Positions 1-51,200 of a stretch of 51,200 bases of DNA are shown in pieces. The translations under genes and the position numbers were made by a program. Source of the DNA: Clostridia bacterium (GTDB taxonomy: Bacteria > Bacillota > Clostridia > Christensenellales > DTU072); contig JAQVTZ010000001.1 in the NCBI GenBank assembly GCA_028699795.1, positions 1 through 51,200 of the forward strand, in the 5' to 3' direction. Numbering within the stretch: position 1 is the first letter of the stretch; the number at the start of each line of letters is the position of its first letter. The notes below the pieces were generated by a model. The model saw only the letters and a list, made by a program, of their open reading frames with translations, made no database searches and was not told the DNA's origin.

Positions 1-199
1 GCCGAAACCGACGCTGATTTTTCAAATCAGGGTTCGGTTTCGCCTTACTCAGCCTATCCCGCATTGTCCGCCTCGGCATTCTTTCGCGGGGCTACGCGCC
101 CCGCTATCCCCCGACCTCGCCAACGCTAATTTCCTCACCGTGAGGACGGGTTTTCGCGTTTCTTTTTTCGGGGAATGGTTTGTTTTTTGTCGAATGCGC
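1..199 (+). repeat. Dispersed structured repeat, copy A (5' part cut by window edge)
   Basis: Aligns by eye with 47338-47541 and 50086-50319: long hairpin GCCGAAACCGAC..GGTTCGGTTTCGCC, GCGGGGC/GCCCCGC hairpin, then the 15-bp palindrome. Runs into promoter 200-228. Confidence 0.9.
132..146. promoter_or_regulatory. 15-bp palindrome TCCTCAC-C-GTGAGGA (site 1)
   Basis: Perfect 7-1-7 inverted repeat at the 3' end of repeat copy A, about 55 bp upstream of the -35 at 200. Confidence 0.8.
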
Positions 200-228
200 T
201 TGACAACGTATGTACACTATGCTATAAT
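200..228 (+). promoter_or_regulatory. Sigma-A type promoter, ATGTAC-spacer family
   Basis: TTGACA, 17-nt spacer (acgtATGTACactatgc), TATAAT. About 50 bp upstream of ATG 278. Confidence 0.75.
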
Positions 229-277
229 TGTGTCATAGGAAATAATTATTTGGAAGCATTAAAAAGGGGGCAATTAT

Positions 278-622
278 ATGAAATTAACGACAGCGGTTCA
301 AGTCCTTAAAAAAGAACTCGCCGAGCTCGCGGCGGTCGCGGATAAAGAAAAGGTTCTTGCTATCATGATATTTGACGAAATGGCAGAATACGATGTTTCT
401 ATGATTAACAAAATTTCTCAGAGGTCTCGGCTTATTCTCGGTCTGGGCTATTCGGAGTTTTTTGCAGATACAACGTCGGACAACGAGCTTTGCGCGGCAT
501 CTGAAAAGAGAGATATTCTTTTGAAGCATCTCGGCGTTGACGCGACAAGGTTGAACGAGGAGATGCGGTCAACATATGGCAAGAGGGGTTATGGTTTGGC
601 TGAGCGCGATTTAGACTGTTAG
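278..622 (+). CDS. Hypothetical protein (114 aa)
   Basis: ORF track. GGGGG RBS 7 nt before the ATG. First gene after repeat A and its promoter. No motif recognised. Confidence 0.65.
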   Translation: MKLTTAVQVLKKELAELAAVADKEKVLAIMIFDEMAEYDVSMINKISQRSRLILGLGYSEFFADTTSDNELCAASEKRDILLKHLGVDATRLNEEMRSTYGKRGYGLAERDLDC

Positions 623-744
623 AATGCGGAGGGCTTGATTGTGTTGAACAACAGGTATTATAAGTGGGGCGGCGGGCATGAATTTTTTTAAGCTTGATGA
701 CGGAGACGATTTTTCGAGGAAGAAAAATATATAAATTCATGTAC

Positions 745-773
745 TTGACTTTATATGTACAGAGTGTTATAAT
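745..773 (+). promoter_or_regulatory. Sigma-A type promoter, ATGTAC-spacer family, with conserved leader 774-830
   Basis: TTGACT, 17 nt (ttatATGTACagagtgt), TATAAT with TGn extended -10. Leader AGTGTAAAGAGA-hairpin GAGGAA/TTCCTC-GAAAGCGAGG before ATG 831. Confidence 0.8.
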
Positions 774-830
774 AATAGTGTAAAGAGAGGAAGCGAGGGT
801 TTCCTCCACATCAAGAAAGCGAGGCACACC

Positions 831-1211
831 ATGAGCGAGGTTTTGATAAAAGAATACGAGTTTTCAGCGACGGCAGATTGTGACATTTACTGCGGTAACT
901 GGAGCGACGTCAAAAAAGACATTCTTGTTTATGCGGCGGAACGCATTGCCTGTTATCACGGCGACATTTTTATCACTTTTGGTCAGGTTGCCGATAGGCT
1001 GTCTGACAAAAACCTTCTTTCCCAGAATTTGAACATACGGGTTTATATTCACGGGTACGGTGCTGATTATGTAGATATAGATAACCCTTGCTATGACACT
1101 GAAAATAGGGATATGTTGAAAAGGGCTGTTGAACACAAGGGCGTGGTTATGTCGATAAAAAGAGCGGCGGGGGGCAACACGGTTGCCGTGCGCATCGAGG
1201 AGGCTTTATGA
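831..1211 (+). CDS. Hypothetical protein (126 aa)
   Basis: ORF track. Conserved leader/SD upstream. Its stop overlaps the next start (ATGA at 1208). No motif recognised. Confidence 0.7.
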   Translation: MSEVLIKEYEFSATADCDIYCGNWSDVKKDILVYAAERIACYHGDIFITFGQVADRLSDKNLLSQNLNIRVYIHGYGADYVDIDNPCYDTENRDMLKRAVEHKGVVMSIKRAAGGNTVAVRIEEAL

Positions 1212-1786
1212 TTCCCAATGTATATCTAACGTTTATGAGGGATGCGGAGTATGTCTCTGTTTCAATGGACTCTCACATCGAAATTCGAGATTACGTCTCC
1301 GTTGTTGATTGGCTTACGTTTGAGCCGATGCGGGATGGTGAGTTTCCAAAGCGGGTGTGCCGCATTTTGGGAGACGGGCTGTATGGCGGCGTTTATGGGG
1401 TGCAGGAGTCTCTGACTACTCGTGCGGCTGTTTTTGCGTGGCGGATGAAATTCTGGGCGAATGCAAAGATTTATGTGCGCGAAGGATTGGAAGCCCCGTG
1501 GGTCGACATGAACGTGATTCCGTGGGAAGAAGGGGAAGCTCGAGAGGTTGAGACCGAGCAACTCCATATGACAGAACAAGAGGAGGTGCTCGTGGCGTCT
1601 CATGCCGAAAATCTTTGTGATGCCGATGGTGTTATCAAAGATTCTGTTGAATGGGTTGAGGCGGTTCTTGTTTGGGCGAACGTTCATGAGGCGGGCAGGG
1701 CTAAAAAGAAAGAGGAGCTCGAGCGGCTTTGGGGAAACGACGTCAAGTGCGGCATTATAATTTCCCAGAAAAAGGAGACAGAGTGA
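1208..1786 (+). CDS. Hypothetical protein (192 aa)
   Basis: ATGA start/stop overlap with the upstream gene. No motif recognised. Confidence 0.65.
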   Translation: MIPNVYLTFMRDAEYVSVSMDSHIEIRDYVSVVDWLTFEPMRDGEFPKRVCRILGDGLYGGVYGVQESLTTRAAVFAWRMKFWANAKIYVREGLEAPWVDMNVIPWEEGEAREVETEQLHMTEQEEVLVASHAENLCDADGVIKDSVEWVEAVLVWANVHEAGRAKKKEELERLWGNDVKCGIIISQKKETE

Positions 1787-2307
1787 GTCCTGCGCAGAAC
1801 GTTAAAACGGAAAGAGGGATTACAAAACGCGACTTCGTTACCTTTGTTCTTTTTCTTTTTGGGGTTGTGGGAATATTCATATTTCGTGCAACGGTGCTCG
1901 ATAGGGTTATGGTCGATGGAGACAGCATGTACCCTACTCTTTCTAATTCTGACGTTTTGTGGGCGACTCCCTTTTCCTCCGAGTCGGTTGAACGAGGAGA
2001 TATTGTTGTTGTTATGATGAACGGAAAAAAATGTATTAAGCGGGTTGTGGCGTTGCCTCTTGATTCTGTTGTTATTACAAACGGAACGGTTTATGTAAAT
2101 GGAACGGCGGAGGGGAGCGACGGCGGGGCGGGAACAGAATGTTCTCTTGTTCTTTCCGAAAACGAATATTATGTGATTGGAGATAACCGTAGCGTTAGTG
2201 GCGATTCTCGCGTTTTTGGTTCGTTGTCAAAAGATGATATGAAGGGTATTGTTTGGATTCGCATTTATCCTTTTGGGGATGCGGGGGAGGTAAGGGATGA
2301 ATATTAA
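1783..2307 (+). CDS. Signal peptidase I (S26 family, TraF/LepB-like)
   Basis: Motifs GDSMYPTL, GDIVVV, KRVVALPLD and GDNRSVSGDSR, plus an N-terminal TM segment. Start set to the in-frame GTG 1783, 5 nt after AAAGGAG. The track start 1729 overlaps the upstream gene. Confidence 0.85.
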   Translation: MSPAQNVKTERGITKRDFVTFVLFLFGVVGIFIFRATVLDRVMVDGDSMYPTLSNSDVLWATPFSSESVERGDIVVVMMNGKKCIKRVVALPLDSVVITNGTVYVNGTAEGSDGGAGTECSLVLSENEYYVIGDNRSVSGDSRVFGSLSKDDMKGIVWIRIYPFGDAGEVRDEY

Positions 2308-2617
2308 AGTTTTGCTTTACAAGAAGGGTTTAATCGACCCCGAGACAGTTGAGACAGATGCGACTATGTTTAACGAGTTGGTGGGCGGCGCTCCTCGCAT
2401 GAAAGAGTTGGTAGGCGGGCTGTGCTTTATATGGAGTGATTCTCCGAGAGAGAAGAGTGTTCGCAATGTGTTTTTGCCCGTTTACAATAATTCTAGGGTT
2501 GAGGTTGTTCCAATGCGAGTGGAGAGCAATTACTTGATTTGTGGTTTCTGTGATGGGGTGTATTGTGATTATCCCGAGGATATGAAGGGGGAGCTCAAGT
2601 CTATCTTTGGTTTTTAA
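2297..2617 (+). CDS. Hypothetical protein (106 aa), possibly DUF3846-like
   Basis: GGGAGG RBS. The N-terminal IKVLLY..DPETVE..NELVGG pattern resembles, from memory and unverified, a family common on Firmicute conjugative elements. Confidence 0.6.
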   Translation: MNIKVLLYKKGLIDPETVETDATMFNELVGGAPRMKELVGGLCFIWSDSPREKSVRNVFLPVYNNSRVEVVPMRVESNYLICGFCDGVYCDYPEDMKGELKSIFGF

Positions 2618-2629
2618 GGGGTGTTTTTA

Positions 2630-2803
2630 ATGCAACGTCGATGTATTGGATATGGTATTTTTAGGGGCGTGTGTCCGAATGCGGTTGACCCTCGCCGCGG
2701 AACTTTGTTTTGCGGTCGTTGTGAAAGCCTTCGTGATGCTCAGGGTTCGGGGGGCGGCATCGGAGACAAGTTTCTTGAAATACGACATGACGATGAAAGG
2801 TAG
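2630..2803 (+). CDS. Small Cys-containing protein (57 aa), possible zinc ribbon
   Basis: ATG 2630 is in frame within track ORF 2621-2803. AAGGGG lies 8 nt upstream. Four Cys, including CGRC. Weak support. Confidence 0.4.
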   Translation: MQRRCIGYGIFRGVCPNAVDPRRGTLFCGRCESLRDAQGSGGGIGDKFLEIRHDDER

Positions 2804-2811
2804 AATTATTT

Positions 2812-3162
2812 ATGTTTGATTTTTTTCGGGATATGTTTGACGAGGTAAGGGGTGTTGACCCTAATAAGGTTCGCCTCGAAAGAGCGAACAAGAAGGAAGC
2901 GGAAAAAGAAGCGCGGTATATCTTTACTAAAAAAATGAAGGTTGCTGTTTACGGTTTTGGAATGCTCTATATCGTTATGTCGTGTTTTGTTTTATTTGGC
3001 GGCGGCGTTTCTTTATGGAGAGGCGCATTACAGGTTTGGATGTCTGTTCTCGCGGGAGTGGCTATGCTCAGTTTGGTTACAAAAACAAAGCAGGGTGAAG
3101 TCGCTTCGGCAATTACTATTTTTGTTTTTGTTTGTTTTCTTTTGGGCTCGATAATGATTTGA
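2812..3162 (+). CDS. Membrane protein (116 aa)
   Basis: Charged N-terminus followed by 2-3 hydrophobic helices (VAVYGFGMLYIVMSCFVLFGG, VWMSVLAGVAMLSLV, AITIFVFVCFLLGSIMI). Confidence 0.6.
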   Translation: MFDFFRDMFDEVRGVDPNKVRLERANKKEAEKEARYIFTKKMKVAVYGFGMLYIVMSCFVLFGGGVSLWRGALQVWMSVLAGVAMLSLVTKTKQGEVASAITIFVFVCFLLGSIMI

Positions 3163-3173
3163 GGGGTATATAA

Positions 3174-3626
3174 ATGCGTGTTTATATTTCACCAGAAGAC
3201 ATGAAGGTTCTGCGTCGGATTGCTAATGACAACGAGGTTTCTGTTTCTGAGCTCGGGGTTTTTCTTGCGCGTAGCCTTTCGTCGGATAAAGGAATTGCTG
3301 TTCGTTTATCTGACGATGAATATGGTTATATTTATTCGAAGTCGATGGAAACGGGCATGTCGATGTCGCGGTTTTGTTCTCTTGCTTGTCGCTCATTTCT
3401 TAATGTTTCGGAAGGCGTTAAGATTGAAAGTTTATATTGCGACAATCATTCTTCGTCTTTGCGCAAAAAGCGTATTGAGGTTAAGCTTATAAGTAATAAC
3501 GATATGTTTCGGGTAGAGTCTTTGTCGTATCAATACGGAATTAAGGTCTCGACTCTAATTAGATACTGTTCGCTACGATTTGATGGTTCGCATTTTGATG
3601 CGGGAAAGGACTATCGTGATGGATGA
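3174..3626 (+). CDS. Protein with three tandem ribbon-helix-helix-like repeats (150 aa)
   Basis: GAGGGG RBS. Three repeats of a beta-strand/helix pattern: RVYISPED..VSVSELGVFLARS, AVRLSDDE..MSMSRFCSLACRS, EVKLISNN..IKVSTLIRYCSL. Confidence 0.6.
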   Translation: MRVYISPEDMKVLRRIANDNEVSVSELGVFLARSLSSDKGIAVRLSDDEYGYIYSKSMETGMSMSRFCSLACRSFLNVSEGVKIESLYCDNHSSSLRKKRIEVKLISNNDMFRVESLSYQYGIKVSTLIRYCSLRFDGSHFDAGKDYRDG

Positions 3627-4014
3627 CGAGAAATACATTAACTGTCGCATTTATACAGAAGAAGAGGCGAAGAATCATCCGCTCATTATTGCAAGAGACC
3701 GATTGATTAAAAAGCGCTCAGAACGCAAGGAATCGTTCTTGCGGTTTTTGCGTTTTGTTGTCTGCTCTCCGATATCCATAGCTTTCAAAGGGTTGGCGTT
3801 TTTTACCAAGTTGGCTAGTGTTCTTCTTTCTATTGGATTGCCCTATGGTGTTTATTGCGCATATCGGGTTGTTCGCGACATGATGAATGGCGTTGATTTA
3901 TTTGACGCTTCTCATTTCAAAGGGCTTCTCATTTTTATGGCATTTCCTTTTTTGGGGTTTGCTCTTTCATATTTGTTTACTGCAATATCGTCCAAAGCAG
4001 AGGATATATTGTGA
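3619..4014 (+). CDS. Membrane protein (131 aa)
   Basis: ATG 3619 is in frame in track ORF 3580-4014 and overlaps the upstream stop (3624-3626). Several hydrophobic helices in the C-terminal two thirds. Confidence 0.55.
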   Translation: MDDEKYINCRIYTEEEAKNHPLIIARDRLIKKRSERKESFLRFLRFVVCSPISIAFKGLAFFTKLASVLLSIGLPYGVYCAYRVVRDMMNGVDLFDASHFKGLLIFMAFPFLGFALSYLFTAISSKAEDIL

Positions 4015-4086
4015 TTATTTATTTTTACGAGTAGTTGAAAATATTCAAAATTTAGCGCATTATAAATATGCCCTTAACGTTATATA

Positions 4087-4163
4087 GCAAGCATAGGTAA
4101 TTGTGCGCACACAATGACCGCTTGCTAGCCACATGACATAACGTCATGTTGGGGCAAAGCCCC
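4087..4163. other. Candidate oriT (nested inverted repeats upstream of mobC-relaxase)
   Basis: GCAAGC(4087-4092)/GCTTGC(4120-4125) encloses ATTGTG-CGCA-CACAAT (4100-4115). ACATGAC-ataac-GTCATGT at 4131-4149. GGGGC-aaa-GCCCC at 4151-4163. The nick site was not identified. Confidence 0.55.
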
Positions 4164-4250
4164 CTAAAACCCCCTTTCGCATCATCGTCGCCGCGATGTC
4201 TGCCTGTCAATATTCGACCATGCGAACATTAACCATCAATACGATACTCG

Positions 4251-4265
4251 TCCTCACCGTGAGGA
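4251..4265. promoter_or_regulatory. 15-bp palindrome TCCTCAC-C-GTGAGGA (site 2)
   Basis: Perfect copy between the oriT candidate and the small ORF/mobC. Outside any long repeat. Confidence 0.8.
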
Positions 4266-4280
4266 TTTGGGAGAATGATA

Positions 4281-4454
4281 ATGAAGTTGCCAATTTACTA
4301 TTTGATTGTTTATTCGGTAATCCTCGCATTGTTTTTCGCGAGCATTCTTGTAAATAAAAAGGTTGGTTCTAATGTTCGAATGAAAATATTATATAAAATC
4401 GTCAACGTAATTTTGTGGGCGACGATGTATGTTGTCGTGTTGCTGTTTGCATAA
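4281..4454 (+). CDS. Small two-helix membrane protein (57 aa, below ORF-track cutoff)
   Basis: My own translation: MKLPIYYLIVYSVILALFFASILVNKKVGSNVRMKILYKIVNVILWATMYVVVLLFA. GGGAGA lies upstream. Stop TAA at 4452-4454. Confidence 0.45.
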   Translation: MKLPIYYLIVYSVILALFFASILVNKKVGSNVRMKILYKIVNVILWATMYVVVLLFA

Positions 4455-4464
4455 GGAGTTGAAC

Positions 4465-4815
4465 ATGAAAAAATCATTCAGACATAGAGAATACAGGTTG
4501 TGTTTGTTTTTACTCGAAGAGGAAAAAGTTATGTTGGATAAAAAGGCTGATGAAGCAGGGATGTCTAAATCCGAGCTCGTTCGGAACTTAATAATGTATG
4601 GCGCGGCGCACGAGCGACATAAGTTTTCTAACGAATACGCGGGAAAGATTCTTTATGAAATAAATCGAATTGGAAACAATCTTAATCAGATTGCGTATGT
4701 TGCAAACAGCACAAAACATTTTAGTCGCGACGAGTTTGACAAGATGGTTAAGAGCTATAACGACCTTTTGAGTTATTACACAGAATACATGGTTGATTCG
4801 GAAGAGGGGGCATAA
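4465..4815 (+). CDS. mobC: MobC-family relaxosome accessory protein
   Basis: AAGGAG RBS before ATG 4465 (in frame within the track ORF). Pattern RLCLFLLEEEKVMLDKKADEAGMSKSELVRNLI..INRIGNNLNQIA is typical of MobC. TAATG overlap with the relaxase. Confidence 0.85.
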   Translation: MKKSFRHREYRLCLFLLEEEKVMLDKKADEAGMSKSELVRNLIMYGAAHERHKFSNEYAGKILYEINRIGNNLNQIAYVANSTKHFSRDEFDKMVKSYNDLLSYYTEYMVDSEEGA

Positions 4816-6677
4816 TGGCAACCACTAGAATTCATTCAATTACGTCTACGCCCAAAGCCGCACTCGATTATGTTGTTGCCGACAAGGTAGAGATGTTTGA
4901 TTCGGAGGACATGTTGAACAAGAACGTTCTTTATGTTCTTGAAGGAGAGCACGTTGTTCGATATCCTACCTTGTCTTCGTTTGTTTTTAATTTATCGGGC
5001 GCAAGTTTTTATTCTGGGAACGTAGACCGTGAGCCATATAAAGTCTATCAGTCGTTAGAGGCGTTTGCGAAAGAGAAGGGAAAATATCACCAAGATGCGT
5101 TTGACACGAAGTCGGGACGTGAGGTTTCAATGTGGCACTTGCATCAGAGTTTCAACGGGAATGAGGTTGCTCCTCATGTTGCGCATGAGATTGGAATAAA
5201 GCTTGCGGAAAAATTATTTGCGGGTCATGCCGTTACCGTTTCAACACACACGAACACGAACAACGTTCATAATCACTTTATTATTTCGGCATGGAACGAC
5301 AAAGGATTGAAGTGGAATAACAGCAATAATAACTATCGCTTAATTCGAAATACGAGCGACCGCTTGTGCGAAGAGTATGGTCTTCACGTTCTCGATTCGA
5401 CGAAGGAATATCGCCTTAATATGTATGTAGACAAACAAGGCGTATCGAGAGCGTTCGAGCCAACAAGTCGTAAAATAGATATTATAACGGAACGTGATGT
5501 CGGCGTTTCTTTGCCCGATGATGTTTCTGGGTATCGACAAACCGATGCGTATGTTGATGCGGTTGTAAAAAAAGAGTCCGTTTCGGAAACAATAAAAAAA
5601 GATATTGACGCGGCGTTACCGTCATGTGCATCGTATGACGACCTCTTGCATCGTCTTCGTGAAATGGGTTACTCCATTCGCGACAAAAAGAAATCTGGTG
5701 AGTGGCGTGAACATATTTCTTATCAGCCGCCTTCCGCTCTTAAAGGAACAAGGGAAAATAAAATCGGGGATGGATATTACTATACGCGAGAGAATCTTAC
5801 ATCTGTAATCGAAGGGGCTTCTCGCGAAGCGCCGTCCGTCTCTATCGTTTCTGACGTTCCGTATGTCGAAGAATATGTTTATCCTGCTTGTATGACCCGC
5901 GCTTTGAATGATGACTATAAGGCGGTAATTGACTCCGCCTCGTCTTCTATATCCGTTGTTCCTCGGTCGTCGTTTGAAAAAGAAATCGTTACGCATATTC
6001 GTAAGGACGACAATTATTTGCGGCGCATTTCTGACAGCATAAGTAATGTTTCTGCTTCGAAAAGCAAGCCCGCCGTGTCTGCATCTTCTCCGTTGAGAGA
6101 CCATTCCTCTCGGAAGGACAGGTTGATTGAGGACATTCAAAACGGTCTTCGAAGCTTGCGCTATATTGAGACCCATAACGTTTCTGGTATAGGTCACATG
6201 GTTGTAATTTATTCTGCGGCAAAAGAAAATCATCGAAAGGCGCTCGTTGAATTTTCAAGCGCAGAAAAGGCATTGTCTCAAGTTGCCCGTCTCGTTTCCG
6301 TCCCCGATGATGCTCGGAGGTTGGCTAACAGCATTCAGTCGAATAAGGACGACGTTTCTTACCAAATCGAAAACTTATCGGGTGACTCGGAATTACTTCA
6401 AGAATATAACACTCTTATTGCCCGTCATAAACTTGATGACCCTTCCGTTATGAGCGAGCTTCGTTTGAAGCATGATGAATTTTCTGCGAGGCGCGATGAT
6501 ATTCGTTCCTTAATTCGAAAGGCGTCGAATGATGTCCTTGAGGTAGAAATTTGCCTACACACTTTCGAGCGAATATACGGAAAGGAATATGTGCGCGACG
6601 TGGTGTCCGCCTCACGTCAAACGGACGAGGCTCAGAGGGACGACAAGGAACGGGGCGATAAAAACAGGTCTCGCTAA
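4815..6677 (+). CDS. Relaxase (MobA/VirD2-type relaxase/mobilisation nuclease domain)
   Basis: N-terminal relaxase domain with His cluster HTNTNNVHNHFIIS and HLHQSF. Translationally coupled to mobC. Long coiled C-terminal region. Confidence 0.9.
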   Translation: MATTRIHSITSTPKAALDYVVADKVEMFDSEDMLNKNVLYVLEGEHVVRYPTLSSFVFNLSGASFYSGNVDREPYKVYQSLEAFAKEKGKYHQDAFDTKSGREVSMWHLHQSFNGNEVAPHVAHEIGIKLAEKLFAGHAVTVSTHTNTNNVHNHFIISAWNDKGLKWNNSNNNYRLIRNTSDRLCEEYGLHVLDSTKEYRLNMYVDKQGVSRAFEPTSRKIDIITERDVGVSLPDDVSGYRQTDAYVDAVVKKESVSETIKKDIDAALPSCASYDDLLHRLREMGYSIRDKKKSGEWREHISYQPPSALKGTRENKIGDGYYYTRENLTSVIEGASREAPSVSIVSDVPYVEEYVYPACMTRALNDDYKAVIDSASSSISVVPRSSFEKEIVTHIRKDDNYLRRISDSISNVSASKSKPAVSASSPLRDHSSRKDRLIEDIQNGLRSLRYIETHNVSGIGHMVVIYSAAKENHRKALVEFSSAEKALSQVARLVSVPDDARRLANSIQSNKDDVSYQIENLSGDSELLQEYNTLIARHKLDDPSVMSELRLKHDEFSARRDDIRSLIRKASNDVLEVEICLHTFERIYGKEYVRDVVSASRQTDEAQRDDKERGDKNRSR

Positions 6678-6746
6678 TTGTTTTGTTACTAACTTAATTA
6701 CACTTTCACAACTTCAACACTAATTTGGAGTCGTATTCAAAAAAAA

Positions 6747-6782
6747 CAAGCCGCTCAGGTTCTCACGGGCGGCTTGTTTCGT
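6747..6782. terminator. Bidirectional intrinsic terminator
   Basis: CAAGCCGC (6747-6754) / GCGGCTTG (6769-6776), flanked by an A-run upstream and a T-rich tract downstream. Lies between convergent genes. Confidence 0.75.
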
Positions 6783-6799
6783 GTTTGTTGTTCGTTGCC

Positions 6800-7030
6800 T
6801 CATTCTTTTAACTTATTCTTTGTTTCGCGCAGGAGAGGCTTTGCAGGCTTAAATACGGGCATTGCCTTTGAATCTGTCTTGAGTGTTCCAAAGTTGGCGA
6901 TTGAGACTTCATCCCCTTGTATAAGGGCGCTTGCAATTACCTCGAAGGTCGCTTCGATTGCGATGACCGCATCTTTCATAGACAGTCCTGTTTTTTTAGA
7001 AATTCGCGAAGCAAGTTCCGATTTTCTCAT
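6800..7030 (-). CDS. HU/IHF-family DNA-binding protein (short, 76 aa)
   Basis: MRKSELASRISKKTGLSMKDAVIAIEATFEVIASALIQGDEVSIANFGT matches the HU N-terminal helices and first strand. AAGGAGAGG RBS. The C-terminal arm is shortened. Confidence 0.75.
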   Translation of the reverse strand: MRKSELASRISKKTGLSMKDAVIAIEATFEVIASALIQGDEVSIANFGTLKTDSKAMPVFKPAKPLLRETKNKLKE

Positions 7031-7057
7031 TGCGACCTCTCCTTGTGTTGTGATTCT

Positions 7058-7345
7058 TTACATTTCGTCTTCGTCGGTTGGGATGTCGCCGGCGGCGGAT
7101 TCCGTAAAGGAGGTTTGAAAGGGAATTTCTTTTTTGATTTCGTTCCACTCTTCATCCGTCAGTCGGGTAACTTTTGCCGAGAGCTCTTCGAGCATGGCGA
7201 TAATATCGGCGTCATTGCTGACGTTTCGAGCGTAAGTCATCGCCTTGACTACGCTCTCTTTTGTGAATTTGGAAAGCGGCGTTCCTGTTTGTGCAGAGTT
7301 GAGATAGAGTTTTTCGATGTCCGTAAAAATATCCGATTTTATCAT
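7058..7345 (-). CDS. Hypothetical protein (95 aa), acidic C-terminus
   Basis: ORF track. AAGGAGA RBS. No motif recognised. Confidence 0.65.
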   Translation of the reverse strand: MIKSDIFTDIEKLYLNSAQTGTPLSKFTKESVVKAMTYARNVSNDADIIAMLEELSAKVTRLTDEEWNEIKKEIPFQTSFTESAAGDIPTDEDEM

Positions 7346-7357
7346 TATGATTTCTCC

Positions 7358-7648
7358 TTATTCTTCATATATCTCTTTTACAAAGAGGGTGTGCATTGCT
7401 TTTCTGGGAAAGGTTTGGGTCGGCATGGTTCGGATTATTGCCCCGCAGTCCTCGAGGCGGCGCAATGCTTGTGTAACGGTTCGCGATGGCATTCTGACAG
7501 CTTTGGCAACGTCATTAACGGACATGTGCAATATTGCTTCGTCGCTCTTGCCTTTAAGCGCAATATCAAGCGCCGCCGCGTAGAAACGCTTATGCGCAAA
7601 CGTTAGCGTTGTTCCGCTTGCTTCTGCGAGCTTTTGAAGCCGCATCAT
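7358..7648 (-). CDS. Winged-helix DNA-binding protein (97 aa)
   Basis: Start moved to ATG 7648 behind GAGGGA; the track start 7738 overlaps the upstream gene. HTH-like MSVNDVAKAVRMPSRTVTQALRRLEDCGAI. Confidence 0.65.
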   Translation of the reverse strand: MMRLQKLAEASGTTLTFAHKRFYAAALDIALKGKSDEAILHMSVNDVAKAVRMPSRTVTQALRRLEDCGAIIRTMPTQTFPRKAMHTLFVKEIYEE

Positions 7649-7685
7649 AAGGATTCCCTCGGGCGCTTTTACATTTTTGCGCACG

Positions 7686-8138
7686 TCATCCCTCTCCTTC
7701 GCTGTCGTCGTACATCGTGTCAAATGGAAGCTCGTCATCTTCTATGTCTGAATTGAAGTTTTTCATATCGTCGGACGACTCGTTAAAGTCGGAAATAACA
7801 ATGTAAACGGTTGTGTACGTTTTCCCATTGCTTGTTATTTCTTCCTTTTCAGTCCATCCCTTCACGATGTCGATATATGTTCCGTTGCGTAGCGCCTTTG
7901 CGGGCTCAAATGCCTTCCCTACGAAGCGCCCTTCCCAATGCGTGTAGACGCGCTCGGGTACGGGCTTCCCTTGTTTATCGAGAACGACCTCACCTGTTTC
8001 CTTGTCGTGTTTGGGGCGTCCTGTTCTTTTGGATGTTCGCAAGTCGGCAAATAGCATTTTTTCGCTGACCGAATATCGCATGGTTACGTTGCTTACCGCA
8101 ACATATCGACTCGGGTTGTTACCGATGTTAAAGCTCAT
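7686..8138 (-). CDS. SSB-like protein (non-canonical OB-fold candidate with acidic DDELPF tail)
   Basis: AAAGGAGA RBS. The acidic C-terminal tail contains DDELPF (compare the SSB tip DDDIPF). Paralogous to 50408-50770 (shared W..RFVG.A.E.AK.L and Y..I.I.DF blocks). Confidence 0.65.
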   Translation of the reverse strand: MSFNIGNNPSRYVAVSNVTMRYSVSEKMLFADLRTSKRTGRPKHDKETGEVVLDKQGKPVPERVYTHWEGRFVGKAFEPAKALRNGTYIDIVKGWTEKEEITSNGKTYTTVYIVISDFNESSDDMKNFNSDIEDDELPFDTMYDDSEGEG

Positions 8139-8178
8139 TTCGCTATTCTCCTTTCGAGCGTTTTAGTTGTTCATCTTC

Positions 8179-8207
8179 ATATTAGCACAGCGTACTTATT
8201 TTGTCAA
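8179..8207 (-). promoter_or_regulatory. Sigma-A type promoter (same family, minus strand) for the SSB-like/wHTH/HU operon
   Basis: Minus strand reads TTGACA, 17 nt (aaataAGTACgctgtgc), TAATAT. Confidence 0.7.
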
Positions 8208-8224
8208 TTACTTTTACAAAAAAG

Positions 8225-8247
8225 AGAGGGCGGTTATCCCGCCCTCT
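8225..8247. terminator. Intrinsic terminator (end of the long minus-strand transfer operon)
   Basis: AGAGGGCGG-ttatc-CCGCCCTCT with A/T runs on both sides. Confidence 0.8.
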
Positions 8248-8249
8248 GC

Positions 8250-8456
8250 TCAGTCTTCGTCTGTACCGATGCGCGGATGTACATTGTACCGTGCTCGGAG
8301 CTCTTCTTGCCGCCGTCGGATGTCTAACAAGGGGAGCGTGCGGATTTTAATTATCGCGTACTCACGTTCAATGTTGAACATTTCAACCTCGTACTCTTCG
8401 TCGGTAGTCGGAGTTCTTGTGATGTTTTTTATGCGGTCAAAAAGGTTTTGTCCCAT
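8250..8456 (-). CDS. Hypothetical protein (68 aa)
   Basis: Strong AGGAGGAGG RBS. Immediately follows the giant gene and precedes the terminator. Confidence 0.7.
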   Translation of the reverse strand: MGQNLFDRIKNITRTPTTDEEYEVEMFNIEREYAIIKIRTLPLLDIRRRQEELRARYNVHPRIGTDED

Positions 8457-8471
8457 GTTATGTCCTCCTCC

Positions 8472-11400
8472 TTACCTTCCCTTTTCGGTATTTTTTTCTT
8501 TATCCGAACGTTCGGGCGCGGTCTCCGTTTTTTGTTGTGCCGCTTTATCCTTTGCGGCGTCTATTTCTTCTTTCCATTGCTCTTTGGTCTTATGCGTCGT
8601 GTTTACGTCAAGCGCTGTTGTCAGATTGTTTTTGTCGGTCTCCTTTTGTTCGTTCTCCTGCGGGACGTATATTTTGGTCTTGTAATGCCCCTTTTCCTCG
8701 AACGCTTCTGCAAGGGAAATTTTGACCTCTCCCTTCTCTTTGCTTCGCGTCGCGATGCTTTCGATATGGTCTTTAAGCCCCTTTTGCGCTCCGTCGCCTA
8801 TGTCGATGCGGGTATGAATTACGCTCATCTTGCCGTCGGGCGTAGGGGCATATAGGGATATGTCACATTTCGTATAAGGATATGATACACCGTTTTTGTT
8901 TGCCTCGCCTCGTATTCCTTGTATCTGTTTCTCTGCGCTCTCGATAATTCGGTCGGCGATTTTCGGATGACATATTGTTCCGTTTTCGAATACGGGCTTG
9001 CTCGTCCAGTTTTCACAGAACGATACTTCAACGACCGCGCCGTTTTTGGCGGCATTATCGACAATCGCGGTTGCTCGGCTGGCGACGTTTGCGACAAACG
9101 ATTCGGGGGCGTTTTTGAGCTCTCCCTTTATGTCTCTTGATATCACCTTGCTTTTTGCGATGTAGTCTATTTGGGCGGACGTGAGTTTTGCCAATTCGGG
9201 GTGAGTTTCCTTCATTGACTCAAGTACTTTTAGGGGTGCTTTATCATACTTTGCTTTGAGCCCGCCTTGCTGTTGTTCGGATAAGTCAACAAACCGTTCG
9301 CTCAACATGTTGAATGTCGCGCTGTTGCGGTCTAGGCGCTCTACGGCGGATTCCAGTAAAGTAATTGCCTTGTCTTGCTCTTTGCGCGTTTCTGCGGTAT
9401 TCAGGAGCTCTACGTTGTCGTGCATGATTGAGACGTCTTCGGTTCGCGTCTCGAGAATGGCGGTCTGTTCTTTGAGGACTTCCATGATATCCTTGTTTGC
9501 TCCGTGCGCTTGTGCAAGAATCGGAAGCTCTCGTTTTGCTCTTTCTATGCCGTCGATTTGTGTTTCCGTAATTGTCAAATATTTATCTGTCATTTTTTTA
9601 ATTGTGTCTTTGTTGAGTTTTGTTTCGTCTTTAATCGTGAGGTCGAGATTAAAGCCTCTGGTGTCAAGCTCTGCCTTAATGTCGGCGGTTAAAGCGCGGG
9701 TTTCCTTGTAGATTACTTCAAGAGATTTCTGAAAATCTTGGAGTGAAAATCCGTTTGTATATGCCGCCATATAATTAAACGAGCTTGTGCTTGTCTCTAT
9801 CCCGAACGTGCTCGCCGTCGAGTATGCAACCGCTTCGGCTTGCGTTTCTTTGAGGCTTTTGTTTATATCGTCAACACTAAGCCCCATTTCTTGCGCGAGC
9901 GCGTTTTGGTCTTTGTGCAGGTCTGCGTGAGCCATTTCGTGAAGGAGCGTTGAGCATTTTTCGGTTAGCGGGAGCGAGTTTAGTATGGTGATGGTGTTGG
10001 TAAGGCGATTATATGTCCCTTGTGCTCCCGACTTAATCTCTTCTTCGACAACGGGTACGCCCCTGTTGGAACAAACGCCTTGCAATGCCTCATAAAGACG
10101 CGCCATCTTAACGGGGTCTTGTGAGGCAACTTTGGTGTCCAATTCTGTTGCGAGCTTTGCCTGTCTTTCGGGCGTGTTGACGATTTTGGTTTCGCCGCGA
10201 TTGTTTTTAATCGGCTTCCCGTTTTTGTCGTTGACGACCTCTTCTTTTGTAAATCCTCTTTTTACCCAAAGATACTCGGGGACAATACAATCTTTTACGT
10301 CAAAGACTGTTCCCGCCGTGAACGCGATGGGTACTTTTCCGAGAATCGCTCGGTCGATATATTTTTTCATTTCGTCGTCGTTATTAAATATCCCTCTCTC
10401 TTTGCCGTCGACTCTTATTCCCATCAAATGATTTGAGCGGTTCATTGTAAATTCGATTTTACTTCCGCCTAATTGGTGTGTGACGACGGGCTCACTACGG
10501 TCGCGCAACTGAGTAAGCAAGTCTGATTTGATTGCGCTAAACAATCCGTCTTTTCGGTTTTCTTTTGCCATAACGGGGATGATAATTTGCGCTCCTTGCG
10601 CTCCTTGTTTTACGTTGCGCCCGAAATCCTTCCATTGGTCGTAGCCCATGACGTGAGACGCCTCGGGCTTTTGCATCCATACGAGCATTGCGTTTGTAAA
10701 ACTGTAATTGTTGTAAAAGAGCTTGCCGCCCGTTGCAAGCCAATTTTTGAATTGGTCGGAGTCAAGCGCTTGCTTGATTCCGTTTTCGAGCTGTTCTTTT
10801 AACTTGTCTTTTTTAGACATGTCGGGCTGTTCTTTGTTTTCCATGTCTTCGCTCCTTTCGTTTGTATGGTTCTGATTGAAGAATTTAATGAACGTTTGTT
10901 GCTGTTCGGGGGTTAAATCGTGTCGCTCCAACGTGTTATCCATGCGGTTTCCTGTTGATATGTAATATGTGTCGTTTTGACTCATAACGGCGCGTTGCAT
11001 GTCTTCTCCGTTATACTCGATGTTCGCCATATAAACCATGTCTTTGACCTCGTACCCCTTGATTATAAAATTCTCGGGGGGAAGGTCGGGCTCTGTCTTT
11101 GCCATCGAATAGGCGTACACCTCTCCAACGGCTTCGTCAAATAACGGCGGAGTCATGTCGTAGAAATCTGTTCGCAAGATTGACCCCGTGCCGACGCTTT
11201 GTTCTCCGTTTGACGTTTCAGTTAGCTGTATGAGAAGTTTTTCCCCTTCGTTGTACATGGAGAGGCGAAGCGTTCCGTCTTCTCTGAGGGGCGCGTCTTC
11301 GAATATTTGATAAAGCCCGTTATGCGCATCGAGTTTGGCAACGCCGAGTTTTATTCCTTCCTTTCCTTGTTCGCGAGCTATTTCTTCATATATTTTAATG

Positions 11401-14400
11401 AGAAGACTGTCCTCGGGTCGGTCATTATCTTTGAGTAATTCCGCAAGTTTGTGAAGCGTATTTTCATCTGTTATGTAATAGTTTTTTGCGGCAGTAACAT
11501 GTTCGTCAAGCGTTCCGTAGTCACTATCCGTAAGCGTATAGACGGTTTGGTGTTCTTTTTCGGCGAGCTTTAGGTTGGTTTCGATTGGCATGTGGTCGTT
11601 GACTTTTTCTTTCAAGCCGCCTTTTTCGAGAACGAATTCTTTTATTTTGTCATCCGCGTCTACGAAAAACGAGTCCCTTTCGATTGGGTCATACTTTTCT
11701 TCGACGTATCCTCTAAATATAGCGCGTCCCGTTGGCTCATAGCCTCTCGTTCTTTCAAGCTCGAACGGCACATACCCAACTTCCCGCCAGTCGGCAATCT
11801 TTTCTTTGAGATTGTCCTCGAGATTTCCGCGCATAAAATCAGCGGAGTCGTATACGTATTCGCCCGTGATTACGTGCTTAAATTCAACGTTAAAGCCTCG
11901 CAGATAATAGTCGTCATATCCGTAATTCTCCTTTTTGTCTTCTTTCCAGTCGACATAGGCTTCGCTTGCGGATATATAGGTCATTTGCGGTATTTCGTAT
12001 AATTTTTCGGGATATTGGGCGCGTTGATAGGATTGTGGAGGCTCAGGGAGATAGTTCTGCGGGTATAGCGCCTTGTCTATCTTGTGTTCTGCGTCTGGGT
12101 CGTCGTTCACGACGCCCGTAATCCACTCTTTTGCTTCGACAAGGCTCTCGAAGGACATTGGTACTGACGGGACTTCGCCGAGATATACGATATTGGTTTC
12201 ATAGCTGTCGATTTTGTCATACTCGTATCCGCTTGCAAGCATGGCGTTGTCAATTTTTTCCTTGTACGCCTCAATGATGTCTTTTGCTATGTTGTCTGCA
12301 AAGAATATATCGGGCTCTTTTATGAGCGCTTCTGCGTCGCGCATTACATATTGCTCTTCGCTGATTTTATGTTCTTCGATGGTTCTTATATATCTGTCGC
12401 GTTCGGGAAGAATGTTTTTGGCGTATCGAGCGTCCATCAGTTGGTCGAGCAGTATTTCTTTTGCGAGCTTTGTTTTTGGGCTTGTCCATTCATATGCTTC
12501 AAGGCTCTTAATTGCTCTTTCTAGGGCGCGTTCGTGATAAAGACTACACGGCATTGGGTTTGTCGGGCGGGCGCTGTATTCATATGTAAGGCGTTCGGGA
12601 TAAAGTTCTCTTGTGATGGCGTAAGACTCTTTGCTCTGCGGGTCTTTTTGTATATATTCGTTGTTTAACCACGCCTCCGCATCGTTAATTGTGCGGAATA
12701 TTTTGGGGGATTCGCTTTCCTCTCCCTTAAAAACAATCTGATTCAGCGCATCGAGGGCGTCGGGTACGGTTTTTGCTACTGGATGATAACCGTAACTTTT
12801 TGGGATGTCGATTTCATACCCTACTTCCCTCATTGCATTTATGACTTTCAATTCGTTTTTGTCTTGTGCGGTTTTTCGAGCGGCTTCGATACGGTCAATC
12901 ATGTGTCTGTCATCGGTTATTTTCACTCTTTCGGGGTACAGGGCGAGGCGTATGATGTCTTTGGTTGTTGATAATTCGGGGCGCGTGAAGTTGGGATAAT
13001 TTGTCTCGGGATGCAGTATCCGACAAAGCCAATTTTCGGCGTCTTGGACAGTTGGGAAGCGTTCTATGTGTGGAAACGGGGGGTATTGCGGGTTGGTGTT
13101 ATTAAATTTCACTTCTCCCTGATAGGGTTCTGTTGTTTGGGTAAATCCGAGCGCCTCAAACGCCGCCTCGACTTTTTCTGTTTGTTCCCGTTCCATTTCA
13201 ACGCCCGCGGCTATAATGCGTTCTTTTTTTCCGCTCAGTACCTCGGTTATGCGGTTTCCGAGCGTTGCTTTTCTTTCTTCCCATAAAGAATAGGCGCGTT
13301 GATAGTTGTCTATTTGACGAGGCAGTTCATTGTATTGTCTGATAATGGAGGGGTCTTCAACCTCGTTCTCGGCGAACGCCTCTCTTACGTAATTGAGAGA
13401 AGCAATGTTTCCCACCATCAATTCAAAGGCGCTGTCTTCTAACAAGTCGGAGCGCGTTTTTGTTCCTCGGGCGTCATCATATCCGTACTGGTCATATTCG
13501 TGCATAAAGCTGTCTGCTCGCGCCGCAAGCTCATATGCGGAGTCTTGGAGCGTTTCTCGGCTTTCGTCGTTTTCGTTTATTTGGATTAGCAAATTTTCCG
13601 CGATTTCGCGTTGCTGTTGGTCGGGGGCGGTTTTGGACATTTCTTCTAATCTTTCGTATCTGTCAACCGTCTGACTCACGCCGTCTGTACCGATTTCCCG
13701 TGCGTAAAAATAAACCGAGCTTCTTTTCGCAATTTCGGTCTCTGCTTTGGCGAGGATGTTTGCTATGTTCTCTGTAAGGTCTTTTTCACGATTTTGAAGC
13801 TCTTGCGGCAGGAGAACGATTCCGAGCTCTTTTTCCGCCGAGCGTACTTTTTGAAAGCATCCGAGCTCTTCTGTCATCGTGAGCTGATTTTCTATTTTAA
13901 TGGCGGTTGTACTCTTGTTCTGCTGAATGCTTGCATTAAAGTTGCGGATAGGTTCATACCCGTATTGTGTGACGCGATATGCAATGTACGGCGCGTCGTT
14001 GTCTGCTCCGTGGTCGGCAAATCGAGCCCTTGCGTCCGTAATGATAATGTCTCCGTTAGATGCCGTTGTCCCACCTTTGGTTGCCGCCTCTACTCTCTCT
14101 TCGAGACTTGTATCCCCCGTCCTCACCGTGAGGAGACGGTTCTCCCCGTCCCTCATTCGAATGGTCATTAACTCGTAATTAGACGGAACGGGTGTTGATA
14201 AGTCGATTTCTATTTGCGTAACCTCTGGTTTTGGCTTCATTACGGCGAGAACGCTATGGATGTCTTTTTCGCGAGACTCCCTTACCCGAGTAACGTCGTC
14301 GAGGGCTTGTGTGAGCCTTCCCATTGCCTCAATTTTTTCCGCTTCGTCAAACGGCGCGGTCATATTGTCTATCATTTTGGTTTCCACCTCAAAGGGAGAG

Positions 14401-15605
14401 GCGTTTGCCCTCAATAGCAATGCCATTTCTCTAATAGGGAGGCTGTCGAGCGATTCTCTTGTTGCTTGTTTCGTGTCCATTCTGACGTTCCTTTCTTCTC
14501 GCTCGGGGAGCGGGCTTGCTTCGCTATATGTGTCGCCAATTTTTACGAGGTCTTTTGCCGTGCGAGGCAAGTTTTCCTTTTCGTTCCACTCGAGACTTTG
14601 CGGGTCGATGCGGATTTCCGTGCTATTCTCGGACGGTCTTGTGATGCTTATGCTTTCTCCTTGTGCAATCAAGCGCTCTTCGGGGACATACGCACTTAGC
14701 GTTCCGTCCGCATTTATGTCGATTGCCATTCCTTTTTGTAGCGCCTTTTCGCGGATGTTTTCTGCGCTTCTTACGCGCTTTTGCATTTCTGTTTTGTCGC
14801 GGTCTTTGGGCGGAATTTCTTCGCGGACATCTTCTCTTTGCAAAACAATCCGTTGTAGGGCGTCCGCAATATGAGGCACGCCGCTGTCATAACGTATTCT
14901 GTTTCCCTCCCATGTTCCTTTGCTTGAGTTTATGTCGTTGAGAAGCTTGATTGCGTTGCCTCCCGCTTCCTTCCATTTGTCGAGGTTGTGCGTATAGTCG
15001 TCCAACAAAAAGTCGTTTTCTGTGATTCCGCCTTCGATGTAGCTCGCCTTGTTTTCCCCGCATGGAACGAATATGCGCTGTTCCTTTCGAATGTTCGGCA
15101 TGTATTTGTCGAGCCACTCGTTTTTTTCTTTTAGCGCGTACTCGCTTTGCGTTAAATAGGCTGATAATATGTACACGTCTATGTTTGGGTTGTGCCTATT
15201 GAGCCCGTTAATTGTATCAAGAACGTTTATATGCGGCGCAAGGTTGCGAAAGTATCCTTCTTCGTAAAGGGCGCTTTGTGCCACGGGAATAAACGTGCTC
15301 AGCGTCCCGTCCATATCCACAAATAGTCTTTTTCGCGGGGCGTCTATTTTGGTTAGGGTCGGCGTAAGCTCCTTGTACATCAGGTTGCGTCGCACGTTCG
15401 AATAGCGCCGCTCAATAGAATACAAGGGCTTATCGCTTTCGTACACGATGCCCTTGTCTCTATCAATTCGTATTTTGTTTTCGTGAAGTATCATGGGGGT
15501 GCGCTGAGCCAATCGATATGTGCTGAACATACCGTAATTATTAACGTCGTTTTCTTTTTTTATTACATCGAGGATTGCTTTTCGCACCGCTTCGGATACT
15601 GCCAT
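8472..15605 (-). CDS. Giant polyvalent conjugative-element protein (2377 aa): HAD/NT5C-like nucleotidase + repeat modules + ArdC-N ssDNA-binding + HExxH zincin
   Basis: Residues ~92-240 (nt ~14886-15332): LFVDMDGTL..YILSAY..FLLDDYTHNL (HAD motifs I-IV, 5'(3')-deoxyribonucleotidase-like). Three repeats of the type F.(S/T)..(D/E)A..W....YP(E/Q)(R/N). ArdC-N-like YSFTNAMLVWMQ..GYDQWKDFGRNVKQG (nt ~10560-10810). LLHEMAHADLH at ~9929-9943. GGGAGG RBS. Confidence 0.85.
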   Translation of the reverse strand: MAVSEAVRKAILDVIKKENDVNNYGMFSTYRLAQRTPMILHENKIRIDRDKGIVYESDKPLYSIERRYSNVRRNLMYKELTPTLTKIDAPRKRLFVDMDGTLSTFIPVAQSALYEEGYFRNLAPHINVLDTINGLNRHNPNIDVYILSAYLTQSEYALKEKNEWLDKYMPNIRKEQRIFVPCGENKASYIEGGITENDFLLDDYTHNLDKWKEAGGNAIKLLNDINSSKGTWEGNRIRYDSGVPHIADALQRIVLQREDVREEIPPKDRDKTEMQKRVRSAENIREKALQKGMAIDINADGTLSAYVPEERLIAQGESISITRPSENSTEIRIDPQSLEWNEKENLPRTAKDLVKIGDTYSEASPLPEREERNVRMDTKQATRESLDSLPIREMALLLRANASPFEVETKMIDNMTAPFDEAEKIEAMGRLTQALDDVTRVRESREKDIHSVLAVMKPKPEVTQIEIDLSTPVPSNYELMTIRMRDGENRLLTVRTGDTSLEERVEAATKGGTTASNGDIIITDARARFADHGADNDAPYIAYRVTQYGYEPIRNFNASIQQNKSTTAIKIENQLTMTEELGCFQKVRSAEKELGIVLLPQELQNREKDLTENIANILAKAETEIAKRSSVYFYAREIGTDGVSQTVDRYERLEEMSKTAPDQQQREIAENLLIQINENDESRETLQDSAYELAARADSFMHEYDQYGYDDARGTKTRSDLLEDSAFELMVGNIASLNYVREAFAENEVEDPSIIRQYNELPRQIDNYQRAYSLWEERKATLGNRITEVLSGKKERIIAAGVEMEREQTEKVEAAFEALGFTQTTEPYQGEVKFNNTNPQYPPFPHIERFPTVQDAENWLCRILHPETNYPNFTRPELSTTKDIIRLALYPERVKITDDRHMIDRIEAARKTAQDKNELKVINAMREVGYEIDIPKSYGYHPVAKTVPDALDALNQIVFKGEESESPKIFRTINDAEAWLNNEYIQKDPQSKESYAITRELYPERLTYEYSARPTNPMPCSLYHERALERAIKSLEAYEWTSPKTKLAKEILLDQLMDARYAKNILPERDRYIRTIEEHKISEEQYVMRDAEALIKEPDIFFADNIAKDIIEAYKEKIDNAMLASGYEYDKIDSYETNIVYLGEVPSVPMSFESLVEAKEWITGVVNDDPDAEHKIDKALYPQNYLPEPPQSYQRAQYPEKLYEIPQMTYISASEAYVDWKEDKKENYGYDDYYLRGFNVEFKHVITGEYVYDSADFMRGNLEDNLKEKIADWREVGYVPFELERTRGYEPTGRAIFRGYVEEKYDPIERDSFFVDADDKIKEFVLEKGGLKEKVNDHMPIETNLKLAEKEHQTVYTLTDSDYGTLDEHVTAAKNYYITDENTLHKLAELLKDNDRPEDSLLIKIYEEIAREQGKEGIKLGVAKLDAHNGLYQIFEDAPLREDGTLRLSMYNEGEKLLIQLTETSNGEQSVGTGSILRTDFYDMTPPLFDEAVGEVYAYSMAKTEPDLPPENFIIKGYEVKDMVYMANIEYNGEDMQRAVMSQNDTYYISTGNRMDNTLERHDLTPEQQQTFIKFFNQNHTNERSEDMENKEQPDMSKKDKLKEQLENGIKQALDSDQFKNWLATGGKLFYNNYSFTNAMLVWMQKPEASHVMGYDQWKDFGRNVKQGAQGAQIIIPVMAKENRKDGLFSAIKSDLLTQLRDRSEPVVTHQLGGSKIEFTMNRSNHLMGIRVDGKERGIFNNDDEMKKYIDRAILGKVPIAFTAGTVFDVKDCIVPEYLWVKRGFTKEEVVNDKNGKPIKNNRGETKIVNTPERQAKLATELDTKVASQDPVKMARLYEALQGVCSNRGVPVVEEEIKSGAQGTYNRLTNTITILNSLPLTEKCSTLLHEMAHADLHKDQNALAQEMGLSVDDINKSLKETQAEAVAYSTASTFGIETSTSSFNYMAAYTNGFSLQDFQKSLEVIYKETRALTADIKAELDTRGFNLDLTIKDETKLNKDTIKKMTDKYLTITETQIDGIERAKRELPILAQAHGANKDIMEVLKEQTAILETRTEDVSIMHDNVELLNTAETRKEQDKAITLLESAVERLDRNSATFNMLSERFVDLSEQQQGGLKAKYDKAPLKVLESMKETHPELAKLTSAQIDYIAKSKVISRDIKGELKNAPESFVANVASRATAIVDNAAKNGAVVEVSFCENWTSKPVFENGTICHPKIADRIIESAEKQIQGIRGEANKNGVSYPYTKCDISLYAPTPDGKMSVIHTRIDIGDGAQKGLKDHIESIATRSKEKGEVKISLAEAFEEKGHYKTKIYVPQENEQKETDKNNLTTALDVNTTHKTKEQWKEEIDAAKDKAAQQKTETAPERSDKEKNTEKGR
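14120..14134. promoter_or_regulatory. 15-bp palindrome TCCTCAC-C-GTGAGGA (site 3, intragenic)
   Basis: Perfect copy inside the giant ORF, translated as LLTVRT. Confidence 0.75.
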
Positions 15606-15620
15606 GTCTGCGCCTCCCGC

Positions 15621-16049
15621 CTAACGTATTCTCTCTTCGTCGGAATGGCTTGGGGGCTTGATTTCAACGGCAGATGTATGGGGTGCTTCCACGCTTTTGT
15701 TTGCCCTTTCTCGGGCGATTTGTGCATTGTAGCTATCCATGTCGTAATAGCGATGCTCACGCTCTCTCGGGTTTTCTAGGCTATCAACAATTTCTCTGTC
15801 GTTTCGCTCAAATTCCGTGCGTTTGGTTATTTCGTGTAGTCGGTCTCGATACATCTGCGCTTGTGCGTTGCCGATTACCGTTATGTTTTGCGCGAATCCG
15901 ACTTGCCCGTATGCGGAGTTCACGTCGACCGAAAGATTTTCCTTGTCCGCTTTGGTTTTTATATTTTTTTCGCTTTTTTCAAGCTCCCGAAGCGTCTTTT
16001 CGATTTCTGTCGATGCCAGATTGCGATAATGTTTTTCAAATAGTGCCAT
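15621..16049 (-). CDS. Hypothetical protein (142 aa)
   Basis: AGGGGGA RBS. Charged, coiled-coil-like. No motif recognised. Confidence 0.65.
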   Translation of the reverse strand: MALFEKHYRNLASTEIEKTLRELEKSEKNIKTKADKENLSVDVNSAYGQVGFAQNITVIGNAQAQMYRDRLHEITKRTEFERNDREIVDSLENPREREHRYYDMDSYNAQIARERANKSVEAPHTSAVEIKPPSHSDEERIR

Positions 16050-16156
16050 TTTACATCCCCCTTATGTGCTGTATACCGTGTTGGTAATGCAATACACCAT
16101 GTTTAATTATATACCATTGAGCGCAGATATTCAAGCGTATCTCAGGGGCGGGCAGG

Positions 16157-18409
16157 TCAGAGCATCGCACATCCAACGTTGCAGTAGGTTTTTCCGTCTT
16201 TTTCCTTTTTTACAAACGAAAATTGCCCCTTATATGTTTTTCCGTTTGCGGCTGTACATCGTTTTACAAGAATTTTATTGGCAATAAAAGATAGCGCTTC
16301 GGCTTCTGTCAGAGGTTTTTTTGTTCTCTGAATAACGGTTTTGTCGTCCAGAGAGAGTTTCCATCCGCAAGAACGTTGAGAACAATAATACAATTTTTGC
16401 GTTCTTCTTCCCTCTCTTTTCGTGTACAGATATACAGGTTCTCCGCACCACGGACAGTTCCCGCATGTCTTTTTTTCGGTCTGAAAGGAAACGCCCGTCT
16501 CAACGGTTTTAACTTCGTTGATTTTTTCGCGGATGAACGCAATAAAGTCGCGCATAAATTCTTCTTCGGTTGTTTTGTGTGCAACAATTTCGGCTATTTT
16601 TGTTTCCCAATCAGCGGTTATTTTGGGGCTATATATTTCGGGTGGAAGAATTCTTATGACGGACAGTCCCTTTGCGGTCGGGATAAGATAGTTTGTTTTA
16701 CCCTTCTTGAGCGCCTCTATAACGCCCGTATCAAACAGTTTTTTTATGATTTCCGCTCTCGTTGCTTGTGTTCCTATTCCCTTTCCTTTCAGAATAGCGC
16801 CGTTTTCTATGCTCGCGCCCGCGTTTTCCATTGCCGTCAGCAAGGTTGCTTCCGTGTGAAGTTTGGGAGGAGAGGTTTTTTTAGAAATGGAATCGCACTT
16901 TGTAACGTCAACGGTCTGCCCCTTTTGAAGCAGGGGTATTTCTTGTGTGTCTTCTTTTTCCTCTGCATCGTCTTGCTCGTTGTCGTCTTTACCAAAGAGC
17001 TTTTCTTGTATTTCTTTCCATCCTTTTTCAATCGGGCGTATTCCGCCAGACTGAAATTTCATGCCGTTTTTCATCTGAATAACGGCTTTGGTCTGTTCAT
17101 ATTTATAGGGCGTCGACAAGGAGACAATAAGACGGCACAAAACGAGGTTTAGGACGTTTCGGAGGGCTTCGGTCGTAACGCCGTCTTTGGAGGAAGCGCT
17201 GATACTTTTTATGTCGAAGCCCTTGATGTTTTCGGTTGGGATTAACGCATGATGGTCAGTAACTTTTTTATCGTCACAGATGATGTTGTCGATGTTGAGT
17301 CCGATTTCGATGACTCTTTGCGCGCTCGCTCGATAGGGTTCAATATTGCTCAGCTCGATGACCCGCGTTTTTAACAGCGGCACGATGTCGCTTGTTATAT
17401 AGCGGCTATCTGTTCGAGGATAACTGAGCACCTTGTATCTTTCATACAATATTTGGGCGCATGTGAGCGTTTCTGCGGCGGTATACCCGTATCTTCTGTT
17501 GGCGTCTCTTTGAAGTTCTGTTATGTCGTAAAGTTGCGGGCGATTTGTCGCCTTTTTAACCACCTCATAAGAGATAACTGTTCCTTCTTTGCCTTGCTCG
17601 ACTTCTTTTGCCAGTTTCTCTGCTACGGCGCTATTAAGCAAGCGCCCTTCCTCGTCTTTGTCAGAGGCTCTTATCCGTCCTTCGTCGTCTTTTTTCCATA
17701 CGGCTCGAAAGGGCGCGCCGTTACTCAGGGACGCCTCTATTACGAAATAATCCGTGACATGAAAGTTTTCAACGGCAATGTATCTCTTTACGACAAATCC
17801 GAGCGTTGGCGATTGAACGCGCCCGACATTGATTCCTTTTTTGTACTTGATGGTCTCGGCGCGTGACATGCTCATTCCCATTATCCAGTCGGCTTTTTTC
17901 TTGCAAAATTCGCCGCGAATAACAGGCATAAATTCTTCCTCGGTACGCAAATTGTTCATTGCGTGTCGAATTGCCTCATCTGTCATAGACGTTGCGCAAA
18001 ACCGCTTCACGGGCTTTTTGCATCCCGCCTTTTGACGAATAAACCATTGCAGAATATGTCCCTCTGCGCCCATGTCACCACAGTCGATGATATATTCTAC
18101 GTCTTCTCGGTGCATAAGTGTTTTTACGACTTCGTATTGGTCTTTGGTGCTTTCGATAACAACCAGTTTGAATTTATCGGGGACGAGCGGAAGTTCGGCA
18201 TACGCCTCTTGCGCTCTTTCCCCAAACATTTCTTTTTGGGATACGTACCCGTATGCCTCGGGCTCTGCAAGCGTGATTAAGTGTCCTACCGCCCACGTCA
18301 CGATATATCCGTTGCCCTCAAGATAACCTTGCCCTTTTTTACCATCCGCCTTGATTACCCTCGCGATTTCTCTTGCAACGCTAGGCTTTTCGGCAATGCA
18401 TAGAATCAT
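16157..18409 (-). CDS. topB: DNA topoisomerase III (type IA) with C-terminal zinc-ribbon region
   Basis: N-terminal Toprim MILCIAEKPSVAREIA and DCGDMGAEGH. Active-site region SYPRTDSRYI. C-terminal CGNCPWCGE..CSQRSCGW. ATGA overlap with the upstream GntR gene. Confidence 0.92.
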   Translation of the reverse strand: MILCIAEKPSVAREIARVIKADGKKGQGYLEGNGYIVTWAVGHLITLAEPEAYGYVSQKEMFGERAQEAYAELPLVPDKFKLVVIESTKDQYEVVKTLMHREDVEYIIDCGDMGAEGHILQWFIRQKAGCKKPVKRFCATSMTDEAIRHAMNNLRTEEEFMPVIRGEFCKKKADWIMGMSMSRAETIKYKKGINVGRVQSPTLGFVVKRYIAVENFHVTDYFVIEASLSNGAPFRAVWKKDDEGRIRASDKDEEGRLLNSAVAEKLAKEVEQGKEGTVISYEVVKKATNRPQLYDITELQRDANRRYGYTAAETLTCAQILYERYKVLSYPRTDSRYITSDIVPLLKTRVIELSNIEPYRASAQRVIEIGLNIDNIICDDKKVTDHHALIPTENIKGFDIKSISASSKDGVTTEALRNVLNLVLCRLIVSLSTPYKYEQTKAVIQMKNGMKFQSGGIRPIEKGWKEIQEKLFGKDDNEQDDAEEKEDTQEIPLLQKGQTVDVTKCDSISKKTSPPKLHTEATLLTAMENAGASIENGAILKGKGIGTQATRAEIIKKLFDTGVIEALKKGKTNYLIPTAKGLSVIRILPPEIYSPKITADWETKIAEIVAHKTTEEEFMRDFIAFIREKINEVKTVETGVSFQTEKKTCGNCPWCGEPVYLYTKREGRRTQKLYYCSQRSCGWKLSLDDKTVIQRTKKPLTEAEALSFIANKILVKRCTAANGKTYKGQFSFVKKEKDGKTYCNVGCAML

Positions 18410-18816
18410 TTTGTTCTCCTTGTTGCGGGCGCGTCCTCACGGTGAGGACGACGCGGCGGAGGAGCGAGATTTTCGATTTGTTTAATAATTTCTTCTTTGC
18501 TGACCCCTAACTTATTGCCATAATCGATGGCAGAGACTATTTTATCGTCTAAAATGAGGCGGAGTTTGTCTCGAATCTTTTCGCGCACATACGGCTTAAC
18601 AAAGCATCCGACGCCCATTTTTTTTACGATAATGTCTTCTTCGTGCAGTTTGTCGATTATCTTTTGGGCAGTCGTGTTTCCAATCCCGTATATCTCGGTC
18701 ATTTCAACGATTGTGGGAAGGCGTTCCCCCGCCGCATAAATGCCGTTCATTATTTTGATTTCGAGGTCGGTTTTTACGGCTTCCCACAAATTTATGTTGT
18801 TTCTGGGTACGTTCAT
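18406..18816 (-). CDS. GntR-family (short, YhcF-like) transcriptional regulator
   Basis: wHTH pattern AGERLPTIVEMTEIYGIGNTTAQKIIDKLHEEDIIVKKMGVGCFV. AAAGGAG RBS. The C-terminal tail PPPRRPHREDAP is encoded by palindrome site 4. Confidence 0.8.
   Translation of the reverse strand: MNVPRNNINLWEAVKTDLEIKIMNGIYAAGERLPTIVEMTEIYGIGNTTAQKIIDKLHEEDIIVKKMGVGCFVKPYVREKIRDKLRLILDDKIVSAIDYGNKLGVSKEEIIKQIENLAPPPRRPHREDAPATRRTK
18434..18448. promoter_or_regulatory. 15-bp palindrome TCCTCAC-G-GTGAGGA (site 4)
   Basis: Perfect copy with flanking CG..CG that extends the arms to 9 bp. Lies in the 3' end of the GntR gene, 25 bp upstream of the topB start. Confidence 0.75.
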
Positions 18817-18834
18817 GGTCGCTCCTTTTGCCTA

Positions 18835-19119
18835 TCATTCTTCCGAAGTTTCGGTTTTTTTGCCGAGTTCGGCAATCTTTCCGTTGGTGATTGCCGCCAA
18901 TACCTCGTCGATGGTAATGCTTCTTTGGTCGAGCTCTTTTGAGAGCGCCATGAGTTTTTCTTGGTTTCGCTTCATGAGTAAATTGTCGAGGTTTGCGGTT
19001 GCCTCTTTAATCTTGACGTTAATCCCCGCACGTCGTTCCTCAATTTCGGCTTTTTTCTCGTTGAGCTGATTTATTTTTTCCTCTTCTTTTCGGATAAGGG
19101 AATCAAGTCGATTTTCCAT
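18835..19119 (-). CDS. Coiled-coil protein (94 aa), DUF4315-like
   Basis: Size, heptad-rich sequence and position between the DUF4366-like and regulator genes match Clostridial conjugative modules (family name from memory). Confidence 0.6.
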   Translation of the reverse strand: MENRLDSLIRKEEEKINQLNEKKAEIEERRAGINVKIKEATANLDNLLMKRNQEKLMALSKELDQRSITIDEVLAAITNGKIAELGKKTETSEE

Positions 19120-19150
19120 GTTTTTATCCTCTTTCTTATTTTTTTACTGC

Positions 19151-20257
19151 TTATTGTCCTTTTCTTTTACGAAGCCATATCCGCACAAAAAGAACCGCAA
19201 GAACCGCAAGAGCAATGATGATAGGAATGAAGTTTGACCGAACGCCCTTTGCTACTCCGTCCCAGAGCCCTTTTTCATCTTTTGATTTGTCGGCGGGCGT
19301 TATTGTTGTGGGCGTGGTTTCTGTCGTTGCTGTGTTTGCGCCCGTTTCCTTTGGGGTGGTGGGCTGAGGCGTCGTCGTTCCGTCGACGGCGGGATTATCG
19401 ATTGTTACGTTTTCAAAAAAATTCACAACTCCTCCCGTGTTGAAACGGAGATAATATATCCAGTCCGTGATTTTTCTGTACGCTTCGGCTTGTTCGGTCG
19501 AGACTTTTGCGAGTGGGCTATATTGGTCGGCGACGTTTGCCCGAAACGAGTCGATGTCCCCCCAATAAGGGTCGGCATCAGGTTTGTCGTTTGAGTATAG
19601 AATGTTAACATAGAGCTCGTAGCGGATAAAACGTTCAAAGAGAGACATGCTGTTCCACTCTTCGATTGTTCCACCCGTATATTCGACATATCGATTTCCA
19701 AATTCTGCAACGGTATAATCGTCGAGTACTCTGTCGTAGCCCGAGTCGCCGTACATGAGTATTGCTGTTTTCATGTATTCGTTAAAGACTTGATTGGCTT
19801 CTTCGTTTGGGGTGTTGGCAACAAAATAAGGCGCGTCTGGGTTTGCCAGTAAGGGGCTGTTTTCAACCACTTTCCAATCCAAATATAAGGTTTCTCCTGC
19901 CGTGGTAAATGATTGCGGCGCAGTCCCGTCCGTATTTTGGATAAGGAATATCCCGTTGCTTGGAAACGATATATACAGGTCGAGCGTTATTCCAATCGGA
20001 ACACTAAATCCGAGCGCCGCACAATCGGCGGTGTAATTTCCCGTATAGGATTTGTTGTTGGCTTTGTCAACCAGTTTGACCTCTACGGTGTCTTTGAATT
20101 GTCCGCCTGTCTCGTCAGCGATGGTAATAACTATCGTGCATGATGGCGCTTCGTCGGTTGCTTCCGTTGCGCGAATTGCGCCGCCCGTATATGTAACAAC
20201 TAGGATTGCGCATGTTATGACCGTTAAAATTGTCCTTGAAAGAGATGATTTTCTCAT
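19151..20257 (-). CDS. Surface/secreted T4SS-associated protein, DUF4366-like (368 aa)
   Basis: N-terminal signal/TM segment, Thr/Pro-rich linker (TTPQPTTPKETGANTATTETTPTTITP) and a C-terminal TM anchor followed by RKRKG. Confidence 0.65.
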   Translation of the reverse strand: MRKSSLSRTILTVITCAILVVTYTGGAIRATEATDEAPSCTIVITIADETGGQFKDTVEVKLVDKANNKSYTGNYTADCAALGFSVPIGITLDLYISFPSNGIFLIQNTDGTAPQSFTTAGETLYLDWKVVENSPLLANPDAPYFVANTPNEEANQVFNEYMKTAILMYGDSGYDRVLDDYTVAEFGNRYVEYTGGTIEEWNSMSLFERFIRYELYVNILYSNDKPDADPYWGDIDSFRANVADQYSPLAKVSTEQAEAYRKITDWIYYLRFNTGGVVNFFENVTIDNPAVDGTTTPQPTTPKETGANTATTETTPTTITPADKSKDEKGLWDGVAKGVRSNFIPIIIALAVLAVLFVRIWLRKRKGQ

Positions 20258-20299
20258 GGTGTGTTCCTTCCCTTCGTTTTGTTTTTGCTTTAAGTTAGG

Positions 20300-23065
20300 T
20301 TAGTAGTTCATCAGTCCGTATCCGTATATTGACATGCTGTCTAGCGGGTATTTGTATATGATGACGCTGTTTTGTCGGTTTCCTTCAACCGTATATACAT
20401 TGTCTGCGTCTCTGCCGATTACAAGCCCCACATGGTCGGGCGTTCCGTCTCGGTCATAGTCAAAGAATATGACGTCTCCCGTGACGACACCCTCTCTTCC
20501 GTAGGAGCGTTCTCCCCATCGTCCGTTTTCGGAAAACCATGCCGTGAGGTTTGGACAGTATCGGTTGTTCTCTGTGTATGCGTAATTGCTTTCTTGTCCG
20601 CTTTCCTTCATGCACCACCAAACAAAACACGCACACCACGGACACCATGTTTCGCCCATGCCTGAGCTTCTCAGATAGGGTTGTCCGCCCGTCATTCCCA
20701 CTTGTGTAAGTGCTAGGTCAATTATTGCTTGGTTTGGGGTGCGTCCGCCGTCGACCCACACCACGCCAGAAAGGTCTTGTTCTGTCATTCCTCCGCCGTA
20801 TTGAATCTGAACCATCCGTGCTAGTTCGCGATATAGGGCATATACGTCCATTAGGTTTCGTAATTGATATTCTTCGTCTTCGGTGCGGGCTGTTTTTTCC
20901 AACAATTCATCCATCGGTTGTTGTAAATATTTCATTTCGAGCTCGTTTTGTCCTTCGAGCGTTAGCCAACATTCGTATACTTGATGACCTTCGCACACAT
21001 AATAACCGTTACAATAGTATCGCGTCGCGTAGATTGCCGCTCCGCTCGGGTAGTATCCGACGACCTCCCATACGCTATAATCACAGCTACACTTTTTATA
21101 GGTAAGGTTTTCGTGATAATGTTTTTCTAATGGAAAATTGACACACGAAGAATACGAGGCGTGGTATACGCCGCATGCTTCGCACCAGTTTGGCTCTCCG
21201 CTTCCGTCGTAAATGTCTTGTCCACAATATTCTACTTTGAAGACGTCCGTATATTGAAGTAGCGTGGTCATAATGTTTTCAAGTATCATATATGCGTCGG
21301 ATTCATATGGTACTTGTCCGTACATCAGATAGTCTTTGATTATGATTGCGTTGAACATGGGTTGTACCATGTTTATAAGCTCTTCGTTTGTATAAAATTC
21401 GGCGGTGATTGTTGCCGCATCGGGGGTCATATATCCTTCTGATGTGGTTGTTCGAAAGCGCACGATATCATATGCCCCGCCGTTTACTTCTTGAGTGTCC
21501 CTGCATATAGTAATGACATCTTCAAGCTTCGCGGCGCGGTATGCGGGAATTCCATATGTTGGGTCGGAGATAAACTCGCGAATATCTCGGGTCATAATTT
21601 GTCCGTCCATGCTCACGTCAAATAGCCCACTCAAGAGCCCTCCCGCAACGGCGGCGGGGGCGGTAAGAATTGAAGAGGAGGCGGCAACGATACTGATAAT
21701 CAGAATAAGCGGCAATACGACTTTTCGTCCTGCCATTTTGAATGCGCTTAAAATAGCGTTTACAACGGACTTTCCCGCACGGGCGACTGCGTTTCGCGTT
21801 TTGTTTCGCGCTCTAGCCCATGCCGCTCGTAATCCTTTTTGTCGGACATAATTAAGTCCGTTATAAGTTGCCTTTGTTGCCCGAACGGTCTTTTTTGCGG
21901 TTTTTACGGTTGCTTTGGCAATATTCTTTGTGCCTTTCACGGCGGTTTTCACGCCGTATGTTGAGCCCGTGATTACGTTTCCTGTTGTTGACAGCGCTTC
22001 GTTGTCAGCGCTCGCCAATACTCCCCCGATGCCAATAGCGAGACCGCTTGCCTTTCGGTACGCGAACGGCATGCCCTTTTTAACGGTTGCTGATGCCGTT
22101 TTAACCCCAAGTTTTGCGCTTGTTCTTGCCGCGGTTCTCGTGCGTCTCCATGCGGCAATCGTGGCTTCTCGTGTCTTTGCTTTTACAACATCTGACAGCT
22201 TCGTTTGTCCTGTTTGGATGCTTTTAAGCGAGCGTTTTGCCATGCGCACACGGGTTACTGCGTACTGTCCTTTAACAAAAGCGGTTTGTAGACGCCTCGC
22301 ATAGATGTCTACGGTTGAGGCGATTCTCTGGGATGTTCTAGTTGCCGCAAGCCCCGACTTACTGGCTTGCTCCATCAAGAGTTTTCGAACGCTCTGACTC
22401 GTCATGGGCGACATCGCGCCGCTTGCGAGCCTTGCGGTGTTTGAAAGCGTAACAACCGCCTTTGCCGTAGTTAATGTAACGTCGTATGTGTTTTGTGCTA
22501 CTTTTACTACGCGCTCTATGTTCTGCGGCGCGGTTTTAACCGCGAGCACGGCTAGGTCGGATGCCGTTTGTGCCGCTCTGAATCCGTGCGCGGCGAGAAT
22601 TCCTGCGCTGACGACGCCCGCCGCCGCCGTTGTTCCGATGTCGTCGCTTTGCCCGCTTATTGCGGTTTGGGCTTTGTGGGCGACGATATTTCCCGTCTTG
22701 GAGATGGATGAATACGTGCTTGTCCCCGTTTTTGGAGATAGAGGGTTTTCAGATGTTTTGAGGATGCTTTGCGCGGGCTTATATGTGCTTCCGCCAATTA
22801 TATAGTTGAGATTGTTTTGTATTTTGGCGGATGTTTCTACCGTTTTAACGCTCTCGGTGACAGGACGGGGTGTTCGTTTTCTCTGCTCCTCGGCGTCGCT
22901 TGTCTGGTTCTTTTCAGTCGCGTAAGAAGAGAACGACGTGACGGAGGTTTGCGTAGGCTTTGCCGCCGTCTTAGGCGAGAGCGACGATAGGGCGCTTGCA
23001 TCATAGGTTTTTCCGCCAACGCTATATTTCATGTTGCCGTTTGTTTTTAGCGGGTTGTCCTTCAT
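20300..23065 (-). CDS. T4SS cell-wall hydrolase with C-terminal CHAP/NlpC-P60-type domain (921 aa)
   Basis: C-terminus WCPWCACFVWW..GDVIFFDYDRDGTPDHVGLVIG..YTVEGN (Cys/His amidase pattern). Ala/Thr/Lys-rich helical N-terminal half with a TM segment. Confidence 0.85.
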   Translation of the reverse strand: MKDNPLKTNGNMKYSVGGKTYDASALSSLSPKTAAKPTQTSVTSFSSYATEKNQTSDAEEQRKRTPRPVTESVKTVETSAKIQNNLNYIIGGSTYKPAQSILKTSENPLSPKTGTSTYSSISKTGNIVAHKAQTAISGQSDDIGTTAAAGVVSAGILAAHGFRAAQTASDLAVLAVKTAPQNIERVVKVAQNTYDVTLTTAKAVVTLSNTARLASGAMSPMTSQSVRKLLMEQASKSGLAATRTSQRIASTVDIYARRLQTAFVKGQYAVTRVRMAKRSLKSIQTGQTKLSDVVKAKTREATIAAWRRTRTAARTSAKLGVKTASATVKKGMPFAYRKASGLAIGIGGVLASADNEALSTTGNVITGSTYGVKTAVKGTKNIAKATVKTAKKTVRATKATYNGLNYVRQKGLRAAWARARNKTRNAVARAGKSVVNAILSAFKMAGRKVVLPLILIISIVAASSSILTAPAAVAGGLLSGLFDVSMDGQIMTRDIREFISDPTYGIPAYRAAKLEDVITICRDTQEVNGGAYDIVRFRTTTSEGYMTPDAATITAEFYTNEELINMVQPMFNAIIIKDYLMYGQVPYESDAYMILENIMTTLLQYTDVFKVEYCGQDIYDGSGEPNWCEACGVYHASYSSCVNFPLEKHYHENLTYKKCSCDYSVWEVVGYYPSGAAIYATRYYCNGYYVCEGHQVYECWLTLEGQNELEMKYLQQPMDELLEKTARTEDEEYQLRNLMDVYALYRELARMVQIQYGGGMTEQDLSGVVWVDGGRTPNQAIIDLALTQVGMTGGQPYLRSSGMGETWCPWCACFVWWCMKESGQESNYAYTENNRYCPNLTAWFSENGRWGERSYGREGVVTGDVIFFDYDRDGTPDHVGLVIGRDADNVYTVEGNRQNSVIIYKYPLDSMSIYGYGLMNY

Positions 23066-23094
23066 TTTTGCCTCTCCTCTTTTTTGGGATACGC

Positions 23095-26000
23095 CTATAA
23101 CGCTTCGTCTTTGTCTTCTTCGATTTTTTCGTTGGGGTCTATCATCGGAGTTGTTTCAATAATGGTTTTTATTTTATACTCGATTTCGGTCTCTGTCATG
23201 TTTTCGCCAAAGCGGGTTGACATGAGCTTGTATAAGTAGGAGTCTTCGGGGAAGCGGTCTTCAAAAGGAACAATTATCTTTTCGGCAAAGATAAGACCGC
23301 TTCCCGCCTCTGCGCCAATAACAAAGCCCATTTGTGTTTCGGATATGTTCAGAAGTTCTGCCAATAGCTTCAAGTCCTCGCCGTTTTGGTTGAGCATCAT
23401 GATGAAGTCTGAGTTTCCTATCATTCCTCGGGCTTTTTCGGTTCGGAGCAAGTCCTCGACGTTTTGCGTCAGTCCTGTAATGCACAGTCCGTATTTACGA
23501 CCTCTCTTGTACAGTTGCTTCAAATATTCTGCTGAGAATTCGTTATTAAACATGACGTGTATTTCGTCGGCGTAACAGTATGTTCGGACGCCCCTGTTCT
23601 TGTTATCAACCATTCTGTTCCATATAAAATCGAAAATGATGGAGAGCGCGATTTGCCGCAGTTGGTCTCCGAGGTCTCGCACATTGAAAACAACCAGACG
23701 GTTGCTTACAGCAACGTTTGTTTTGTTGGCAAAGACATTCATGCTTCCTCGGGTGTAGTATTCTACGCCTACGGCAACCTGTCGTCCGTCCTCAACGCCT
23801 TTTTCCTTGTCGAGTTCGTTTTGCAAATCAAGGAGCGTTGGGATGTACTCTTGGTCAAAGTCATGGCTCATGAATTGCTCGTAACAACGCTTAACGCATT
23901 GGTCAACGATTGTTCGCTGAATAGGGGTAATCGTTGTTTTATTGTCGCCTCTACCCGTTGTTATCATGTCTTCGACAAGAGACATAATAAAGTTAGATTT
24001 TTTGGTAAGTGCTTTTGATTTTTTGAGGTCGATAGAAATGTCTTCTTTGTCGTCTTCGTCGAGTCCGTAATCTTCGGACATATCCATTGGGTTGATGTAA
24101 TAGGAGCTATCGGCGGATATGTCGAGTACCGTTCCGCCAAATGCGCGACAAAAATCTCCGTACTCGTTTTCGGGGTCGATAATCAATATGCTTGTTTCGT
24201 TGTCATGCAGAAGCACGTTGAGAATTTCCTCTTTCGTCGCGAAAGATTTTCCGCTTCCCGATGTTCCCAGAACAAAACCAGAGGGGGTTTTCATGGCAGA
24301 GCGATTTACGATTATTAGGTTTTTGGATATTTGGTTTAATCCGTAATAGTATCCGTGCGGCTGAAATAGCTCTTGATTTGAGAACGGCATAAATATTGCC
24401 GTACTCTCGGTCGTAAGCGTTCTCTCAACGCAGGTCTTTTCGGGCGGGTATCCAAAGGGCATGGTTATCTTATACCCTTCTTCCTGTTGATAGGTCAGCG
24501 GCATAAGCTGAGTTGTGAATTTTCTTGCCTTGCTTTCAACGACCTTGCAATGTTCGTTGAGCTCTTCGATATCCGCTCCGTAGACAAGCAACGTAATGGT
24601 TACAAAAAACATCTTTTGATTTTTGTTCAGCATGTCGTCGTATAGCGCCTCAGCTTGCGCGAGCGCGTCTTTAATACTATGCTGTATCGTTTCGGGGCTG
24701 TATCCCGACCTTATGGCTCTTTTTTCTGCGTCTATTTTGTCCTTTTCAATTCCCGTAAGCTGTTTTTGTACAATCTTTTTTCCCTTGTCCTGTGCTACGG
24801 GCTGTATGCTGAGCGTGGTTGTAACGGGAAAATCATTGTCGCATAACTCGTATAAAAATTCGTCTGAAAGAGATGCGGGGAGATTACTTAAATACAAGGC
24901 GCGGACAAGGCAGTTGTCGATTACCATATCGTTTTTGTTGAATTCAAAGGATGACGGCGCGATATAGTCCTTGCTCGAAATTCCTTGCGTCTTTATGAAG
25001 TCGTAATCGATGCTGAGTTCGCCCTCTCTTCCTTTTCTGAATTTGTCGTGGTAATACTCAAGGCGCTCGGACGTAGAAAGCATTTTGGCGTCGCTTCCGA
25101 TTTTGCGAACGTTTTGGATTACTTCGCTATCGATTTTGTGGAATCGGAGCAATGCCTCGATTGGCGTGTCCGCATCCGTTGTAACGGTCAGGTACTTTTC
25201 CACCTGTATGTCGTTTCTTCCTGCGCGGATTTGACGCTTGAGGATGTTGTTGTATTCGGTTCTATGTCGGTCGTGCTCGTCTCCCGTCAGCGGGTACAAT
25301 ATTTTGTTTTCCTGTTCTTGGAGAGATATTACACGGTTGTCTATTGTGAAGGCAAAACGCATGTCTTCTCCAAAATAGTTCAAAAATTCACACAGTTTAG
25401 AAAATATTATAAGCTGTTCGTCTTCGCGAGCGATTCGGTAATTGATGTCTTGAAGCCGATACATTTTACTAAATTTGTTTGGAGTAATTTCAAACAGCCC
25501 CTCGTCATAATCAGCAATAAAGGGGATGCTTTTTTGTGTCGAGTTCGGAATGACAAGGCGGGCTGTTCTTCTCTTCTGCATCGATGCGTTTTGCTTTCGG
25601 ATAGACTCTTTTCGGCGAACAACCGCTTTTTTTCGGTTGAGTGCGACCGTTTGATGGTATTTTTTCATCAGCGCCCGCTCTTTTTTTGTAAGCATATATC
25701 GCGGGTCGTTTTTCATCTTTTTGTTGATGTCCTGCGCCTTCTCCTCGAGGAGTTCAAATCCTGTTTTTCGCGTTTTTTTATTGTTATTCTTGTTCTCGTC
25801 CCCGTCTGGGGTCACGCCGTTTGCTGATTTTCCCTTTTTTGTCCTCACCGTGAGGAGCGCTACCTCGTCAACGTTAATATTTTCACCGTTTTCTTCGGCT
25901 TCTGTAATCAGCGCCGCTCGTTCCAAGCTGATTGATTTGCGGGTTTTTTCTTCTCTTCTCATTTCTCTCCTCGTTTTCGGACGCTCTTCTTCGAGTGCCA

Positions 26001-26322
26001 TGTTTTGCCAGTTGCGGAAGGCGTTTTCGGTTACATATCTTCTCTTTCGGGGAAACAGGAATTCGTGTTTGAATATCGCGACAACGAATCTTTCCATCGG
26101 CATGCCGTTGAATTTGAAGTATCCAATAGCCAGAATTGGGAGGGCGATTGCAATAATAATCCAAGATAGCGTATCGTCGCCCATATATTTCCGCCCGAAC
26201 CAATATAGGGGAACGCATATAAACAATGCGATGAGGGTCGCTAGGAGCTGTCTCGCATTAAGACCGAGCATAATTTTTTCCTTGTATTTTCTTATTTCTT
26301 CTGGAATTCGTACTGCAATCAT
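23095..26322 (-). CDS. VirB4-family T4SS ATPase fused to an N-terminal PrgI/VirB3-like membrane segment (1075 aa)
   Basis: Walker A GTSGSGKSF, Walker B region LIIDPENEY, N-terminal TM hairpin LNARQLLATLIALFICVPLYWFG. Confidence 0.92.
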   Translation of the reverse strand: MIAVRIPEEIRKYKEKIMLGLNARQLLATLIALFICVPLYWFGRKYMGDDTLSWIIIAIALPILAIGYFKFNGMPMERFVVAIFKHEFLFPRKRRYVTENAFRNWQNMALEEERPKTRREMRREEKTRKSISLERAALITEAEENGENINVDEVALLTVRTKKGKSANGVTPDGDENKNNNKKTRKTGFELLEEKAQDINKKMKNDPRYMLTKKERALMKKYHQTVALNRKKAVVRRKESIRKQNASMQKRRTARLVIPNSTQKSIPFIADYDEGLFEITPNKFSKMYRLQDINYRIAREDEQLIIFSKLCEFLNYFGEDMRFAFTIDNRVISLQEQENKILYPLTGDEHDRHRTEYNNILKRQIRAGRNDIQVEKYLTVTTDADTPIEALLRFHKIDSEVIQNVRKIGSDAKMLSTSERLEYYHDKFRKGREGELSIDYDFIKTQGISSKDYIAPSSFEFNKNDMVIDNCLVRALYLSNLPASLSDEFLYELCDNDFPVTTTLSIQPVAQDKGKKIVQKQLTGIEKDKIDAEKRAIRSGYSPETIQHSIKDALAQAEALYDDMLNKNQKMFFVTITLLVYGADIEELNEHCKVVESKARKFTTQLMPLTYQQEEGYKITMPFGYPPEKTCVERTLTTESTAIFMPFSNQELFQPHGYYYGLNQISKNLIIVNRSAMKTPSGFVLGTSGSGKSFATKEEILNVLLHDNETSILIIDPENEYGDFCRAFGGTVLDISADSSYYINPMDMSEDYGLDEDDKEDISIDLKKSKALTKKSNFIMSLVEDMITTGRGDNKTTITPIQRTIVDQCVKRCYEQFMSHDFDQEYIPTLLDLQNELDKEKGVEDGRQVAVGVEYYTRGSMNVFANKTNVAVSNRLVVFNVRDLGDQLRQIALSIIFDFIWNRMVDNKNRGVRTYCYADEIHVMFNNEFSAEYLKQLYKRGRKYGLCITGLTQNVEDLLRTEKARGMIGNSDFIMMLNQNGEDLKLLAELLNISETQMGFVIGAEAGSGLIFAEKIIVPFEDRFPEDSYLYKLMSTRFGENMTETEIEYKIKTIIETTPMIDPNEKIEEDKDEAL
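25842..25856. promoter_or_regulatory. 15-bp palindrome TCCTCAC-C-GTGAGGA (site 5, intragenic)
   Basis: Perfect copy in the low-complexity linker of VirB4, translated as LLTVRT. Preceded by GCTGATTTTCC, the same string that precedes the palindrome in the long repeats. Confidence 0.75.
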
Positions 26323-26343
26323 TTTATTCTCCTTTGATTGGGG

Positions 26344-27195
26344 TCAGTTTGCATCGAGGATGGACTTTGCCCATTGACCGCTTTTTACGATTGACATGAC
26401 AAGGACAATCGAGCCTAAGAGCATGGTGTAAATGACGTTTGTTACGGCGGTCGCGGCGTCTCCTTCGGATGCCGCCGCCGCCAATACAGTTATTAGTGCA
26501 TTGCCAATAATTACATCAAATATTCGCATTACTATTACCATCATGACGCCCTGTAAGCAGACGGCGGCAAAAGCTTTGAAAAACTTGGACGTGACTCGGC
26601 TTATTCCCGCTCCGTCTCCGCCGCCAAGAGGGAAAAAGGCGCATGGAACAGGGCTAACAACCAGATATACATATATTTCAAACATACGTCCGTATGCAAT
26701 AACTTGTACCATAATGCCGCATATTTTAACTGCCATAAGAACAATAAATGAGGAAAGAAAGAGACCGAGAATAGCTCCGAGTCCCGTTGTTTCCGCGAGA
26801 ATGTCCTCGATAGAAGTGTATGCGGTTGTACCAAGCGTCGAGTTAAACGACGCAAGGCTTGTTACCCATTCTTGAGCTTGGACATAACATGCTTTCAAAA
26901 AGTCGGGGGCGATGTCAATACATACTTTTGCAAGAACCATTTTTACGCCCATTTTTAGTCCGTGTTCCCACTTGATTATGTCAACACGAGAGGCTACTTG
27001 TGCAAATTCTATAAGCAGACATATTCCAATAATTACGTAGCAAAAGGGTTTTAGAGTGTTGGATATTGCCAGTACCGTGTCCCAATCGCCTAGACCGTTG
27101 GCGAGTACGTCGGCGGCGTCGGCAAGCATTTCGTCAAAGCCTTGAAGCGATGCTTTCATAAGCCCCGCTAGCCAGTCTTTCATGTCATCAAACAT
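26344..27195 (-). CDS. Polytopic membrane protein, VirB6/TrbL-like
   Basis: 283 aa with at least 5 hydrophobic helices. Lies between the Maff2-like and VirB4 genes, as in Firmicute T4SS modules. Confidence 0.7.
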   Translation of the reverse strand: MFDDMKDWLAGLMKASLQGFDEMLADAADVLANGLGDWDTVLAISNTLKPFCYVIIGICLLIEFAQVASRVDIIKWEHGLKMGVKMVLAKVCIDIAPDFLKACYVQAQEWVTSLASFNSTLGTTAYTSIEDILAETTGLGAILGLFLSSFIVLMAVKICGIMVQVIAYGRMFEIYVYLVVSPVPCAFFPLGGGDGAGISRVTSKFFKAFAAVCLQGVMMVIVMRIFDVIIGNALITVLAAAASEGDAATAVTNVIYTMLLGSIVLVMSIVKSGQWAKSILDAN

Positions 27196-27277
27196 CGTTT
27201 TGCTCCTTACATTGGTGGTACGAGAGTGGAGACTGACAACACATTATAAATGTTGCCAGTCTTCCGCCTCTTTTTCT

Positions 27278-27622
27278 TTAGGCAAAAAATGTGCTTGTAA
27301 GTCCCGCGATAGCGGTTACTATTGCCCCTGCAATGAGCGTCTGAATTCCTCTCGACTTTTGCTCTGCGTCATCGTTTTTCCATCCCAGACCGAACATGAC
27401 GCCGCCGACGAACATAACGACTCCACCGAGGCGAGTAACCCACGTTGCAATCAAATCCGCAACGGTTGTCCATAACGTTTCCGCCGTAGTGCTCGCCGCG
27501 CTTGCCATGCTTATTGCCGTGAGGCTCATAAGTACAATGCAAGTAATCCACATAACATACCTCTCGGCGCGGATTCCACTTTGGATGCTCAGAAGCTCTG
27601 TCTCTTTGTTCACCTTTTTCAC
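27278..27622 (-). CDS. Maff2-family small membrane protein (VirB2-like topology)
   Basis: Long leader ending SMASA-AS (AXA signal-peptidase-type site), then two Gly-rich hydrophobic helices separated by WKNDDAEQKSRG. Confidence 0.65.
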   Translation of the reverse strand: MKKVNKETELLSIQSGIRAERYVMWITCIVLMSLTAISMASAASTTAETLWTTVADLIATWVTRLGGVVMFVGGVMFGLGWKNDDAEQKSRGIQTLIAGAIVTAIAGLTSTFFA

Positions 27623-27687
27623 GATTTGTTCCTCCTTTTTTTTGCGGTTGCTTCTTTTATAAATAACGGCATAACTGCCTATTATTT

Positions 27688-30435
27688 TTAACTGTCGATG
27701 GTGTACTCCGCATTAACGGCGACTACATACCTTGCGATATCGTCTCCGATATCCTCAACGTCTTCTATATAAAGATAATCGCCTTCGTACAGATATTCGT
27801 CTTCTCCGTCTTCCACGTTCATTGTTTCGTTTGGCGCGGGAGCGAGATTTTCTCCTGCGTCCTCAATAATGGCATATAAGTCGCTCGGGGTAACGATAAC
27901 CTCTATCCCGTTTTCCTTGCTGTTTGTAACAACCTCTTCAACGCTGTCGAGGGCAATGAGCGCGTCTACACGAGTATCATCCTCTTCGATGTCGGCGAGA
28001 GTGCCAATATACTCTTCGGCAGAGTACGGGCTTTCTTCGTTTCCGACGGGCGTGTAATGTACGTATGCTTTTCCAAACGAATTAAGCATGCGGGCGGCGT
28101 CCGTATTTATGTATATCTTATTCATTGTTTTACTTATATTCTCCGTTATGTGCTTAACTGATTCGCTTGCGAGCCTCGCCTCTTCTTCGCGGGTGAGGGC
28201 GACGTGCGCTTTTATGTTTACCTCTTCCCTTTTGGTTATTACTTGAGGCGTGTATTTGTAGGACAACGTTCTATCGGCGTCGCTCGTATATCCGTAGTTT
28301 GGGTGCGTTTCATAACTATATTTGGTCGAATAAAACGGGTTTCTTCCGCCGACGATAAACAAGCAATCGGTCTTTGGTATTTTTCGGATTTCGGCGGTGT
28401 CCATGAGGTCGCGCCCGATAACGTCAAAGTTTTGACTGCTTGTTCCGCTTCGTCCTCTTGTTCTCCCCGTTGTTTTTTTGTCGAACGTCCCTTTGCCGAG
28501 TAGTTTGCTCATGTATTCAAGTGTTTCCATGTGGGTGATAGCGCCCAAAAAGAGAAGGGTGTTGCAGTTGTCAACGATTACGCCCCACTCGTCTTTGTAT
28601 AGGTTTTTAATTTGCTCGAGAGACTGTAAGATGGGGACAATTCCAATTCCGAAAGAACGAGCATACGCGAGAATTTTTACAAATTCTGGTATTTTACATG
28701 TGTTTGCAAATTCGTCGAGGATAAACCGCACGGGAACGGGAAGCCTTTGTCGATGGACTTGTGTTGCCGAATATTGAAGCTCTTGAAACATTTGCATGAA
28801 GAGCATTCCCGCGATGAAGTTAAACGTTGGGTCGGTTGGGGGAACAACAACGAAGATTGCCGTTAATTCTTCGCCGATTGTCTCGAGACGCATGGAATCG
28901 TCAGCAAATATTCTTTTTACGGATTTCGTCTTAAATGGCGCGAGTCTTGCGACCGCCGAGATAGCAATCGATTTTGCGGTCTTTCCTGCCGCCTTGCCGC
29001 GAAATTCCCGATACTGTTGTACTCCGATATGGTCTTCTCCGTTGTCTCTTGCAAACGTTTCTACAAAGTAATCGAGGTCGCTATCTTTTTTGTCTTGCTC
29101 TTCTTCGAGTGTCAACATTGAAATGAGGTCATTGACCGTATTCATGTTTCTCTGGTGCGGAACAAATCCGTCACAAACAAAGAAGAATATTGCCTGTAAA
29201 AAGAGCCTTTCCGCCTTGTCCCAGAACGGGTCACTTCCTCCGCGCTTTTCTCCGCCGTCCGTGTTGATAATAATAACCTCAATAAGAGACATCACGCGCT
29301 CTTCGTATCCCGCTCGCTCTGGGTGGATATACATGAATGGGTTATAGCAGTCGGATGCTTCTTTATTGTCTAGGTTCAATACACGAATTTTATATCCCTT
29401 AATCTTTTCGAGAAAGTGTCCGCTCTTTTCGAGAATTTCTCCTTTGGGGTCGGTGATAACATATGAGCTATGCGCTTGCAAAATGTTTGGCATAACAAAG
29501 CCTCTCGTTTTGCCCGAGCCCGAGCCGCCCAGTATGAGCGTGTTGTTGTTGAGGGCATAGTTATAGATACTTATTTTTTCGGTCTTTGTAAACAGAGCGT
29601 CCGCGTTTGCGTACTTTTTTTTGATTTTTTCAATTCGGTCTTTGGCGTGGAAGAAGTAATGGAGGTCTGCATCCCGCTTTTTCTTTTCGGATTCACACGC
29701 CTTCTCGTATTCTTCGCGGGTCATGTACCCCTTTTCTTTCTTGTCTTTAATTGAGGCAAGGGCGCTCTGATAGTCTCGCTTTATTTTTGCGGGCATCCAC
29801 CCTTCTTCATAACTTGCTTGTGCCGCTTCTCTTGCTTCTTTTATTATCGTTGCTTTGCGCCGAGCGTATTCTTTTCGGTCGCCGCGATATTCATCGATGT
29901 TGTTCAGCGCTGTCTTCATCATGCCGTTACTTCTTGCGTCACAGGCTTTTCTAATTTCTTTTTCAGCAAAGTATCGCCCGATTGCGGTTCTGCATTTTTT
30001 TGCTCTTTTTATTTCTTTGAGCATAATGTTGGATGCGGTTAAGTCGCTTATATCTTTTTTAGAGCCCCACACAGCCGTTCCGAATTCTTTTCCTCGGATA
30101 TATTTTTTCTTGTTGGTCGCGATGTAGGCGACAACAATAAACCATACAAAGCATCCCCACATGAGCGCTTTTTTTACGTTTTCATCCCACTTAAAATCTG
30201 TTGTGTTGTTGTTGAGGCTATTTTCGAAGTGCCGCATAAACATTTCGATGTTATTTGGCTTTTGCTTTGCCGCGGCGTCGGCGGGTTGCGTTTGTGCCGC
30301 CTCTGCCGTTTCTTTTTGTTCGGCTTTAACGGCAGTATTAGCCATCCCCGCATGCCATGATATGAACACGACGGCAACAAGCATTACGATTGCAAACAGT
30401 ATCTCGAGCGTGTTGTCTTTTTTCTTCGGCTTCAA
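27688..30435 (-). CDS. VirD4/TraG-family type IV coupling protein (915 aa)
   Basis: N-terminal TM segments, Walker A LILGGSGSGKTRG, and FILDEFAN, a Walker B-like block. Confidence 0.92.
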   Translation of the reverse strand: MKPKKKDNTLEILFAIVMLVAVVFISWHAGMANTAVKAEQKETAEAAQTQPADAAAKQKPNNIEMFMRHFENSLNNNTTDFKWDENVKKALMWGCFVWFIVVAYIATNKKKYIRGKEFGTAVWGSKKDISDLTASNIMLKEIKRAKKCRTAIGRYFAEKEIRKACDARSNGMMKTALNNIDEYRGDRKEYARRKATIIKEAREAAQASYEEGWMPAKIKRDYQSALASIKDKKEKGYMTREEYEKACESEKKKRDADLHYFFHAKDRIEKIKKKYANADALFTKTEKISIYNYALNNNTLILGGSGSGKTRGFVMPNILQAHSSYVITDPKGEILEKSGHFLEKIKGYKIRVLNLDNKEASDCYNPFMYIHPERAGYEERVMSLIEVIIINTDGGEKRGGSDPFWDKAERLFLQAIFFFVCDGFVPHQRNMNTVNDLISMLTLEEEQDKKDSDLDYFVETFARDNGEDHIGVQQYREFRGKAAGKTAKSIAISAVARLAPFKTKSVKRIFADDSMRLETIGEELTAIFVVVPPTDPTFNFIAGMLFMQMFQELQYSATQVHRQRLPVPVRFILDEFANTCKIPEFVKILAYARSFGIGIVPILQSLEQIKNLYKDEWGVIVDNCNTLLFLGAITHMETLEYMSKLLGKGTFDKKTTGRTRGRSGTSSQNFDVIGRDLMDTAEIRKIPKTDCLFIVGGRNPFYSTKYSYETHPNYGYTSDADRTLSYKYTPQVITKREEVNIKAHVALTREEEARLASESVKHITENISKTMNKIYINTDAARMLNSFGKAYVHYTPVGNEESPYSAEEYIGTLADIEEDDTRVDALIALDSVEEVVTNSKENGIEVIVTPSDLYAIIEDAGENLAPAPNETMNVEDGEDEYLYEGDYLYIEDVEDIGDDIARYVVAVNAEYTIDS

Positions 30436-30465
30436 CTTGTTGTGCTCCTTTTCGTCTTCGTTTCG

Positions 30466-30480
30466 TCCTCACGGTGAGGA
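30466..30480. promoter_or_regulatory. 15-bp palindrome TCCTCAC-G-GTGAGGA (site 6)
   Basis: Perfect copy in the 48-bp gap between the PcfB-like gene and the coupling-protein gene. Confidence 0.75.
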
Positions 30481-30483
30481 ATA

Positions 30484-32124
30484 TTACCGCTCCATTGACT
30501 TGTTTGCGGACGTTTTCGATAGGTCGGGGGCTTCGGGTGTTGCCGCCGCTTTTTGGGCGCGGTTATTTTTTATGTCGTCTTTGTACGCTTCCATTGTTCT
30601 TGTTTTTTCGGGCGCGTTGATATCCTTCGCGGTGTCTTTTTCGGTCTCTGCCGCTCGTTCTTCAACTGTTTTGGAAAGCTCCTTCTCGGTCTCTGAGCGG
30701 ACGATGTTCTCGGATTGCATTGCGTTAATCTCTTCTCTTCCGCTTATAAAGCCTTCTTTTGTTGACTCTAATTCCGACTTTTCGGTTTCTAATTCCGCGA
30801 GCTTTTCGGTCGCCGCGGTGTGGGCGGGTGTGCCTGTTTGTGTTACAAGCACTTCGCTTCGAGCAAGAGCGATTTCGTTTTCAATGTTAGACAGGGACTC
30901 AATATTATGAATTTGACGCCCGATAAGCGTTGCCTCAGCAACGTTTGTCTTTTGGGCGTCTGTCATTTCGTTTGTTACGGTCATTGCTTTTCCCGTTTGG
31001 CTGTCAAGCACCGCGCCGTTCTGATACGTTGCGCCGCATTTGTCGAGCTGTTGCTCGAGATTTGTTTTTGCGGTCGCATAGTCGCTTTCTTCGATGGCGT
31101 TTTTAACGGGGGTTAATTCGATTTGGTTTTGGGTTTTGTATTCAGTAAGAAATTTCTGATACTCTTCGAGCGAATAAAACTTGATGACGGCATCTGACAT
31201 TTGAGACGTCTCTTTCATCTGTTTTTTTGTATCTACCCAATACGTAGGGGAGCGTCCGTCAAAACGTCCGTCGTTTGTCTCGAGCAGGAGTTTACTCTGG
31301 TTGAATATTTTATAATCCGTCTTGATGTATTCCTTTTCGTTGTACATTGCCTTTTGCGGAACACATACAATGTATTTATTAGGGTCTTTTGCATCAACAA
31401 CAAAGGCGACCGTTTCCTTGTCAATTTTTCCGCCTGTCCAACGGTCAAGGGCGCTATCAAAATCAACGCCTCTTTGGGTTTTTCCGTCGACCACTCTTTC
31501 AACGACGTTCATGGTTTGCTCGTCGTTAAGGAGCGCACGGTTTTTATTGCGTATCACGTCAATTTCTTTTTTAAGTCCGTCAATGGTCAATCGGTCGACG
31601 TTTGAAATCTCTCCTTGACCTTTAATAGTTTCAATGTGGTTTTGTATCTTTTCGACCATCTTATCGTCGTTTAATCGCAACACAAGCGACCTAAATCGCG
31701 TTACATCCGATTCTTTACATTCAAGCATAAATTCTTTTGCGCCTGTTTCAAGGTTTTTTCTCCCGTCGCCTACTGCGGAAATGACGATGCCTTCCCGCTT
31801 GCATTGCTGTCCGAGCTCTCTAAAATCGTTTTTATCAAGGCTCACCCCGAGAACCGTCAGCGGCACATTTGCCGCAATCAGCTTTTTGTGTGCCACGAAT
31901 CCGTAGATTCCGTCTATTTTTTCAACGGCTTTCCGTTGGTTATCGTCAAGCTTTGCACCTCTCAGCTTTAGAACGTCGAGTTTGTGTTCCACGGACAAAT
32001 TTTTTTCCATTTTGTCATAGATGGCTTTTATCAGCGCGAGCAAGGCGTCTATCATCTTTGTGGCTACGTTTCCCATAACCTTTACGCCTACATTTCCCAC
32101 TTCGCTTCCTAAGTCTTGCCTCAT
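30484..32124 (-). CDS. PcfB/DUF3801-like protein (546 aa), first gene of the transfer operon
   Basis: The N-terminal ~120 aa (VATKMIDALLALIKAIYDK..LRGAKLDD..YGFVAHKKLIAANVPLTVLGVSL..DFRELGQQCKREGIV) resemble DUF3801 (from memory). AGGGGG RBS. Confidence 0.65.
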   Translation of the reverse strand: MRQDLGSEVGNVGVKVMGNVATKMIDALLALIKAIYDKMEKNLSVEHKLDVLKLRGAKLDDNQRKAVEKIDGIYGFVAHKKLIAANVPLTVLGVSLDKNDFRELGQQCKREGIVISAVGDGRKNLETGAKEFMLECKESDVTRFRSLVLRLNDDKMVEKIQNHIETIKGQGEISNVDRLTIDGLKKEIDVIRNKNRALLNDEQTMNVVERVVDGKTQRGVDFDSALDRWTGGKIDKETVAFVVDAKDPNKYIVCVPQKAMYNEKEYIKTDYKIFNQSKLLLETNDGRFDGRSPTYWVDTKKQMKETSQMSDAVIKFYSLEEYQKFLTEYKTQNQIELTPVKNAIEESDYATAKTNLEQQLDKCGATYQNGAVLDSQTGKAMTVTNEMTDAQKTNVAEATLIGRQIHNIESLSNIENEIALARSEVLVTQTGTPAHTAATEKLAELETEKSELESTKEGFISGREEINAMQSENIVRSETEKELSKTVEERAAETEKDTAKDINAPEKTRTMEAYKDDIKNNRAQKAAATPEAPDLSKTSANKSMER

Positions 32125-32158
32125 GTTGCGCCCCCTTCATTTTTTGACGTGCGTATCA

Positions 32159-32173
32159 TGTATTGCCAATACA
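32159..32173. promoter_or_regulatory. Candidate operator, 7-1-7 palindrome TGTATTG-C-CAATACA
   Basis: Perfect odd palindrome directly downstream of the -10 of the transfer-operon promoter, overlapping the expected start site. Confidence 0.55.
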
Positions 32174-32177
32174 ATAC

Positions 32178-32206
32178 AGTATACACAGACAGCCTCAATT
32201 TTACAA
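32178..32206 (-). promoter_or_regulatory. Promoter of the minus-strand transfer operon
   Basis: Minus strand reads TTGTAA, 17 nt, TATACT with an upstream TG (gtgTATACT). About 50 nt upstream of ATG 32124. Confidence 0.6.
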
Positions 32207-32277
32207 TACATTTTGTCATCTTTTTTATTTGCTTTCAACTCATATTATCTTGTTAAGTATAAACGAGCGATTGCATA

Positions 32278-32306
32278 TTGACATCATATGTACATTGTGT
32301 TATAAT
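32278..32306 (+). promoter_or_regulatory. Sigma-A type promoter, ATGTAC-spacer family
   Basis: TTGACA, 17 nt (tcatATGTACattgtgt), TATAAT. Divergent from the transfer-operon promoter. Confidence 0.8.
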
Positions 32307-32332
32307 GATTATGTCATTAGGAGGGCATATCA

Positions 32333-33043
32333 ATGAATGGATTTGGAAGTATTCTTGAGTCGTGGTATTTGTCTGATAAATTTTTTCGCACGAGCGACGG
32401 CAAGGCGGTCGTGAAGATGTATGACGGAGGCGGACGTTTTGCAAATAGCGTTATTATGCCTACTTCCCTATACCCCCTTAATGGTGTTCCTCGTGTTTTT
32501 CATCACCACAACACTTCCATTGTCGACGACATGAGCGTGTTGTCTGCCTTCGATGCCGTTAGTTATAAAATAGGTCGTTGCTATGATAATAACGAGCGGG
32601 TTGTTGAAGAGCTTCGCCTTCGCAACGTGTCGGTATTTCCGTATGCGGGGTGGGCGTTTATTGGCAAGAACCAACTGCCCGTTCATCATTCGTGGGCGGT
32701 TGTTGGTAATAGCGTAATCGACCTTGCCGATGATTATACTCTTCTTGCTTCGGGGCGCCATGTTCCTGCGCCCGCTGAGAATGAGTCGATTGACAAGATG
32801 CGTTTGAAACTTGCATCGTTTTTTGAAATAACGAGCAAGTTTAAGAACTCTGTTCGTTGTTCTCCTGTTGGAGTCCCGACGCCTTTTATGCTTTATGTGG
32901 GCGCTCCTTGTGAACCGTCTGACGCCAGAAAGACATATCAGGCGCTTATGCGCGAGTATCCCCGTCATGAGGCACAGCGAAATGTTGACCCTTCTGGATT
33001 CAACGCGACGCAAAGGATATTTTACGATAAAGGCTTAATGTAG
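32333..33043 (+). CDS. Hypothetical protein with a putative papain/transglutaminase-like Cys-His-Asp core (236 aa)
   Basis: AGGAGGG RBS. Blocks GRCYDNN .. GWAF .. HHSWAVV .. VIDLA align with GRECYKNA .. GFAY .. PHAWAVD .. VIDPT of 46493-47026. Confidence 0.6.
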   Translation: MNGFGSILESWYLSDKFFRTSDGKAVVKMYDGGGRFANSVIMPTSLYPLNGVPRVFHHHNTSIVDDMSVLSAFDAVSYKIGRCYDNNERVVEELRLRNVSVFPYAGWAFIGKNQLPVHHSWAVVGNSVIDLADDYTLLASGRHVPAPAENESIDKMRLKLASFFEITSKFKNSVRCSPVGVPTPFMLYVGAPCEPSDARKTYQALMREYPRHEAQRNVDPSGFNATQRIFYDKGLM

Positions 33044-33077
33044 CTATTCCTTTTGTATCAGCGCGAGTGGCTTTCCA

Positions 33078-33323
33078 CTTGCCTTCGGACGGACGTCGGA
33101 ACGCACAAGAGCTTTCGCGACATAAACCGCTACGCTTTTTATTTCACGGTCTCTTGTACATTCCTTGCATGCGGGCTTTTTCGACTTTGCCGAAACCGAC
33201 GCTGATTTTTCAAATCAGGGTTCGGTTTCGTTTTACTCAGCCTATCCCGCATTGTCCGCCTCGGCATTCTTTTGCGGGGCTACGCGCCCCGCTACCCCCC
33301 CGACCTCACCAACGCTGATTTTC
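33078..33323 (+). repeat. Dispersed structured repeat, copy B (shorter at both ends, no palindrome)
   Basis: Aligns with 49975-50218 of copy E. Several substitutions fall in the long hairpin (GACTTT.., ..TTTCGTTTT). Confidence 0.85.
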
Positions 33324-33367
33324 ACACTTCTTTTTTGTAATTCTTTTATGTTTGTTTGTTTATATAC

Positions 33368-33396
33368 TTGACATTATATGTACGGCGTGTTATAAT
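33368..33396 (+). promoter_or_regulatory. Sigma-A type promoter, ATGTAC-spacer family, with conserved leader
   Basis: TTGACA, 17 nt (ttatATGTACggcgtgt), TATAAT. The leader starts AGAGTAAAGAGA. Confidence 0.8.
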
Positions 33397-33445
33397 GAGA
33401 GAGTAAAGAGAAAGTGCTTCAGGGCTATGGAAAGAGGTAGTAAAA

Positions 33446-33781
33446 ATGAAATCGTTAGAGAACATCTACAAGGACATCAAAAAGGACTCTATGATTGTTT
33501 TATGCAAAAACATTCTAGTCAGAAGTGATGGTAAGGTTGTTGAAACTTACCACGACAAGAAAAACATGTGCTACATCGATGTTGTTTTCGAATCGGGTAA
33601 AGTGTTTTCTATCGGAAAGCGGACAAACATAAGATTATACGTATCCGACCTAATCAAAAACTGCCAGTCTCAGATGGAACAGATAGTAGGAGAAGATGAC
33701 GGATTAACCATAGAAGAAAAGGATAACATAATTGACAGGCTGAATATGGTTATCAATGGACATGCGAACTTGCAGGAATAG
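33446..33781 (+). CDS. Hypothetical protein (111 aa)
   Basis: ORF track. AGAGGTAG-type SD. No motif recognised. Confidence 0.6.
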   Translation: MKSLENIYKDIKKDSMIVLCKNILVRSDGKVVETYHDKKNMCYIDVVFESGKVFSIGKRTNIRLYVSDLIKNCQSQMEQIVGEDDGLTIEEKDNIIDRLNMVINGHANLQE

Positions 33782-33793
33782 GAAAGAGAGGAA

Positions 33794-34048
33794 ATGGTCA
33801 TGACGACATGTGAAATGATTCAGAGGGTTGCTTTTGATAATAGTGTTGGAATTGGCGAGGTCTACGAGGATTTGGACAAAGGACATACTGTTATTTCTGT
33901 CGAAATCAGATGGGGCGATTGGAAACACGACCATTTGCGTTTTGATTATCTAATGCAAAACGTACTTCATGCCAAGCGTTGTGAGTCGGTTGTCGTTGAG
34001 GAAGATGGTTCGGATTGTTATTCGGCGATACACATATACTACTTTTAG
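33794..34048 (+). CDS. Hypothetical protein (84 aa)
   Basis: ORF track. GAGAGGAAA upstream. No motif recognised. Confidence 0.55.
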   Translation: MVMTTCEMIQRVAFDNSVGIGEVYEDLDKGHTVISVEIRWGDWKHDHLRFDYLMQNVLHAKRCESVVVEEDGSDCYSAIHIYYF

Positions 34049-34198
34049 TCGGCGGCGCTTGCGGAGGAGGTATTAAAATGTATACTTTTTGCCCCCTCCT
34101 CTTTCCTTTCGTTTTTGTGGTTTCTAAATCTCTTGTTCTTTTATTTTGCAAGTTGCATAATGTTTGTGTGGCATTTTAATACTTATGGAGGGATTTTT

Positions 34199-34837
34199 GT
34201 GCAACGAGTTTTTGGATACAATCGGGTTTCGACGATGGAACAGCACCTCGACCGCGGACGCAAGCGAATTGAAGACTTTTGTGCTTCTCGCGGTTACAAC
34301 CTTGTTCGCGTTTTTGAGGACAAAGTGTCTGGGCGGTCGTTTGCGCGTCCTCGATATACTGTCATGAAAGAGGACGTTCTTGCTTCGGGCGATATTCTTG
34401 TTGTCCCCGAATTCGACCGCCTCGGGCGAGCGGATGAAACGAGGAGCGAGTTGCAATATTATGTTGCCAACAATATCCGCGTTGTTTTTCTTGATATTCC
34501 AACGACCCAGATTGATTATGCGGCAATGCCCGATGCTACGGCGAGGATGGTCATGTCGTGCATCAATGATATGCTTATCAGCTTCTATGACCTCATGTCT
34601 CGAACAGAGCTCGAGCGGCGAGCGAAGCGTCAGCGGGAAGGAATACAGGCAAAGAAAGACAGGGGCGAGTGGGCGTCTTACGGCAGACCGCGAGTTATGG
34701 CGATTGAAGAATTTACCCGCGCTTACGAGCGAGTTGAGCGGGGAGAAATTGGGAGTCTTGCTCTGATGCGCGAGCTCGGGCTTAATCGCGACACTTTCTT
34801 TCGTTATGTTCGGGAAGCAAAAGCATCAAAAAAATAG
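34199..34837 (+). CDS. Small serine recombinase (resolvase/invertase family)
   Basis: Start set to the in-frame GTG 34199 behind GGAGGGA. Catalytic GYNRVSTMEQ, VVPEFDRLGR, and a C-terminal HTH (LMRELGLNRDTFFRYV). Confidence 0.85.
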   Translation: MQRVFGYNRVSTMEQHLDRGRKRIEDFCASRGYNLVRVFEDKVSGRSFARPRYTVMKEDVLASGDILVVPEFDRLGRADETRSELQYYVANNIRVVFLDIPTTQIDYAAMPDATARMVMSCINDMLISFYDLMSRTELERRAKRQREGIQAKKDRGEWASYGRPRVMAIEEFTRAYERVERGEIGSLALMRELGLNRDTFFRYVREAKASKK

Positions 34838-34851
34838 TGCCGTCAGGATAC

Positions 34852-34880
34852 TTGACAGATTATGTACATCGTGTTATATT
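34852..34880 (+). promoter_or_regulatory. Sigma-A type promoter, ATGTAC-spacer family
   Basis: TTGACA, 17 nt (gattATGTACatcgtgt), TATATT. Confidence 0.75.
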
Positions 34881-34917
34881 CATATTATATACAAATGTCT
34901 TATGAAGGAGGTTTAAT

Positions 34918-35274
34918 ATGACGAGTTATTTTGCATTGCGGGTAAGCCCGCGGCTTAAAGATGATTTTTATGCGTTTTGCAAGCGCAAGGGCGTGTCGGC
35001 GGGTACGGCGGTTAAAATGTTTGTAAAAAGCTTCCTTTCCGTCGGAGCTGACAAGTTGGGTTGGTCTCTTCTCAACAGCGATAGCGTTGTTTACGGAGAA
35101 GGGGATAATCCTGCGCGGGTTTCTATTCTTATGGACGCTGAGTTGCGGAGGGCGTTTTCGGATGCTTGTGCGGAGATTGGCGTTCCAATGAGCGTCGTCG
35201 TGAGGTCGTTCATGTTTTTTGTTGTTAAGAACGACTCGTTCCCGTTTCAGGATGGGAAGGCGGGTTGTCCATGA
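34918..35274 (+). CDS. Tandem RelB/DinJ-like ribbon-helix-helix protein (118 aa)
   Basis: Two DinJ-like units: FALRVSPRLKDDFYAFCKRKGVSAGTAVKMFVKSFL and RVSILMDAELRRAFSDACAEIGVPMSVVVRSFMFFVVKNDSFPF. GAAGGAGG RBS. Confidence 0.7.
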   Translation: MTSYFALRVSPRLKDDFYAFCKRKGVSAGTAVKMFVKSFLSVGADKLGWSLLNSDSVVYGEGDNPARVSILMDAELRRAFSDACAEIGVPMSVVVRSFMFFVVKNDSFPFQDGKAGCP

Positions 35275-35834
35275 ATATTGGTGAGGTTTATGCGGCGGGG
35301 GTTTCTTACCCGTCTTTTGCGACTCAGACAGACGGATATCGGCTAGAGTTTACCGATGACGGCGGGTTTGTCCTTTACTGTTTTGTGGATGGAATTACGG
35401 ACTTTGAAGCGAAAGAGTTTGAGGGCGGTAAGTCGGTTTCCGTGCGGTATACCGTTATAAACGACATCAGCTATTGGTGTTTTAAGTTTGGTGTTCTGCC
35501 GTGGGGCGATTGCCCTTTCTCTCCTTCGCTGTATTTGGATGCGGGACGCCCCGTTTCTTTTGACGACGTTCTTCCTGACGGGGTTGGTTATTCTGTAACC
35601 ATCCTGCTTATCGAATCGTCTACGGGTACGGTGCGGTATATTCGCATGATTGGTCTCGGGCATGAATTTTCCGTCTCTTTTCAAGCGTGGGCGTCGGGCG
35701 CGGCGAAAGAACCGCTCGGAGGCAAAATTGAGTACAACACGCGTATAAACGATGTGTATAATGTTTATGATGTCAACGAGCTCGCGAAGCGTGGACGGGC
35801 GAATGGTTTTATTTTGGAAGGAAGCGATACATAA
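35271..35834 (+). CDS. Hypothetical protein (187 aa), translationally coupled to the DinJ-like gene
   Basis: ATGA overlap at 35271-35274. No motif recognised. Confidence 0.6.
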   Translation: MNIGEVYAAGVSYPSFATQTDGYRLEFTDDGGFVLYCFVDGITDFEAKEFEGGKSVSVRYTVINDISYWCFKFGVLPWGDCPFSPSLYLDAGRPVSFDDVLPDGVGYSVTILLIESSTGTVRYIRMIGLGHEFSVSFQAWASGAAKEPLGGKIEYNTRINDVYNVYDVNELAKRGRANGFILEGSDT

Positions 35835-36382
35835 TGCTGACACCTCTTATGATTGAAGATTTTTTCGATTACGTCGAAAATAAACGTAGAAATGTAACCA
35901 GTTATGTTCCTACTGTTTCTCTGCGCAATTCGGACTTCCCTCTCAATCTTCTTTTGTCTTCACGCGATACAGATGTGAAGTCTCTTATGCTTCGCGACTA
36001 TATGCGGGGCGTTTCTCAGCCCGTGATGGCTCAGCGATTGGGGATTACCTTTAATCAAAGCTACATCTTTGATTTGCGGCGGCGATACGCTCGTCGCGTC
36101 GCTCTCTATTTTACGTGGAAACTTGTGTATGAGGCGCTCGGAGAGGTTTTTGACATGCGGCTTGAATCTGTATTTCCCGTTGACGAGGAAGCTTACGACA
36201 ATTATGTTGTTCGTTGTGCAAAAACGGGGTTGCTTTCCGTTCGTGACCTAATCGATTTTTATGCGCACAACAAATATAGCGTTATTGATAAACACTTGGG
36301 CGCAAACAGGGCGACGCACAGTCGGATGTTTGATGTTCTTCGTCGGGTGTGTTCTGCGCACGTAGGCGTAATGGATAACTAG
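35834..36382 (+). CDS. HTH protein (182 aa), sigma region-4-like segment
   Basis: TAATG overlap with the upstream gene. LMLRDYMRGVSQPVMAQRLGITFNQSYIFDLRRRYARRV looks like a sigma-70 r4/LuxR-type HTH. The C-terminal LSVRDLIDFY..LGANRATHSRMFDVL looks helix-hairpin-helix-like. Confidence 0.55.
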   Translation: MLTPLMIEDFFDYVENKRRNVTSYVPTVSLRNSDFPLNLLLSSRDTDVKSLMLRDYMRGVSQPVMAQRLGITFNQSYIFDLRRRYARRVALYFTWKLVYEALGEVFDMRLESVFPVDEEAYDNYVVRCAKTGLLSVRDLIDFYAHNKYSVIDKHLGANRATHSRMFDVLRRVCSAHVGVMDN

Positions 36383-36405
36383 ATAAATTTAAAGGAGGAA
36401 TTGTA

Positions 36406-36768
36406 ATGAGAAGCCAAAACCAGAGGTTACGCAAAGCAACGTCGAACAACGACGACAACGGAACAGCGATGAAATTTGAAGATTTTTTATTGTTGAAAAA
36501 GGACGGCGACAAAGAGACTTTTCGTCTTCGTTACCGCGGGTATCTAAAGAGCCTAAAAGAGCTCGACACTCTTAAACGGCGGGCGCGGGCGGCGTCAGAA
36601 AGATACCATGACGCAGAAGACGGAATGAGTGTCTTTTCTTCCGAACAAAAAGAGGATTCTCGCTATCTCGCATTCCGCAAAAGTTTTGACAAGGCGTGTA
36701 TGCAAATGTGTTCTCTTGCGGCAGATATCGCGGCGAAAGAAAAAGAAATAAAGGAAAAGTATCAGTAA
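36406..36768 (+). CDS. Hypothetical coiled-coil protein (120 aa)
   Basis: AAAGGAGG RBS 7 nt before the ATG. No motif recognised. Confidence 0.6.
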   Translation: MRSQNQRLRKATSNNDDNGTAMKFEDFLLLKKDGDKETFRLRYRGYLKSLKELDTLKRRARAASERYHDAEDGMSVFSSEQKEDSRYLAFRKSFDKACMQMCSLAADIAAKEKEIKEKYQ

Positions 36769-36788
36769 TCTGATTCAGGATGTTTTGA

Positions 36789-36815
36789 CAGCGGGGAAAT
36801 CCCCGCTGTTTTTTT
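36789..36815 (+). terminator. Intrinsic terminator
   Basis: CAGCGGGG-aaat-CCCCGCTG followed by T7. Same hairpin family as the terminators that open repeat copies D, E and F. Confidence 0.85.
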
Positions 36816-36827
36816 CATGCCCGTTTT

Positions 36828-36842
36828 TCCTCACGGTGAGGA
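36828..36842. promoter_or_regulatory. 15-bp palindrome TCCTCAC-G-GTGAGGA (site 7)
   Basis: Perfect copy between convergent operons. Preceded by ATGCCCGTTTTT, the first bases of the long repeat. Confidence 0.75.
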
Positions 36843-36849
36843 CGGTTTT

Positions 36850-37953
36850 TTATATGTTGCTTTTTCGCCTGTTACAGTCGGCGCATAGCATCTGACAGTT
36901 TTCGGCGGTTGTTCTTCCGCCCTTACTCCACGGCGTTATGTGGTCGGCTTGCATTTCTTCAAGGGCGTATTGTTCTCTGCACTTAGGGCATTCTCCTCTT
37001 TGTCTTTCGTATGCCGCTCGTGCCATTCTGGGCGTAAATGCTCGGATGCTTAAAGCGCTCTCGCGTCTTGCGTCCTCTCCCGCTAACATGTATTCATATA
37101 TGCCCGCTTGTCTTGTTATGTCATCATCTTGCATGAGGTCAGCAATGCGTGTCTCGAGCAGATGCGGGTCATATTTATTGTTTTGATATATGTTATAGTA
37201 CATCCCCCACTCGAGCCCCTTCATTTCTCTGCGGTATTGAGGAAACGTTGCCTTTACCCAGTTTATGACGCTCAGAAAATACAGCCATAGCTCGTTACAA
37301 TTTGTGTCGTGTTGGTGTTCCGCCATATAGTCTTCAATTTTATCTTCTCTTCTTGCCGCTATCCATCGTATCGCCGTCTCGAGGTATTCTTGTCGTATTG
37401 ACGAGCCCTTCATATAGTCGCTTGCGATGGCGTGGGCGGGGCATCCGCTTTTACTGAAATATCGTTTCGCGTCGGTTAGCCATTCGCCCGTATATATGGC
37501 ATTGCGGCGCTCCTGCGCGGAGAGCTGTTCACCAACCATGTTGACTATCTCGAACCAGTCGAGTTTTTCTTTGTCTGTTCCTTCGCATATATATATCATA
37601 AGGGGATAGGAAAGGATTTGCTCTTGCTCGGTTGTTGTGAGGTTGCTGAACCCCATATGTTCGATGGAGTAGTCTCCATTAACGTATTGGCAGATGCTAA
37701 TTGTTCGTTGCTGTCCATCCAAAACTTCGTATGTTCCCGCCTCGGTTGGAATCCAATACATCACGTTGAGCGGAAAAGCCTTTCTTACCGTTCGGATGAC
37801 TTCATCGCGCTGTTTATCTTTATATATAAACTCACGCTGATAGGCGGGGCGTATGTTCAATCTCCCGCTGTATCCTGTGACGCCATTTTCCGCGCTATCG
37901 GTATATCCTTTGACTATTTCGCGTACAGGAATTTCGTGCAATTTGATTTTCAT
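36850..37953 (-). CDS. DUF262 (ParB-like nuclease/NTPase, DGQQR) protein with C-terminal HNH endonuclease motif (367 aa)
   Basis: RPAYQREFIY and LDGQQRT in the N-terminal domain. C-terminal CPKC..ADHITPWSKGGRTTAENCQMLCADCNRRKSN. ATGA overlap with the upstream methyltransferase gene. Confidence 0.8.
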   Translation of the reverse strand: MKIKLHEIPVREIVKGYTDSAENGVTGYSGRLNIRPAYQREFIYKDKQRDEVIRTVRKAFPLNVMYWIPTEAGTYEVLDGQQRTISICQYVNGDYSIEHMGFSNLTTTEQEQILSYPLMIYICEGTDKEKLDWFEIVNMVGEQLSAQERRNAIYTGEWLTDAKRYFSKSGCPAHAIASDYMKGSSIRQEYLETAIRWIAARREDKIEDYMAEHQHDTNCNELWLYFLSVINWVKATFPQYRREMKGLEWGMYYNIYQNNKYDPHLLETRIADLMQDDDITRQAGIYEYMLAGEDARRESALSIRAFTPRMARAAYERQRGECPKCREQYALEEMQADHITPWSKGGRTTAENCQMLCADCNRRKSNI

Positions 37954-39149
37954 AGTATCGCCTCTTTCCGTTTCGGTTTTTCTGGGTGTTTATTCAATAT
38001 GAAAACGCGGTGGTACGTTGTTTGAACTCTAATGCCGTCTTTCTCATAATATGGGTGCTTTTTATCATCAGTAACAATAGCGGGACATTTTCCAAACGTC
38101 GCGCCTGTTCGTCCGTTTCGCTTTTTATCCTGCGTATATCCGATATGTTTACTATAATCAACGCCAAGATTAAGCGTGTTAGGGTCGCTCGGCGCACTAA
38201 TTGTTCCAATGATTTCGAACTGTTCTGGGTTATATTTATCCAAAAACGTAATAGGCACACCCATCACCCCGTCGTAGTCGCACGGAATTTCGGACGTTTT
38301 GCTTACCTCTATTGCGTCGTAATTGTCATATTTGGGATACTCTGCGGGCGTGTAATGCTTATATAATATGAGGTCTTCGTGTCTTTCCTCGTAGTCAATG
38401 TTCGTATACCATCGCACACCCTTAACGCGAATATATTTTATGCCGTTCGCGTCTACTCTATATCCCGACGCATTCAGAGGGTAATCGTCAGGAACACGAA
38501 ATTCTCTGTCTCCGCTATGAATTGACGCGCCTAACCATACCTTATTATTCATTATCAAGGGAAAAAAGTCTTTGTAGGTAATAGCATTAACGTTTCCAAG
38601 AATTACAAACTCTTTGTCATACTTTACGAGAGTCATTATTACCTGACGCCATAAGCTGAACGGCGGGTTAGTTGTCACGATATCTGCTTCTTTTAGCAAT
38701 TCTATACACTCAGAAGAGCGAAAATCACCGTCCTCTTGGAGTAGCGAGAGGACGTTATTTTTATTTTTCAAAAGATATTCTACGTCGGCGAGGTCGGTTC
38801 GTCCGTCGTGATTTTCGTCGTTGACCTCTGTTATTTCTATTTTATATGGCTTCTTTTGAGGAGTGTTGTTTTCGTCTGTTACGGAGTCGAACAGGCTTAA
38901 TTGTGTATATGCAATAGGAGACGTTGCGTAACAGGTTGCAATCAGCTTTTTCAGTTGGAGTGAGTTAAAATTCAACGCAAAATATTTGAAAAAGTTACTC
39001 TCGTATGGGTCGTCACAATTACAAAAGACGATTTTCCCCTTGAAGTGACTTTTATAGTGTTTCATTTCTTTTTCTATGTCCGCAAGCTGAGTGTAAAACT
39101 CGTCTTTTTTTTCGGATTTTGCGTTGCTTAATATGCTGTTTCCCGTCAT
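37950..39149 (-). CDS. N6-adenine DNA methyltransferase (EcoRI-methylase-like family)
   Basis: Start set to ATG 39149 behind AAGGAGA. DEFYTQLADIEKEMKHYKSHFKGKIVFCNCDDPYESNFFKYF and catalytic TTNPPFSLW (NPPF). Confidence 0.8.
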   Translation of the reverse strand: MTGNSILSNAKSEKKDEFYTQLADIEKEMKHYKSHFKGKIVFCNCDDPYESNFFKYFALNFNSLQLKKLIATCYATSPIAYTQLSLFDSVTDENNTPQKKPYKIEITEVNDENHDGRTDLADVEYLLKNKNNVLSLLQEDGDFRSSECIELLKEADIVTTNPPFSLWRQVIMTLVKYDKEFVILGNVNAITYKDFFPLIMNNKVWLGASIHSGDREFRVPDDYPLNASGYRVDANGIKYIRVKGVRWYTNIDYEERHEDLILYKHYTPAEYPKYDNYDAIEVSKTSEIPCDYDGVMGVPITFLDKYNPEQFEIIGTISAPSDPNTLNLGVDYSKHIGYTQDKKRNGRTGATFGKCPAIVTDDKKHPYYEKDGIRVQTTYHRVFILNKHPEKPKRKEAIL

Positions 39150-39254
39150 GTCGTTTCTCCTTTTAAGGCGTATGTTTTTTCCACGAGCCCTTATATCCAT
39201 TATCATACCCCATCTCTGCATACATTTCTCAAAAAATGCGTGTGCCTCCCTGTT

Positions 39255-39731
39255 TCTTCCCGCGTCGTTCCTCCTCCGCTAGACCCGAAAGCCGTTATAC
39301 GGGCAAGGGGGCGCAGAGCACCCCATGAAATAAAGAACAACGGCGATGCCGTTGAGCCCGTGGCACTCTTGCCTTCTTCGAAGGGTTTTGCCTTCGGACG
39401 GACATCGGAAGGCGCAAGAGCTTTCGCGACATAAACCGCTACGCTTTTTATTTCACGGTCTCTTGCACTTTCCTTTCATGCGGGCGTTATCGGCTTCGCC
39501 GAAACCGACGCTGATTTTTCAAATCAGGGTTCGGTTTCGCCTTACTCAGCCTATCCCGCATTGTCCGCCTCGGCATTCTTTCGCGGGGCTACGCGCCCCG
39601 CTATCCCCCGACCTCGCCAACGCTGATTTTCCTCACCGTGAGGACGATTTTGCGTTTTTCTTTTTTTGGGGGGGGGTAGTTTGTTTGGTGTCCACGTCGT
39701 TTACAAAGGTCGCAGTTCGCGTAAATGGTGC
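39255..39731 (+). repeat. Dispersed structured repeat, copy C (lacks the opening terminator)
   Basis: Aligns by eye with 49852-50319 of copy E almost base for base. G9 tract at 39668-39676 versus G8 in copy E. Confidence 0.9.
39630..39644. promoter_or_regulatory. 15-bp palindrome TCCTCAC-C-GTGAGGA (site 8)
   Basis: Perfect copy at the 3' part of repeat C, about 90 bp upstream of the -35 at 39732. Confidence 0.8.
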
Positions 39732-39760
39732 TTGACAACGTATGTACTACGTGTTACAAT
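39732..39760 (+). promoter_or_regulatory. Sigma-A type promoter, ATGTAC-spacer family, with conserved leader 39761-39811
   Basis: TTGACA, 17 nt (acgtATGTACtacgtgt), TACAAT. Leader AGTGTAAAGAAATCAA-GCC(gtaa)GGC-ACGTGAAAGCGAGGA. Confidence 0.8.
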
Positions 39761-39811
39761 TATAGTGTAAAGAAATCAAGCCGTAAGGCACGTGAAAGCG
39801 AGGATTTTATC

Positions 39812-40852
39812 ATGGCAATCATAAAGAGCACAAAAGAGGTCATTACGTCGTATAAGCCCGCAAACACCCCTTCTCTGGAACAGCTTGCGCAGATTGCTCG
39901 CGAGACCACAATCAAGTGGAAGGATACTATCGTTGATAATTCGAACGGATGCGCGGTTACGATTAGCCCTGCTCTTCAAGTCACTTACCCTATGCTCGTG
40001 AACGGGTCAAATGATAAACTATGTTCTGACATTACGGACACGGCTTTTTATCAGCTTTGTTCGCGGGTTGGCGTTCCTTCCAAATATGTTTGTAAGTGTT
40101 TTGAGGCGGGAAAGACAGAGCTCGCGCTTAATAACTTCTCGGCGTGGGCGGGCGAATGCAAGTCGTCGATGCTCGTTCGCTCTCACGAAGGCGTTGTTCG
40201 GGCGTGTTTGTCCTCGGAGTACAGCACGTTTGACATCTATCAGGTATTAAGGGCTCTTTCTTATACGGTCGATACAGAGCGCTTTGTTCCGTCTCAGGTT
40301 TTCATGTCGTCTGACCGTCTTCACATTCGTTTTGTGGACTATACCCCTATTCATCAGGATGACGGGTCTCCCCTTTTTGCGGGATTTGTTGTCGACACGA
40401 GCGATATCGGGCAGGGCTCTTTGAGCATGAAGTTTTTCCTTTATCGGATGGCTTGCATGAACGGTTTGGTTATTTCTTCGATGGGCGGGACGCTGTTTCG
40501 TCTCAATCATGTCGGCGAAAAAATGTCGGAGAGTAAAATCGCTCTCTTTTCTCGGGCGTTTGCGGACATTGACCGTCTTGCAGGTAAGGCGGACATCCTC
40601 ATTGGGAGCTCTCGTAAAATCATGCTCAAAGACTATGAGCTTGCGATGTACATTGAGCGGGCGCGTCGCGAATTGAAGCTCAGCGCAGAAGGCGTCAAAA
40701 AGATGGAAGGTCTTATTTCATATACATATTCTCCTACCTTGTGGGGTCTGATAAGTAGTGTTTCTGAACTCGCGCAGGATTTCTCGTTGGAACAGCGCGT
40801 TCAGATGGAAGGATGGGCGGGGGAACTTCTCGTTCATTCGGCGGCAAGATGA
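39812..40852 (+). CDS. DUF932-family protein (346 aa)
   Basis: Start at ATG 39812, in frame within the track ORF. Blocks AFYQLCSRVGVPSKYV, VRACLSSEYSTFD, FVVDTSDIGQGSL.MKFFLYRMACMNGLV are typical of DUF932. Confidence 0.8.
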   Translation: MAIIKSTKEVITSYKPANTPSLEQLAQIARETTIKWKDTIVDNSNGCAVTISPALQVTYPMLVNGSNDKLCSDITDTAFYQLCSRVGVPSKYVCKCFEAGKTELALNNFSAWAGECKSSMLVRSHEGVVRACLSSEYSTFDIYQVLRALSYTVDTERFVPSQVFMSSDRLHIRFVDYTPIHQDDGSPLFAGFVVDTSDIGQGSLSMKFFLYRMACMNGLVISSMGGTLFRLNHVGEKMSESKIALFSRAFADIDRLAGKADILIGSSRKIMLKDYELAMYIERARRELKLSAEGVKKMEGLISYTYSPTLWGLISSVSELAQDFSLEQRVQMEGWAGELLVHSAAR

Positions 40853-41586
40853 TAAAGTTTCTTGCCGCTCTCTTCATGCTCGTTGACCATATCGGATTGT
40901 CGTTTTTTCCCAATTCGATATGGTTTCGCCTTGTCGGGCGGCTGTCTATGCCGCTCTTTGCGTTTTGCGTTGCGCGGGCTTTTGCCTACTCGGAGAATAA
41001 GGTTGTGGAGCGCTCTTATTTTTTGCGCATATTGGGGTTTTCTGCGGTTTCTCAGCTTCCCTATTCGTTGTTTTTGTTTTCAAGCGGAAGCTCTTTTTTG
41101 CGGTCTCTTCTTTCTCTCAATATTGGGTTTACTTGGTTATTGTCGGTTGCCGTTTTATGCCTCATTCGCCGCGCCCCGCCTCTGTTTGGCGTCTTTGGCG
41201 TTTCTGTTATTTTCTTTTTTTCGCTGACGGATTTCGTCAGTTACGGCGCGTTGGGGGTTTTTCTCCCCGTCCTCTTTTATTTCTTTTTGTGTCATAAGGA
41301 TTTTCCTTTGCTCGCATGGGCGGGAATGTGTGTCGGTACTGGTATTTATGCGGTTTTGCTTCAAGCTCCTATTCAATATGCCTCTCTCGGCGCATTCCTT
41401 TTTATCATTTTTTGGCGTGATTATAAAAAAGATGCAACTGCGCTTCGCGCCATTCATATAACCTTGCCGCGAAAGTTTTTTTACGCATTTTATCCCGTTC
41501 ACTTAGCGGTGCTTTCTTTGGTCTGTTTTGCCATACTTCCGTCCGCGCTCGACTCGGTTTCTGTTTTGTGCGATACTTGGCTTTAG
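40849..41586 (+). CDS. TraX-family membrane acyltransferase-like protein
   Basis: ATGA overlap with the DUF932 stop. MIKFLAALFMLVDHIGLSFFP..GRLSMPLFAFCVARAF. Polytopic. Confidence 0.75.
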   Translation: MIKFLAALFMLVDHIGLSFFPNSIWFRLVGRLSMPLFAFCVARAFAYSENKVVERSYFLRILGFSAVSQLPYSLFLFSSGSSFLRSLLSLNIGFTWLLSVAVLCLIRRAPPLFGVFGVSVIFFFSLTDFVSYGALGVFLPVLFYFFLCHKDFPLLAWAGMCVGTGIYAVLLQAPIQYASLGAFLFIIFWRDYKKDATALRAIHITLPRKFFYAFYPVHLAVLSLVCFAILPSALDSVSVLCDTWL

Positions 41587-41596
41587 GGGGATTTTT

Positions 41597-41896
41597 ATGG
41601 ACATTGATAGCTTTGTGGCGCGACAAAACGGGCGTTGCGTTCGTTATTCCGTTTTGGCTTTGTTCTGCTTTGAAAAAGCGGGTGACTATCGCGGAAACGT
41701 TTATGTTATTGCGACTCCCATTACGGATATAGTTGTTCCGAAGAACGCCTCGACCTTGCATGTTGATGCAAACGTGTTTCGCCTAGAAAAAGGGGCGGAC
41801 GGGCGGTCGTGGTTTCCCGTATCCATAGATGACAAGGAATACGGCGCAATTTCGGCGGATGCAAACAAAGCTCTTTTTCCTCTTTCTAACACTTGA
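41597..41896 (+). CDS. Hypothetical protein (99 aa)
   Basis: ATG 41597 behind AGGGGGA, in frame within track ORF 41528-41896. No motif recognised. Confidence 0.55.
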   Translation: MDIDSFVARQNGRCVRYSVLALFCFEKAGDYRGNVYVIATPITDIVVPKNASTLHVDANVFRLEKGADGRSWFPVSIDDKEYGAISADANKALFPLSNT

Positions 41897-41920
41897 CAAC
41901 CGCGTTACGTCGTGCTACAC
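41892..41920 (+). promoter_or_regulatory. Promoter upstream of the rep control region
   Basis: TTGACA, 17 nt, TACACT. Confidence 0.6.
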
Positions 41921-41926
41921 TAATTA

Positions 41927-41999
41927 TAGATACCGCGCTTTCTTTGAGCGGATTCTTCTTTACAAAAAAAACGGTCGCTTTTTAAGCGGCTGTTTTTTT
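41927..41999 (+). ncRNA. Candidate short transcript (~70 nt) ending at a plus-strand-specific terminator
   Basis: Bounded by promoter 41892-41920 and terminator 41971-41999. Ends are predicted, not observed. Confidence 0.35.
41971..41999 (+). terminator. Intrinsic terminator (plus-strand specific)
   Basis: ACGGTCGC / GCGGCTGT stem with two G-U pairs that exist only in the plus-strand RNA, followed by T6. Confidence 0.6.
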
Positions 42000-42009
42000 A
42001 TAATTTTAT

Positions 42010-42038
42010 TTGACAGGGGGTAATCGTTGTTGTAGAAT
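42010..42038 (+). promoter_or_regulatory. Promoter directed toward rep
   Basis: TTGACA, 17 nt, TAGAAT. Confidence 0.7.
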
Positions 42039-42054
42039 ACTAATTGTTTAGAGG

Positions 42055-42163
42055 AAAAAGAAAAATCGCCTTCTGGACAAAGGCGATTTCTTTTTTCTTC
42101 ATATAGTGCGATTTCACGAAGCTTTACGAGGGCGGGCGTGAAACCGCGGTAAATATCTCTTAC
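42055..42163 (-). ncRNA. Candidate countertranscript (~100 nt) antisense to the rep leader
   Basis: Starts about 7 nt after the minus-strand promoter 42170-42198. Contains the stem GGTTTCACG/CGTGAAATC and ends at the bidirectional terminator. Confidence 0.45.
42063..42096. terminator. Bidirectional terminator/attenuator in the rep leader
   Basis: Perfect 10-bp stem AAATCGCCTT / AAGGCGATTT. A-run upstream and T-run downstream, so it is functional in either direction. Confidence 0.75.
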
Positions 42164-42169
42164 GGTCAT

Positions 42170-42198
42170 ATTTTAGCATCGTGTCGCGGTGCTGTCAA
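42170..42198 (-). promoter_or_regulatory. Minus-strand promoter inside the rep leader
   Basis: Minus strand reads TTGACA, 17 nt (gcaccgcgacacgatgc), TAAAAT. Confidence 0.7.
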
Positions 42199-42259
42199 GT
42201 ATTTGCCGTAGTGTTATTTTTTGCATATTTGCGCCCTCGTTTTTTAGGGGGCGCTTGTT

Positions 42260-43900
42260 TTGTCGTTTTGTGGCTATTTGAACCAGTTATACACGGGACG
42301 CGGAGGGTATGTCGCACACGGCACTATCTCTGTTGACGGCATGTATTCCGAACGGTTTATGGCGGCAAGCGACGTTTTTTCTCTGAGGGTTGATGAAACA
42401 AATAATGAATATATCTCCCTCAACACGTTTCTTTCTCCTTTGAAGCCCGACGGTTCGGGCGGTCGCAAAGTCAACAACCTCAAGCGGCTGAACGCGCTTT
42501 ATTTGGATATCGATTGCTATAAGCTCGGACTTTCGAAAGATGACGTTCTTTCTCGGCTCGAGCGCTTTTATTATGGCGAAAAAATTCCTCTGCCAACGTT
42601 CGTGATAGATTCGGGGCGCGGGCTGTATCTTATTTGGAGCATCAATGAGGACAGAAATGCCCTTCCCCGATGGTCTCGGGTACAGCAGTTTCTTTATGAA
42701 ACGTGTAAAGACCTCAATGCCGACCCTCAAGCCCTCGATGCCGCACGGATTCTGCGTGTTCCATCCTCGGTAAATCAAAAGAACGGCGTCAGCGTATCTG
42801 TTCTGCGGTTTAACGACGTGTCCTATACCCTTTACGGTATCATCAAAGACTACCCCGTTTCAGGGGTCGCTAAAAGGGATTCAAAGGCGTCTCGATACGG
42901 TCAGGCGACGGAGTGCCAGAGACGAACGGCAAAATGGATTTCTTCGCTCACAAACACGCCAATTCCCGACTTCTCTTCCTTTATGGAAACGTTTGAGTAT
43001 ATTTCCTTTCATCGACAGAAACTCCCTTCTCACTCTTCGCGGCGCGATTCGTCACTGCGGGGTGAGCGTCCTTCCCTACATAATATGCTTGAGGGGCGCT
43101 GTGATGACCTATTTCGGCTTTTTGCCTCGCGGCGTGGTGAAGATTGCTCGCGAGAGTATGCGCTCTTTTTGTGCCGTTTGTGGGCGTATGAGCGTACCCA
43201 TGACCGTGCATATGCAGAGACCATGATGCTGTCTCTTAATCGCTCCTTTGATGTACCCTTTTCGGTGAACTATGCGACTTCACGGACAATGAGCGCAGAG
43301 ACTATTATTGACCGCGGCGAGACATATAAATACTCGCTTGATAAAATATACGCCGTTCTGAGAATCCTGCCCGAAGAGGCGGACGGGTTGCTGTTTCTAA
43401 AAAAATCGAAGATGGATGCCGAGCATAAGAAAGAAAAAAACCGCAGGTATTATCTCGAGCAGTTACAGCGTGACGGACGGTTGACTGTCTCAGAGCAGAT
43501 GTTTAATCGCCGTCAATTTCTTTCGATGCTTATACGGCGGGGAATTCCCAAAAAAAAGATATGCTCGATTCTGGGCGTTTCAGAACGTACATACGATTCT
43601 GACTTCAAGCACATTCTAAAATCTCTTCCATTTAGGCGCACGAGCAACTTGTTCAGCGGGCTTGCTTCGCGCTTTTCGAACGCTTCACTTTTGGGTGCGC
43701 AATTTTTTCAGCCGCCCTATTATAAGAGTAACGCCAAAGGCGTTACCGCCTCCCCTCTTCTTTGTTTAACATACGGTAGTTTGGCTCGTTTTTCTAAGCT
43801 TAAATATCGATATGCTGTTTTTGATAATGAAACGCATATCCTACTCACCGTGAGGATGTTGGAAGGCAGAATTCGAATGCGAATAAACTTACTTATTTGA
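42260..43900 (+). CDS. Plasmid replication initiator, primase-polymerase (AEP)-like N-terminal domain plus C-terminal HTH
   Basis: LYLDIDC (DxD), VIDSGRGLYLIW and ARILRVPSSVNQK resemble prim-pol motifs. HTH RRGIPKKKICSILGVSERTY. TTG start 8 nt after AGGGGG; the start codon is uncertain. Confidence 0.6.
   Translation: MSFCGYLNQLYTGRGGYVAHGTISVDGMYSERFMAASDVFSLRVDETNNEYISLNTFLSPLKPDGSGGRKVNNLKRLNALYLDIDCYKLGLSKDDVLSRLERFYYGEKIPLPTFVIDSGRGLYLIWSINEDRNALPRWSRVQQFLYETCKDLNADPQALDAARILRVPSSVNQKNGVSVSVLRFNDVSYTLYGIIKDYPVSGVAKRDSKASRYGQATECQRRTAKWISSLTNTPIPDFSSFMETFEYISFHRQKLPSHSSRRDSSLRGERPSLHNMLEGRCDDLFRLFASRRGEDCSREYALFLCRLWAYERTHDRAYAETMMLSLNRSFDVPFSVNYATSRTMSAETIIDRGETYKYSLDKIYAVLRILPEEADGLLFLKKSKMDAEHKKEKNRRYYLEQLQRDGRLTVSEQMFNRRQFLSMLIRRGIPKKKICSILGVSERTYDSDFKHILKSLPFRRTSNLFSGLASRFSNASLLGAQFFQPPYYKSNAKGVTASPLLCLTYGSLARFSKLKYRYAVFDNETHILLTVRMLEGRIRMRINLLI
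43842..43856. promoter_or_regulatory. Near-perfect palindrome TACTCAC-C-GTGAGGA (site 9)
   Basis: One mismatch in the left arm. Lies in the 3' end of rep (translated LLTVRM), about 70 bp upstream of the parA promoter. Confidence 0.65.
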
Positions 43901-43924
43901 AGCAAAAATATTATTTGAAACAAC

Positions 43925-43953
43925 TTGACACGTTATGTACATTATGTTAATAT
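43925..43953 (+). promoter_or_regulatory. Sigma-A type promoter, ATGTAC-spacer family, with conserved leader (parAB)
   Basis: TTGACA, 17 nt (cgttATGTACattatgt), TAATAT. Leader AGAGTAAAGAAGA-GCTGTTT(taga)AACAGC-AGAAAGCGAGGA. Confidence 0.8.
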
Positions 43954-44006
43954 GAAAGAGTAAAGAAGAGCTGTTTTAGAAACAGCAGAAAGCGAGGATA
44001 TTTTTA

Positions 44007-44822
44007 ATGGCTACTAAGTTTTTGGCGTTTGTTAATGGAAAGGGCGGAGTAGGGAAAACGACCTCTGTTTTTCACGTTGCAGGCGTACTTTCTAAAAGGG
44101 GTGAGCGTGTTCTTGTTATCGATATGGATAAACAAAGAAACTCTACTCAGTCGTTTGTTTTGGAAAACAAGCCCTCTTACACCATTTACGATTTGATGAT
44201 ACCGTATCGCTTGAGTAACAATGTTCTGAACGAAATGCGCAAGAGTGGTGTTTCGTTTGAGGGCGCAGTTACAAAAACTCTTTTCAAGCACCACGGGAAT
44301 GCGAGTCCGCGATATTACGGCGTCGACATTATTTGTGGGGACATCCGCATGGATGACCAACGAGAGCTTGCTCTGGTTAAAAGCGACGAATTTGCAAATT
44401 GTATTCGAGGGGGTTCTTGCGAGTATGATTGGGTTATTGTTGATATGCCCCCTTCCAACAAAGAGGTTAATCGCATTACTTTTGCTTTTGTCGACCATGC
44501 CGTGATTCCGCTTACCACGGACGACACAGACTCCATTTCGGGTTACGGGGACATTGTAAAAGAGGTTGACGCGGCGAGGTCAGCAAATCCAACGTTAAGC
44601 GTTCTGGGCGTCTATTGTTCGCGTTATTCCCCTTCTTCTTTGAGCGATTATGTTCGGGGCGAAGTGGAGAAGTTTTCGACATTCATTCCCGTTGTTATCC
44701 CGAGGCTCGCGGTTATCCCAGAAGCTCGCGCCCTCAATCGTCCGCTCAGTTTTTATCACAAGGGAGAGGCTCTTGAAGCCTTTGAAAGTTTAGTAGATGA
44801 AATCACAAGGAGGATATCATAA
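44007..44822 (+). CDS. parA: ParA/Soj-family partition ATPase
   Basis: Deviant Walker A NGKGGVGKTT; VLVIDMDKQ. Confidence 0.92.
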   Translation: MATKFLAFVNGKGGVGKTTSVFHVAGVLSKRGERVLVIDMDKQRNSTQSFVLENKPSYTIYDLMIPYRLSNNVLNEMRKSGVSFEGAVTKTLFKHHGNASPRYYGVDIICGDIRMDDQRELALVKSDEFANCIRGGSCEYDWVIVDMPPSNKEVNRITFAFVDHAVIPLTTDDTDSISGYGDIVKEVDAARSANPTLSVLGVYCSRYSPSSLSDYVRGEVEKFSTFIPVVIPRLAVIPEARALNRPLSFYHKGEALEAFESLVDEITRRIS

Positions 44823-45940
44823 TGGCTAAGAATTTTAAGAACACGGAAAGCGCAAAAACGATTCAGGACGCTCTTCAAACGTCTGAGACGTTGGCACAGG
44901 TTGTTACGCTCAAGATGGTCAAAACGGACGATTTGGTCGACTATCAGCATAACCACGAGGATATTACGGATACCGCAGACCTCGAGAATTCCATTCGCGA
45001 GATTGGCTTTACTGACCCGATAGAGGTTACGTCGTTTGGTGCTGAGGAAGGCAAGTATACCATCGTCAGCGGACATCGCAGACGTGCGGCGGGCGTCAAG
45101 TGCGGCATTAAGGTTTTCCCTTGTGTCGTTAAGAATTTCAGCTCGGCAAATGACGTTTCCAATTATGTCCTACTCGCGAACAGCCAGAGAGACTCCGCAA
45201 AAGACCCTCTCTTGTTTTCCAAGCGATATCTGATGCACGAACAATACCTAAAAGACGCCAATTTTGAGGGCAACGTCCGCGAAGAAATTGCTCGTCGTCT
45301 TGGAATATCCGTACAGCAAGCCGACCGTTATGCGGCGATGAACAAGGTTATTGAACCTGTTGCTGAAATGGTGCGCGAAGATATGGTTGGGATGTCAAGC
45401 GTGATTCCGCTTGCAAGCCATACCCCCGAAGAACAGGCAGAAATTCTGTCAATCATGAGCGGTTGCGACGAGTCTTTGACCCGCGACACCGTTAAGAATA
45501 TTGTCGACGGTTACAGGGACGGAAAACGGGCATGGAGCGAGTTTGAGGTCGGCAAGAACGTCGTTTCTGATGCCGTCCTCTCTCCGTCAGATTTATCCGA
45601 TGACCTAAAGGACGATTCGGACTTTTCAGAAGACGATGAAGGCGAGAAGCCAAAAGCTCGGGAGAGAGTTGTTCCTGCTTCTTCTCTCGAATCAATGAAG
45701 GAAGAAAAGTCGCCCGAAGAGAAAAACGGAGCGGATGTGCTTCGCTATCTCGAAAAACTTAATTCGTGCTTTCTCAATCCTTATTTTTACGAAGACGTAT
45801 CCGAGGCGGAAGACGTGATACGGACGATGGGAGCAACCGTTAAGGTTTTGCTTGATGAAATTTCAGAGATTTCGCGCCAGTATGACAAGGAAAAGGTTTA
45901 CGAGGCGGTTTTGCGCGACATAAAGAAAAAGTTAAAGTAA
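44822..45940 (+). CDS. parB: ParB/KorB-family protein (372 aa)
   Basis: TAATG overlap with parA. ParB N-terminal box IVSGHRRRAAG. HTH region EEIARRLGISVQQADRY. Acidic linker. Confidence 0.88.
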   Translation: MAKNFKNTESAKTIQDALQTSETLAQVVTLKMVKTDDLVDYQHNHEDITDTADLENSIREIGFTDPIEVTSFGAEEGKYTIVSGHRRRAAGVKCGIKVFPCVVKNFSSANDVSNYVLLANSQRDSAKDPLLFSKRYLMHEQYLKDANFEGNVREEIARRLGISVQQADRYAAMNKVIEPVAEMVREDMVGMSSVIPLASHTPEEQAEILSIMSGCDESLTRDTVKNIVDGYRDGKRAWSEFEVGKNVVSDAVLSPSDLSDDLKDDSDFSEDDEGEKPKARERVVPASSLESMKEEKSPEEKNGADVLRYLEKLNSCFLNPYFYEDVSEAEDVIRTMGATVKVLLDEISEISRQYDKEKVYEAVLRDIKKKLK

Positions 45941-45974
45941 TGCGACATGAAGCGGGAGCTTGTAAGGGGGCATA

Positions 45975-46496
45975 ATGAAAAGAATACTGTTTTTAGTTGG
46001 ATTGTGTCTTTTGCTTTCGGGGTGCGTGACGGAGAATTTAGTGAGGTCAGCGGCGGCGACGTCCCGTGAGGAAGCTCCCGTTTTATGTGGTCGCTATGAA
46101 GTCGTTCGTGTTTCGGATGGCGACACGATAGTTGTACAGGTTGACGGAGAAGAAGTATCCGTGCGGCTAATCGGGGTTGATGCCCCCGAAAGCGTTCATT
46201 TTGATGATTCGAAAAACACGCCCGAGGGATTGGTCGCTTCACAATGGACATGCGATTTGTTGGATGATGCTTTTGTTTATTTGGAGTACGATGTCGAGAA
46301 AACGGACAAATATGGGAGAACGCTTGCTTACGTTTATTTAGACGACGGGGTTACGATGGTCGAGCGCAGTATGTTGGCAGACGGTATGGCGCAAGTTATG
46401 ACCATTCAGCCCAATAGCAGGTACGCAGACGAGTTTGTTGAAATTCAAAAAAACGCCCGCGAGAATGAGGCGGGTTTTTGGGGAGATTCTAAATGA
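45975..46496 (+). CDS. Thermonuclease (staphylococcal-nuclease fold) lipoprotein
   Basis: Lipobox LLLSGC. SDGDTIVV..VRLIGVDAPE..DKYGRTLAYVY. Confidence 0.88.
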   Translation: MKRILFLVGLCLLLSGCVTENLVRSAAATSREEAPVLCGRYEVVRVSDGDTIVVQVDGEEVSVRLIGVDAPESVHFDDSKNTPEGLVASQWTCDLLDDAFVYLEYDVEKTDKYGRTLAYVYLDDGVTMVERSMLADGMAQVMTIQPNSRYADEFVEIQKNARENEAGFWGDSK

Positions 46497-47026
46497 ATAA
46501 TGAAAGCAACGGGATTGGAAACAATTATGATGACCTACTCAAAGAGCGCTTGACGATGGTTAGAGACTGGAAACTATTAAACGGCGAGACGTTGGGGTAC
46601 AGTCGTTTGGGGCTGAAATATTTTGGGTCAGAGGATTTGGTTTTGCAAGCAGGACGTCGTTTTTATCCGCGTCCATTGCCCGCAGAAACAAAGAAAATGA
46701 AGGGGCGAGAGTGTTACAAAAACGCACTACTTTACGCGAGCAAAAACAACCTGCTCTACTGCGAAGGTTTCGCTTATGCTCGCGAAACGGGGTCGGCGCT
46801 TGAAATTCCTCATGCGTGGGCGGTTGATAAAAAAGGATATGTAATTGACCCTACGTGGGGAGAGGGTCTTGCTTATTTCGGGATTGCTTTTTCGCTTGAC
46901 TACGTGCTTAAAATTACGTTAAGAGATGAACACTACGGGATGATTCCCGACGTGCCTAGAGGACGGCACAACCCTTTTCTAAACGGATATCCGTCGGGTG
47001 CTATTTTTACGGCTTTTGAGGAATAA
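46493..47026 (+). CDS. Putative transglutaminase/papain-like cysteine peptidase-fold protein (177 aa)
   Basis: ATGA overlap with the nuclease gene. GRECYKNA (Cys), PHAWAVD (His) and YVIDPTW (Asp) have transglutaminase-core-like order and spacing. Confidence 0.6.
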   Translation: MNNESNGIGNNYDDLLKERLTMVRDWKLLNGETLGYSRLGLKYFGSEDLVLQAGRRFYPRPLPAETKKMKGRECYKNALLYASKNNLLYCEGFAYARETGSALEIPHAWAVDKKGYVIDPTWGEGLAYFGIAFSLDYVLKITLRDEHYGMIPDVPRGRHNPFLNGYPSGAIFTAFEE

Positions 47027-47061
47027 TTATTGAATCCTCGTTACTTTGCTATCGATTCTGA

Positions 47062-47086
47062 CAGCGGGCTCTCCCCGCTGTTTTTT
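47062..47086 (+). terminator. Intrinsic terminator (opening part of repeat D)
   Basis: CAGCGGG-ctctc-CCCGCTG followed by T6. Confidence 0.85.
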
Positions 47087-47473
47087 ATGCCCGTTTTCCC
47101 GCCCCGCGTCGTTCCTCCTCCGCCAGACCCGAAAGCCGTTATACGGGCAAGGGGGCGCAGAGCACCCCATGAAAGAAAGCTCAACGGCGTTGCCGTTGAG
47201 CTCGTGGCACGCTTGCCTTCTTCGAAGGGATTTGCCTTCGGACGGACATCGGAACGCACAAGAGCTTTCGCGACATAAACCGCTACGCTTTTTATTTCAC
47301 GGTCTCTTGCACTTTCCTTTCATGCGGGCTTTTTCGGCTTTGCCGAAACCGACGCTGATTTTCCAAAGCAGGGTTCGGTTTCGCCTTATTAAGCCTATCC
47401 CGCATTGTCCGCCTCGGCGTTCTTTCGCGGGGCTACGCGCCCCGCTATCCCCCGACCTCGCCAACGCTGATTT

Positions 47474-47488
47474 TCCTCACCGTGAGGA
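47474..47488. promoter_or_regulatory. 15-bp palindrome TCCTCAC-C-GTGAGGA (site 10)
   Basis: Perfect copy in repeat D, about 55 bp upstream of the -35 at 47542. Confidence 0.8.
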
Positions 47489-47541
47489 CGGGTTTTCGCG
47501 TTTCTTTTTTCGGGGAATGGTTTGTTTTTTGTCGAATGCGC

Positions 47542-47570
47542 TTGACAACGTATGTACAGAGTGTTATAAT
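47542..47570 (+). promoter_or_regulatory. Sigma-A type promoter, ATGTAC-spacer family, with short conserved leader
   Basis: TTGACA, 17 nt (acgtATGTACagagtgt), TATAAT. Leader AGAGTAAAGAAGTGAAAGCGGGGG. Confidence 0.8.
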
Positions 47571-47605
47571 CATAGAGTAAAGAAGTGAAAGCGGGGGTAT
47601 TGTTT

Positions 47606-48526
47606 ATGGGGTTGGACGCGGTTCGAAATCTTCCGATTACGGATTATGCGCAAAAGTGCGGATATACTCTTGTTCACAAGGGAGCGAGATATGTTTCCCT
47701 TAAAGAACATGATTCCGTGATGATTGATGTTCAGTTAAATCGTTTTTGGAGAAATTCGGTTTGCGGTAATGGGTCTTCTCGCGGGCATGGGTCAATAATC
47801 GATTTTGCAATGGAGTTTTGCGGGTATGACCTCTCTCAAGCCATTTCTGAGCTTTCAAGGACATATGGGGTTGATTCTGAGCGCCCCGCCCCCGTGGTTG
47901 TATCGAAGCCCGTTTTGGTGTCGCCAAAGCGCGAGGTCGGAGACATTAAGTTTCCGAGGCGGGCTAAAAAGAATGTGGCGGCGTTTCAATACCTTCGAGG
48001 GCGCGGGGTTTCCGATTCCGTTATCCGTTATTTTGTGGGTTCGGACATGCTTTATCAGGACGAAAACGATAATTGCGTGTTTGTGTCTCCGAGCAGACGG
48101 TTTGCGTGTTTGCGCGGCACGTCCGAAAAGCGGTTTATGCTTGATATTGTCGGTTGTGATTATGGCGAGTGTTTTTTCTTGAAGGGCAATCCGAATCCGT
48201 CAGGGTTGCGGCTTTACGTTACAGAGTCAGTCATTGACCTTATGTCTCTTGTGTCGCACATGGAGGCGACCGACAAAGCGGTTTGGAACTACTCGTATTT
48301 GGCTTTGTCGGGTACGAATAAAATCGATTGTTTGTTCCGTTGGGTTGACGAGTTAAGCGCTCAAGCGCCCCTCACCGTTTATTTGGCGCTTGATAATGAC
48401 CCCGCGGGAATTGCGGCTTGCGAGGCGGCGGAGACAAGGCTTGATGAACGCGAGTCCGTTTGTTGTGAGCGGATGCTTCCCCCGAGCGGCAAAGACTGGA
48501 ACGAACATATAAAAAGCCATTTATAG
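47606..48526 (+). CDS. Toprim-domain protein (DUF3991/primase-like N-terminus + Toprim)
   Basis: Start at ATG 47606, in frame within the track ORF. C-terminal LYVTESVIDLMSL .. VYLALDNDPAGIAACE (Toprim E and DxD). Confidence 0.75.
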   Translation: MGLDAVRNLPITDYAQKCGYTLVHKGARYVSLKEHDSVMIDVQLNRFWRNSVCGNGSSRGHGSIIDFAMEFCGYDLSQAISELSRTYGVDSERPAPVVVSKPVLVSPKREVGDIKFPRRAKKNVAAFQYLRGRGVSDSVIRYFVGSDMLYQDENDNCVFVSPSRRFACLRGTSEKRFMLDIVGCDYGECFFLKGNPNPSGLRLYVTESVIDLMSLVSHMEATDKAVWNYSYLALSGTNKIDCLFRWVDELSAQAPLTVYLALDNDPAGIAACEAAETRLDERESVCCERMLPPSGKDWNEHIKSHL

Positions 48527-48536
48527 ATAGAAAGGC

Positions 48537-48565
48537 TTGACATCATATGTACGGAGTGTTATAAT
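48537..48565 (+). promoter_or_regulatory. Sigma-A type promoter, ATGTAC-spacer family, with conserved leader
   Basis: TTGACA, 17 nt (tcatATGTACggagtgt), TATAAT. Leader AGGGTAAAGAGAAGTC-GCC(gcaa)GGC-ATGGAGAAAGCAGAGG. Confidence 0.8.
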
Positions 48566-48617
48566 GTAAGGGTAAAGAGAAGTCGCCGCAAGGCATGGAG
48601 AAAGCAGAGGTTTCATC

Positions 48618-48896
48618 ATGGAAGCTAAGAAATTGAATGGAAATGAGTTGGCGAAAGCGGTTGCGCTTTCCGTTAATTCGTATAATTTTGACACAAATGG
48701 TTTTGTCGAGACAATGAGCAGAGAGCACCGCACCCTTCAACAGAGTTTGACGAGATTGTGCATGGCATGGCTCTATAACTGTTCGCGTGACGATTACGAG
48801 GTTGATGGTCGCAATCAGGCTTCTCATGACATCGCGAAGTTTATATACGATAAAGCCGCGGAAGAAGACAAGTCTCTTTGGCTTCCGCTTGTATAG
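48618..48896 (+). CDS. Hypothetical protein (92 aa)
   Basis: ORF track, with the conserved leader/SD upstream. No motif recognised. Confidence 0.65.
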   Translation: MEAKKLNGNELAKAVALSVNSYNFDTNGFVETMSREHRTLQQSLTRLCMAWLYNCSRDDYEVDGRNQASHDIAKFIYDKAAEEDKSLWLPLV

Positions 48897-48906
48897 GGGG
48901 TCGGAT

Positions 48907-49197
48907 ATGGAAAAGAACAATGGTTATGCCGATACCGTCCTTATTGCCAACATTGTCGACCGTGCTTACGATTTGTTTCGGAAGTTGGACATGAGCGATT
49001 TTTCCAAGCGAGAAAAGATTTTTTTGATGATGGATATTGACCATGCTCACAAGCAAATTGAGCTCGACCTTGTTGCGTTTTATGAGGCGGACGATGATAA
49101 TTTCATGCACGATATTATGGGCATCGTTGGTCACATGAATCGGAGCACGAAACAATTTGAGGGTGACTTTGTTCCGCGCTTTGCGCTTCAGGGATAG
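48907..49197 (+). CDS. Hypothetical protein (96 aa)
   Basis: ATG 48907 behind GGGGG, in frame within track ORF 48787-49197, whose 5' part overlaps the previous gene. No motif recognised. Confidence 0.6.
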   Translation: MEKNNGYADTVLIANIVDRAYDLFRKLDMSDFSKREKIFLMMDIDHAHKQIELDLVAFYEADDDNFMHDIMGIVGHMNRSTKQFEGDFVPRFALQG

Positions 49198-49214
49198 GCG
49201 CGAGGAGGGTTTTC

Positions 49215-49622
49215 ATGTGCGTTGATTATATGTTGTATGTCTACCTTCGCACGGAACGCGACTTGTGGACGGTTGGGTTTTATCGGAACGACACGTTTGT
49301 TTCTGAGAGCGACCACTCTTCCCCCGATGCGGCGGCGGAGCGTGTTGCATGGCTTAACGGAGCTCGTTTCCGCGCAGAGGATTATGCGGCAAAGGATAAA
49401 TCCATAAGCGCTGATGTTGTGCCGCTCGGACTCGCCGAAGCCGCTATCGCTCTGAGAGAGGGTAAGAAAATCCGCATGGTGAATTGGAAAAAGACGGACT
49501 ATATTCGATATGACCGTTCTCGCAAGTGTTTTGTGGACGCGGGCGGAAACGCGCTTCCTCTTTTTGTTGTTAATGCGAGCGCCGTCGAAAACGACCGAGC
49601 ATTTATTCTTTGCGACGAATAG
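49215..49622 (+). CDS. Hypothetical two-domain protein (135 aa); C-terminal half possibly DUF2829-like
   Basis: GAGGAGGG RBS. The C-terminal LAEAAIALREGKKIRMVNWKKTDYIRYD weakly resembles the DUF2829 opening (..A..AL..GKK..R.GW..). From memory, unverified. Confidence 0.6.
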   Translation: MCVDYMLYVYLRTERDLWTVGFYRNDTFVSESDHSSPDAAAERVAWLNGARFRAEDYAAKDKSISADVVPLGLAEAAIALREGKKIRMVNWKKTDYIRYDRSRKCFVDAGGNALPLFVVNASAVENDRAFILCDE

Positions 49623-49637
49623 CATGCCGATGTGGAA

Positions 49638-49784
49638 ATGCTGAGCGCGCGAGTGACCGATGCCAAACACAGGCTTATTGAGGTTGCGGACGGAATAGAA
49701 AATAGAGGGTACGTTCGGGAGGCTAAATCGCTTAACCGCCTTTGCGGGTTAATTGAGATTTGGCAACAAAAGGCGAGGTTCTGA
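49638..49784 (+). CDS. Possible small ORF (48 aa, below track cutoff)
   Basis: My own translation: MLSARVTDAKHRLIEVADGIENRGYVREAKSLNRLCGLIEIWQQKARF. No convincing RBS. Fills the gap before terminator 49807. Confidence 0.3.
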   Translation: MLSARVTDAKHRLIEVADGIENRGYVREAKSLNRLCGLIEIWQQKARF

Positions 49785-49806
49785 TTTATTTTGATTCCGT
49801 TTCCGA

Positions 49807-49831
49807 CAGCGGGTTCTCCCCGCTGTTTTTT
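49807..49831 (+). terminator. Intrinsic terminator (opening part of repeat E)
   Basis: CAGCGGG-ttctc-CCCGCTG followed by T6. Confidence 0.85.
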
Positions 49832-50218
49832 ATGCCCGTTTTCCCACCCCGCGTCGTACCTCCTCCGCCAGACCCGAAAGCCGTTATACGGGCAAGGGGG
49901 CGCAGAGCACCCCATGAAATAAAGAACAACGGCGTTGCCGTTGAGCCCGTGGCACTCTTGCCTTCTTCGAAGGGTTTTGCCTTCGGACGGACATCGGAAC
50001 GCACAAGAGCTTTCGCGACATAAACCGCTACGCTTTTTATTTCACGGTCTCTTGCACTTTCCTTTCATGCGGGCGTTATCGGCTTCGCCGAAACCGACGC
50101 TGATTTTTCAAATCAGGGTTCGGTTTCGCCTTATTAAGCCTATCCCGCATTGTCCGCCTCGGCGTTCTTTCGCGGGGCTACGCGCCCCGCTATCCCCCGA
50201 CCTCGCCAACGCTGATTT

Positions 50219-50233
50219 TCCTCACCGTGAGGA
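50219..50233. promoter_or_regulatory. 15-bp palindrome TCCTCAC-C-GTGAGGA (site 11)
   Basis: Perfect copy in repeat E, about 90 bp upstream of the -35 at 50320. Confidence 0.8.
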
Positions 50234-50319
50234 CGATTTTGCGTTTTTCTTTTTTTGGGGGGGGTAGTTTGTTTGGTGTCCACGTCGTTTACAAAGGTCG
50301 CAGTTCGCGTAAATGGTGC

Positions 50320-50348
50320 TTGACAACGTATGTACTACGTGTTACAAT
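50320..50348 (+). promoter_or_regulatory. Sigma-A type promoter, ATGTAC-spacer family, with conserved leader 50349-50407
   Basis: TTGACA, 17 nt (acgtATGTACtacgtgt), TACAAT. The leader matches the one at 774-830 except for the last bases before the ATG. Confidence 0.8.
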
Positions 50349-50407
50349 TATAGTGTAAAGAGAGGAAGCGAGGGTTTCCTCCACATCAAGAAAGCGAGGA
50401 TTTTCAT

Positions 50408-50770
50408 ATGTATTCTAAGTCTGAAAACGGTAACTATGTCACGTATTTTGAGGTCAAAGACGCAAAGAACACCGACAAGGTTTTTCACGGGCGGGTTTCC
50501 GAGTCGATTAAGGGAAAACCAAAGGAAGACGGCAAGCACGAGTGGACTTTTGAAACGTGGTCGGCAAGGTTTGTCGGAGGGGCATATGAGAAAGCCAAAA
50601 TGCTTTCCGATAAGGCAAGCATCCGTCTCACAGAGTACAATGTCCGCAAGCCCTACTCGAAGGAAAAGAAATCCTCTTATCCTTACATCCTTATCATGGA
50701 TTTTGAGGTTGTTGGCGTATCTCCCGAAGCGCCCGAAGTTCCCGAGGATGAAGTCATGTATGACGTTTAA
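50408..50770 (+). CDS. SSB-like paralog (120 aa)
   Basis: Shares ETWSARFVGGAYEKAKML and YPYILIMDFEVV blocks with 7686-8138. Acidic C-terminus PEVPEDEVMYDV. Single-gene cassette between repeats E and F. Confidence 0.65.
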   Translation: MYSKSENGNYVTYFEVKDAKNTDKVFHGRVSESIKGKPKEDGKHEWTFETWSARFVGGAYEKAKMLSDKASIRLTEYNVRKPYSKEKKSSYPYILIMDFEVVGVSPEAPEVPEDEVMYDV

Positions 50771-50789
50771 TTGAGCGCCCCAATATCCC

Positions 50790-51200
50790 GACGGCGGGGA
50801 GAAATCCCCGCCGATTTTATGCCCGTTTTCCCGCCCCTCGTCGTACCTCCTCCGCCAGACCCGAAAGCCGTTATAAGGGCAAGAGGGCGCAGAGCACCCC
50901 ATGAAATAAAGAACAACGGCGTTGCCGTTGAGCCCGTGGCACTCTTGCCTTCTTCGAAGGGTTTTGCCTTCGGACGGACATCGGAACGCACAAGAGCTTT
51001 CGCGACATAAACCGCTACGCTTTTTATTTCACGGTCTCTTGCACTTTCCTTTCATGCGGGCGTTATCGGCTTCGCCGAAACCGACGCTGATTTTTCAAAT
51101 CAGGGTTCGGTTTCGCCTTACTCAGCCTATCCCGCATTGTCCGCCTCGGCATTCTTTCGCGGGGCTACGCGCCCCGCTATCCCCCGACCTCGCCAACGCT
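50790..51200 (+). repeat. Dispersed structured repeat, copy F (3' part cut by window edge)
   Basis: Opens with terminator 50792-50818 (CGGCGGGG-agaaat-CCCCGCCG). The rest aligns with copy E up to the window end. Confidence 0.9.
50792..50818 (+). terminator. Intrinsic terminator (opening part of repeat F)
   Basis: CGGCGGGG-agaaat-CCCCGCCG followed by ATTTTAT. The stem differs from D and E on both arms but pairing is kept. Confidence 0.75.

Follow-up and report, generated by a model that had tools for sequence, protein, structure and literature searches.

The closest described system is that of plasmid RK2, whose ParB-family protein KorB has comparable plasmid-wide sites. KorB loads at its operator OB (TTTTAGC-G-GCTAAAA), slides as a CTP clamp and represses promoters at distances between 4 bp and over 1 kb (PMC11790492). 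In this study, we have analyzed a 51,200-nt stretch of DNA (the window), which corresponds to a complete circular conjugative plasmid of 51,073 bp and represents an unstudied family of gut Clostridia plasmids. The plasmid carries many copies of a 15-bp palindrome, TCCTCAC-S-GTGAGGA, which, like OB, consists of 7-bp arms around one central G or C (PMC11790492). No earlier description of these plasmid-wide sites was found in the literature. On sequence evidence, the palindrome is probably bound specifically, as double-stranded DNA, by the ParB that the plasmid itself encodes (44822-45940); it would be the counterpart of parS and OB and serve to load ParB plasmid-wide for partition. This ParB is nevertheless not a KorB orthologue, its sequence being nearer to chromosomal ParB and Noc.

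The palindrome and its distribution on the plasmid

An earlier note on this DNA had listed eleven copies of the motif, and all of them were recovered, ten perfect and one, at 43842, with a single mismatch (TACTCACCGTGAGGA); no further site was found in the window when up to two mismatches were allowed. The motif had been considered far rarer than once per 51 kb by chance, and dinucleotide-preserving shuffles indeed give 0.03 sites, with a maximum of 1, versus the 11 observed. Four copies (132, 39630, 47474 and 50219) do lie inside long repeat cassettes, and the gene contexts given for the non-repeat sites (relaxase side, giant ORF, GntR/topoisomerase, VirB4, VirD4 gap, convergent genes and parA) were borne out. 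The flanks of these seven sites are unrelated to one another and the conserved stretch is limited to 15 bp, with T(C/A)CTCAC-S-GTGAG(G/T)A as the generalised site. The sites (listed without strand), their counterparts in the Oscillibacter plasmid pOBV01 and the parAB features are the following.

Site 1, 132..146: TCCTCACCGTGAGGA, in a repeat cassette; the -35 of the consensus promoter 200-228 lies 53 nt downstream.
Site 2, 4251..4265: perfect, intergenic; the NikA/MobC-like gene 4429-4815, which precedes the relaxase 4815-6677, lies 163 nt downstream; orthologue in pOBV01 at 18549.
Site 3, 14120..14134: perfect, within the 2377-aa ArdC-N/LPD25 ORF, 1471 nt from its start, encoding LLTVRT; equivalent in pOBV01 at nt 1520 of the ORF, in a different reading frame (ITHGEE).
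Site 4, 18434..18448: perfect, central G, at the 3' end of the GntR gene and the junction with the topoisomerase gene; counterpart in pOBV01 at 40260, 36 nt past the GntR stop codon.
Site 5, 25842..25856: perfect, in the PrgI-VirB4 fusion linker, 466 nt from the start, encoding LLTVRT; counterpart in pOBV01 at nt 469 of the VirB4 gene, frame unchanged.
Site 6, 30466..30480: perfect, central G, in the 48-nt gap from the 546-aa ORF to VirD4; counterpart in pOBV01 at 23353, at the same 546-aa ORF/VirD4 junction.
Site 7, 36828..36842: perfect, central G, between convergent genes, directly past a terminator-like hairpin, at the 3' end of the GmrSD_N-HNH / EcoRI-like methylase module.
Site 8, 39630..39644: perfect, in a repeat cassette; the -35 of promoter 39732-39760 lies 87 nt downstream.
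Site 9, 43842..43856: TACTCACCGTGAGGA, one mismatch, the form most often found in pOBV01; the parA promoter -35 lies 68 nt downstream; counterpart in pOBV01 at 2802, 81 nt upstream of the pOBV01 parA promoter.
Site 10, 47474..47488: perfect, in a repeat cassette; the -35 of promoter 47542-47570, which drives the DUF3991/Toprim gene, lies 53 nt downstream.
Site 11, 50219..50233: perfect, in a repeat cassette; the -35 of promoter 50320-50348 lies 86 nt downstream.
parAB promoter, 43925..43953, + strand: TTGACA-cgtTATGTACattatgt-TAATAT, then GTAAAGA, as read from the sequence.
parA, 44007..44822, + strand: 271-aa Walker-type ParA/MinD-class ATPase without an N-terminal HTH.
parB, 44822..45940, + strand: 372-aa ParB-family protein, the proposed binder.

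The placement of the sites is not random, as judged by sequence statistics: of 170 sites, 116 lie at least partly outside ORFs, versus 24.5 expected (P about 7e-57), and many occupy short gaps of co-directional operons, 0-12 nt past a stop codon. Spacing is also more even than random, both in the window (mean ~4.6 kb for 11 sites, CV 0.50, P = 0.016) and in pOBV01 (CV 0.44, P = 5e-5), where no gap exceeds 4.6 kb and the evenness was reached in 0 of 20,000 simulations with the intergenic bias built into the null.

This even spacing, the position of most sites away from promoters and their presence in short intra-operon gaps make it possible, though somewhat doubtful, that the ParB sites are purely centromeric or architectural, forming one plasmid-wide partition complex (a "holocentric" plasmid) with no role in transcription, all the more as sister lineages use the same site as ordinary centromere arrays beside parAB. 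However, at five of the ten family promoters a site lies at a fixed short distance upstream of the -35 (53, 53, 68, 86 and 87 nt), including that of parAB, for which the earlier estimate of about 70 bp agrees with the measured 68 nt. Moreover, since the small ParA has no HTH, parAB autoregulation is expected to occur through ParB, and KorB shows that partition and regulatory roles can coexist. The sites may have an operator role, in the sense of transcriptional control, but only 5 of the 11 are found 53-87 nt from a promoter. As five of the ten family promoters have no site close by and the other six sites are distant from any recognisable promoter, a classical operator role is not indicated for most of them; long-range silencing of the KorB type is plausible from this analysis.

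Conservation of the sites in related plasmids

As expected, the motif is retained in related plasmids whose ParB belongs to this family. pOBV01, whose ParB is 67% identical to that of the window over aa 1-239, has 27 copies, and most of the longer ParB-bearing metagenomic loci hold ~1-6 sites per 10 kb; in relatives at 30% GC, with a ParB 45% identical, the same GC-rich motif recurs about every 4.1-4.5 kb. Megablast found no DNA similarity between pOBV01 and the window, and yet six of the seven non-repeat sites have a counterpart at the orthologous position. The site in the giant ORF is read in another frame in pOBV01, and the intragenic sites fall in charged linkers; to judge from these comparisons, the conservation constraint acts on the DNA.

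A generic palindrome that belongs to the host genome, REP-like or otherwise selfish or recombinational, and serves no dedicated function on the plasmid would likewise be extragenic and often found just past stop codons, but it would hardly account for orthologous positions between plasmids with DNA no longer alignable, or for a conservation of only 15 bp with unrelated flanks. Outside the ParB family the exact motif occurs as isolated single matches at about chance frequency (among the matches listed, host chromosomes not included): all 32 stretches of a viral scan are single-copy, as are nearly all of the at least 118 stretches listed from a genome-collection scan, and the single-copy stretches of both scans are spread over all phyla, as chance predicts. 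The few multi-site contigs among the matches listed are small and Clostridia-type, and two encode this ParA/ParB pair. To our knowledge, the 7-1-7 geometry fits the core sites of neither serine nor tyrosine recombinases. We consider this explanation extremely unlikely.

In other lineages the core TCAC-S-GTGA is repeated in tandem ahead of parA or between parA and parB, or lies on both sides of parAB, and for this reason we assign the site to ParB rather than to another protein. A tandem 25-bp array of TTATCACGGTGAGTA immediately precedes parA in loci L007, L008 and L172; in L229, five copies of CCATCACGGTGATGG spaced by 36-37 bp occupy the parA-parB gap, and L195 has an 11-copy tandem array; in L102, L206, L209, L210, L212 and L214 the sites flank parA, fill the parA-parB gap and recur ~720 nt into parB. 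Four ParB-bearing loci of 7-18 kb show no site with this core; among relatives of this size, it was not found in L205, L223 and L230, and L235 has a different palindrome, CGGTTA-N-TAACCG, in three copies.

As the window, pOBV01, L007, L206 and L209 have a homologue of the 546-aa Rep-like protein just upstream of parA, arrays upstream of parA are also downstream of rep, and the sites might be Rep-binding iterons or replication-control sites. Yet several loci have parAB-linked sites with no nearby Rep homologue (L102, L197, L210, L212, L214 and L229 have none in the locus), iterons are origin-clustered direct repeats rather than symmetric palindromes evenly spread over 50-60 kb, and 11-27 dispersed copies would titrate Rep, all of which makes this assignment most improbable.

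Another plasmid regulator, such as GntR (18406-18816), RelB/RHH (34918-35274), the NikA-like RHH protein or an unrecognised small protein, could also own the palindrome as its operator, with ParB recognising something else. pOBV01 likewise encodes a GntR-family protein, one site lies at the 3' end of the GntR gene in both plasmids, and any plasmid-encoded binder would covary with lineage. We hold this to be unlikely: L102, L210 and L214, short contigs with little beyond parA and parB, still carry 4-5 bracketing sites; the array of L229 sits precisely between parA and parB, and those of L007 and L172 precede parA; half-site changes track those of the ParB recognition helix; and no other repeated palindrome able to serve as parS was found in the window or pOBV01.

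The ParB protein and its proposed half-site

The plasmid ParB family of which the motif is a conserved feature is large (631 homologues). In the window, parB directly follows parA (AAA_31, E = 9.6e-25; CbiA; MipZ), and the architecture of the parAB promoter matches that of other promoters of the plasmid's family and of the promoter upstream of pOBV01 parA. ParB comprises a ParB_N domain, an HTH with the recognition helix RLGISVQQADRY, a disordered linker (244-299) and a C-terminal helical domain; an AF2 model of residues 27-243 gives target-normalised TM-scores of 0.66-0.75 versus Noc, ParB and KorB. A GHRRR phosphate motif, invariant in the family, accompanies an N-x-QR box. Since His replaces the Glu of the canonical GERRxR motif, its CTP hydrolysis behavior cannot be assumed; KorB, with Ala at this position, still hydrolyses CTP (PMC11790492).

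The outer bases of the half-site change together with residues of the recognition helix (RLGIS-x-x-Q-A-D-R-Y), while the inner TCAC-S-GTGA is invariant across helix types. The ..QQADRY helix is found with TCCTCAC or TACTCAC half-sites (~30 loci), TPQ, TAQ and IAQ helices with TAATCAC or TTATCAC, KPQAERY with CCATCAC, KQQAERY with CCCTCAC, and QQAFRY and QQAARF with CTCTCAC; PAQ and VPQ helices with TCC/TAC half-sites are exceptions. As seen in these sequences, site and helix at the same time covary with plasmid lineage. Among 163 unique sites, 81 have C and 82 have G at the centre, and positions 2 and 14 vary independently, not compensatorily, which at the sequence level is the signature of a dimer on duplex DNA.

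The independence of the two arms also bears on a hairpin in RNA or transferred single-stranded DNA, acting as an intercistronic mRNA processing or stability element or as a priming signal for the DUF3991/Toprim primase. The strong preference for intercistronic gaps just past stop codons in long co-directional operons would suit such an element. The earlier claim that no hairpin can form stands for a strict 7-bp stem with a 1-nt loop and fails for a 6-bp stem with a 3-nt loop, predicted at -6.6 kcal/mol, so that the hairpin is weak rather than impossible; its stability is, however, no better than that of shuffled sequence (z = -1.2 to -1.6). Sequence, and not pairing, is conserved: pair 2/14 or 3/13 is broken (A.G, C.T or T.G) in 20 of 27 pOBV01 sites, compensatory changes were looked for and none seen, and the L007 array arms TTATCAC and TACTCAC leave only 4 contiguous pairs beside the loop. 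Sites also separate convergent genes, precede promoters and make up tandem arrays beside parAB, and we regard a hairpin as very unlikely.

A model for plasmid-wide loading of ParB

All together, the parAB-linked arrays of relatives, the helix covariation and the 7-1-7 geometry support the ParB/KorB-like reading of the motif first put forward in the earlier note, in which the palindrome is the loading site of the plasmid's ParB. We infer from these features that ParB would physically bind the site, close into a CTP clamp and slide, act in partition and repress transcription. A dimer of this ParB, a protein with the predicted CTPase fold, would contact each 7-bp arm with one HTH; if it behaves like ParB, Noc and KorB, the site together with CTP would close the dimer into a clamp, and the closed clamp would slide away, freeing the site for the next dimer. 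The ParB-loaded complex would be the cargo of the adjacent ParA ATPase during partition, and it would probably also damp plasmid promoters at a distance, that of parAB included, like KorB on RK2.

In this regard, the sites of this plasmid are spread evenly over the whole molecule instead of being grouped in one centromere. With sites almost evenly distributed round the circle, 11 in the window and 27 in pOBV01, the entire plasmid, and not one locus, would become loaded with ParB.

Distribution of the palindrome in the window and in related plasmids

When TCCTCACSGTGAGGA was searched in the window with up to two mismatches, 11 sites were found and no others, against a chance expectation of 0.03 sites in dinucleotide-preserving shuffles. 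These are the eleven described in the earlier note, namely ten perfect copies and one, at 43842 (TACTCACCGTGAGGA), with a single mismatch. As also claimed there, only four of them (132, 39630, 47474 and 50219) belong to the long repeat cassettes; the flanks of the seven others are unrelated to one another, and thus the shared sequence is limited to the 15 bp. The window starts and ends with the same bases (1-127 = 51074-51200, an exact 127-bp terminal overlap), from which it follows that the contig closes into a circle of 51,073 bp and is a complete plasmid; an overlap of this length is typical of an assembler with k = 127. The gene contexts proposed for the sites in the earlier note are correct.

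Genes identified around the sites in the window
4429-6677, NikA/MobC-like gene, then relaxase
Giant ORF with ArdC-N/LPD25 (2377 aa), which carries site 14120
16157-18816, topoisomerase and GntR
23095-26322, PrgI-VirB4 fusion
27688-30435, VirD4
44007-44822, ParA (AAA_31, E = 9.6e-25)
44822-45940, ParB_N protein (ParB)

Sites 36828 and 39630 lie on either side of a cargo module on the minus strand (36850-39221), in which a GmrSD_N plus HNH nuclease (367 aa) stands beside an EcoRI-type adenine methyltransferase (E = 2.7e-145). A tblastx comparison found no counterpart of this module in pOBV01, a related plasmid of Oscillibacter valericigenes Sjm18-20, the only host of the family in culture.

No DNA near-identical to the window was found in PLSDB, so relatives were sought through the ParB protein. 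This search led to pOBV01 (60,586 bp), whose ParB is 67% identical over aa 1-239 and which has in common with the window a backbone of rep, parA, parB, relaxase, T4SS, GntR, topoisomerase, giant ORF, HU and TraX. The question raised in the earlier note, whether related plasmids keep the motif together with this ParB, is answered positively by its 27 copies of T(A/C/T)CTCAC-S-GTGAG(G/T)A, as well as by 80 further metagenomic loci bearing a related ParB, most of the longer of which have about 1-6 TCAC-S-GTGA sites per 10 kb; such sites are absent from four of these loci, of 7-18 kb. The ParB family comprises 631 proteins at E <= 1e-10, mainly from metagenomic contigs of 30-100 kb. In three contigs (L005, L006 and L175) with a ParB 45% identical, the same GC-rich 15-mer recurs every 4.1-4.5 kb in DNA of only 30% GC. 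As far as sequence can tell, the motif is a feature of the ParB family and not a quirk of the window plasmid. Two relatives have no TCAC-S-GTGA sites and carry different odd palindromes, which may be further specificity classes: CGGTTA-N-TAACCG, present three times in L235 (11.6 kb), and GTCAC-N-GTGAC, present three times with 390-bp spacing in L218 (21 kb).

The motif might alternatively be a REP-like or otherwise chromosomal repeat, which would have a high copy number in the host chromosome. The exact 15-mer occurs in 32 stretches of a viral collection, one copy each, and in at least 118 stretches of a genome collection of 596 Gb, nearly all single-copy among the matches listed; these are spread over all phyla, including archaea, at about the frequency expected by chance for 596 Gb. 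The few multi-copy contigs among the listed genome-collection matches are small and of Clostridia type, and two of them (L102 and L125) encode this ParA/ParB pair. That the motif is not a chromosomal repeat appears supported, not proven, by these single, chance-level matches among those listed, and the rejection of the repeat is weaker than we would wish. One of these two contigs, L102 (WQWD01000347.1, labelled 'MAG: Treponema sp.'), is identical to L200 (Ga0123355_10206816; 2,854 bp) and brings a Clostridia-type ParA/ParB pair and five sites into a Treponema bin, where this piece of a plasmid was probably placed in error.

The site and its proposed binder

Pooling of 163 unique CTCAC-S-GTGAG sites gives a central C in 81 and a central G in 82, never A or T, and outside the 15 bp reveals just a weak g...c extension in an A/T-rich context. 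A strand or orientation signal residing in the central base was rejected on these counts, together with those of pOBV01, where every annotated gene is on one strand and the centre is C at 17 sites and G at 10. A hairpin in RNA or single-stranded DNA would be expected to keep its pairing. In pOBV01, positions 2 and 14 vary independently: the pair-breaking arm combinations TAC...GGA and TCC...GTA occupy 12 and 5 sites, and the pair-keeping ones, TCC...GGA and TAC...GTA, only 4 and 3. In the array of locus L007 the two arms likewise differ in sequence, and the best RNA structure, a 6-bp stem with a 3-nt loop (-6.6 kcal/mol), is indistinguishable from that of shuffled sequence. The independent variation of the arms and the weak fold indicate that it is sequence, rather than pairing, that is conserved. 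The earlier preference for a double-stranded dimer site over a stem is therefore supported, and the 15-mer appears to behave as double-stranded DNA recognised by a symmetric dimer would.

The proposed binder is the ParB encoded by the plasmid itself. It matches Pfam ParB_N above the curated cut-off (E = 1.8e-8), and its residues G84-H-R-R-R88-x-A90 (the GxxRxxA phosphate motif of this CTP-binding domain) and N120/Q122/R123 (the N-x-QR box) are invariant in 18 diverse homologues. In the whole family the canonical GERRxR is replaced by GHRRR (residues 84-90), with His in place of Glu. This Glu has been reported as crucial for CTP hydrolysis by ParB, yet KorB, the ParB homologue of plasmid RK2, has Ala and hydrolyses CTP (PMC11790492); the CTPase kinetics of the GHRRR family may be unusual. 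In an AlphaFold2 model with a mean pLDDT of 77.6, the confident part spans residues 27-243; residues 244-299 are predicted to form a disordered linker, and a C-terminal domain made of helices comes after it. The model places a central HTH DNA-binding domain after the N-terminal domain. On structures of Noc, chromosomal ParB and KorB in which the DNA-binding domain is present, residues 27-243 superimpose with target-normalised TM-scores of 0.66-0.75 over about 200-225 columns, a similarity equal for the three proteins that does not discriminate among them. In sequence, the protein resembles chromosomal ParB and Noc more closely than it does KorB: the profile match to KorB has E = 0.0067 versus 1.8e-9 for Caulobacter ParB, and the single-sequence match to KorB (8qa8) has E = 0.1.

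A Walker-type ParA is encoded in the same operon, the parB start codon opening with the last base of parA (44822). ParA is of the small type without an HTH, so that autoregulation of parAB is expected to operate via ParB at the upstream site. The palindrome is tied to the par genes by the site upstream of parA in the window and pOBV01 and by arrays or brackets around parAB in relatives. In loci L007, L008 and L172, a tandem 25-bp array of TTATCACGGTGAGTA lies directly upstream of parA, with no site elsewhere in 16 kb; in L229 the parA-parB gap is filled by five copies of CCATCACGGTGATGG, 36-37 bp apart; and L195 has an 11-copy array with a period of 32-33 bp. Six further loci (L102, L206, L209, L210, L212 and L214) have sites upstream of parA, as a pair between parA and parB, and inside parB, about 720 nt from its start; this recurrent intragenic site comes directly behind the HTH domain, where the linker begins. 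Iterons of a Rep protein would be direct repeats clustered at the origin beside rep. The sites are symmetric palindromes spread plasmid-wide, and a homologue of the Rep-like protein is absent from several of the array and bracket loci; the persistence of sites around parAB in these loci removes the iteron explanation.

The outer bases of the half-site co-vary with the predicted recognition helix of ParB (RLGIS-x-x-Q-A-D-R-Y).

Recognition-helix variants and the half-sites found with them
...QQADRY: TCCTCAC or TACTCAC (about 30 loci with about 20 different helix sequences)
TPQ, TAQ, IAQ: TAATCAC or TTATCAC
KPQAERY: CCATCAC
KQQAERY: CCCTCAC
QQAFRY, QQAARF: CTCTCAC

Across these classes, both the inner TCAC-S-GTGA and the Q-A-x-R-Y/F residues are fixed. 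The exceptions are PAQ and VPQ helices, which occur with TCC or TAC half-sites. A single-residue code, in which a change of the helix Gln to Pro or Ala accompanies C to A at half-site position 3, is true for most loci and is broken by L170 and L188. Since plasmid lineage is a confounder, the relation is a covariation and no demonstrated code. No other over-represented palindrome fitting a parS was found in the window or in pOBV01. Taken as a parS- or operator-type site of the window ParB, which we consider the best explanation of the sequence data, the 15-mer is probably bound by the plasmid's own ParB.

Placement, spacing and promoters

The transfer region is inverted between the window and pOBV01, and DNA alignment between the two plasmids is lost; with the rep-par block as reference, the whole transfer/T4SS block (window 6878-32145, pOBV01 21452-50849) has the opposite orientation in the two plasmids. 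For six of the window's seven sites outside the repeats, pOBV01 nevertheless has a site at the orthologous position.

Orthologous sites in the window and in pOBV01
Window 43842, pOBV01 2802: 68 and 81 nt upstream of the parA promoter -35
Window 30466, pOBV01 23353: gap preceding virD4
Window 25842, pOBV01 28133: virB4 nt 466 and 469, same frame
Window 18434, pOBV01 40260: GntR 3' end
Window 4251, pOBV01 18549: 163 and 170 nt upstream of the nikA-like gene
Window 14120, pOBV01 46263: giant ORF nt 1471 and 1520

The first of these measures, 68 nt in the window, agrees with the site that the earlier note had put about 70 bp upstream of the parAB promoter. The giant-ORF site is translated in different frames, as LLTVRT in the window and ITHGEE in pOBV01, and such maintenance in two frames is what selection at the DNA level predicts. 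Intragenic sites fall in charged, linker-like segments, such as EETDDE[DTHGED]EQ, and the motif has TGA in one frame, which supplies the stop codon of one pOBV01 gene. In 24 loci taken together, 116 of 170 sites are outside ORFs or only partly within one, where 24.5 would be expected (P about 7e-57). In pOBV01, which is 87.5% coding, 20 of the 27 sites lie outside annotated CDS or only partly overlap one, ten of the 27 being 0-12 nt past a stop codon within co-directional operons. The two plasmids are rearranged relative to each other, but a reading of the sites as recombination sites at module boundaries was set aside, since they are conserved inside syntenic blocks, not at the breakpoints.

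The spacing of the sites is more even than random. On the closed circle, the window gaps have a CV of 0.50 (P = 0.016), and in pOBV01 the CV is 0.44 (P = 5e-5), with a largest gap of 4.6 kb (P = 6.5e-4); with an intergenic preference built into the null, none of 20,000 simulations was as even as pOBV01. Among the relatives, most of which are partial contigs, runs of gaps include 4149, 4446, 4510 and 3893 bp in L005 and 4496, 4485 and 5264 bp in L219. Neighbouring sites are about 2.2 kb apart in pOBV01, compared with about 4.1-4.6 kb for the window and the lineages of L005, L175 and L219. Site density varies between plasmids and, within one plasmid, the sites tile the replicon.

The window contains ten near-consensus promoters of one family, TTGACA-N3-TATGTAC-N7-TATAAT followed downstream by GTAAAGAG, and five copies of a cassette of about 430 bp upstream of promoters.

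Promoter and cassette families
200, 745, 32278, 33368, 34852, 39732, 43925, 47542, 48537 and 50320, plus strand: family promoters with near-consensus -35 and -10
33079-33320, 39197-39644, 47041-47488, 49786-50233 and 50773-51200/1-146: cassette copies

The copy at 43925 is the parA promoter, and the same architecture is found upstream of pOBV01 parA (at about 2898, locus L001). Each cassette contains a GC-rich hairpin, GCGGGGC-TACG-CGCCCCGC; the palindrome ends four of the five, and the copy at 33079-33320 reads TTCACAC there, the site being lost. Five of the ten promoters have a site 53, 53, 68, 86 or 87 nt upstream of the -35, and the other five have none within 0.6-3 kb. With only half of the promoters accompanied by a site and one cassette having lost it, the palindrome is not a promoter component. 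A promoter-proximal operator role for every site is rejected likewise, as only five of the 11 sites are near promoters; the remaining six are 0.6-3 kb from recognisable promoters, a distance compatible with distal action. The distal operator position of the KorB literature extends from 45 bp to more than 1 kb upstream of the promoter (PMC11790492) and, by analogy, the palindrome is sometimes at a corresponding position. The TATGTAC spacer element and the downstream GTAAAGAG block are a candidate operator of a second, KorA-like regulator, or a candidate signature of a dedicated sigma factor.

Known systems and the meaning of a dispersed layout

By mode of working, the nearest system appears by analogy to be KorB and its operator OB in IncP RK2, on the grounds of site geometry, dispersed sites and a ParA partner. 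As in the window, the ParB-family protein is encoded beside a ParA (IncC/ParA), the operator (TTTTAGC-G-GCTAAAA) has 7-bp arms around one central G/C, and the sites are scattered over a conjugative plasmid of about 60 kb, some near recognisable promoters and some far from them. KorB is a CTP-dependent sliding clamp (PMC11790492), and its scattered operators are also described in PMC5016525. However, the window ParB is not an orthologue of KorB, its sequence match to KorB being weaker than that to chromosomal ParB/Noc; the half-site sequence is unrelated, and the host belongs to the Clostridia, not to the Proteobacteria. The sites are also more numerous (up to 27, over the 60.6 kb of pOBV01, with 11 over the 51 kb of the window), evenly spaced and mostly intercistronic, and whereas in RK2 a partner repressor, KorA or TrbA, locks the clamp at promoters, the conserved TATGTAC element is here at most a candidate second operator.

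Other members of the ParB superfamily share part of these features. Chromosomal ParB/Spo0J offers the best sequence match to the N-terminal domain and has a ParA partner. The half-sites of its parS, TGTTTCAC and GTGAAACA, end in TCAC and resume with GTGA, as those of the window site do. Yet parS is an even 16-bp palindrome, while the window site has an extra central base, with half-sites shifted by 1 bp, and covers the whole replicon; chromosomal parS sites cluster near the origin, in about 15% of the chromosome (PMC5016525). Noc of Bacillus is a ParB-family CTPase (7nfu, the top structural match) with many palindromic sites (NBS) dispersed over the replicon instead of one centromere. Noc differs in having no ParA partner and in tethering DNA to the membrane by an N-terminal amphipathic helix, whereas here parA runs into the start of parB, and classical centromere arrays are present in sister lineages. 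The tandem short inverted repeats by the par genes of L007, L195 and L229 recall the sopC of F SopB, and SopB of N15 uses the same site type scattered over its genome, although the Sop ParA is a large type Ia protein with an HTH and the window ParA is small. N15 reportedly has only four centromere sites. In a review, such sites are described as 'either at a single locus or scattered across the genome' (PMC5016525). VirB of Shigella pINV is a further ParB-family protein acting at parS-like sites on a large plasmid in transcriptional control, but it works as an anti-silencer, takes no part in partition and lacks a ParA partner.

In the mechanism we propose, a ParB dimer would bind the two arms of the 15-mer, and CTP would close the bound dimer into a sliding clamp, by analogy with ParB, Noc and KorB (PMC11790492). 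Because the sites tile the plasmid, ParB would be loaded everywhere. The primary function is expected to be partition with ParA, and a KorB-like long-range damping of promoters, that of parAB included, is plausible; a transcriptional role for the sites comes close to an even chance, tilting slightly against. Dispersed centromere sites (N15) and scattered sites (Noc) are already known. The new features are the host group and the site sequence, how many sites there are and how regularly they are spaced, the fact that they are kept even within genes, and the occurrence of all three layouts, tandem, bracketed and dispersed, in a single protein family. The search of the accessible literature found no account of the motif or of this ParB family, nor of any plasmid with ParB sites at regular intervals; for the core sequence it returned only unrelated primer sequences, and the one paper on pOBV01 is a genome announcement.

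A bolder reading, which we hold to be rather unlikely, is that of a 'holocentric' plasmid, whose centromere has been dissolved into a lattice of regularly spaced ParB loading sites, held even inside genes by recoding of linkers, with a clamp coat over the entire replicon. If this were true, site spacing would report the sliding range of the clamp, and the sister lineages with tandem or bracketed centromeres would represent the ancestral state in a natural evolutionary series. On this reading, the coat could also silence genes all over the plasmid and make it less costly to carry, control conjugation operons, and shield the plasmid from host systems acting on its DNA.

Long-range gene control by a sliding ParB clamp is best understood for RK2 KorB, in Proteobacteria, and this ParB family, which appears to share KorB's site geometry and dispersed layout, offers a second system for comparison. 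It is a large and uncharacterised family (631 homologues) on conjugative plasmids of 30-100 kb from anaerobic Clostridia, those of the gut among them. Recognition-helix variants are paired with at least five variants of the half-site, which would amount to a ready-made specificity code, and the motif is a simple marker for family plasmids in metagenomes and for mis-binned contigs. The family makes available a natural series of site architectures, from tandem array to bracketed parAB to even dispersal, and the regularity of the spacing could measure the sliding range of the clamp in vivo.

Follow-up and report, generated by a model that had tools for sequence, protein, structure and literature searches.

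A heptamer fixed in the spacer of eleven consensus promoters is a probable operator on a conjugative plasmid of gut Clostridia

INTRODUCTION

The ω protein of Inc18 plasmids (pSM19035) is a ribbon-helix-helix (RHH) protein that recognizes 7-bp heptads and serves as a global regulator of the promoters for copy number, partition, and stability. Its gene is linked to partition genes, it requires two or more WATCACW heptads in an array, and it is itself the centromere-binding protein.

The Reg576 regulon (EGeRS2) of the Bacillus pumilus plasmid p576 combines an autoregulated RHH repressor with strong σA promoters (17-bp spacer, TGn) that precede operons outside the conjugation operon (PMC6294495, PMC8708921). 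[quoted passage not shown] In the KorA/KorB regulon of the IncP-1 plasmid RK2, KorA is a helix-turn-helix (HTH) dimer with a 12-bp palindrome over the -10 box, and it acts jointly with a ParB-family protein that has about a dozen palindromic sites scattered on the plasmid (PMC11790492). As summarized in one later source, the CUP elements of the ArdK regulon, in the leading region of the IncN plasmid pKM101, are repeated modules made up of promoters and repressor sites (PMC6289460, citing Delver & Belogurov 1997). The EGeRS1 repeats of pLS20 fold with about -110 (DNA) and -220 (RNA) kcal/mol and lack a constitutive σA promoter (PMC8708921).

RESULTS

Eleven promoters share a heptamer in the spacer

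The window, i.e., the whole 51,200-nt stretch of DNA that was analyzed, has an exact 127-nt overlap between its two ends and therefore represents a circular element of ~51,073 bp. This element is a 51-kb conjugative plasmid of gut Clostridia. Its full complement of block-type promoters is eleven, ten near-perfect copies on the plus strand and a weaker one on the minus strand, and together they drive most non-transfer genes. The layout is TTGACA-N3-TATGTAC-N4-TGn-TATAAT. A preliminary description had located all eleven, and each was present on re-inspection:

200..228, plus strand: family promoter, 12/12, TGn; block 209-215; drives 278-622 (function unknown)
745..773, plus strand: family promoter, TTGACT, 11/12; block 754-760; drives operon 831-4014, including a signal peptidase gene
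32278..32306, plus strand: family promoter, 12/12; block 32287-32293; drives 32333-33043
33368..33396, plus strand: family promoter, 12/12; block 33377-33383; drives 33446-34837, including a resolvase gene
34852..34880, plus strand: family promoter, -10 TATATT; block 34861-34867; drives the gene of the candidate regulator plus three others
39732..39760, plus strand: family promoter, TACAAT; block 39741-39747; drives a DUF932-like gene (39812-40852) and TraX
43925..43953, plus strand: family promoter, TAATAT; block 43934-43940; drives parA (44007-44822), parB (44822-45940), a nuclease gene, and 46493-47026
47542..47570, plus strand: family promoter, 12/12; block 47551-47557; drives a Toprim/DUF3991 primase gene (47606-48526)
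48537..48565, plus strand: family promoter, 12/12; block 48546-48552; drives 48618-49622, including a DUF6874 gene
50320..50348, plus strand: family promoter, TACAAT; block 50329-50335; drives 50408-50770
8179..8207, minus strand: weaker family member, TAATAT, 10/12; degenerate block TAAGTAC; drives 8138-7058

The spacing of 17 nt held for every promoter, and all ten plus-strand copies have a TGn extended -10 and match TTGACA/TATAAT at 10-12 of 12 positions. The block occupies spacer positions 4-10 (about -26 to -20). Across the ten plus-strand copies, there are zero substitutions in its seven columns, whereas the adjacent three and four spacer columns vary, with three bases before the block and three to four after it differing among copies. 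The unit first described as ATGTAC is indeed invariant in these ten copies, but its true extent is the 7-mer TATGTAC. The window contains 12 copies of this word (2.48 expected), a count reached in 0 of 100 shuffles, and 10 of the 12 occurrences sit at the family spacer position; the pattern ATGTAC-N7-TATAAT has 13 matches against 2.9 expected. As noted earlier, the block is absent from the rep-region promoters at 41893, 42010, and 42198(-) and from the candidate transfer promoter at 32206(-).

Among the driven genes, Pfam and PHROGs confirmed ParA/ParB, the Toprim primase, and the resolvase. The DUF932 match is weak and sub-threshold, and the nuclease and signal-peptidase labels come from homologues in relatives (PF00565 in L153, Peptidase_S26 in L271), not from the window scan. 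The earlier partition label stands, while “SSB-like” and “anti-restriction-type” found no confirmation in Pfam or PHROGs. The minus-strand unit 8138-7058 comprises an unknown gene, a winged-HTH (wHTH) gene, and a TTRAP-like gene, and promoter 8207(-) probably drives the HU-like gene 7030-6800 too. Promoter 32278 is divergent from the transfer operon, and the signal-peptidase operon adjoins the mobC-relaxase genes. An extra CATGTAC (738-744) abuts the -35 box of promoter 745.

The heptamer is conserved in distant relatives

Six plasmids together have at least 48 promoters with TATGTAC at this same place. Plasmid pOBV01 of Oscillibacter valericigenes (AP012045.1) has 11 such promoters, reading cacTTGACAAYRTATGTACAnnnTGCTATAAT, and block-bearing promoters also occur in L153 (11), L270 (6), L052 (5), and L271 (5). 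Rep, ParA, ParB, primase, and other proteins of these relatives are 35-50% identical to those of the window. The preliminary description had taken absence from orthologous promoters on related elements as evidence against its reading; the block is in fact present there, upstream of the parA, primase, DUF932, and RHH genes of pOBV01, L052, L153, L270, and L271; orthologous parA promoters have the -35 box, block, -10 box, and leader in common and nothing else.

Other relatives carry variants at the same position: TATA[A/T/C]AC in L154, (T/A)ATATAC in L269, TATGTAT in L155 and L272, TATTGAC (also TATGGAC) in L152, and TAGGTAC in L068. Such variants, specific to plasmid lineages, fit a co-evolving plasmid repressor and operator and not a host or polymerase requirement. 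In L026, a 97% relative, the site orthologous to promoter 33368 is TGCGTAC.

Since TATGTAC is kept at the same place in distant relatives, its most likely role is that of a docking site for one plasmid-encoded repressor. Judged from sequence, the block is probably the operator of a single plasmid-encoded, sequence-specific DNA-binding protein at eleven consensus σA-type promoters.

A tandem RHH protein is the leading candidate regulator

34918..35274, plus strand: candidate repressor, 118 aa, single-chain tandem RHH; RelB/DinJ-like sequence, TraY-like fold

Previously listed as one of four HTH proteins, this product is actually a tandem RHH protein, as indicated by Pfam (RelB, 1.1e-8) and by an AF2 model (pLDDT 81.9) with two beta-alpha-alpha units. 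Its best PDB fold matches are the F-plasmid relaxosome chains E/F/G (~105-120 residues) and AvtR, and a profile comparison with the PDB gave DinJ (6e-11) and also ParG. The gene lies downstream of parAB, syntenic in 11 of 11 relatives examined, and each of the six TATGTAC plasmids has a separate promoter of the family type in front of it. It is first behind an exact-block promoter in the window and pOBV01; in the others, the block of this promoter is degenerate (TATGCCT or TATGTCT in L052, L270, and L271). The gene lacks a conserved toxin partner.

At the putative β-strand positions, all six TATGTAC plasmids have the same residues (Y..R / R.S), and these differ in the G4-to-A plasmids (H.I in L154, I.G in L269) as well as in L068 and L152b. 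L152 encodes two RHH paralogues, and its promoters fall into two classes. Strand residues of the TATGTAC type also occur in L152a and L272b, although the blocks of these plasmids are TATTGAC/TATGGAC and TATGTAT, respectively. This covariation is imperfect and confounded by phylogeny. It was assessed for the RHH protein, with the wHTH (7358-7738), GntR (18406-18816), ParB, HU-like, and 35834-36382 proteins encoded outside the compared flanks.

The two unequal RHH repeats would form one pseudo-dimeric β-sheet, which suits a single, short, asymmetric site of fixed orientation. For high-affinity binding by an RHH protein, one 7-bp site is short; ω and Reg576 both require two or more heptamers. TraY, the closest fold relative, is primarily a relaxosome accessory protein, and both points weigh against this candidate. 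From its synteny, promoter, and modeled fold, we tentatively propose the tandem RHH protein as the most likely regulator.

Alternatives to the tandem RHH protein and to an operator

Somewhat unlikely, in our view, is that the operator is bound by another plasmid protein, either one of the following or some other conserved factor, and that the tandem RHH protein does other work, e.g., in partition or as a relaxosome accessory:

7358..7738, minus strand: alternative regulator candidate, weak winged-HTH, 126 aa; conserved in pOBV01
18406..18816, minus strand: alternative regulator candidate, short GntR-family (GntR/YtrA-like), 136 aa; conserved in pOBV01, with a GntR gene in L269 also

Besides the conservation of both in pOBV01, the block of the wHTH operon is degenerate in the window (TAAGTAC) and at the orthologous pOBV01 promoter (ACTGTAC), as is typical of a repressor's own promoter. 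ParB, the HU-like protein, and 35834-36382 are further conserved DNA-binding proteins, and the F relaxosome as best fold match of the RHH protein also favors a different binder. Most copies contain TGTACA, a 6-bp palindrome that fits the GT..AC core of GntR-type operators. However, the block's flanks are asymmetric (the left TA is invariant and its symmetric partner on the right is missing) and a second half-site is absent, which argues against a classical HTH dimer. In addition, the RHH protein is the only regulator beside parAB in every relative, with its own family promoter.

It is improbable that no plasmid protein is involved and that the block acts instead as an intrinsic promoter element or host-factor site, serving the RNA polymerase or a regulator of Oscillospiraceae hosts. 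Its fixed position and orientation and its single copy per promoter would agree with this, as would the faint likeness of the CAAC-ATAT-GTAC versions to the Gram-positive SOS box GAAC-N4-GTTC. A host LexA site would give induction upon single-stranded DNA entry. Within the window, though, the left SOS half-site varies (CATC, CTTT, CAGA, CACG), and GAAC-N4-GTTC occurs nowhere. Among 124 cassettes of the same design, collected with a block-free pattern (TTGACA-N14-TGTTAnAAT-N6-GTAAAGA), 123 lack TATGTAC, and the sole carrier is the family member L052. A genome-wide scan with the block returned singletons at about chance level, and the block variants are plasmid-specific. From these sequence comparisons, the block appears not to be needed for promoter function. 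Many of the 124 cassettes have unrelated palindromes in the spacer.

The preliminary description had left a shared operator and recent duplication side by side. Some flanks are indeed duplicated: promoters 39732 and 50320 match exactly between -60 and +14, 200 and 47542 have a common upstream flank, and 745 and 50320 have a common leader. Seven of the ten plus-strand copies carry GTAAAGAG from the predicted +1, then a hairpin, then the Shine-Dalgarno sequence GAAAGCGAGG. The promoter copies are not all independent of one another. These long identical flanks, together with promoters that are more alike within a plasmid than between plasmids and with the short (1.1-5.6 kb), fragmentary short-read contigs of close relatives, could suggest a functionless block that hitch-hiked with a copied cassette and was homogenized by gene conversion. 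We give this very little credence, because the copies diverge at neighboring spacer positions but not within the block, and because it survives across plasmids with ~40% identical proteins and unalignable promoter flanks. Cassette duplication and recombination also occur but do not account for the block, and the comparative data strongly favor an operator-like, selected element.

Least credible of all is a methylation switch, in which hemimethylation of a GTAC/ATGTAC methyltransferase target after transfer would tune the promoter (cf. IS10 and Dam): a palindromic core such as GTAC is typical of methyltransferase sites and an EcoRI-type adenine methylase gene is present in the window (37950-39221), but this gene has no homologue in block-bearing pOBV01, the conserved polyvalent protein has no detectable methylase domain, the invariant TAT lies outside any palindrome, and GTAC is lost in variants such as TATATAC and TATTGAC.

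A structured repeat precedes five of the promoters

47041..47515, plus strand: ~475-nt G+C-rich structured repeat, one of five sequence copies
33079-33320 (partial), 39197-39671, 49786-50260, and 50773-51200 continuing at 128-173: other copies of the repeat

The copies lie 25-60 nt upstream of promoters 200, 33368, 39732, 47542, and 50320. The repeat starts with a terminator hairpin and ends with a 15-bp palindrome, has a G+C content of 54-58% (plasmid, 46%), and folds with -115 kcal/mol as DNA and -186 as RNA. In PLSDB, it has no similarity except to pOBV01 and two Corynebacterium plasmids. The palindrome has 11 copies in the window, of which five lie 66-100 bp upstream of a family promoter.

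DISCUSSION

Inferred here, as parts of one scheme, are binding of the block, repression of the promoters, the regulator's identity, and a post-transfer burst. With a protein sitting between the -35 and -10 boxes, RNA polymerase would be kept off the promoter, and a single such protein would repress a plasmid-wide regulon of partition, primase, DUF932, resolvase, the signal-peptidase operon, and many small unknown genes, with replication control and the transfer operon under separate regulation. The RHH gene, behind its own family promoter, would be under autoregulation. Once the plasmid has entered a repressor-free cell and become double-stranded, all promoters would fire, until the repressor builds up and shuts them off again. 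Such a burst, the zygotic-induction logic of the preliminary description, is plausible as a hypothesis, and the promoter-bearing region would be a leading region by analogy only. If true, this would be a known sort of plasmid-wide control in a new form.

The p576 system likewise has several strong σA promoters with a conserved heptamer each, some copies within the spacer, and an RHH repressor with proposed transient de-repression after transfer. In contrast, each plus-strand promoter described here has TATGTAC once, at a constant place in the spacer, the candidate is a single-chain tandem RHH protein, and the plasmid family and host clade of p576 are unrelated to those of the window, where TTATCCC occurs at chance level and not at promoters. 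With ω, the window shares a candidate RHH protein, a 7-bp word, and a partition-linked gene, but its promoters have one heptamer each and it also encodes a separate ParB. At a sequence identity of 11-14%, the two RHH repeats in one chain recall TraY of F-like plasmids and AvtR. TraY, however, acts at oriT and the traY promoter, whereas the gene 34918-35274 adjoins parAB, not oriT; two NikA/MobC-like proteins are encoded next to oriT in the window.

As in the KorA/KorB regulon, many strong promoters would be silenced by a small protein bound at a fixed promoter position, and the 11 copies of the 15-bp palindrome compare with the scattered ParB-family sites of RK2, which differs in its Gram-negative hosts; co-operation of the window's ParB with the block-binding protein is pure conjecture. 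Like EGeRS1 of pLS20, the ~475-nt repeat is multi-copy, G+C-richer, strongly structured, and upstream of operons outside the transfer operon, but here every repeat is followed by a σA promoter. As far as the summary of the CUP elements goes, they too are repeated modules upstream of operons, with repeats that promote mosaic rearrangement, although sequences, repressor family, and hosts are unrelated. Altogether, by analogy, the proposed regulatory logic resembles that of Reg576 on p576, ω on Inc18 plasmids, KorA-KorB on RK2, and CUP-ArdK on pKM101.

Eleven promoters share a heptamer at a fixed spacer position

The eleven promoters named in the preliminary description were all recovered where it had placed them, each with a 17-nt spacer:

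-35 boxes starting at 200, 745, 32278, 33368, 34852, 39732, 43925, 47542, 48537 and 50320, + strand: ten family promoters, aligned on the -35 box
8207-8179, - strand: eleventh family promoter, with block TAAGTAC and -10 box TAATAT

The ten + strand promoters align to the consensus cTTGACA-N3-TATGTAC-N3/4-(g)TGn-TATAAT, and all eleven score 10-12/12 against TTGACA and TATAAT, with the 17-nt spacer and a TGn (spacers of 17 +/- 1 nt were allowed, and the TGn extended -10 was optional). Judged by these sequence features, they are of the sigma-A (sigma-70) housekeeping type, and their start sites are predicted. The invariant unit is the 7-mer TATGTAC (hereafter, the block), which occupies spacer positions 4-10, or about -26 to -20. 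The three bases on its 5' side differ between copies (ACG, TTA, TCA, GAT, CGT), as do the bases on its 3' side (ACTA, AGAG, ATTG, GGCG, ATCG, TACG, ATTA, GGAG).

The window contains 12 copies of TATGTAC where 2.48 would be expected, a count that none of 100 shuffles reached, and 10 of these 12 copies are spacer positions 4-10 of family promoters. Between 32 and 51.2 kb, the + strand sites with scores of 11/12 or higher all belong to the family, except the rep-region promoter at 42010. As the preliminary description had claimed, the block is absent from the near-consensus promoters that control rep (41893, 42010 and, on the - strand, 42198) and from the candidate transfer promoter (32206, - strand). 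The family copies are not all independent: the flank upstream of promoter 200 recurs at 47542, a stretch of ~125 nt is identical between 39732 and 50320, and 745 has its leader in common with 50320.

In seven promoters, the leader GTAAAGAG starts exactly at the predicted start site and covers +1 to +8 (e.g., 780-787). Promoters 200, 32278 and 34852 have no such leader; shortly 3' of their -10 boxes lies a TGTCAT / TGTCTTAT motif (229-260, 32307-32325 and 34881-34905, respectively), which in promoter 32278 reads TATGTCAT, a near-match to the block. This motif could be a second, downstream operator, or it could be due to chance.

Organization of the plasmid

The window starts and ends with an exact 127-nt overlap (1-127 and 51074-51200) and is therefore a whole plasmid, circular and about 51,073 bp long. 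The contig probably stems from an assembly with k=127, and since it contains repeats of ~475 nt, the segments between them could have been joined in the wrong order. Its main genes are:

4429-6677: NikA/MobC-like protein and relaxase
32124 to 8472, - strand: long transfer operon, assigned from homologues
inside the transfer operon: polyvalent ArdC-N / M78-peptidase protein
42260-43900: Rep, assigned from homologues
44007-45940: parA and parB
47606-48526: Toprim primase
39812-40852: DUF932-like protein
various positions: resolvase, nuclease, signal peptidase and many small ORFs of unknown function

The + strand family promoters all fall within one arc, which begins at 32.3 kb, passes 51 kb and continues to 4 kb, where it stops in the intergenic DNA upstream of mobC. 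In conjugative transfer, the relaxase gene usually enters last. With that order, the arc would correspond to the leading region, with the transferred strand serving as template, and the orientation of the arc fits this usual arrangement. No convincing nick site, and hence no nicked strand, was located in 4015-4430.

Neither Pfam nor PHROGs confirmed the "SSB-like" and "anti-restriction" labels that the driven genes had been given at first, and searches of both databases left most regulon genes without annotation. On the - strand at 36850-39221, a gene for an EcoRI-type adenine methylase (PF13651, 2.7e-145) adjoins one for a GmrSD-N/HNH endonuclease. This pair opposes all its neighbours in orientation, lies between two family operons, has no counterpart in the related plasmid pOBV01 and is probably an inserted cargo module.

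The block is conserved among related plasmids

Rep has 243 homologues at 36-49% identity, including the replication protein of pOBV01 from Oscillibacter valericigenes Sjm18-20, a plasmid of 60,586 bp typed as MOBP and MPF_T. pOBV01 carries 11 promoters of the form cacTTGACAAYRTATGTACAnnnTGCTATAAT, all on one strand, which precede parA, the primase and DUF932 genes, the gene for a ribbon-helix-helix (RHH) protein, the signal-peptidase operon and several unknown genes. In the distant relative L052, five promoters carry the exact block at an unchanged position, and further sites are weaker or degenerate; its Rep, ParA, ParB, primase, TraX, signal peptidase, MobC and RHH proteins share 26-45% identity with those of the window. 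Eight more family members were fetched for the region around rep.

Words at the block position in promoters of the window and its relatives
Window: TATGTAC, 10 promoters
pOBV01: TATGTAC, 11 promoters
L052: TATGTAC, 5 promoters
L153: TATGTAC, 11 promoters
L270: TATGTAC, 6 promoters
L271: TATGTAC, 5 promoters
L154: dominant word TATA[A/T/C]AC
L269: dominant word (T/A)ATATAC
L155 and L272: dominant word TATGTAT
L152: TATTGAC with an 18-nt spacer, and a second class, GTGGGGTGC, with a 17-nt spacer
L068: TAGGTAC, and a conserved GCAATATATATC upstream of the -35 box

Across six plasmids, the exact heptamer is found in 48 promoters (39 distinct 29-mers), whose neighbouring positions show only a weak bias. 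When the orthologous parA promoters of 11 plasmids are compared, only the -35 box, the block, the -10 box and the leader are common to them. Absence of the block from the orthologous promoters of relatives would speak against a shared operator, one of the options in the preliminary description. We looked for this outcome, and it did not occur: the block is kept in pOBV01, L052, L153, L270 and L271, whose proteins are 35-50% identical to those of the window.

In L026, a relative ~97-98% identical to the window, the promoter orthologous to 33368 (L026 73-101) reads TGCGTAC, not TATGTAC, and the segment around it is 83% identical and apparently recombined. This is evidence of cassette exchange and marks the GTAC core as the part of the block that persists best. 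When 18 kb of the window was searched against PLSDB at near-identity, nothing matched.

The same relatives bear on the idea that the block acts as a methylation switch. We consider this unlikely, given that the window's EcoRI-type methylase is missing from pOBV01 and that GTAC is lost in variant blocks.

The block is not a general promoter requirement

Metagenomes were scanned with a block-free pattern, TTGACA-N14-TGTTAnAAT-N6-GTAAAGA, which returned 124 cassettes from at least 120 gut and rumen loci (L030-L149); the promoter-plus-leader design is thus common in gut and rumen mobile elements. TATGTAC is present in one of the 124 cassettes (that of L052) and xxxGTAC in two others. The remaining spacers are unrelated to the block, and many hold perfect palindromes of their own, e.g., CAGTGTAATATTACACTG and CATAGTAGGCATACTATG. 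From these spacers, the promoter and leader look like a generic chassis into which different elements insert different operators. A block-containing pattern run against GTDB, at one genome per species, gave 25 singletons, none with the leader or with multiple copies, where ~17 would be expected by chance (a rough estimate from the number of specified bases). Together, the two scans therefore show that the block is no general polymerase requirement.

A faint likeness of the block to an SOS box would suit a host-factor site, but the interpretation of the block as such a site, or as an intrinsic promoter element, is contradicted by the near-absence of the block from cassettes of the same design, by the chance-level genome scan and by the lineage-specific block variants among the relatives. 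The SOS (LexA) box itself was tried as a candidate and rejected: the window contains no GAAC-N4-GTTC, and of the two half-sites the left one is variable and the right one is GTAC. Spread of the block by pure duplication or gene conversion is contradicted by the free variation of its neighbouring positions and by its deep conservation.

A tandem ribbon-helix-helix protein is a candidate binder

The block is a real, selected regulatory element, and TATGTAC is probably, by our prediction, an operator. As a site, it is short and asymmetric, present once per promoter and always in one orientation. Its location between two perfect hexamers argues for a repressor that occludes RNA polymerase, and the lineage-specific variants argue for a plasmid-encoded factor rather than a host factor. 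Within this operator reading, the binder may be the following protein, an assignment that we regard as possible rather than probable:

34918-35274, + strand: 118-aa single-chain tandem RHH protein

The protein matches Pfam RelB (1.1e-8), and in its AF2 model (pLDDT 81.9, pTM 0.77) a single chain forms two beta-alpha-alpha units. Its best PDB fold matches are chains of ~105-120 residues from the F-plasmid relaxosome (probability 1.0, TM 0.57-0.65), not named in the match table, which we take to be TraY. TraY is itself a tandem RHH protein, and the tandem-RHH regulator AvtR is also among the fold matches. Two NikA/MobC-like proteins (3174-3626 and 4429-4815), also of the RHH type, are encoded beside the relaxase gene; as candidate relaxosome accessories, they make a TraY-like role at oriT less necessary for the product of 34918-35274. 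The family profile matches DinJ and RelB, and the second repeat matches ParG; no conserved toxin partner was found. Word-indexed searches returned very few homologues, and an exhaustive search delimited a small, coherent family of 72 clusters at 50% identity.

Each of the 11 relatives examined encodes an RHH homologue shortly downstream of parAB, and in both the window and pOBV01 the RHH gene is the first behind a block-bearing promoter. The pOBV01 orthologue is OBV_p-00070 (5864-6193). In L052, L270 and L271, the gene follows a family promoter of its own in which the block is degenerate and reads TATGCCT or TATGTCT, an arrangement compatible with autoregulation through a weaker site.

Residues of the protein also seem to vary with the block. 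At the beta-strand positions that putatively face outward, all six TATGTAC plasmids have identical residues (Y..R in repeat 1, R.S in repeat 2), and the repeat-2 Arg and Ser are replaced in both plasmids in which G4 of the block is A (H.I in L154, I.G in L269). The residues differ in L068 and L152b too; L152a and L272b retain the TATGTAC-type residues, and their plasmids show one- or two-base block variants. This covariation is suggestive only, as it is confounded by phylogeny and the comparison covered the RHH protein alone. Other candidate binders are the remaining conserved DNA-binding proteins, namely the wHTH (7358-7738), GntR (18406-18816), ParB and HU-like proteins, which lie outside the fetched flanks. 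L152 encodes two tandem-RHH paralogues (15726-16121 and 16714-17052) and has two classes of promoters (861, 12377 and 13065; 16272, 17219 and 18281), which makes it a natural place to test how regulators pair with operators. Two adjacent RHH paralogues are also found in L155 and L272.

A palindrome and a long structured repeat accompany the promoters

A 15-bp palindrome, (T/A)CCTCAC[C/G]GTGAGGA, occurs 11 times in the window, against about 0.2 expected (an estimate from motif length and window size):

133-147: palindrome
4252-4266: palindrome
14121-14135: palindrome
18435-18449: palindrome
25843-25857: palindrome
30467-30481: palindrome
36829-36843: palindrome
39631-39645: palindrome
43844-43857: palindrome
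47475-47489: palindrome
50220-50234: palindrome

The sites lie in intergenic DNA and inside ORFs, where they are read as LLTVRT or PHRED; five are 66-100 bp upstream of family promoters, and one is in the putative oriT region. There are about 24 copies in pOBV01 (L150/L151), and most other fetched family loci, L052 and L152-L155 among them, have the palindrome at a protein identity of ~40%. None was found in L068, and a scan of IMG/VR gave chance singletons only. The palindrome is a plausible candidate for a parS or KorB-OB-like site of the plasmid's ParB.

A repeat of ~475 nt, with 54-58% G+C against 46% for the plasmid, is present in five copies, just upstream of five family promoters:

33079-33320: repeat copy
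39197-39671: repeat copy
47041-47515: repeat copy
49786-50260: repeat copy
50773-51200 plus 128-173: repeat copy

Each copy has a terminator hairpin at its start and the palindrome at its end. The predicted folding energy is -114.6 kcal/mol (z -6.9) for the - strand as single strand and -185.6 (z -4.4) for the + strand as RNA. A search against Rfam gave no match at gathering thresholds, and only a spurious lncRNA match on the repeat. Parts of the repeat are kept in a four-copy repeat of pOBV01. Its ~55-nt core, CTTTCGCGRCATAAACCGCTRCGCTWTTTATTYCACG (window 47259-47313 and the corresponding stretch of the other copies; L150 1910-2006; L273 2501-2555), is kept in pOBV01 and, between genes, in two plasmids of Corynebacterium, namely pCstat1 and one from C. 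callunae. The core folds to the same hairpin in all three copies folded (window, pOBV01 and pCstat1; C. callunae left out), with compensatory changes in the outer stem. Different phyla may thus share it as an element for single-strand initiation or as an ssDNA promoter.

That the ~475-nt repeat acts as a single-strand initiation element is our conjecture, made because complementary-strand synthesis primed there would directly enter the adjacent promoter and operon. Taken further, several operons would be preceded by a modular "establishment cassette", an idea that we consider improbable. In such a cassette, the ~475-nt element would fold in the transferred single strand and prime complementary-strand synthesis into the next operon, the palindrome TCCTCACSGTGAGGA would load ParB, and the consensus promoter would be locked by a single-chain RHH protein on one heptamer. 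The arrangement would amount to a Gram-positive equivalent of KorA-locked KorB clamps, one that evolved independently and is coupled to ssDNA-to-dsDNA conversion.

Discussion

Conjugative plasmids from gut and rumen Clostridia (Oscillospiraceae) have hardly been characterised, and in the window's Rep family, which has more than 240 homologues in metagenomes, pOBV01 is the only named member. In the literature searched, pOBV01 appears only in its genome announcement, and no description of these promoters was found. Here, one 7-bp word marks nearly all non-transfer operons, so that a regulon in this plasmid family can be delimited by searching for a word in promoter spacers, an approach that is simple and transferable. 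The analysis also names one small protein as the candidate regulator, and experiments are feasible because pOBV01 resides in a cultured type strain. If the proposed regulation is correct, the strategy of a global repressor plus a burst after entry, as in p576, Inc18, IncP and IncN, would extend to a new clade, with an unusually minimal operator architecture of one asymmetric heptamer read by a single-chain RHH protein.

Several known systems resemble this one. In Inc18 plasmids, the RHH protein omega combines heptads with a link to partition, which is similar to the logic proposed here. Resemblance extends to KorA/KorB of RK2 (PMC11790492) and to the CUP/ArdK regulon of pKM101 (PMC6289460). 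The proposed regulatory logic matches that of p576/Reg576 (EGeRS2), in which strong sigma-A promoters are marked by a heptamer, the RHH repressor is autoregulated and de-repression follows transfer (PMC6294495, PMC8708921). Membership in the Reg576 system itself was rejected, as TTATCCC occurs 9 times against 5.0 expected (chance level) and never at family promoters. EGeRS2 promoters carry dual TTATCCC heptamers and Reg576 is a dimeric RHH protein, whereas the candidate here has two repeats in a single chain. EGeRS1 of pLS20 shares with the ~475-nt repeat its multiple copies, high G+C content, strong structure and location upstream of non-transfer operons, but there is no sequence homology between the two, and blastn of the repeat against PLSDB matched only pOBV01 and the two Corynebacterium plasmids. 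What sets the present plasmid apart from p576, Inc18, RK2 and pKM101 is its architecture: a single asymmetric heptamer always stands at the same place in the spacer, and its reader may be a single-chain RHH protein.

Follow-up and report, generated by a model that had tools for sequence, protein, structure and literature searches.

Seven promoter-leader cassettes in the window

The window, by which we mean the whole stretch of DNA that was analysed (51,200 nucleotides), is the entire contig C18 of a 1.86-Mb metagenome-assembled genome. Among its products are a relaxase, a coupling protein, a topoisomerase, a CHAP hydrolase, and an ATPase of the PrgI/VirB4 type. The contig also encodes an EcoRI-like methylase with a GmrSD/HNH nuclease, as well as ParA and ParB, an SNase, a DUF932-family protein, a Toprim/DUF3991 primase-like protein, and an RHH (RelB-fold) protein. 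Judging from its sequence, the contig is a conjugative plasmid. The first 127 nt of the contig are identical to the last 127 nt, which would fit a circular element of about 51.07 kb; this is not proof of circularity, because the terminal 127-mer itself belongs to a repeat.

The composite promoter-leader pattern TTGAC-N4-TATGTAC-N4-TGTTAnAAT-N3-AGnGTAAAGA matches exactly seven sites in the window, all of them on the plus strand, and has no match in 100 shuffles. The first-pass annotation had placed seven leaders at these same sites, and they are indeed there. The window has more family promoters than the seven that it listed: a relaxed pattern identifies 10 family promoters on the plus strand and one on the minus strand, for a total of 11, and the additional four (at 200, 32278, 34852, and, on the minus strand, 8207) are followed by other leaders. 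All of the family promoters are on contig C18, and none are elsewhere in the metagenome-assembled genome. They match the consensus at 10–12 of 12 positions and have the TG extension as well. The first module of the cassette is a sigma-A promoter close to consensus, in which CTTGACA and TGnTATAAT are separated by 17 bp.

Cassette 1 spans 745–833 (like the other six, on the plus strand). Its promoter (745–773) is followed by a 5' block, GTAAAGAGAG, at 780–789; a hairpin of 8 bp at 787–806 (dG -11.8); a Shine-Dalgarno (SD) block, GAAAGCGAGG, at 815–824; and, at 831, the ATG of a gene for a 126-amino-acid protein of unknown function. The 5' arm of this hairpin is a second SD-like copy (GGAAGCGAGG, 789–798). 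In cassette 2 (33368–33448; promoter 33368–33396, 5' block 33403–33412), the linker between the two blocks pairs weakly (dG -1.9), the SD is GAAAGAGGT (33430–33438), and the ATG at 33446 begins a gene for a protein of 111 amino acids. Cassette 3 (39732–39814) has its promoter at 39732–39760, its 5' block at 39767–39776, the hairpin GCC(GUAA)GGC at 39780–39789 (dG -4.9), and its SD at 39794–39803, ahead of the ATG (39812) of the gene for the DUF932-family protein (346 amino acids). Cassette 4 (43925–44009) precedes the gene for ParA, which is followed by that for ParB. Here the promoter is at 43925–43953, the 5' block at 43960–43969, the hairpin GCUGUUU(UAG)AAACAGC at 43970–43986 (dG -7.2), the SD at 43988–43997, and the ATG at 44007.

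Cassette 5 (47542–47608) is the minimal form. After its promoter (47542–47570), the 5' block (47577–47586) abuts the SD, GAAAGCGGGG at 47587–47596, with neither a linker nor a hairpin, and the ATG at 47606 begins the gene for the Toprim/DUF3991 primase-like protein. Cassette 6 (48537–48620; promoter 48537–48565, 5' block 48572–48581) has the hairpin GCC(GCAA)GGC at 48585–48594 (dG -4.9), the SD GAAAGCAGAGG at 48600–48610, and an ATG at 48618 (92 amino acids). Cassette 7 (50320–50410), a recombinant that is described below, has its 5' block at 50355–50364, a hairpin at 50362–50381, its SD at 50390–50399, and an ATG at 50408 (120 amino acids). The gene behind cassette 7 (50408–50770) had been called SSB-like, but it has no match in Pfam. 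Our hairpin positions are 2–3 nt higher than those given at first, and the hairpin at 43970 has 7 bp and a 3-nt loop (TAG) where a 4-nt loop (taga) had been drawn. Two of the loops are of the GNRA type (GUAA and GCAA), the leader that starts at 47571 has no hairpin, and the one at 33397 pairs only weakly, all as originally described.

The other family promoters lead into different sequences. Those at 200–228, 32278–32306, and 34852–34880 (all on the plus strand) lack the GTAAAGA block. The first has TGTCATAGGA in its leader and the gene 278–622 downstream; the second has a short leader with TGTCATTAGGAGG and the gene 32333–33043 downstream; and the third is followed by the gene for a 118-amino-acid protein with a RelB/RHH fold (34918–35274). 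The promoter on the minus strand (8179–8207) has AAGTAC in its spacer and an unrelated leader with a perfect SD (GAAAGGAG).

Several of the cassettes lie downstream of GC-rich repeats of about 430 nt (54–58% GC versus 46% for the contig), which resemble the description of EGeRS1 from pLS20 (PMC8708921). One of the six copies, at 47041–47515 on the plus strand, terminates in a terminator-like hairpin, TTTCCTCACCGTGAGGACGGGTTTT, just upstream of a cassette promoter. The terminator-like hairpin (repeat family D6) is found upstream of 4–5 of the promoters. We consider the repeat to be context and do not count it as leader sequence. In the window, about 50 nt separate the terminator-like hairpin from the -35 box downstream of it, and it is an element of its own. 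The hairpins of the leaders lie downstream of +1, beside the SD, and have no U-tract.

The cassettes recombine with each other

From +1 to the SD, the leaders that start at 774 and 50349 are identical (45 of 45 positions). Because these two have the same sequence, the window holds six independent leaders and four independent hairpins: there are seven copies, as first reported, but they are not seven independent cases. The promoter and upstream region of cassette 7 match those of cassette 3 (36 of 36 positions, and 111 of 120 further upstream). Since its promoter matches cassette 3 and its leader matches cassette 1, cassette 7 is a recombinant. In pOBV01, a related plasmid, three near-identical cassettes each lie ahead of a different gene. 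Overall, the cassettes recombine with each other, and this is how unrelated genes come to share them.

Both ends of the leader are conserved among related plasmids

Relatives of the plasmid were reached via homologs of its DUF932 protein (35 proteins, 31–56% identity), which led to plasmid-sized contigs and to the nearest named relative, pOBV01 (60.6 kb, MOBP/MPF_T). This is a complete plasmid from a cultured species, Oscillibacter valericigenes (strain Sjm18-20, DSM 18026), and has been typed as conjugative; its cassettes include those at 2237, 2934, 7114, 14218, 51929, and 53290. One DNA pattern scan of metagenomes added a single relative, L008, to the lineages gathered via DUF932. For most of the relatives, we used about 20 kb of sequence per lineage. 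A megablast search of the PLSDB plasmids with 12 kb of the window gave no matches, and nothing was found in the viral contigs that we searched.

Across the family, the plan is a -10 box, 6–7 nt, (T)GTAAAGAGAA, a linker of 0–36 nt, GAAAG[A/C/T]GAGG, 5–10 nt, and the ATG. This plan is present in at least 13 related plasmid lineages, including pOBV01, ahead of unrelated genes. Lineages that carry it have DUF932 proteins of about 41–54% identity, and the plan fades at 32–45% identity (L030 and L031). Among 31 non-redundant promoters that were chosen solely by their ATGTAC spacer, 23 are followed by the 5' block. Conservation is unbroken from the -10 box, across the discriminator, to about +10, with 1.2 bits at T-1 and 0.8–2.0 bits per position across GTAAAGAGAA. 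The first-pass annotation had described the ends of the leader as conserved, and this is borne out. They are under selection: they are kept across plasmids with 40–55% protein identity, and the linker between them has about 0.2 bits per position.

We rejected the idea that the plan is a feature of the host chromosome, from which it is absent. Among 401 genomes of the class, the two-block pattern has a single, chance-like match. A scan of GTDB species genomes for the promoter core found only seven single promoters, all without the leader, and these look like chance matches or generic strong promoters.

The 5' block is always 6–7 nt past the -10 box, and its distance to the SD block varies from 0 to 36 nt. 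We infer that transcription starts at the G of GTAAAGAG. If so, the T before the block provides a pyrimidine at -1 and a purine at +1 (Y-1/R+1), an arrangement that is favored when bacteria choose start sites. The block is locked to the -10 box and not to the SD, and it has T at -1 and G at +1; an element of the promoter or of the initial transcribed sequence would account for this no less well than a post-transcriptional signal. At the single positions T2, A4, and A5, the information content is 2.0 bits. A generic purine-rich start does not readily account for such positions, which suggests a specific partner.

Both leader blocks are also kept where the ATGTAC box in the promoter spacer is not. 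The box is absent in L017, L018, and L021, and in L012 it is present in just one of four cassette promoters. As the blocks persist where the box has been lost, the leader modules are older or more constrained than the presumed operator.

As had been described, the leaders share an SD near the ATG. GAAAGCGAGG is exact in four of them (at 815, 39794, 43988, and 50390) and degenerate in three (one mismatch at 47587, looser copies at 33430 and 48600), and the spacing to the ATG is 6–9 nt. On the 51-kb contig there are five occurrences of GAAAGnGAGG ahead of an ATG, and the remaining 1.8 Mb has none. In the window, the 5' block and the SD block are both overwhelmingly beyond chance. The two have AAAGnGA in common, and leader 1 holds three such copies. 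The SD block is also found ahead of about 13 internal genes of these plasmids, so it is a strong ribosome site that is used by preference, and not in leaders alone.

We compared duplexes with the 3' tail of 16S rRNA, for which we used what we take to be the canonical Firmicute sequence, not one from this genome. The SD block forms 10 bp with one bulged base (-12.9 kcal/mol); for comparison, an uninterrupted GAAAGGAGG gives -16.7 kcal/mol and a plain AGGAGG gives -10.7 kcal/mol. The 5' block gives just -3.3 to -3.7 kcal/mol, and pairing this weak implies that it is neither an SD nor a STAB-SD. The STAB-SD, which Agaisse and Lereclus reportedly described in 1996 as a 5' mRNA stabilizer of Bacillus thuringiensis cryIIIA, is a perfect complement of the anti-SD that lies far from the start codon. 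The resemblance is that in both cases a Firmicute 5' UTR carries a purine-rich element of the GAAAGGAGG type. But here the strong complement of the 16S rRNA is the true SD, and we rejected a STAB-SD role for the weakly pairing 5' block.

Two other candidates were rejected as well. The 5' block might pair with the spacer between the SD and the ATG, but inspection shows that lineages differ here, some having a U-rich spacer and L017/L021 an A-rich one, with no change in the block. Also, no inverted repeat involves the promoter, which argues against a folded single-strand promoter of the Frpo type.

The hairpins are optional and adjoin the Shine-Dalgarno block

The first-pass annotation described the middle of the leader as covarying and structurally maintained, and proposed an alignment of leaders from related plasmids as a check. 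RNAalifold found zero consensus pairs among the seven leaders of the window. Covariation is in fact unobservable among these seven, because their hairpins are neither homologous nor alignable. Nor was there any consensus pair among nine orthologous ParA leaders. Just three of these nine have a hairpin (those of the window, L008, and L026), and its sequence is different in each; among five DUF932 leaders, the only hairpin is that of the window. A search of the entire window against Rfam at gathering thresholds found no match. So, of the plan that was first proposed for the seven leaders (5' block, hairpin, SD, and ATG), both ends stand, and the hairpin does not stand as a fixed part.

None of the individual leaders in the window folds significantly better than its shuffles (MFE z-scores of -0.45 to -1.6). 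As a set, the window hairpins weakly exceed chance: four of the six independent linkers have a dG of -4 kcal/mol or below, versus about 1.1 expected (as counted after the removal of two spurious rows). In the family as a whole, no structure is predicted for half of the independent linkers, and a combined test of linker folding gave P = 0.07 (Fisher). Hairpins with a dG of -4 kcal/mol or below are present in 10 of the 18 linkers of at least 17 nt, versus 3.2 expected, and there is no hairpin in any of the 27 linkers under 17 nt; because the hairpin counts include paralogous copies, P-values for this enrichment are optimistic. All of the hairpins end 0–8 nt ahead of the SD block (seven of 10 at 0–1 nt), and their distance from +1 ranges from 8 to 23 nt. 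What remains of the proposed structure, then, is that long linkers fold beside the SD; a hairpin that is kept in orthologous leaders does not remain. A fair statement is that the hairpin is recurrent yet optional, is anchored to the SD, and goes with long linkers, and that it does not amount to a conserved, covarying part of the leader. The claim of a covarying regulatory hairpin, attractive as it was, is hereby corrected.

In one lineage, L017/L021, an SD-proximal hairpin (GYCUU-GAAGA-AAGRC) recurs. In this hairpin, 94% of cells are paired, versus at most 59% if the partner is slid, and two of the five pairs have compensatory changes via U-G intermediates, although 47 of 500 shuffles did equally well (n = 7 paralogous sequences). 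An alternative hairpin in these leaders, UUCA/UGAA, shows no variation. Because the L017/L021 hairpin is conserved with two compensatory pairs, the hairpin may be more than optional in some lineages.

A proposed expression cassette for establishment genes

The explanation that we favor, with a probability of roughly one half, is a recombining expression cassette for establishment genes, in which a repressible consensus promoter that is conserved through the initial transcribed sequence is combined with a 10-bp, one-bulge SD, and in which the hairpin is optional. The "leader" would be the downstream half of this modular cassette of about 100 bp. Gut-type Clostridia would have a family of conjugative plasmids that sets the cassette ahead of establishment and maintenance operons, which in the window are parAB, DUF932, the primase-like gene, and small genes of unknown function.

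In the first module, the block GTAAAGAGAA would be the initial transcribed sequence. In near-consensus, extended promoters, escape is the limiting step, and it depends on the sequence that is transcribed first. The block would fix the start site and favor escape from a very tight promoter. It would also give the mRNA, which would start with GUAAAGAGAA, an unstructured and purine-rich 5' end. The second module is the extended SD, GAAAG-n-GAGG, which can pair with the 16S tail. Between the two modules is a free linker of 0–36 nt, and a linker of at least 17 nt usually forms a short, GC-clamped hairpin. This hairpin is probably an optional local stabilizer or insulator of the ribosome-binding site, rather than a regulatory structure.

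Regulation would take place at the DNA level. The ATGTAC box in the promoter spacer would be the site of an RHH repressor made by the plasmid, so that genes could be expressed in a burst once the plasmid has entered a new cell. The RHH protein of the window (34918–35274) is a candidate for an autoregulated repressor of the ATGTAC-box promoters. Its homologs adjoin par loci in lineages that have the ATGTAC box, including pOBV01, and no RHH gene was seen in the roughly 20 kb that was examined of each lineage without the box. When the protein was compared to PDB, there was no significant match to Reg576 (a repressor that is discussed below) and only weak matches to DinJ/RelB.

Comparison with cassettes of other plasmids and phages

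On the Bacillus plasmid p576, EGeRS2 comprises the promoters P20c, P23c, Preg576, and PardC576, which are repressed by the autoregulated RHH protein Reg576 (PMC6294495, PMC8708921). Some of the operator motifs are just upstream of the ribosome-binding site, and a 75-bp deletion in a leader that removed inverted repeats approximately halved expression (PMC6294495). Like p576, the plasmid in the window is conjugative and Gram-positive, and its establishment-type genes are arranged in several short operons. In both, each operon is behind a copy of a strong sigma-A promoter that has an extended -10 and conserved surroundings, and the set of regulated genes is mosaic and variable. As in EGeRS2 of p576 and the CUP repeats of IncN plasmids, there are multiple copies (11 family promoters and seven full cassettes on one contig), and the genes behind them, on a conjugative plasmid, include those for ParA/ParB, DUF932, and Toprim/DUF3991.

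There are also differences from p576. The two systems have no sequence similarity, and the operator of p576 is a dual TTATCCC heptamer, whereas the box here is an ATGTAC in the promoter spacer. Neither an invariant +1 block nor an invariant SD is described for p576, and both are present here. Unlike in p576, the leader blocks here outlast the operator box across lineages. The small autoregulated RHH repressor of p576 has only a candidate counterpart in the window, and while repression and transient expression were shown for p576, we only infer them here.

The CUP repeats of the IncN plasmids pKM101/R46 are controlled by ArdK (Delver & Belogurov 1997, as cited in PMC6289460). In the account given in PMC6289460, they are repeated upstream elements ahead of different genes of a conjugative plasmid, which is also true of the cassettes here. 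According to that account, the CUP genes include leading-region, replication, and regulator genes, and a single plasmid repressor binds the CUP and also regulates its own gene. In contrast to the cassettes here, CUPs are from a Gram-negative host and are unrelated in sequence, and, as that account presents them, they are defined by the ArdK site and not by a shared 5' UTR and SD.

A third parallel is the promoter-early stem-loop (PeSL) cassettes of the T4-type phages RB49 and phi1 (Arbiol et al. 2010, PMC2839356). As with the cassettes here, many copies of a consensus early promoter, a stem-loop, and an SD are found ahead of small unrelated genes, and recombination between the copies shuffles gene modules (compare cassette 7 and the three cassettes of pOBV01). 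But the stem-loop of a PeSL is a terminator at or before the promoter, whereas the hairpin in our leaders is downstream of +1 and has no U-tract; and PeSLs are phage elements, whereas these cassettes are on plasmids. Overall, repeated repressible promoter-leader cassettes of plasmid establishment regulons are known, and what distinguishes these is the invariant +1 block and the bulged extended SD, which outlast the operator.

Alternative explanations

Another explanation, which we view as possible but unlikely, is that the +1 block (TGTAAAGAGAA), and perhaps also the AAAGnGAGG at the ribosome-binding site, is a DNA operator that is bound by a plasmid repressor conserved in all of the lineages. 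The block overlaps +1, which is a classic position for an operator, and it is highly specific (2 bits per position). Both blocks contain the motif AAAGnGA, of which leader 1 has three copies, and the operator motifs of p576 just upstream of the ribosome-binding site are a precedent. However, the block shows neither a dyad nor repeats at a fixed spacing, and anything between 0 and 36 nt separates it from the SD block. The block is identical across lineages that have different promoter spacer boxes, and no DNA-binding protein was found in all of the lineages, as the RHH protein is in the ATGTAC-box lineages only. Finally, the SD block is at exactly the distance from the start codon that is expected of an SD, and its pairing with 16S rRNA accounts for it.

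A shared post-transcriptional control point for the cassette mRNAs is possible. For instance, GUAAAGAGAA, with or without the hairpin, might be read by a trans-acting protein or sRNA that coordinates the stability or translation of these mRNAs. We think it quite unlikely that this is so, or that GUAAAGAGAA is a dedicated 5'-terminal RNA tag that is carried by early mRNAs across the plasmid family and read by some conserved factor of the host or the plasmid. Candidates for such a reader would be the ribosome, an RNA-binding protein, or a pathway of RNases that depend on the 5' end. If the G is +1, then every cassette mRNA would begin exactly with the block, and the variants of the block are nearly all purine-to-purine. 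The above-chance folding of long linkers beside the SD is also consistent with a role in RNA, and the L017/L021 hairpin, which keeps its pairing via U-G intermediates, suggests that it acts as RNA. But conservation begins upstream of +1, at A-3 and T-1. There is no conserved helix, a hairpin is missing from most orthologous leaders, and in the minimal leader at 47577 even the linker is absent. Searches for a complementary or antisense RNA on the plasmid found matches outside of the leaders only at chance level and inside genes; the leaders do not match any Rfam family; and no RNA-binding protein was identified. If the tag were real, establishment transcripts would share a post-transcriptional identity that is independent of the lineage-specific operator, and the hairpin would be an accessory part of it.

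It is very improbable that the shared ends are only a passive trace of one cassette that was recently duplicated or spread by gene conversion, that the leader itself is under no selection, and that the hairpins arose by chance. The cassettes have plainly been copied and recombined, and no single leader folds better than its own shuffles. Still, the blocks are invariant at 40–55% protein identity while the linker between them is randomized, and hairpins are enriched in long linkers and have a fixed position relative to the SD.

We give almost no credence to nut-like antitermination, in which a linear 5' element and a boxB-like hairpin with a GNRA or GAAGA loop would load a factor that lets RNA polymerase pass terminators. 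GNRA loops are present in two hairpins of the window, and the GYCUU-GAAGA-AAGRC hairpin of L017/L021 resembles lambda boxB. But most leaders have no hairpin, loops are inconsistently GNRA (two of the six independent window leaders), and the 5' block is complementary to a boxA-like sequence and is not boxA itself. Read-through is also unneeded, because every operon is transcribed from a promoter of its own and has terminator-like hairpins on either side.

Implications

The leader modules of the cassette, which are both older and more stable than the operator box, raise the question of what reads the invariant 10-nt start of the mRNA. The regulation of conjugative plasmids of strictly anaerobic gut Clostridia is almost unstudied, and pOBV01, in the cultured Oscillibacter valericigenes Sjm18-20, is an experimental entry point. 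The order of -10 box, 6–7 nt, GTAAAGAGAA, linker, GAAAGnGAGG, and ATG would be the signature of the establishment regulon for one widespread plasmid family. With this signature, the early genes of these plasmids, most of which are of unknown function, can be listed, and they would be candidates for roles in anti-defence or establishment.

A GC-rich repeat upstream of the cassettes

The plasmid carries six copies of a GC-rich repeat of about 430 nt (33079-33320, 39197-39629, 47041-47473, 49786-50218, and 50773-51200 plus 1-132), with a GC content of 54-58% versus 46% for the contig. The repeat has many hairpins along its length, and every copy ends in a terminator-like hairpin that lies a short way upstream of a cassette promoter. 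In pLS20, the element EGeRS1 is 420-750 bp long, is GC-rich, has many inverted repeats, and prevents read-through (PMC8708921). By description, our repeat fits EGeRS1, and from this fit, EGeRS1-like and EGeRS2-like elements would seem to be united on this plasmid.

The first and last 127 nt of the contig (1-127 and 51074-51200) are identical, which is the pattern expected of a circular assembly built with k = 127. If circular, the element is about 51,073 bp long. We consider circularity likely rather than proven because the terminal 127-mer is also present at 39498, within a repeat.

Hairpins in the leaders

On the minus strand, at 43986-43960 and also at 806-780, the leader hairpin comes first and the complement of the 5' block (UCUUCUUUAC) next, and together they have the score of a terminator-like element. 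Such an element could halt antisense transcription before it reaches the promoter. In the leaders of the first and last cassettes (745..833 and 50320..50410), the 5' arm of the hairpin duplicates the SD block (GGAAGCGAGG), and the 3' arm resembles an anti-SD (UUUCCUCC); in the first leader, the region from the hairpin to the true SD is 787-824. In principle, this 3' arm could instead pair with the true SD, which would give the geometry of a decoy or switch.

Leaders from the sister lineage L017/L021 (L017: 6671-6727, 7461-7516, and 8607-8663; L021: 5918-5970 and 8659-8717) share a conserved 5-bp hairpin, GYCUU-GAAGA-AAGRC, that ends 1 nt upstream of the SD. Across seven paralogous sequences, some changes in its stem are compensatory, with U-G pairs as intermediates; 47 of 500 shuffles perform equally well. 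In stem length and in its GAAGA loop, this hairpin is similar to lambda boxB.

A candidate regulator and a possible second class of cassette

In two of the family promoters without the GTAAAGA block, the leaders have another motif in common, TGTCAT[A/T]AGGA (229-245 and 32307-32325). The motif suggests that there is a second cassette class, which possibly serves regulator genes. The gene at 34918-35274 has its own family promoter and encodes a protein of 118 aa whose C-terminal part has a RelB/RHH fold; this protein is a candidate for the global repressor of the regulon. Its homologues adjoin par loci in the lineages with the ATGTAC box, among them pOBV01, the plasmid of Oscillibacter valericigenes Sjm18-20 (5864-6193).

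Two plus-strand cassette blocks flank a minus-strand stretch (36850-39221), and thus one of opposite orientation, with genes for an EcoRI-like adenine methylase and a GmrSD-N/HNH nuclease.

Cassettes in a cultured host

pOBV01 carries the full promoter-leader-SD cassette in three copies that are identical or differ by 1-2 bases (2190-2282, 14171-14263, and 51882-51974) and that precede three different genes. The host of this plasmid is a cultured strain, and pOBV01, with its three near-identical cassettes, is an experimental system at hand.

Follow-up and report, generated by a model that had tools for sequence, protein, structure and literature searches.

Repeated structured elements at the heads of gene cassettes in a Clostridia conjugative plasmid as putative ssoU-like priming sites on the transferred strand

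Introduction

What does a GC-rich, hairpin-dense block do when it stands, copy after copy and always in the same orientation, ahead of the gene cassettes of a conjugative plasmid? To our knowledge, fast second-strand synthesis and early expression of Gram-positive conjugative plasmids in a new host are poorly understood, and we know of no mechanism for the repeated GC-rich EGeRS1 blocks of pLS20. The window analysed here, a stretch of 51,200 nucleotides (nt) from a Clostridia bacterium (contig JAQVTZ010000001.1), poses this question in a compact form. The plasmid family to which it belongs offers a testable design, in which several folds of the single-strand origin (sso) type on the predicted transferred strand (T-strand) are each aimed at a strong promoter. 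If true, this design would account for how the cassettes of these leading regions are built, supply a model, in sequence and structure, with which such sites could be sought in gut mobile elements, and point to targets for blocking plasmid establishment.

Repeat copies and their surroundings

A direct-repeat search combined with MAFFT alignment recovered six stretches of the element, all on the plus strand and all intergenic, between called ORFs (Table 1). Overall they are 90–100% identical, in keeping with an earlier note on this DNA, which had judged them near-identical by eye; what changes is its count of six copies, which are probably five. The first 127 nt of the window equal its last 127 nt exactly, with a branch point directly after, and because of this copies A and F probably form one copy on a circle of ~51,073 bp (~51.07 kb). 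Copy C is also 100% identical over the same 127 nt, so that we infer the merger rather than observe it. Pairwise identity is 92–100% over the 127 columns common to all six stretches, 95–98% among the long copies C–F over 366 columns, and 90–94% between copy B and the others. GC content rises to 54–57% in the copies, against 46% for the window. The core, ~235 nt long and composed of helices P1, P2, P3 and P4 plus a single-stranded tail, has no further copy in the window, and all copies lie within ~22 kb in a single orientation. Copy B is without the 5′ ~190 nt, the accessory half, and without the CCTCACCGTGAGG hairpin; copy C has its 5′ ~60 nt replaced, carries no plus-strand terminator hairpin, and adjoins the start of a minus-strand methylase gene at 39221.

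Table 1. Features of the window (for the element copies, the strand given is the putative functional strand)
Feature	Position	Strand	Remarks
Candidate oriT	4085–4265		contains nested inverted repeats; precedes the NikA/MobC-like and relaxase genes
NikA/MobC-like gene	4429–4815		
Relaxase gene	4815–6677		
Copy A	1–199	−	3′ part of the element (as read on the plus strand); probable continuation of F on the circle
Copy B	33078–33323	−	core only; R1 172.2 bits
Copy C	39255–39731	−	core full-length; R1 match
Copy D	47058–47541	−	full-length; R1 180.2 bits
Copy E	49803–50319	−	full-length; R1 184.9 bits at 50066–50208, minus strand
Copy F	50790–51200	−	cut by the window end; probably continues into 128–199; R1 match
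P1 hairpin, copy E	50001–50057	−	outer stem covaries; 3′ arm bears TTATGTCGCGAAAG
P2, copy E	50067–50150	−	84-nt irregular hairpin, four stem segments; minus-strand apex a GAA triloop
P4 hairpin, copy E	50172–50190	−	GCGGGGC-GCGTA-GCCCCGC on the minus strand; stem base covaries
Conserved single-stranded tail, copy E	50194–50204	−	GAGGTCGGGGG on the minus strand, 5′ of P4
CCTCACCGTGAGG palindrome, copy E	50220–50232		between core and promoter
Intrinsic terminator of the upstream gene, head of copy E	49805–49827	+	scan
Equivalent terminator, copy D	47060–47082	+	scan
Equivalent terminator, copy F	50792–50813	+	scan
Promoter after copy E	50320–50348	+	TTGACA-N17-TACAAT; family D4 and scan
Other promoter-family members (starts)	~200, 745, 33368, 34852, 39732, 47542, 48537		
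Toprim/DUF3991 protein	47585–48526	+	primase-like; first gene behind copy D

Most copies begin at a terminator, and the terminator hairpins previously seen at the heads of D, E and F were recovered by a terminator/promoter scan. At the 3′ edge, a hairpin with a T-run precedes the promoter. Each stretch whose 3′ end is in the window is followed by a promoter of the TTGACA-N17-TATAAT type, the near-consensus promoter of the earlier note; those after D and E score 11–12/12 in the scan, and members of the same family (D4) follow A, B and C. This promoter family, with a conserved spacer TATGTAC and a downstream GTAAAGAG, is repeated at 8 sites, three of them without the repeat block, and has the look of one regulon that would suit zygotic induction. 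The promoter and 5′UTR segments are mosaic between units (repeat families D5–D7). Among the labels earlier attached to the genes behind the copies, Toprim/DUF3991 holds: the protein matches PHROG DNA-primase families, which makes it a candidate for the priming enzyme alongside the RNA polymerase of the host. The DUF932 label is weak (E = 0.0014, below the Pfam cutoff), and "SSB-like" is unsupported, the 120-aa protein in question (50408–50770) having no Pfam or PHROG match. For the other genes behind the copies, Pfam and PHROG mostly gave nothing informative.

The transferred strand

The relaxase is expected to enter last (PMC11541004), and this rule together with the orientation of the sso-like structure points to the minus strand as the predicted T-strand, with the copies on the predicted leading side of oriT. 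A leading-region layout with the T-strand as template fits if the relaxase does enter last, and the leading-region genes of many plasmids share this orientation (PMC11541004). The CCTCACCGTGAGG palindrome found beside the core recurs at 4253–4265, in the oriT region. A reading of the element as an oriT-like secondary nic site was rejected, the true oriT being without the motif.

A conserved fold of the minus strand

Four of the structures that had been drawn in copy E fold at their original coordinates, while the GCCCGT/ACGGGC hairpin spans 49834–49893 and not 49844–49893. Compared with dinucleotide shuffles, copy E folds more stably on either strand, with z = −4.0 on the plus strand (RNA parameters) and with z = −5.2 on the minus strand under RNA and DNA parameters alike. 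Conservation of this fold is borne out by compensated stems. In P4-P3-P2, 97.9% of alignment cells are paired and both sides have changed in 23 of the 38 pairs, figures to be read with the bias of a structure-fitted alignment towards its model and with the use of P4 and the tail as search pattern, from which their apparent invariance partly derives. The covariation score of this region is 0.202; shuffles give 0.057 (0/500) and slid controls no more than 0.047. P1, judged on a plain MAFFT alignment, has 97.4% of its cells paired and double changes in 12 of 24 pairs, and scores 0.524 versus 0.199 in shuffles (0/500).

Several features mark one strand over the other. Read on the minus strand, the structure contains 27 G·T cells versus 2 A·C cells. 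RNAalifold assigns −66.4 kcal/mol to the minus strand versus −51.7 to the plus strand, and in the window copies, pOBV01 and the related loci L104, L106 and L107 the minus strand is the more stable by 11–33 kcal/mol with RNA parameters and by 6–9 kcal/mol with DNA parameters. The minus-strand apical loops, read from the sequences, are GAA, GGA, GTA, GTAA and GCAA, and such G-N-A/GNRA loops occur on the minus strand only. At the apex of P1 the minus strand reads GC-GTA-GC, matching the GCGNAGC "mini-hairpin DNA" pattern reported at single-stranded DNA priming sites (PMC13037366). Because covariation, the G·T/A·C asymmetry and the loop types agree, the functional strand of the element appears to be the minus strand, which is the template of the cassette genes. 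The region has two of the attributes expected of an sso: its ~235-nt core falls within the ~150–300 nt of such non-coding regions and is extensively paired within the strand in a conserved manner, and its G·T excess, energy asymmetry and loops are specific to the minus strand.

Relatives among conjugative and rolling-circle plasmids

Model R1, built from window copies only, matches pOBV01 at 49–51 bits, the related loci L104, L106 and L112 at 54–57 bits, L107 and L109 at 41–43 bits, and L103 at 21 bits. The plasmid family is found in Oscillospiraceae, with relatives among metagenome contigs, and cassette content varies between these relatives. In pOBV01 the arrangement is the same, upstream of its relaxase; its copies are mostly 100% identical to each other, with few differences, and its element is ~68% identical to that of the window plasmid. 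BLAST of the element against plasmids returned pOBV01 as the sole match, and short-motif BLAST against plasmids added nothing to it. A genome-contig scan with the P2 block pattern yielded pOBV01 and about 88 chance matches, and pattern scans of a phage collection and IMG/VR gave no true matches. Rfam 15, applied to the window and related loci both with its gathering threshold and with permissive E-values, contains no family that matches over the element. The sole Rfam matches in the related-locus scans were group II introns near unrelated copies. An IS110 bridge or seek RNA, prompted by the P4-plus-tail motif near IS110 transposases in L101 and L111, was rejected: the mobile elements there sit at varying distances (>130 nt) within flanks that the loci have in common, and elsewhere the motif is accompanied by a group II intron or by no IS.

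Characterised single-strand origins are reached only remotely, by way of intermediates. By BLAST, the P1 hairpins of L103 and L107 match small Firmicute rolling-circle plasmids, and in nhmmer searches they match pCPS49 (2e-20), pLJ42 (3e-19), a C. difficile plasmid (4e-18), pJ2_5 and pMut2, and pUB110 at 4e-11. The pUB110 match, obtained with a P1 profile made from L103, L107 and the small plasmids, lies at 1331–1393 on the minus strand (E = 4e-11); the window's own P1 is not matched by this rolling-circle-plasmid profile. On the same strand and directly 5′ of P1, model R2 matches the C. difficile plasmid (35.6 and 30 bits), pMut2 (22 and 19 bits), pJ2_5 (20.8 bits) and pBHS24B (15.4 bits). 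In pUB110 the R2 match, at 1403–1553 on the minus strand, adjoins the P1 match and is weak (13.1 bits, E ~0.02). The matched pUB110 region sits between bleO and oriT/mob, an interval that we take to be the site of ssoU (in the order ssoU-oriT-mob). A lagging-strand signal of pUB110 has been reported next to it (PMC7006159). BLAST of the pUB110 region showed that pUB110 fragments are widely spread. Through these intermediates, the covariance and HMM searches link the core, as a remote homologue, to non-coding stretches of small rolling-circle plasmids from Firmicutes.

Probable priming sites and rival explanations

Each copy is probably a single-strand origin (sso/ssi-type) of the ssoU lineage, active only on the single-stranded minus strand. 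Multiple single-strand origins had been listed before as an alternative; owing to the remote homology to sso-type regions, together with the minus-strand structure and the geometry, this is now the best-supported reading. The minus strand would enter the recipient with its 5′ end at oriT (~4.1–4.3 kb), running leftwards round the circle. On entry, the ~235-nt core would fold in the order tail-P4-P3-P2-P1 and recruit a priming enzyme, which might be host RNA polymerase, as for ssoA and ssoU, or the plasmid's Toprim/DUF3991 protein. DNA synthesis from the primer would then proceed rightwards through the adjoining consensus promoter and gene cassette, and with priming through each promoter the leading ~22 kb would therefore turn double-stranded and transcribable piecewise, ahead of the completion of transfer and of repressor build-up. 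In established cells, the plus-strand terminator at the 5′ edge and the hairpin with its T-run at the 3′ edge would shield the promoters from upstream read-through. The identity of the T-strand, the priming activity, its enzyme and the link to early expression are predictions. For priming alone, as many as five copies, each of ~0.5 kb, would seem excessive. A primosome site serving the lagging strand in vegetative replication is a less probable reading, as it leaves the link to promoters unexplained.

A bolder version of the priming reading, which we hold to be possible but doubtful, sees in the succession of terminator, ssoU-like fold and repressible consensus promoter a modular early-expression switch of Gram-positive conjugative plasmids, which would do in these hosts what Frpo does elsewhere, by means of an sso derived from rolling-circle plasmids. 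In such a switch, each priming may convert only the next promoter and cassette to duplex during entry; alternatively, a primer made by RNA polymerase may continue as the first mRNA. The Toprim/DUF3991 protein might then be the cognate primase, recognising the P4 hairpin and tail.

Two rival explanations place the function of the block in transcription of the cassettes. The earlier note favoured an Frpo-type promoter, in which the folded T-strand yields cassette mRNA via RNA polymerase before second-strand synthesis. We consider this unlikely, even though the structured strand, the predicted T-strand, also serves the genes downstream as template, the gene orientation is that of many leading regions (PMC11541004), and ssoA- and ssoU-type origins are themselves recognised by RNA polymerase (PMC5703833). 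No internal sigma-70 promoter was found: the scan returned no −35/−10 pair inside the element on either strand, and none is visible by eye in the P2 arms. A full consensus double-strand promoter follows immediately downstream and would be redundant if the element were itself a promoter, and Rfam gives no sign of similarity to known Frpo sequences. The promoters and terminators could also be taken to frame a transcriptional insulator, stopping sense read-through between head-to-tail operons, with the fold incidental. Simple terminators would suffice for that purpose, and three same-family promoters do without the block; the covariation would be left unexplained, with the G·T pairs and G-N-A loops that the antisense strand shows, as would the homology to non-coding regions of rolling-circle plasmids. 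An insulator is therefore an improbable account, for all that D, E and F each open with a plus-strand terminator, a hairpin with a T-run precedes the promoter, and the layout resembles EGeRS1 in being GC-rich and present in five copies, one of them 5′-truncated; EGeRS1-B of pLS20 was shown to block a promoter placed upstream, and to do so only when natively oriented (PMC8708921). A Rho utilisation site was also considered for the C-rich sense strand and was rejected, the region being highly structured.

The other two rivals make the block an RNA gene or a recombination site, and both appear still less probable. The folding, G·U pairs and GNRA-type loops that favour the minus strand would suit a structured ncRNA of ~300–400 nt, transcribed from that strand and divergent from each cassette promoter, and terminator-like minus-strand hairpins with T-runs are present at the far end of the long copies (49943–49927, 50930–50914 and 47203–47177). 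Yet the scan found no minus-strand promoter to the right of any copy and none is conserved across lineages, the genes neighbouring the copies are all on the plus strand, no Rfam family matches, and the homologous regions of rolling-circle plasmids are placed where single-strand origins are expected, all of which leaves such an RNA highly improbable. Portable recombination sites, at which cassettes would be shuffled by homologous or attC-like single-strand recombination, are very unlikely. Copies are near-identical within a plasmid, at 93–100% here and mostly 100% in pOBV01, against ~68% identity between the two plasmids, which argues for homogenisation within each plasmid; the promoter and 5′UTR mosaics, the variable cassette content and a resolvase gene at 34115–34837 would likewise agree with shuffling. 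Homogenisation is equally expected of any repeated functional element, however; serine resolvases need duplex sites, neither a tyrosine recombinase nor a signature of the integron type came to light, and the rolling-circle-plasmid homology is again left unexplained. An integron attC-like site in the strict sense was rejected, no integrase and no R or L boxes having been found.

Comparison with known systems

As putative single-strand origins of the ssoU lineage, the copies share with ssoU of pUB110 and pMV158 a non-coding extent of ~0.2–0.3 kb, extensive intrastrand pairing relevant in one strand only, a P2-plus-P1 architecture detectable by covariance model and HMM in pUB110 and small Firmicute plasmids, linkage to a mobilisation module, and the expected priming of the complement of whichever strand is transferred or displaced. 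The differences are equally clear. The window plasmid is conjugative, ~51 kb in size and equipped with ParAB genes, so that it presumably replicates by the theta mode, and it carries five copies versus one; its element adds a P4 hairpin with tail as well as an accessory half of 190 nt; a terminator and a strong promoter are joined to each copy; and sequence similarity to pUB110 is marginal. The ssoA type is that of pT181, pE194, pC194 and pLS1. Its RSB (TTATGCCGAGAAAAyTT) is approached in the window only by TTATGTCGCGAAAG in P1, with 3 mismatches in 14, compared with 0–1 mismatch in the control plasmids; the 5′ arm of P2 resembles it less well still, and sites of the same quality turn up by chance elsewhere in the window. 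Its CS-6 (TAGCGT), which lies in a terminal loop downstream of RSB, has as nearest equivalent the P1 apex, which is TAGCGG in the window but TAGGCG in pOBV01, and which precedes the RSB-like stretch. R2 gave no match on pE194, pT181 or pC194.

Contrary to the earlier remark on the lack of a described equivalent for Firmicute-type T4SS plasmids, ICEBs1 sso1, pMV158 ssoU and pLS20 EGeRS1 are all precedents. The sso1 of ICEBs1, described together with sso-like regions of other ICEs, is an orientation-specific single-strand origin on a Firmicute conjugative element; its activity matters for establishment, being important for stable acquisition by transconjugants, and ICEBs1 has redundant second-strand initiation regions (PMC4595007). 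The same paper cites ssoU of pMV158 as needed for transfer (PMC4595007). Unlike the window element, sso1 is ssoT-like, similar to pTA1060, on which R1, R2 and the P1 profile found no significant full-length match, and it is a single mapped copy adjoining the relaxase gene rather than a repeated cassette head.

With Frpo/ssi of F and ColIb-P9 the window shares several same-orientation structured elements upstream of genes of the leading region, a predicted one in the window; those of F and ColIb-P9 act in the incoming single strand, in priming, early expression or both (PMC11541004, PMC9849209). Frpo hairpins act as promoters and have a recognisable −35/−10 in the stem, whereas the window copies have none, are each followed by a separate duplex promoter and bear no sequence relationship to Frpo. 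The closest layout is that of EGeRS1 in the pLS20 family: five inverted-repeat-dense copies of 0.4–0.75 kb, far richer in GC than their plasmid, each before an establishment operon and one without its 5′ ~180 nt, with the copies of one plasmid clustering together (PMC8708921), and the better-folding strand, as computed here, antisense to the downstream genes. R1 and R2 gave no match on pLS20, where >60% similarity to its EGeRS1 defines the class. EGeRS1 has no adjacent strong promoter and its only shown activity is the block of read-through; moreover, in pLS20 the better-folding strand is the non-transferred one (PMC5313138), so that a single T-strand mechanism would not fit both elements if they were functionally equivalent. 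The strong consensus-like promoters at the 8 window sites, finally, recall the establishment promoters of p576 under EGeRS2/Reg576 repressor control (PMC8708921, PMC6294495), from which they differ in operator sequence and in being joined to sso-like blocks.

Repeat copies, their flanks and the promoter family

The stretch is a conjugative plasmid of the Firmicute type, with its features listed in the table. Repeat search and MAFFT alignment recovered all six same-strand stretches described in the earlier note (A to F), each lying between ORFs as claimed. Their near-identity, formerly judged by eye, computes to 90–100%: 92–100% over the 127 columns common to all six, 95–98% among the long copies C–F, and 90–94% between the short copy B and the others. 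GC content is 54–57% in the copies against 46% in the window. Window positions 1–127 and 51074–51200 are exactly identical, and it is immediately beyond these 127 nt that the copies branch. The simplest account is therefore that A and F are a single copy on a circle of ~51,073 bp, giving five copies rather than six; since copy C is also 100% identical over those 127 nt, this merger is something we infer. Identical 127-nt ends are what a k=127 assembly overlap or a wrapped circular contig leaves behind, and the plasmid is probably complete as a ~51,073-bp circle.

The plus-strand terminator hairpin reported at the start of D, E and F is present in all three, and the near-consensus promoter said to follow the copies reads TTGACA-N17-TATAAT after D and E (11–12 of 12 matches); A, B and C then run into a promoter of the same family. 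All five structures proposed for copy E exist, although GCCCGT/ACGGGC, given as 49844–49893, truly spans 49834–49893. Both strands of this copy fold better than dinucleotide shuffles (z = −4.0 to −5.2).

Positions of the repeat copies, core helices, promoters and genes, with the pLS20 blocks used for comparison
Feature	Coordinates	Remarks
Copy A	1–199	
Copy B	33078–33323	
Copy C	39255–39731	
Copy D	47058–47541	
Copy E	49803–50319	
Copy F	50790–51200	
P1, copy E	50001–50057	plus-strand coordinates
P2, copy E	50067–50150	plus-strand coordinates
P3, copy E		small helix, listed between P2 and P4
P4, copy E	50172–50190	plus-strand coordinates
Tail, copy E	50194–50204	plus-strand coordinates
Promoter family starts	about 200, 745, 33368, 34852, 39732, 47542, 48537, 50320	
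Candidate oriT	4085–4265	inverted repeats
NikA/MobC-like protein	4429–4815	
MobA/VirD2-family relaxase	4815–6677	
T4SS block	8.4–32 kb	minus strand; coupling protein, PrgI/VirB4-like, CHAP hydrolase, TrbL-like, topoisomerase
Resolvase	34115–34837	
RelB/RHH-like protein	34918–35274	
EcoRI-type methylase and GmrSD/HNH pair	36850–39221	minus strand
Replication protein	42260–43900	
ParA and ParB	44007–45940	
Nuclease	45975–46496	
EGeRS1 blocks, pLS20 (L118)	4011–4512, 5769–6400, 8991–9740, 11918–12560, 13844–14480	

Copy C no longer has a terminator hairpin; in the region 39222–39300, its replaced 5′ end offers a plausible minus-strand promoter for the methylase, which with the GmrSD/HNH nuclease gene makes up the only minus-strand genes within the cassette region. 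Within their 5′ accessory half, the long copies contain a hairpin, CAACGGC-AAC-GCCGTTG, followed on the minus strand by a T-run (49927–49943, 50914–50930, 47177–47203); it would act as a terminator of leftward transcription, though no leftward promoter to feed it is evident. At 49860–49880 the minus strand of this half reads GGAGGAGGTACGACGCGGGG, a second tail-like motif, and then a hairpin formed by the minus strand of the upstream gene's terminator; together they loosely repeat the arrangement of tail and P4. The palindrome CCTCACCGTGAGG stands at the end of most copies, in the oriT region (4253–4265), at ~36825–36849 where the operon facing the methylase block ends, and in metagenome loci L106, L113 and L114; its sequence is kept across lineages without covariation, so it may be a protein-binding site.

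The promoter family consists of CTTGACAnnnTATGTACnnnGTGTTATAAT followed by GTAAAGAG at eight sites in the window, three of them without the element, and is also kept in the plasmid pOBV01 (8 sites) and in L104–L115. The spacer TATGTAC and the downstream GTAAAGAG, conserved at all eight window sites, suggest one common repressor and zygotic induction, as in p576 (PMC8708921). The spacer palindrome TGTACA looks like its operator, and the RelB/RHH-like protein is one candidate repressor.

A covarying fold on the template strand

The conserved core of ~235 nt comprises helices P1 to P4 and a tail. For either strand, RNAalifold on 8 sequences from three lineages gave 19 pairs that had changed on both sides in a compensatory way, with −66.4 kcal/mol for the minus versus −51.7 kcal/mol for the plus strand; plus-strand A·C pairs of that alignment are G·U on the minus strand. 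The covariance model that the earlier note had proposed (R1), built from the window's minus-strand copies only, found relatives all on the equivalent strand: pOBV01 at 49–51 bits, L104/L106/L112 at 54–57, L107/L109 at 41–43 and L103 at 21. In the R1-derived alignment, which being structure-fitted leans towards the model, 97.9% of cells pair, both sides change in 23 of 38 pairs, and the covariation score is 0.202 versus 0.057 when shuffled (0/500) and at most 0.047 with slid partners. For P1, in an alignment not fitted to structure, 97.4% are paired, 12 of 24 pairs show double changes, and the score is 0.524 versus 0.199 (0/500). The stems, whose compensation had been named as a test, thus do covary. 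The apparent invariance of P4 and tail in L101–L116 is partly due to their use as search pattern.

The minus-strand structure contains 27 G·T versus 2 A·C cells and, across the window copies, pOBV01, L104, L106 and L107, is the more stable by 11–33 kcal/mol with RNA and 6–9 kcal/mol with DNA parameters. Its apical loops follow a G-(N)N-A pattern: P2 ends in GAA or GGA in the window, GAA in L104 and GTAA in L107, and the P1 apex is GC-GTA-GC in the window, GCC-GTA-GGC in pOBV01 and L104, and GCAA in L107. GCGNAGC is a very stable "mini-hairpin DNA" reported from single-stranded priming sites such as the phage G4 origin, RSF1010 ssiA and N4 promoters (PMC13037366). Given these pair counts, energies and loop types, the predicted functional molecule is the minus strand, the one that serves as template for the cassette genes.

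Distribution and proposed kinship with single-strand origins

Oscillibacter valericigenes pOBV01 is the sole relative in the plasmid collection. Its three copies, ~68% identical to those of the window and, with few differences, mostly 100% identical to each other, each lead into a promoter of this family; relative to the relaxase, all three are upstream and in the same orientation. Scanning metagenomes with the best-conserved motif added further relatives of this plasmid family (L104, L106, L112–L115), with arrays of up to eight such promoters and contigs that often terminate within the element, as expected of a repeat. The P4 and tail motif, with a covarying stem base, also occurs in metagenome contigs of 38–67% GC (L101 at 2905–3179, L111 at 4318–4592, L116 at 1427–1701, L102/L105/L108, L103, L107/L109), where its neighbours are transposases of the IS110 family, a group II intron or an rve integrase. 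Among the high-GC contigs, at least two different loci contain the same ~300-nt element, which therefore behaves as a dispersed repeat in that set.

No Rfam family matched the element in the search that had been suggested. BLAST with the P1 hairpins of L103 and L107, which are more distant members, gave matches in small (1.6–8 kb) Firmicute plasmids; P1 profile matches include pCPS49 of S. aureus (E 2e-20), pLJ42 of L. plantarum (3e-19), a 4.4-kb C. difficile RepL/MobV plasmid (4e-18), pJ2_5 (2e-14), pMut2 (6e-12), rumen plasmid pRGI00226 (1e-11), pUB110 (4e-11) and pBHS24B (5e-10). A second model covering P4–P2 (R2), built from the window, pOBV01, L104/L106/L112 and L107, matches small plasmids on the same strand immediately 5′ of P1: the C. 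difficile plasmid (35.6 and 30 bits), two copies in pMut2 (22 and 19), pJ2_5 (20.8), pBHS24B (15.4) and pUB110 (13.1). Chance is a very unlikely source of such repeated one-strand adjacency of two independent models. The matched region is non-coding, and the strand that folds usually has the same sense as a rep gene. pMut2 (L125), a 4.7-kb S. mutans plasmid, carries two sso-like P4-P2-P1 units in opposite orientations, 166–411(−) and 1220–1479(+), one directly upstream of mobV.

On the gene-sense strand of pUB110 the order is bleO, element, oriT/RSA and mob (product starting MSYAVCRM), a position that, from pMV158/pUB110 maps, we take to be the ssoU site. The region adjoins the lagging-strand initiation signal reported in BA3 (PMC7006159). 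The ssoA plasmids pE194, pT181 and pC194 contain the RSB consensus, yet gave no model match, and pTA1060 (ssoT) gave no significant full-length match; the window itself resembles RSB and CS-6 weakly. The P1 and R2 matches, the pUB110 position and the ssoA/ssoT non-matches lead us to read the core as belonging, remotely, to the ssoU lineage of single-strand origins (sso).

Proposed role and alternatives

Relaxases typically lie in the lagging region (PMC11541004), so the minus strand would be the one transferred (the T-strand), with entry running leftwards from oriT; the same strand is predicted independently by the way the sso-like folds point. A primer on this strand would be extended towards its 5′ end, rightwards in the window, and synthesis from each fold would pass through the adjoining promoter and cassette. 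The analysis shows the repeat, its fold, the strand, the homology and the layout; which strand is transferred, the priming and an effect on expression are what we infer. Measured from oriT in the direction of entry, the copies lie at about 3.9, 5.0, 7.7, 15.5 and 21.8 kb, and the R1 search of the window found none in the T4SS or relaxase part. Given this distribution, the leading ~22 kb, rep and parAB included, would be converted in segments during entry, and the remainder after recircularisation. Candidates for the priming enzyme are host RNA polymerase, which recognises ssoA/ssoU (PMC5703833), and the Toprim/DUF3991 protein encoded behind copy D, with its matches to phage primase families. 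Such a design is neat and testable.

The single-stranded DNA interpretation of the earlier note is partly supported, in the form of multiple single-strand origins, given the minus-strand fold and rolling-circle homology, but is not supported as a promoter making mRNA in the manner of Frpo, the single-stranded promoter of F: a promoter scan of the copies found no internal −35/−10 elements, and a duplex promoter already lies behind each copy. A pure insulator, like the GC-rich EGeRS1 repeat blocks of pLS20, fits in part, as it accords with the flanking terminators but leaves both the antisense-strand selection and the rolling-circle-plasmid homology unaccounted for. The loops and minus-strand terminator-like hairpins would also agree with a minus-strand noncoding RNA, for which the promoter is absent. 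Exchange between copies clearly occurs, as seen from their homogenisation within each plasmid and the mosaic promoter and 5′UTR segments, though recombination need not be the primary function.

Comparison with known systems

The functions of sso, ssi and Frpo are already known, and Firmicute precedents exist where none had been thought described: sso activity matters for ICEBs1 establishment and pMV158 transfer (PMC4595007). A model search of pLS20 detected no homology between EGeRS1 and the window element, yet layout and polarity are alike. In EGeRS1 the better fold belongs to the strand antisense to the genes behind it (−185 versus −154 kcal/mol, with single-sided changes giving G·U there), by 31–48 kcal/mol in the individual blocks, a bias seemingly unmentioned in the paper describing them. 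Yet this antisense strand is the one that pLS20 does not transfer, whereas in the window it would be the T-strand. pLS20 is thus a caveat on the T-strand model: either EGeRS1 works differently or the shared polarity reflects something that this model misses. Relative to ssoU, the core of the window branch is extended by P4 and the tail and by a 190-nt accessory half.
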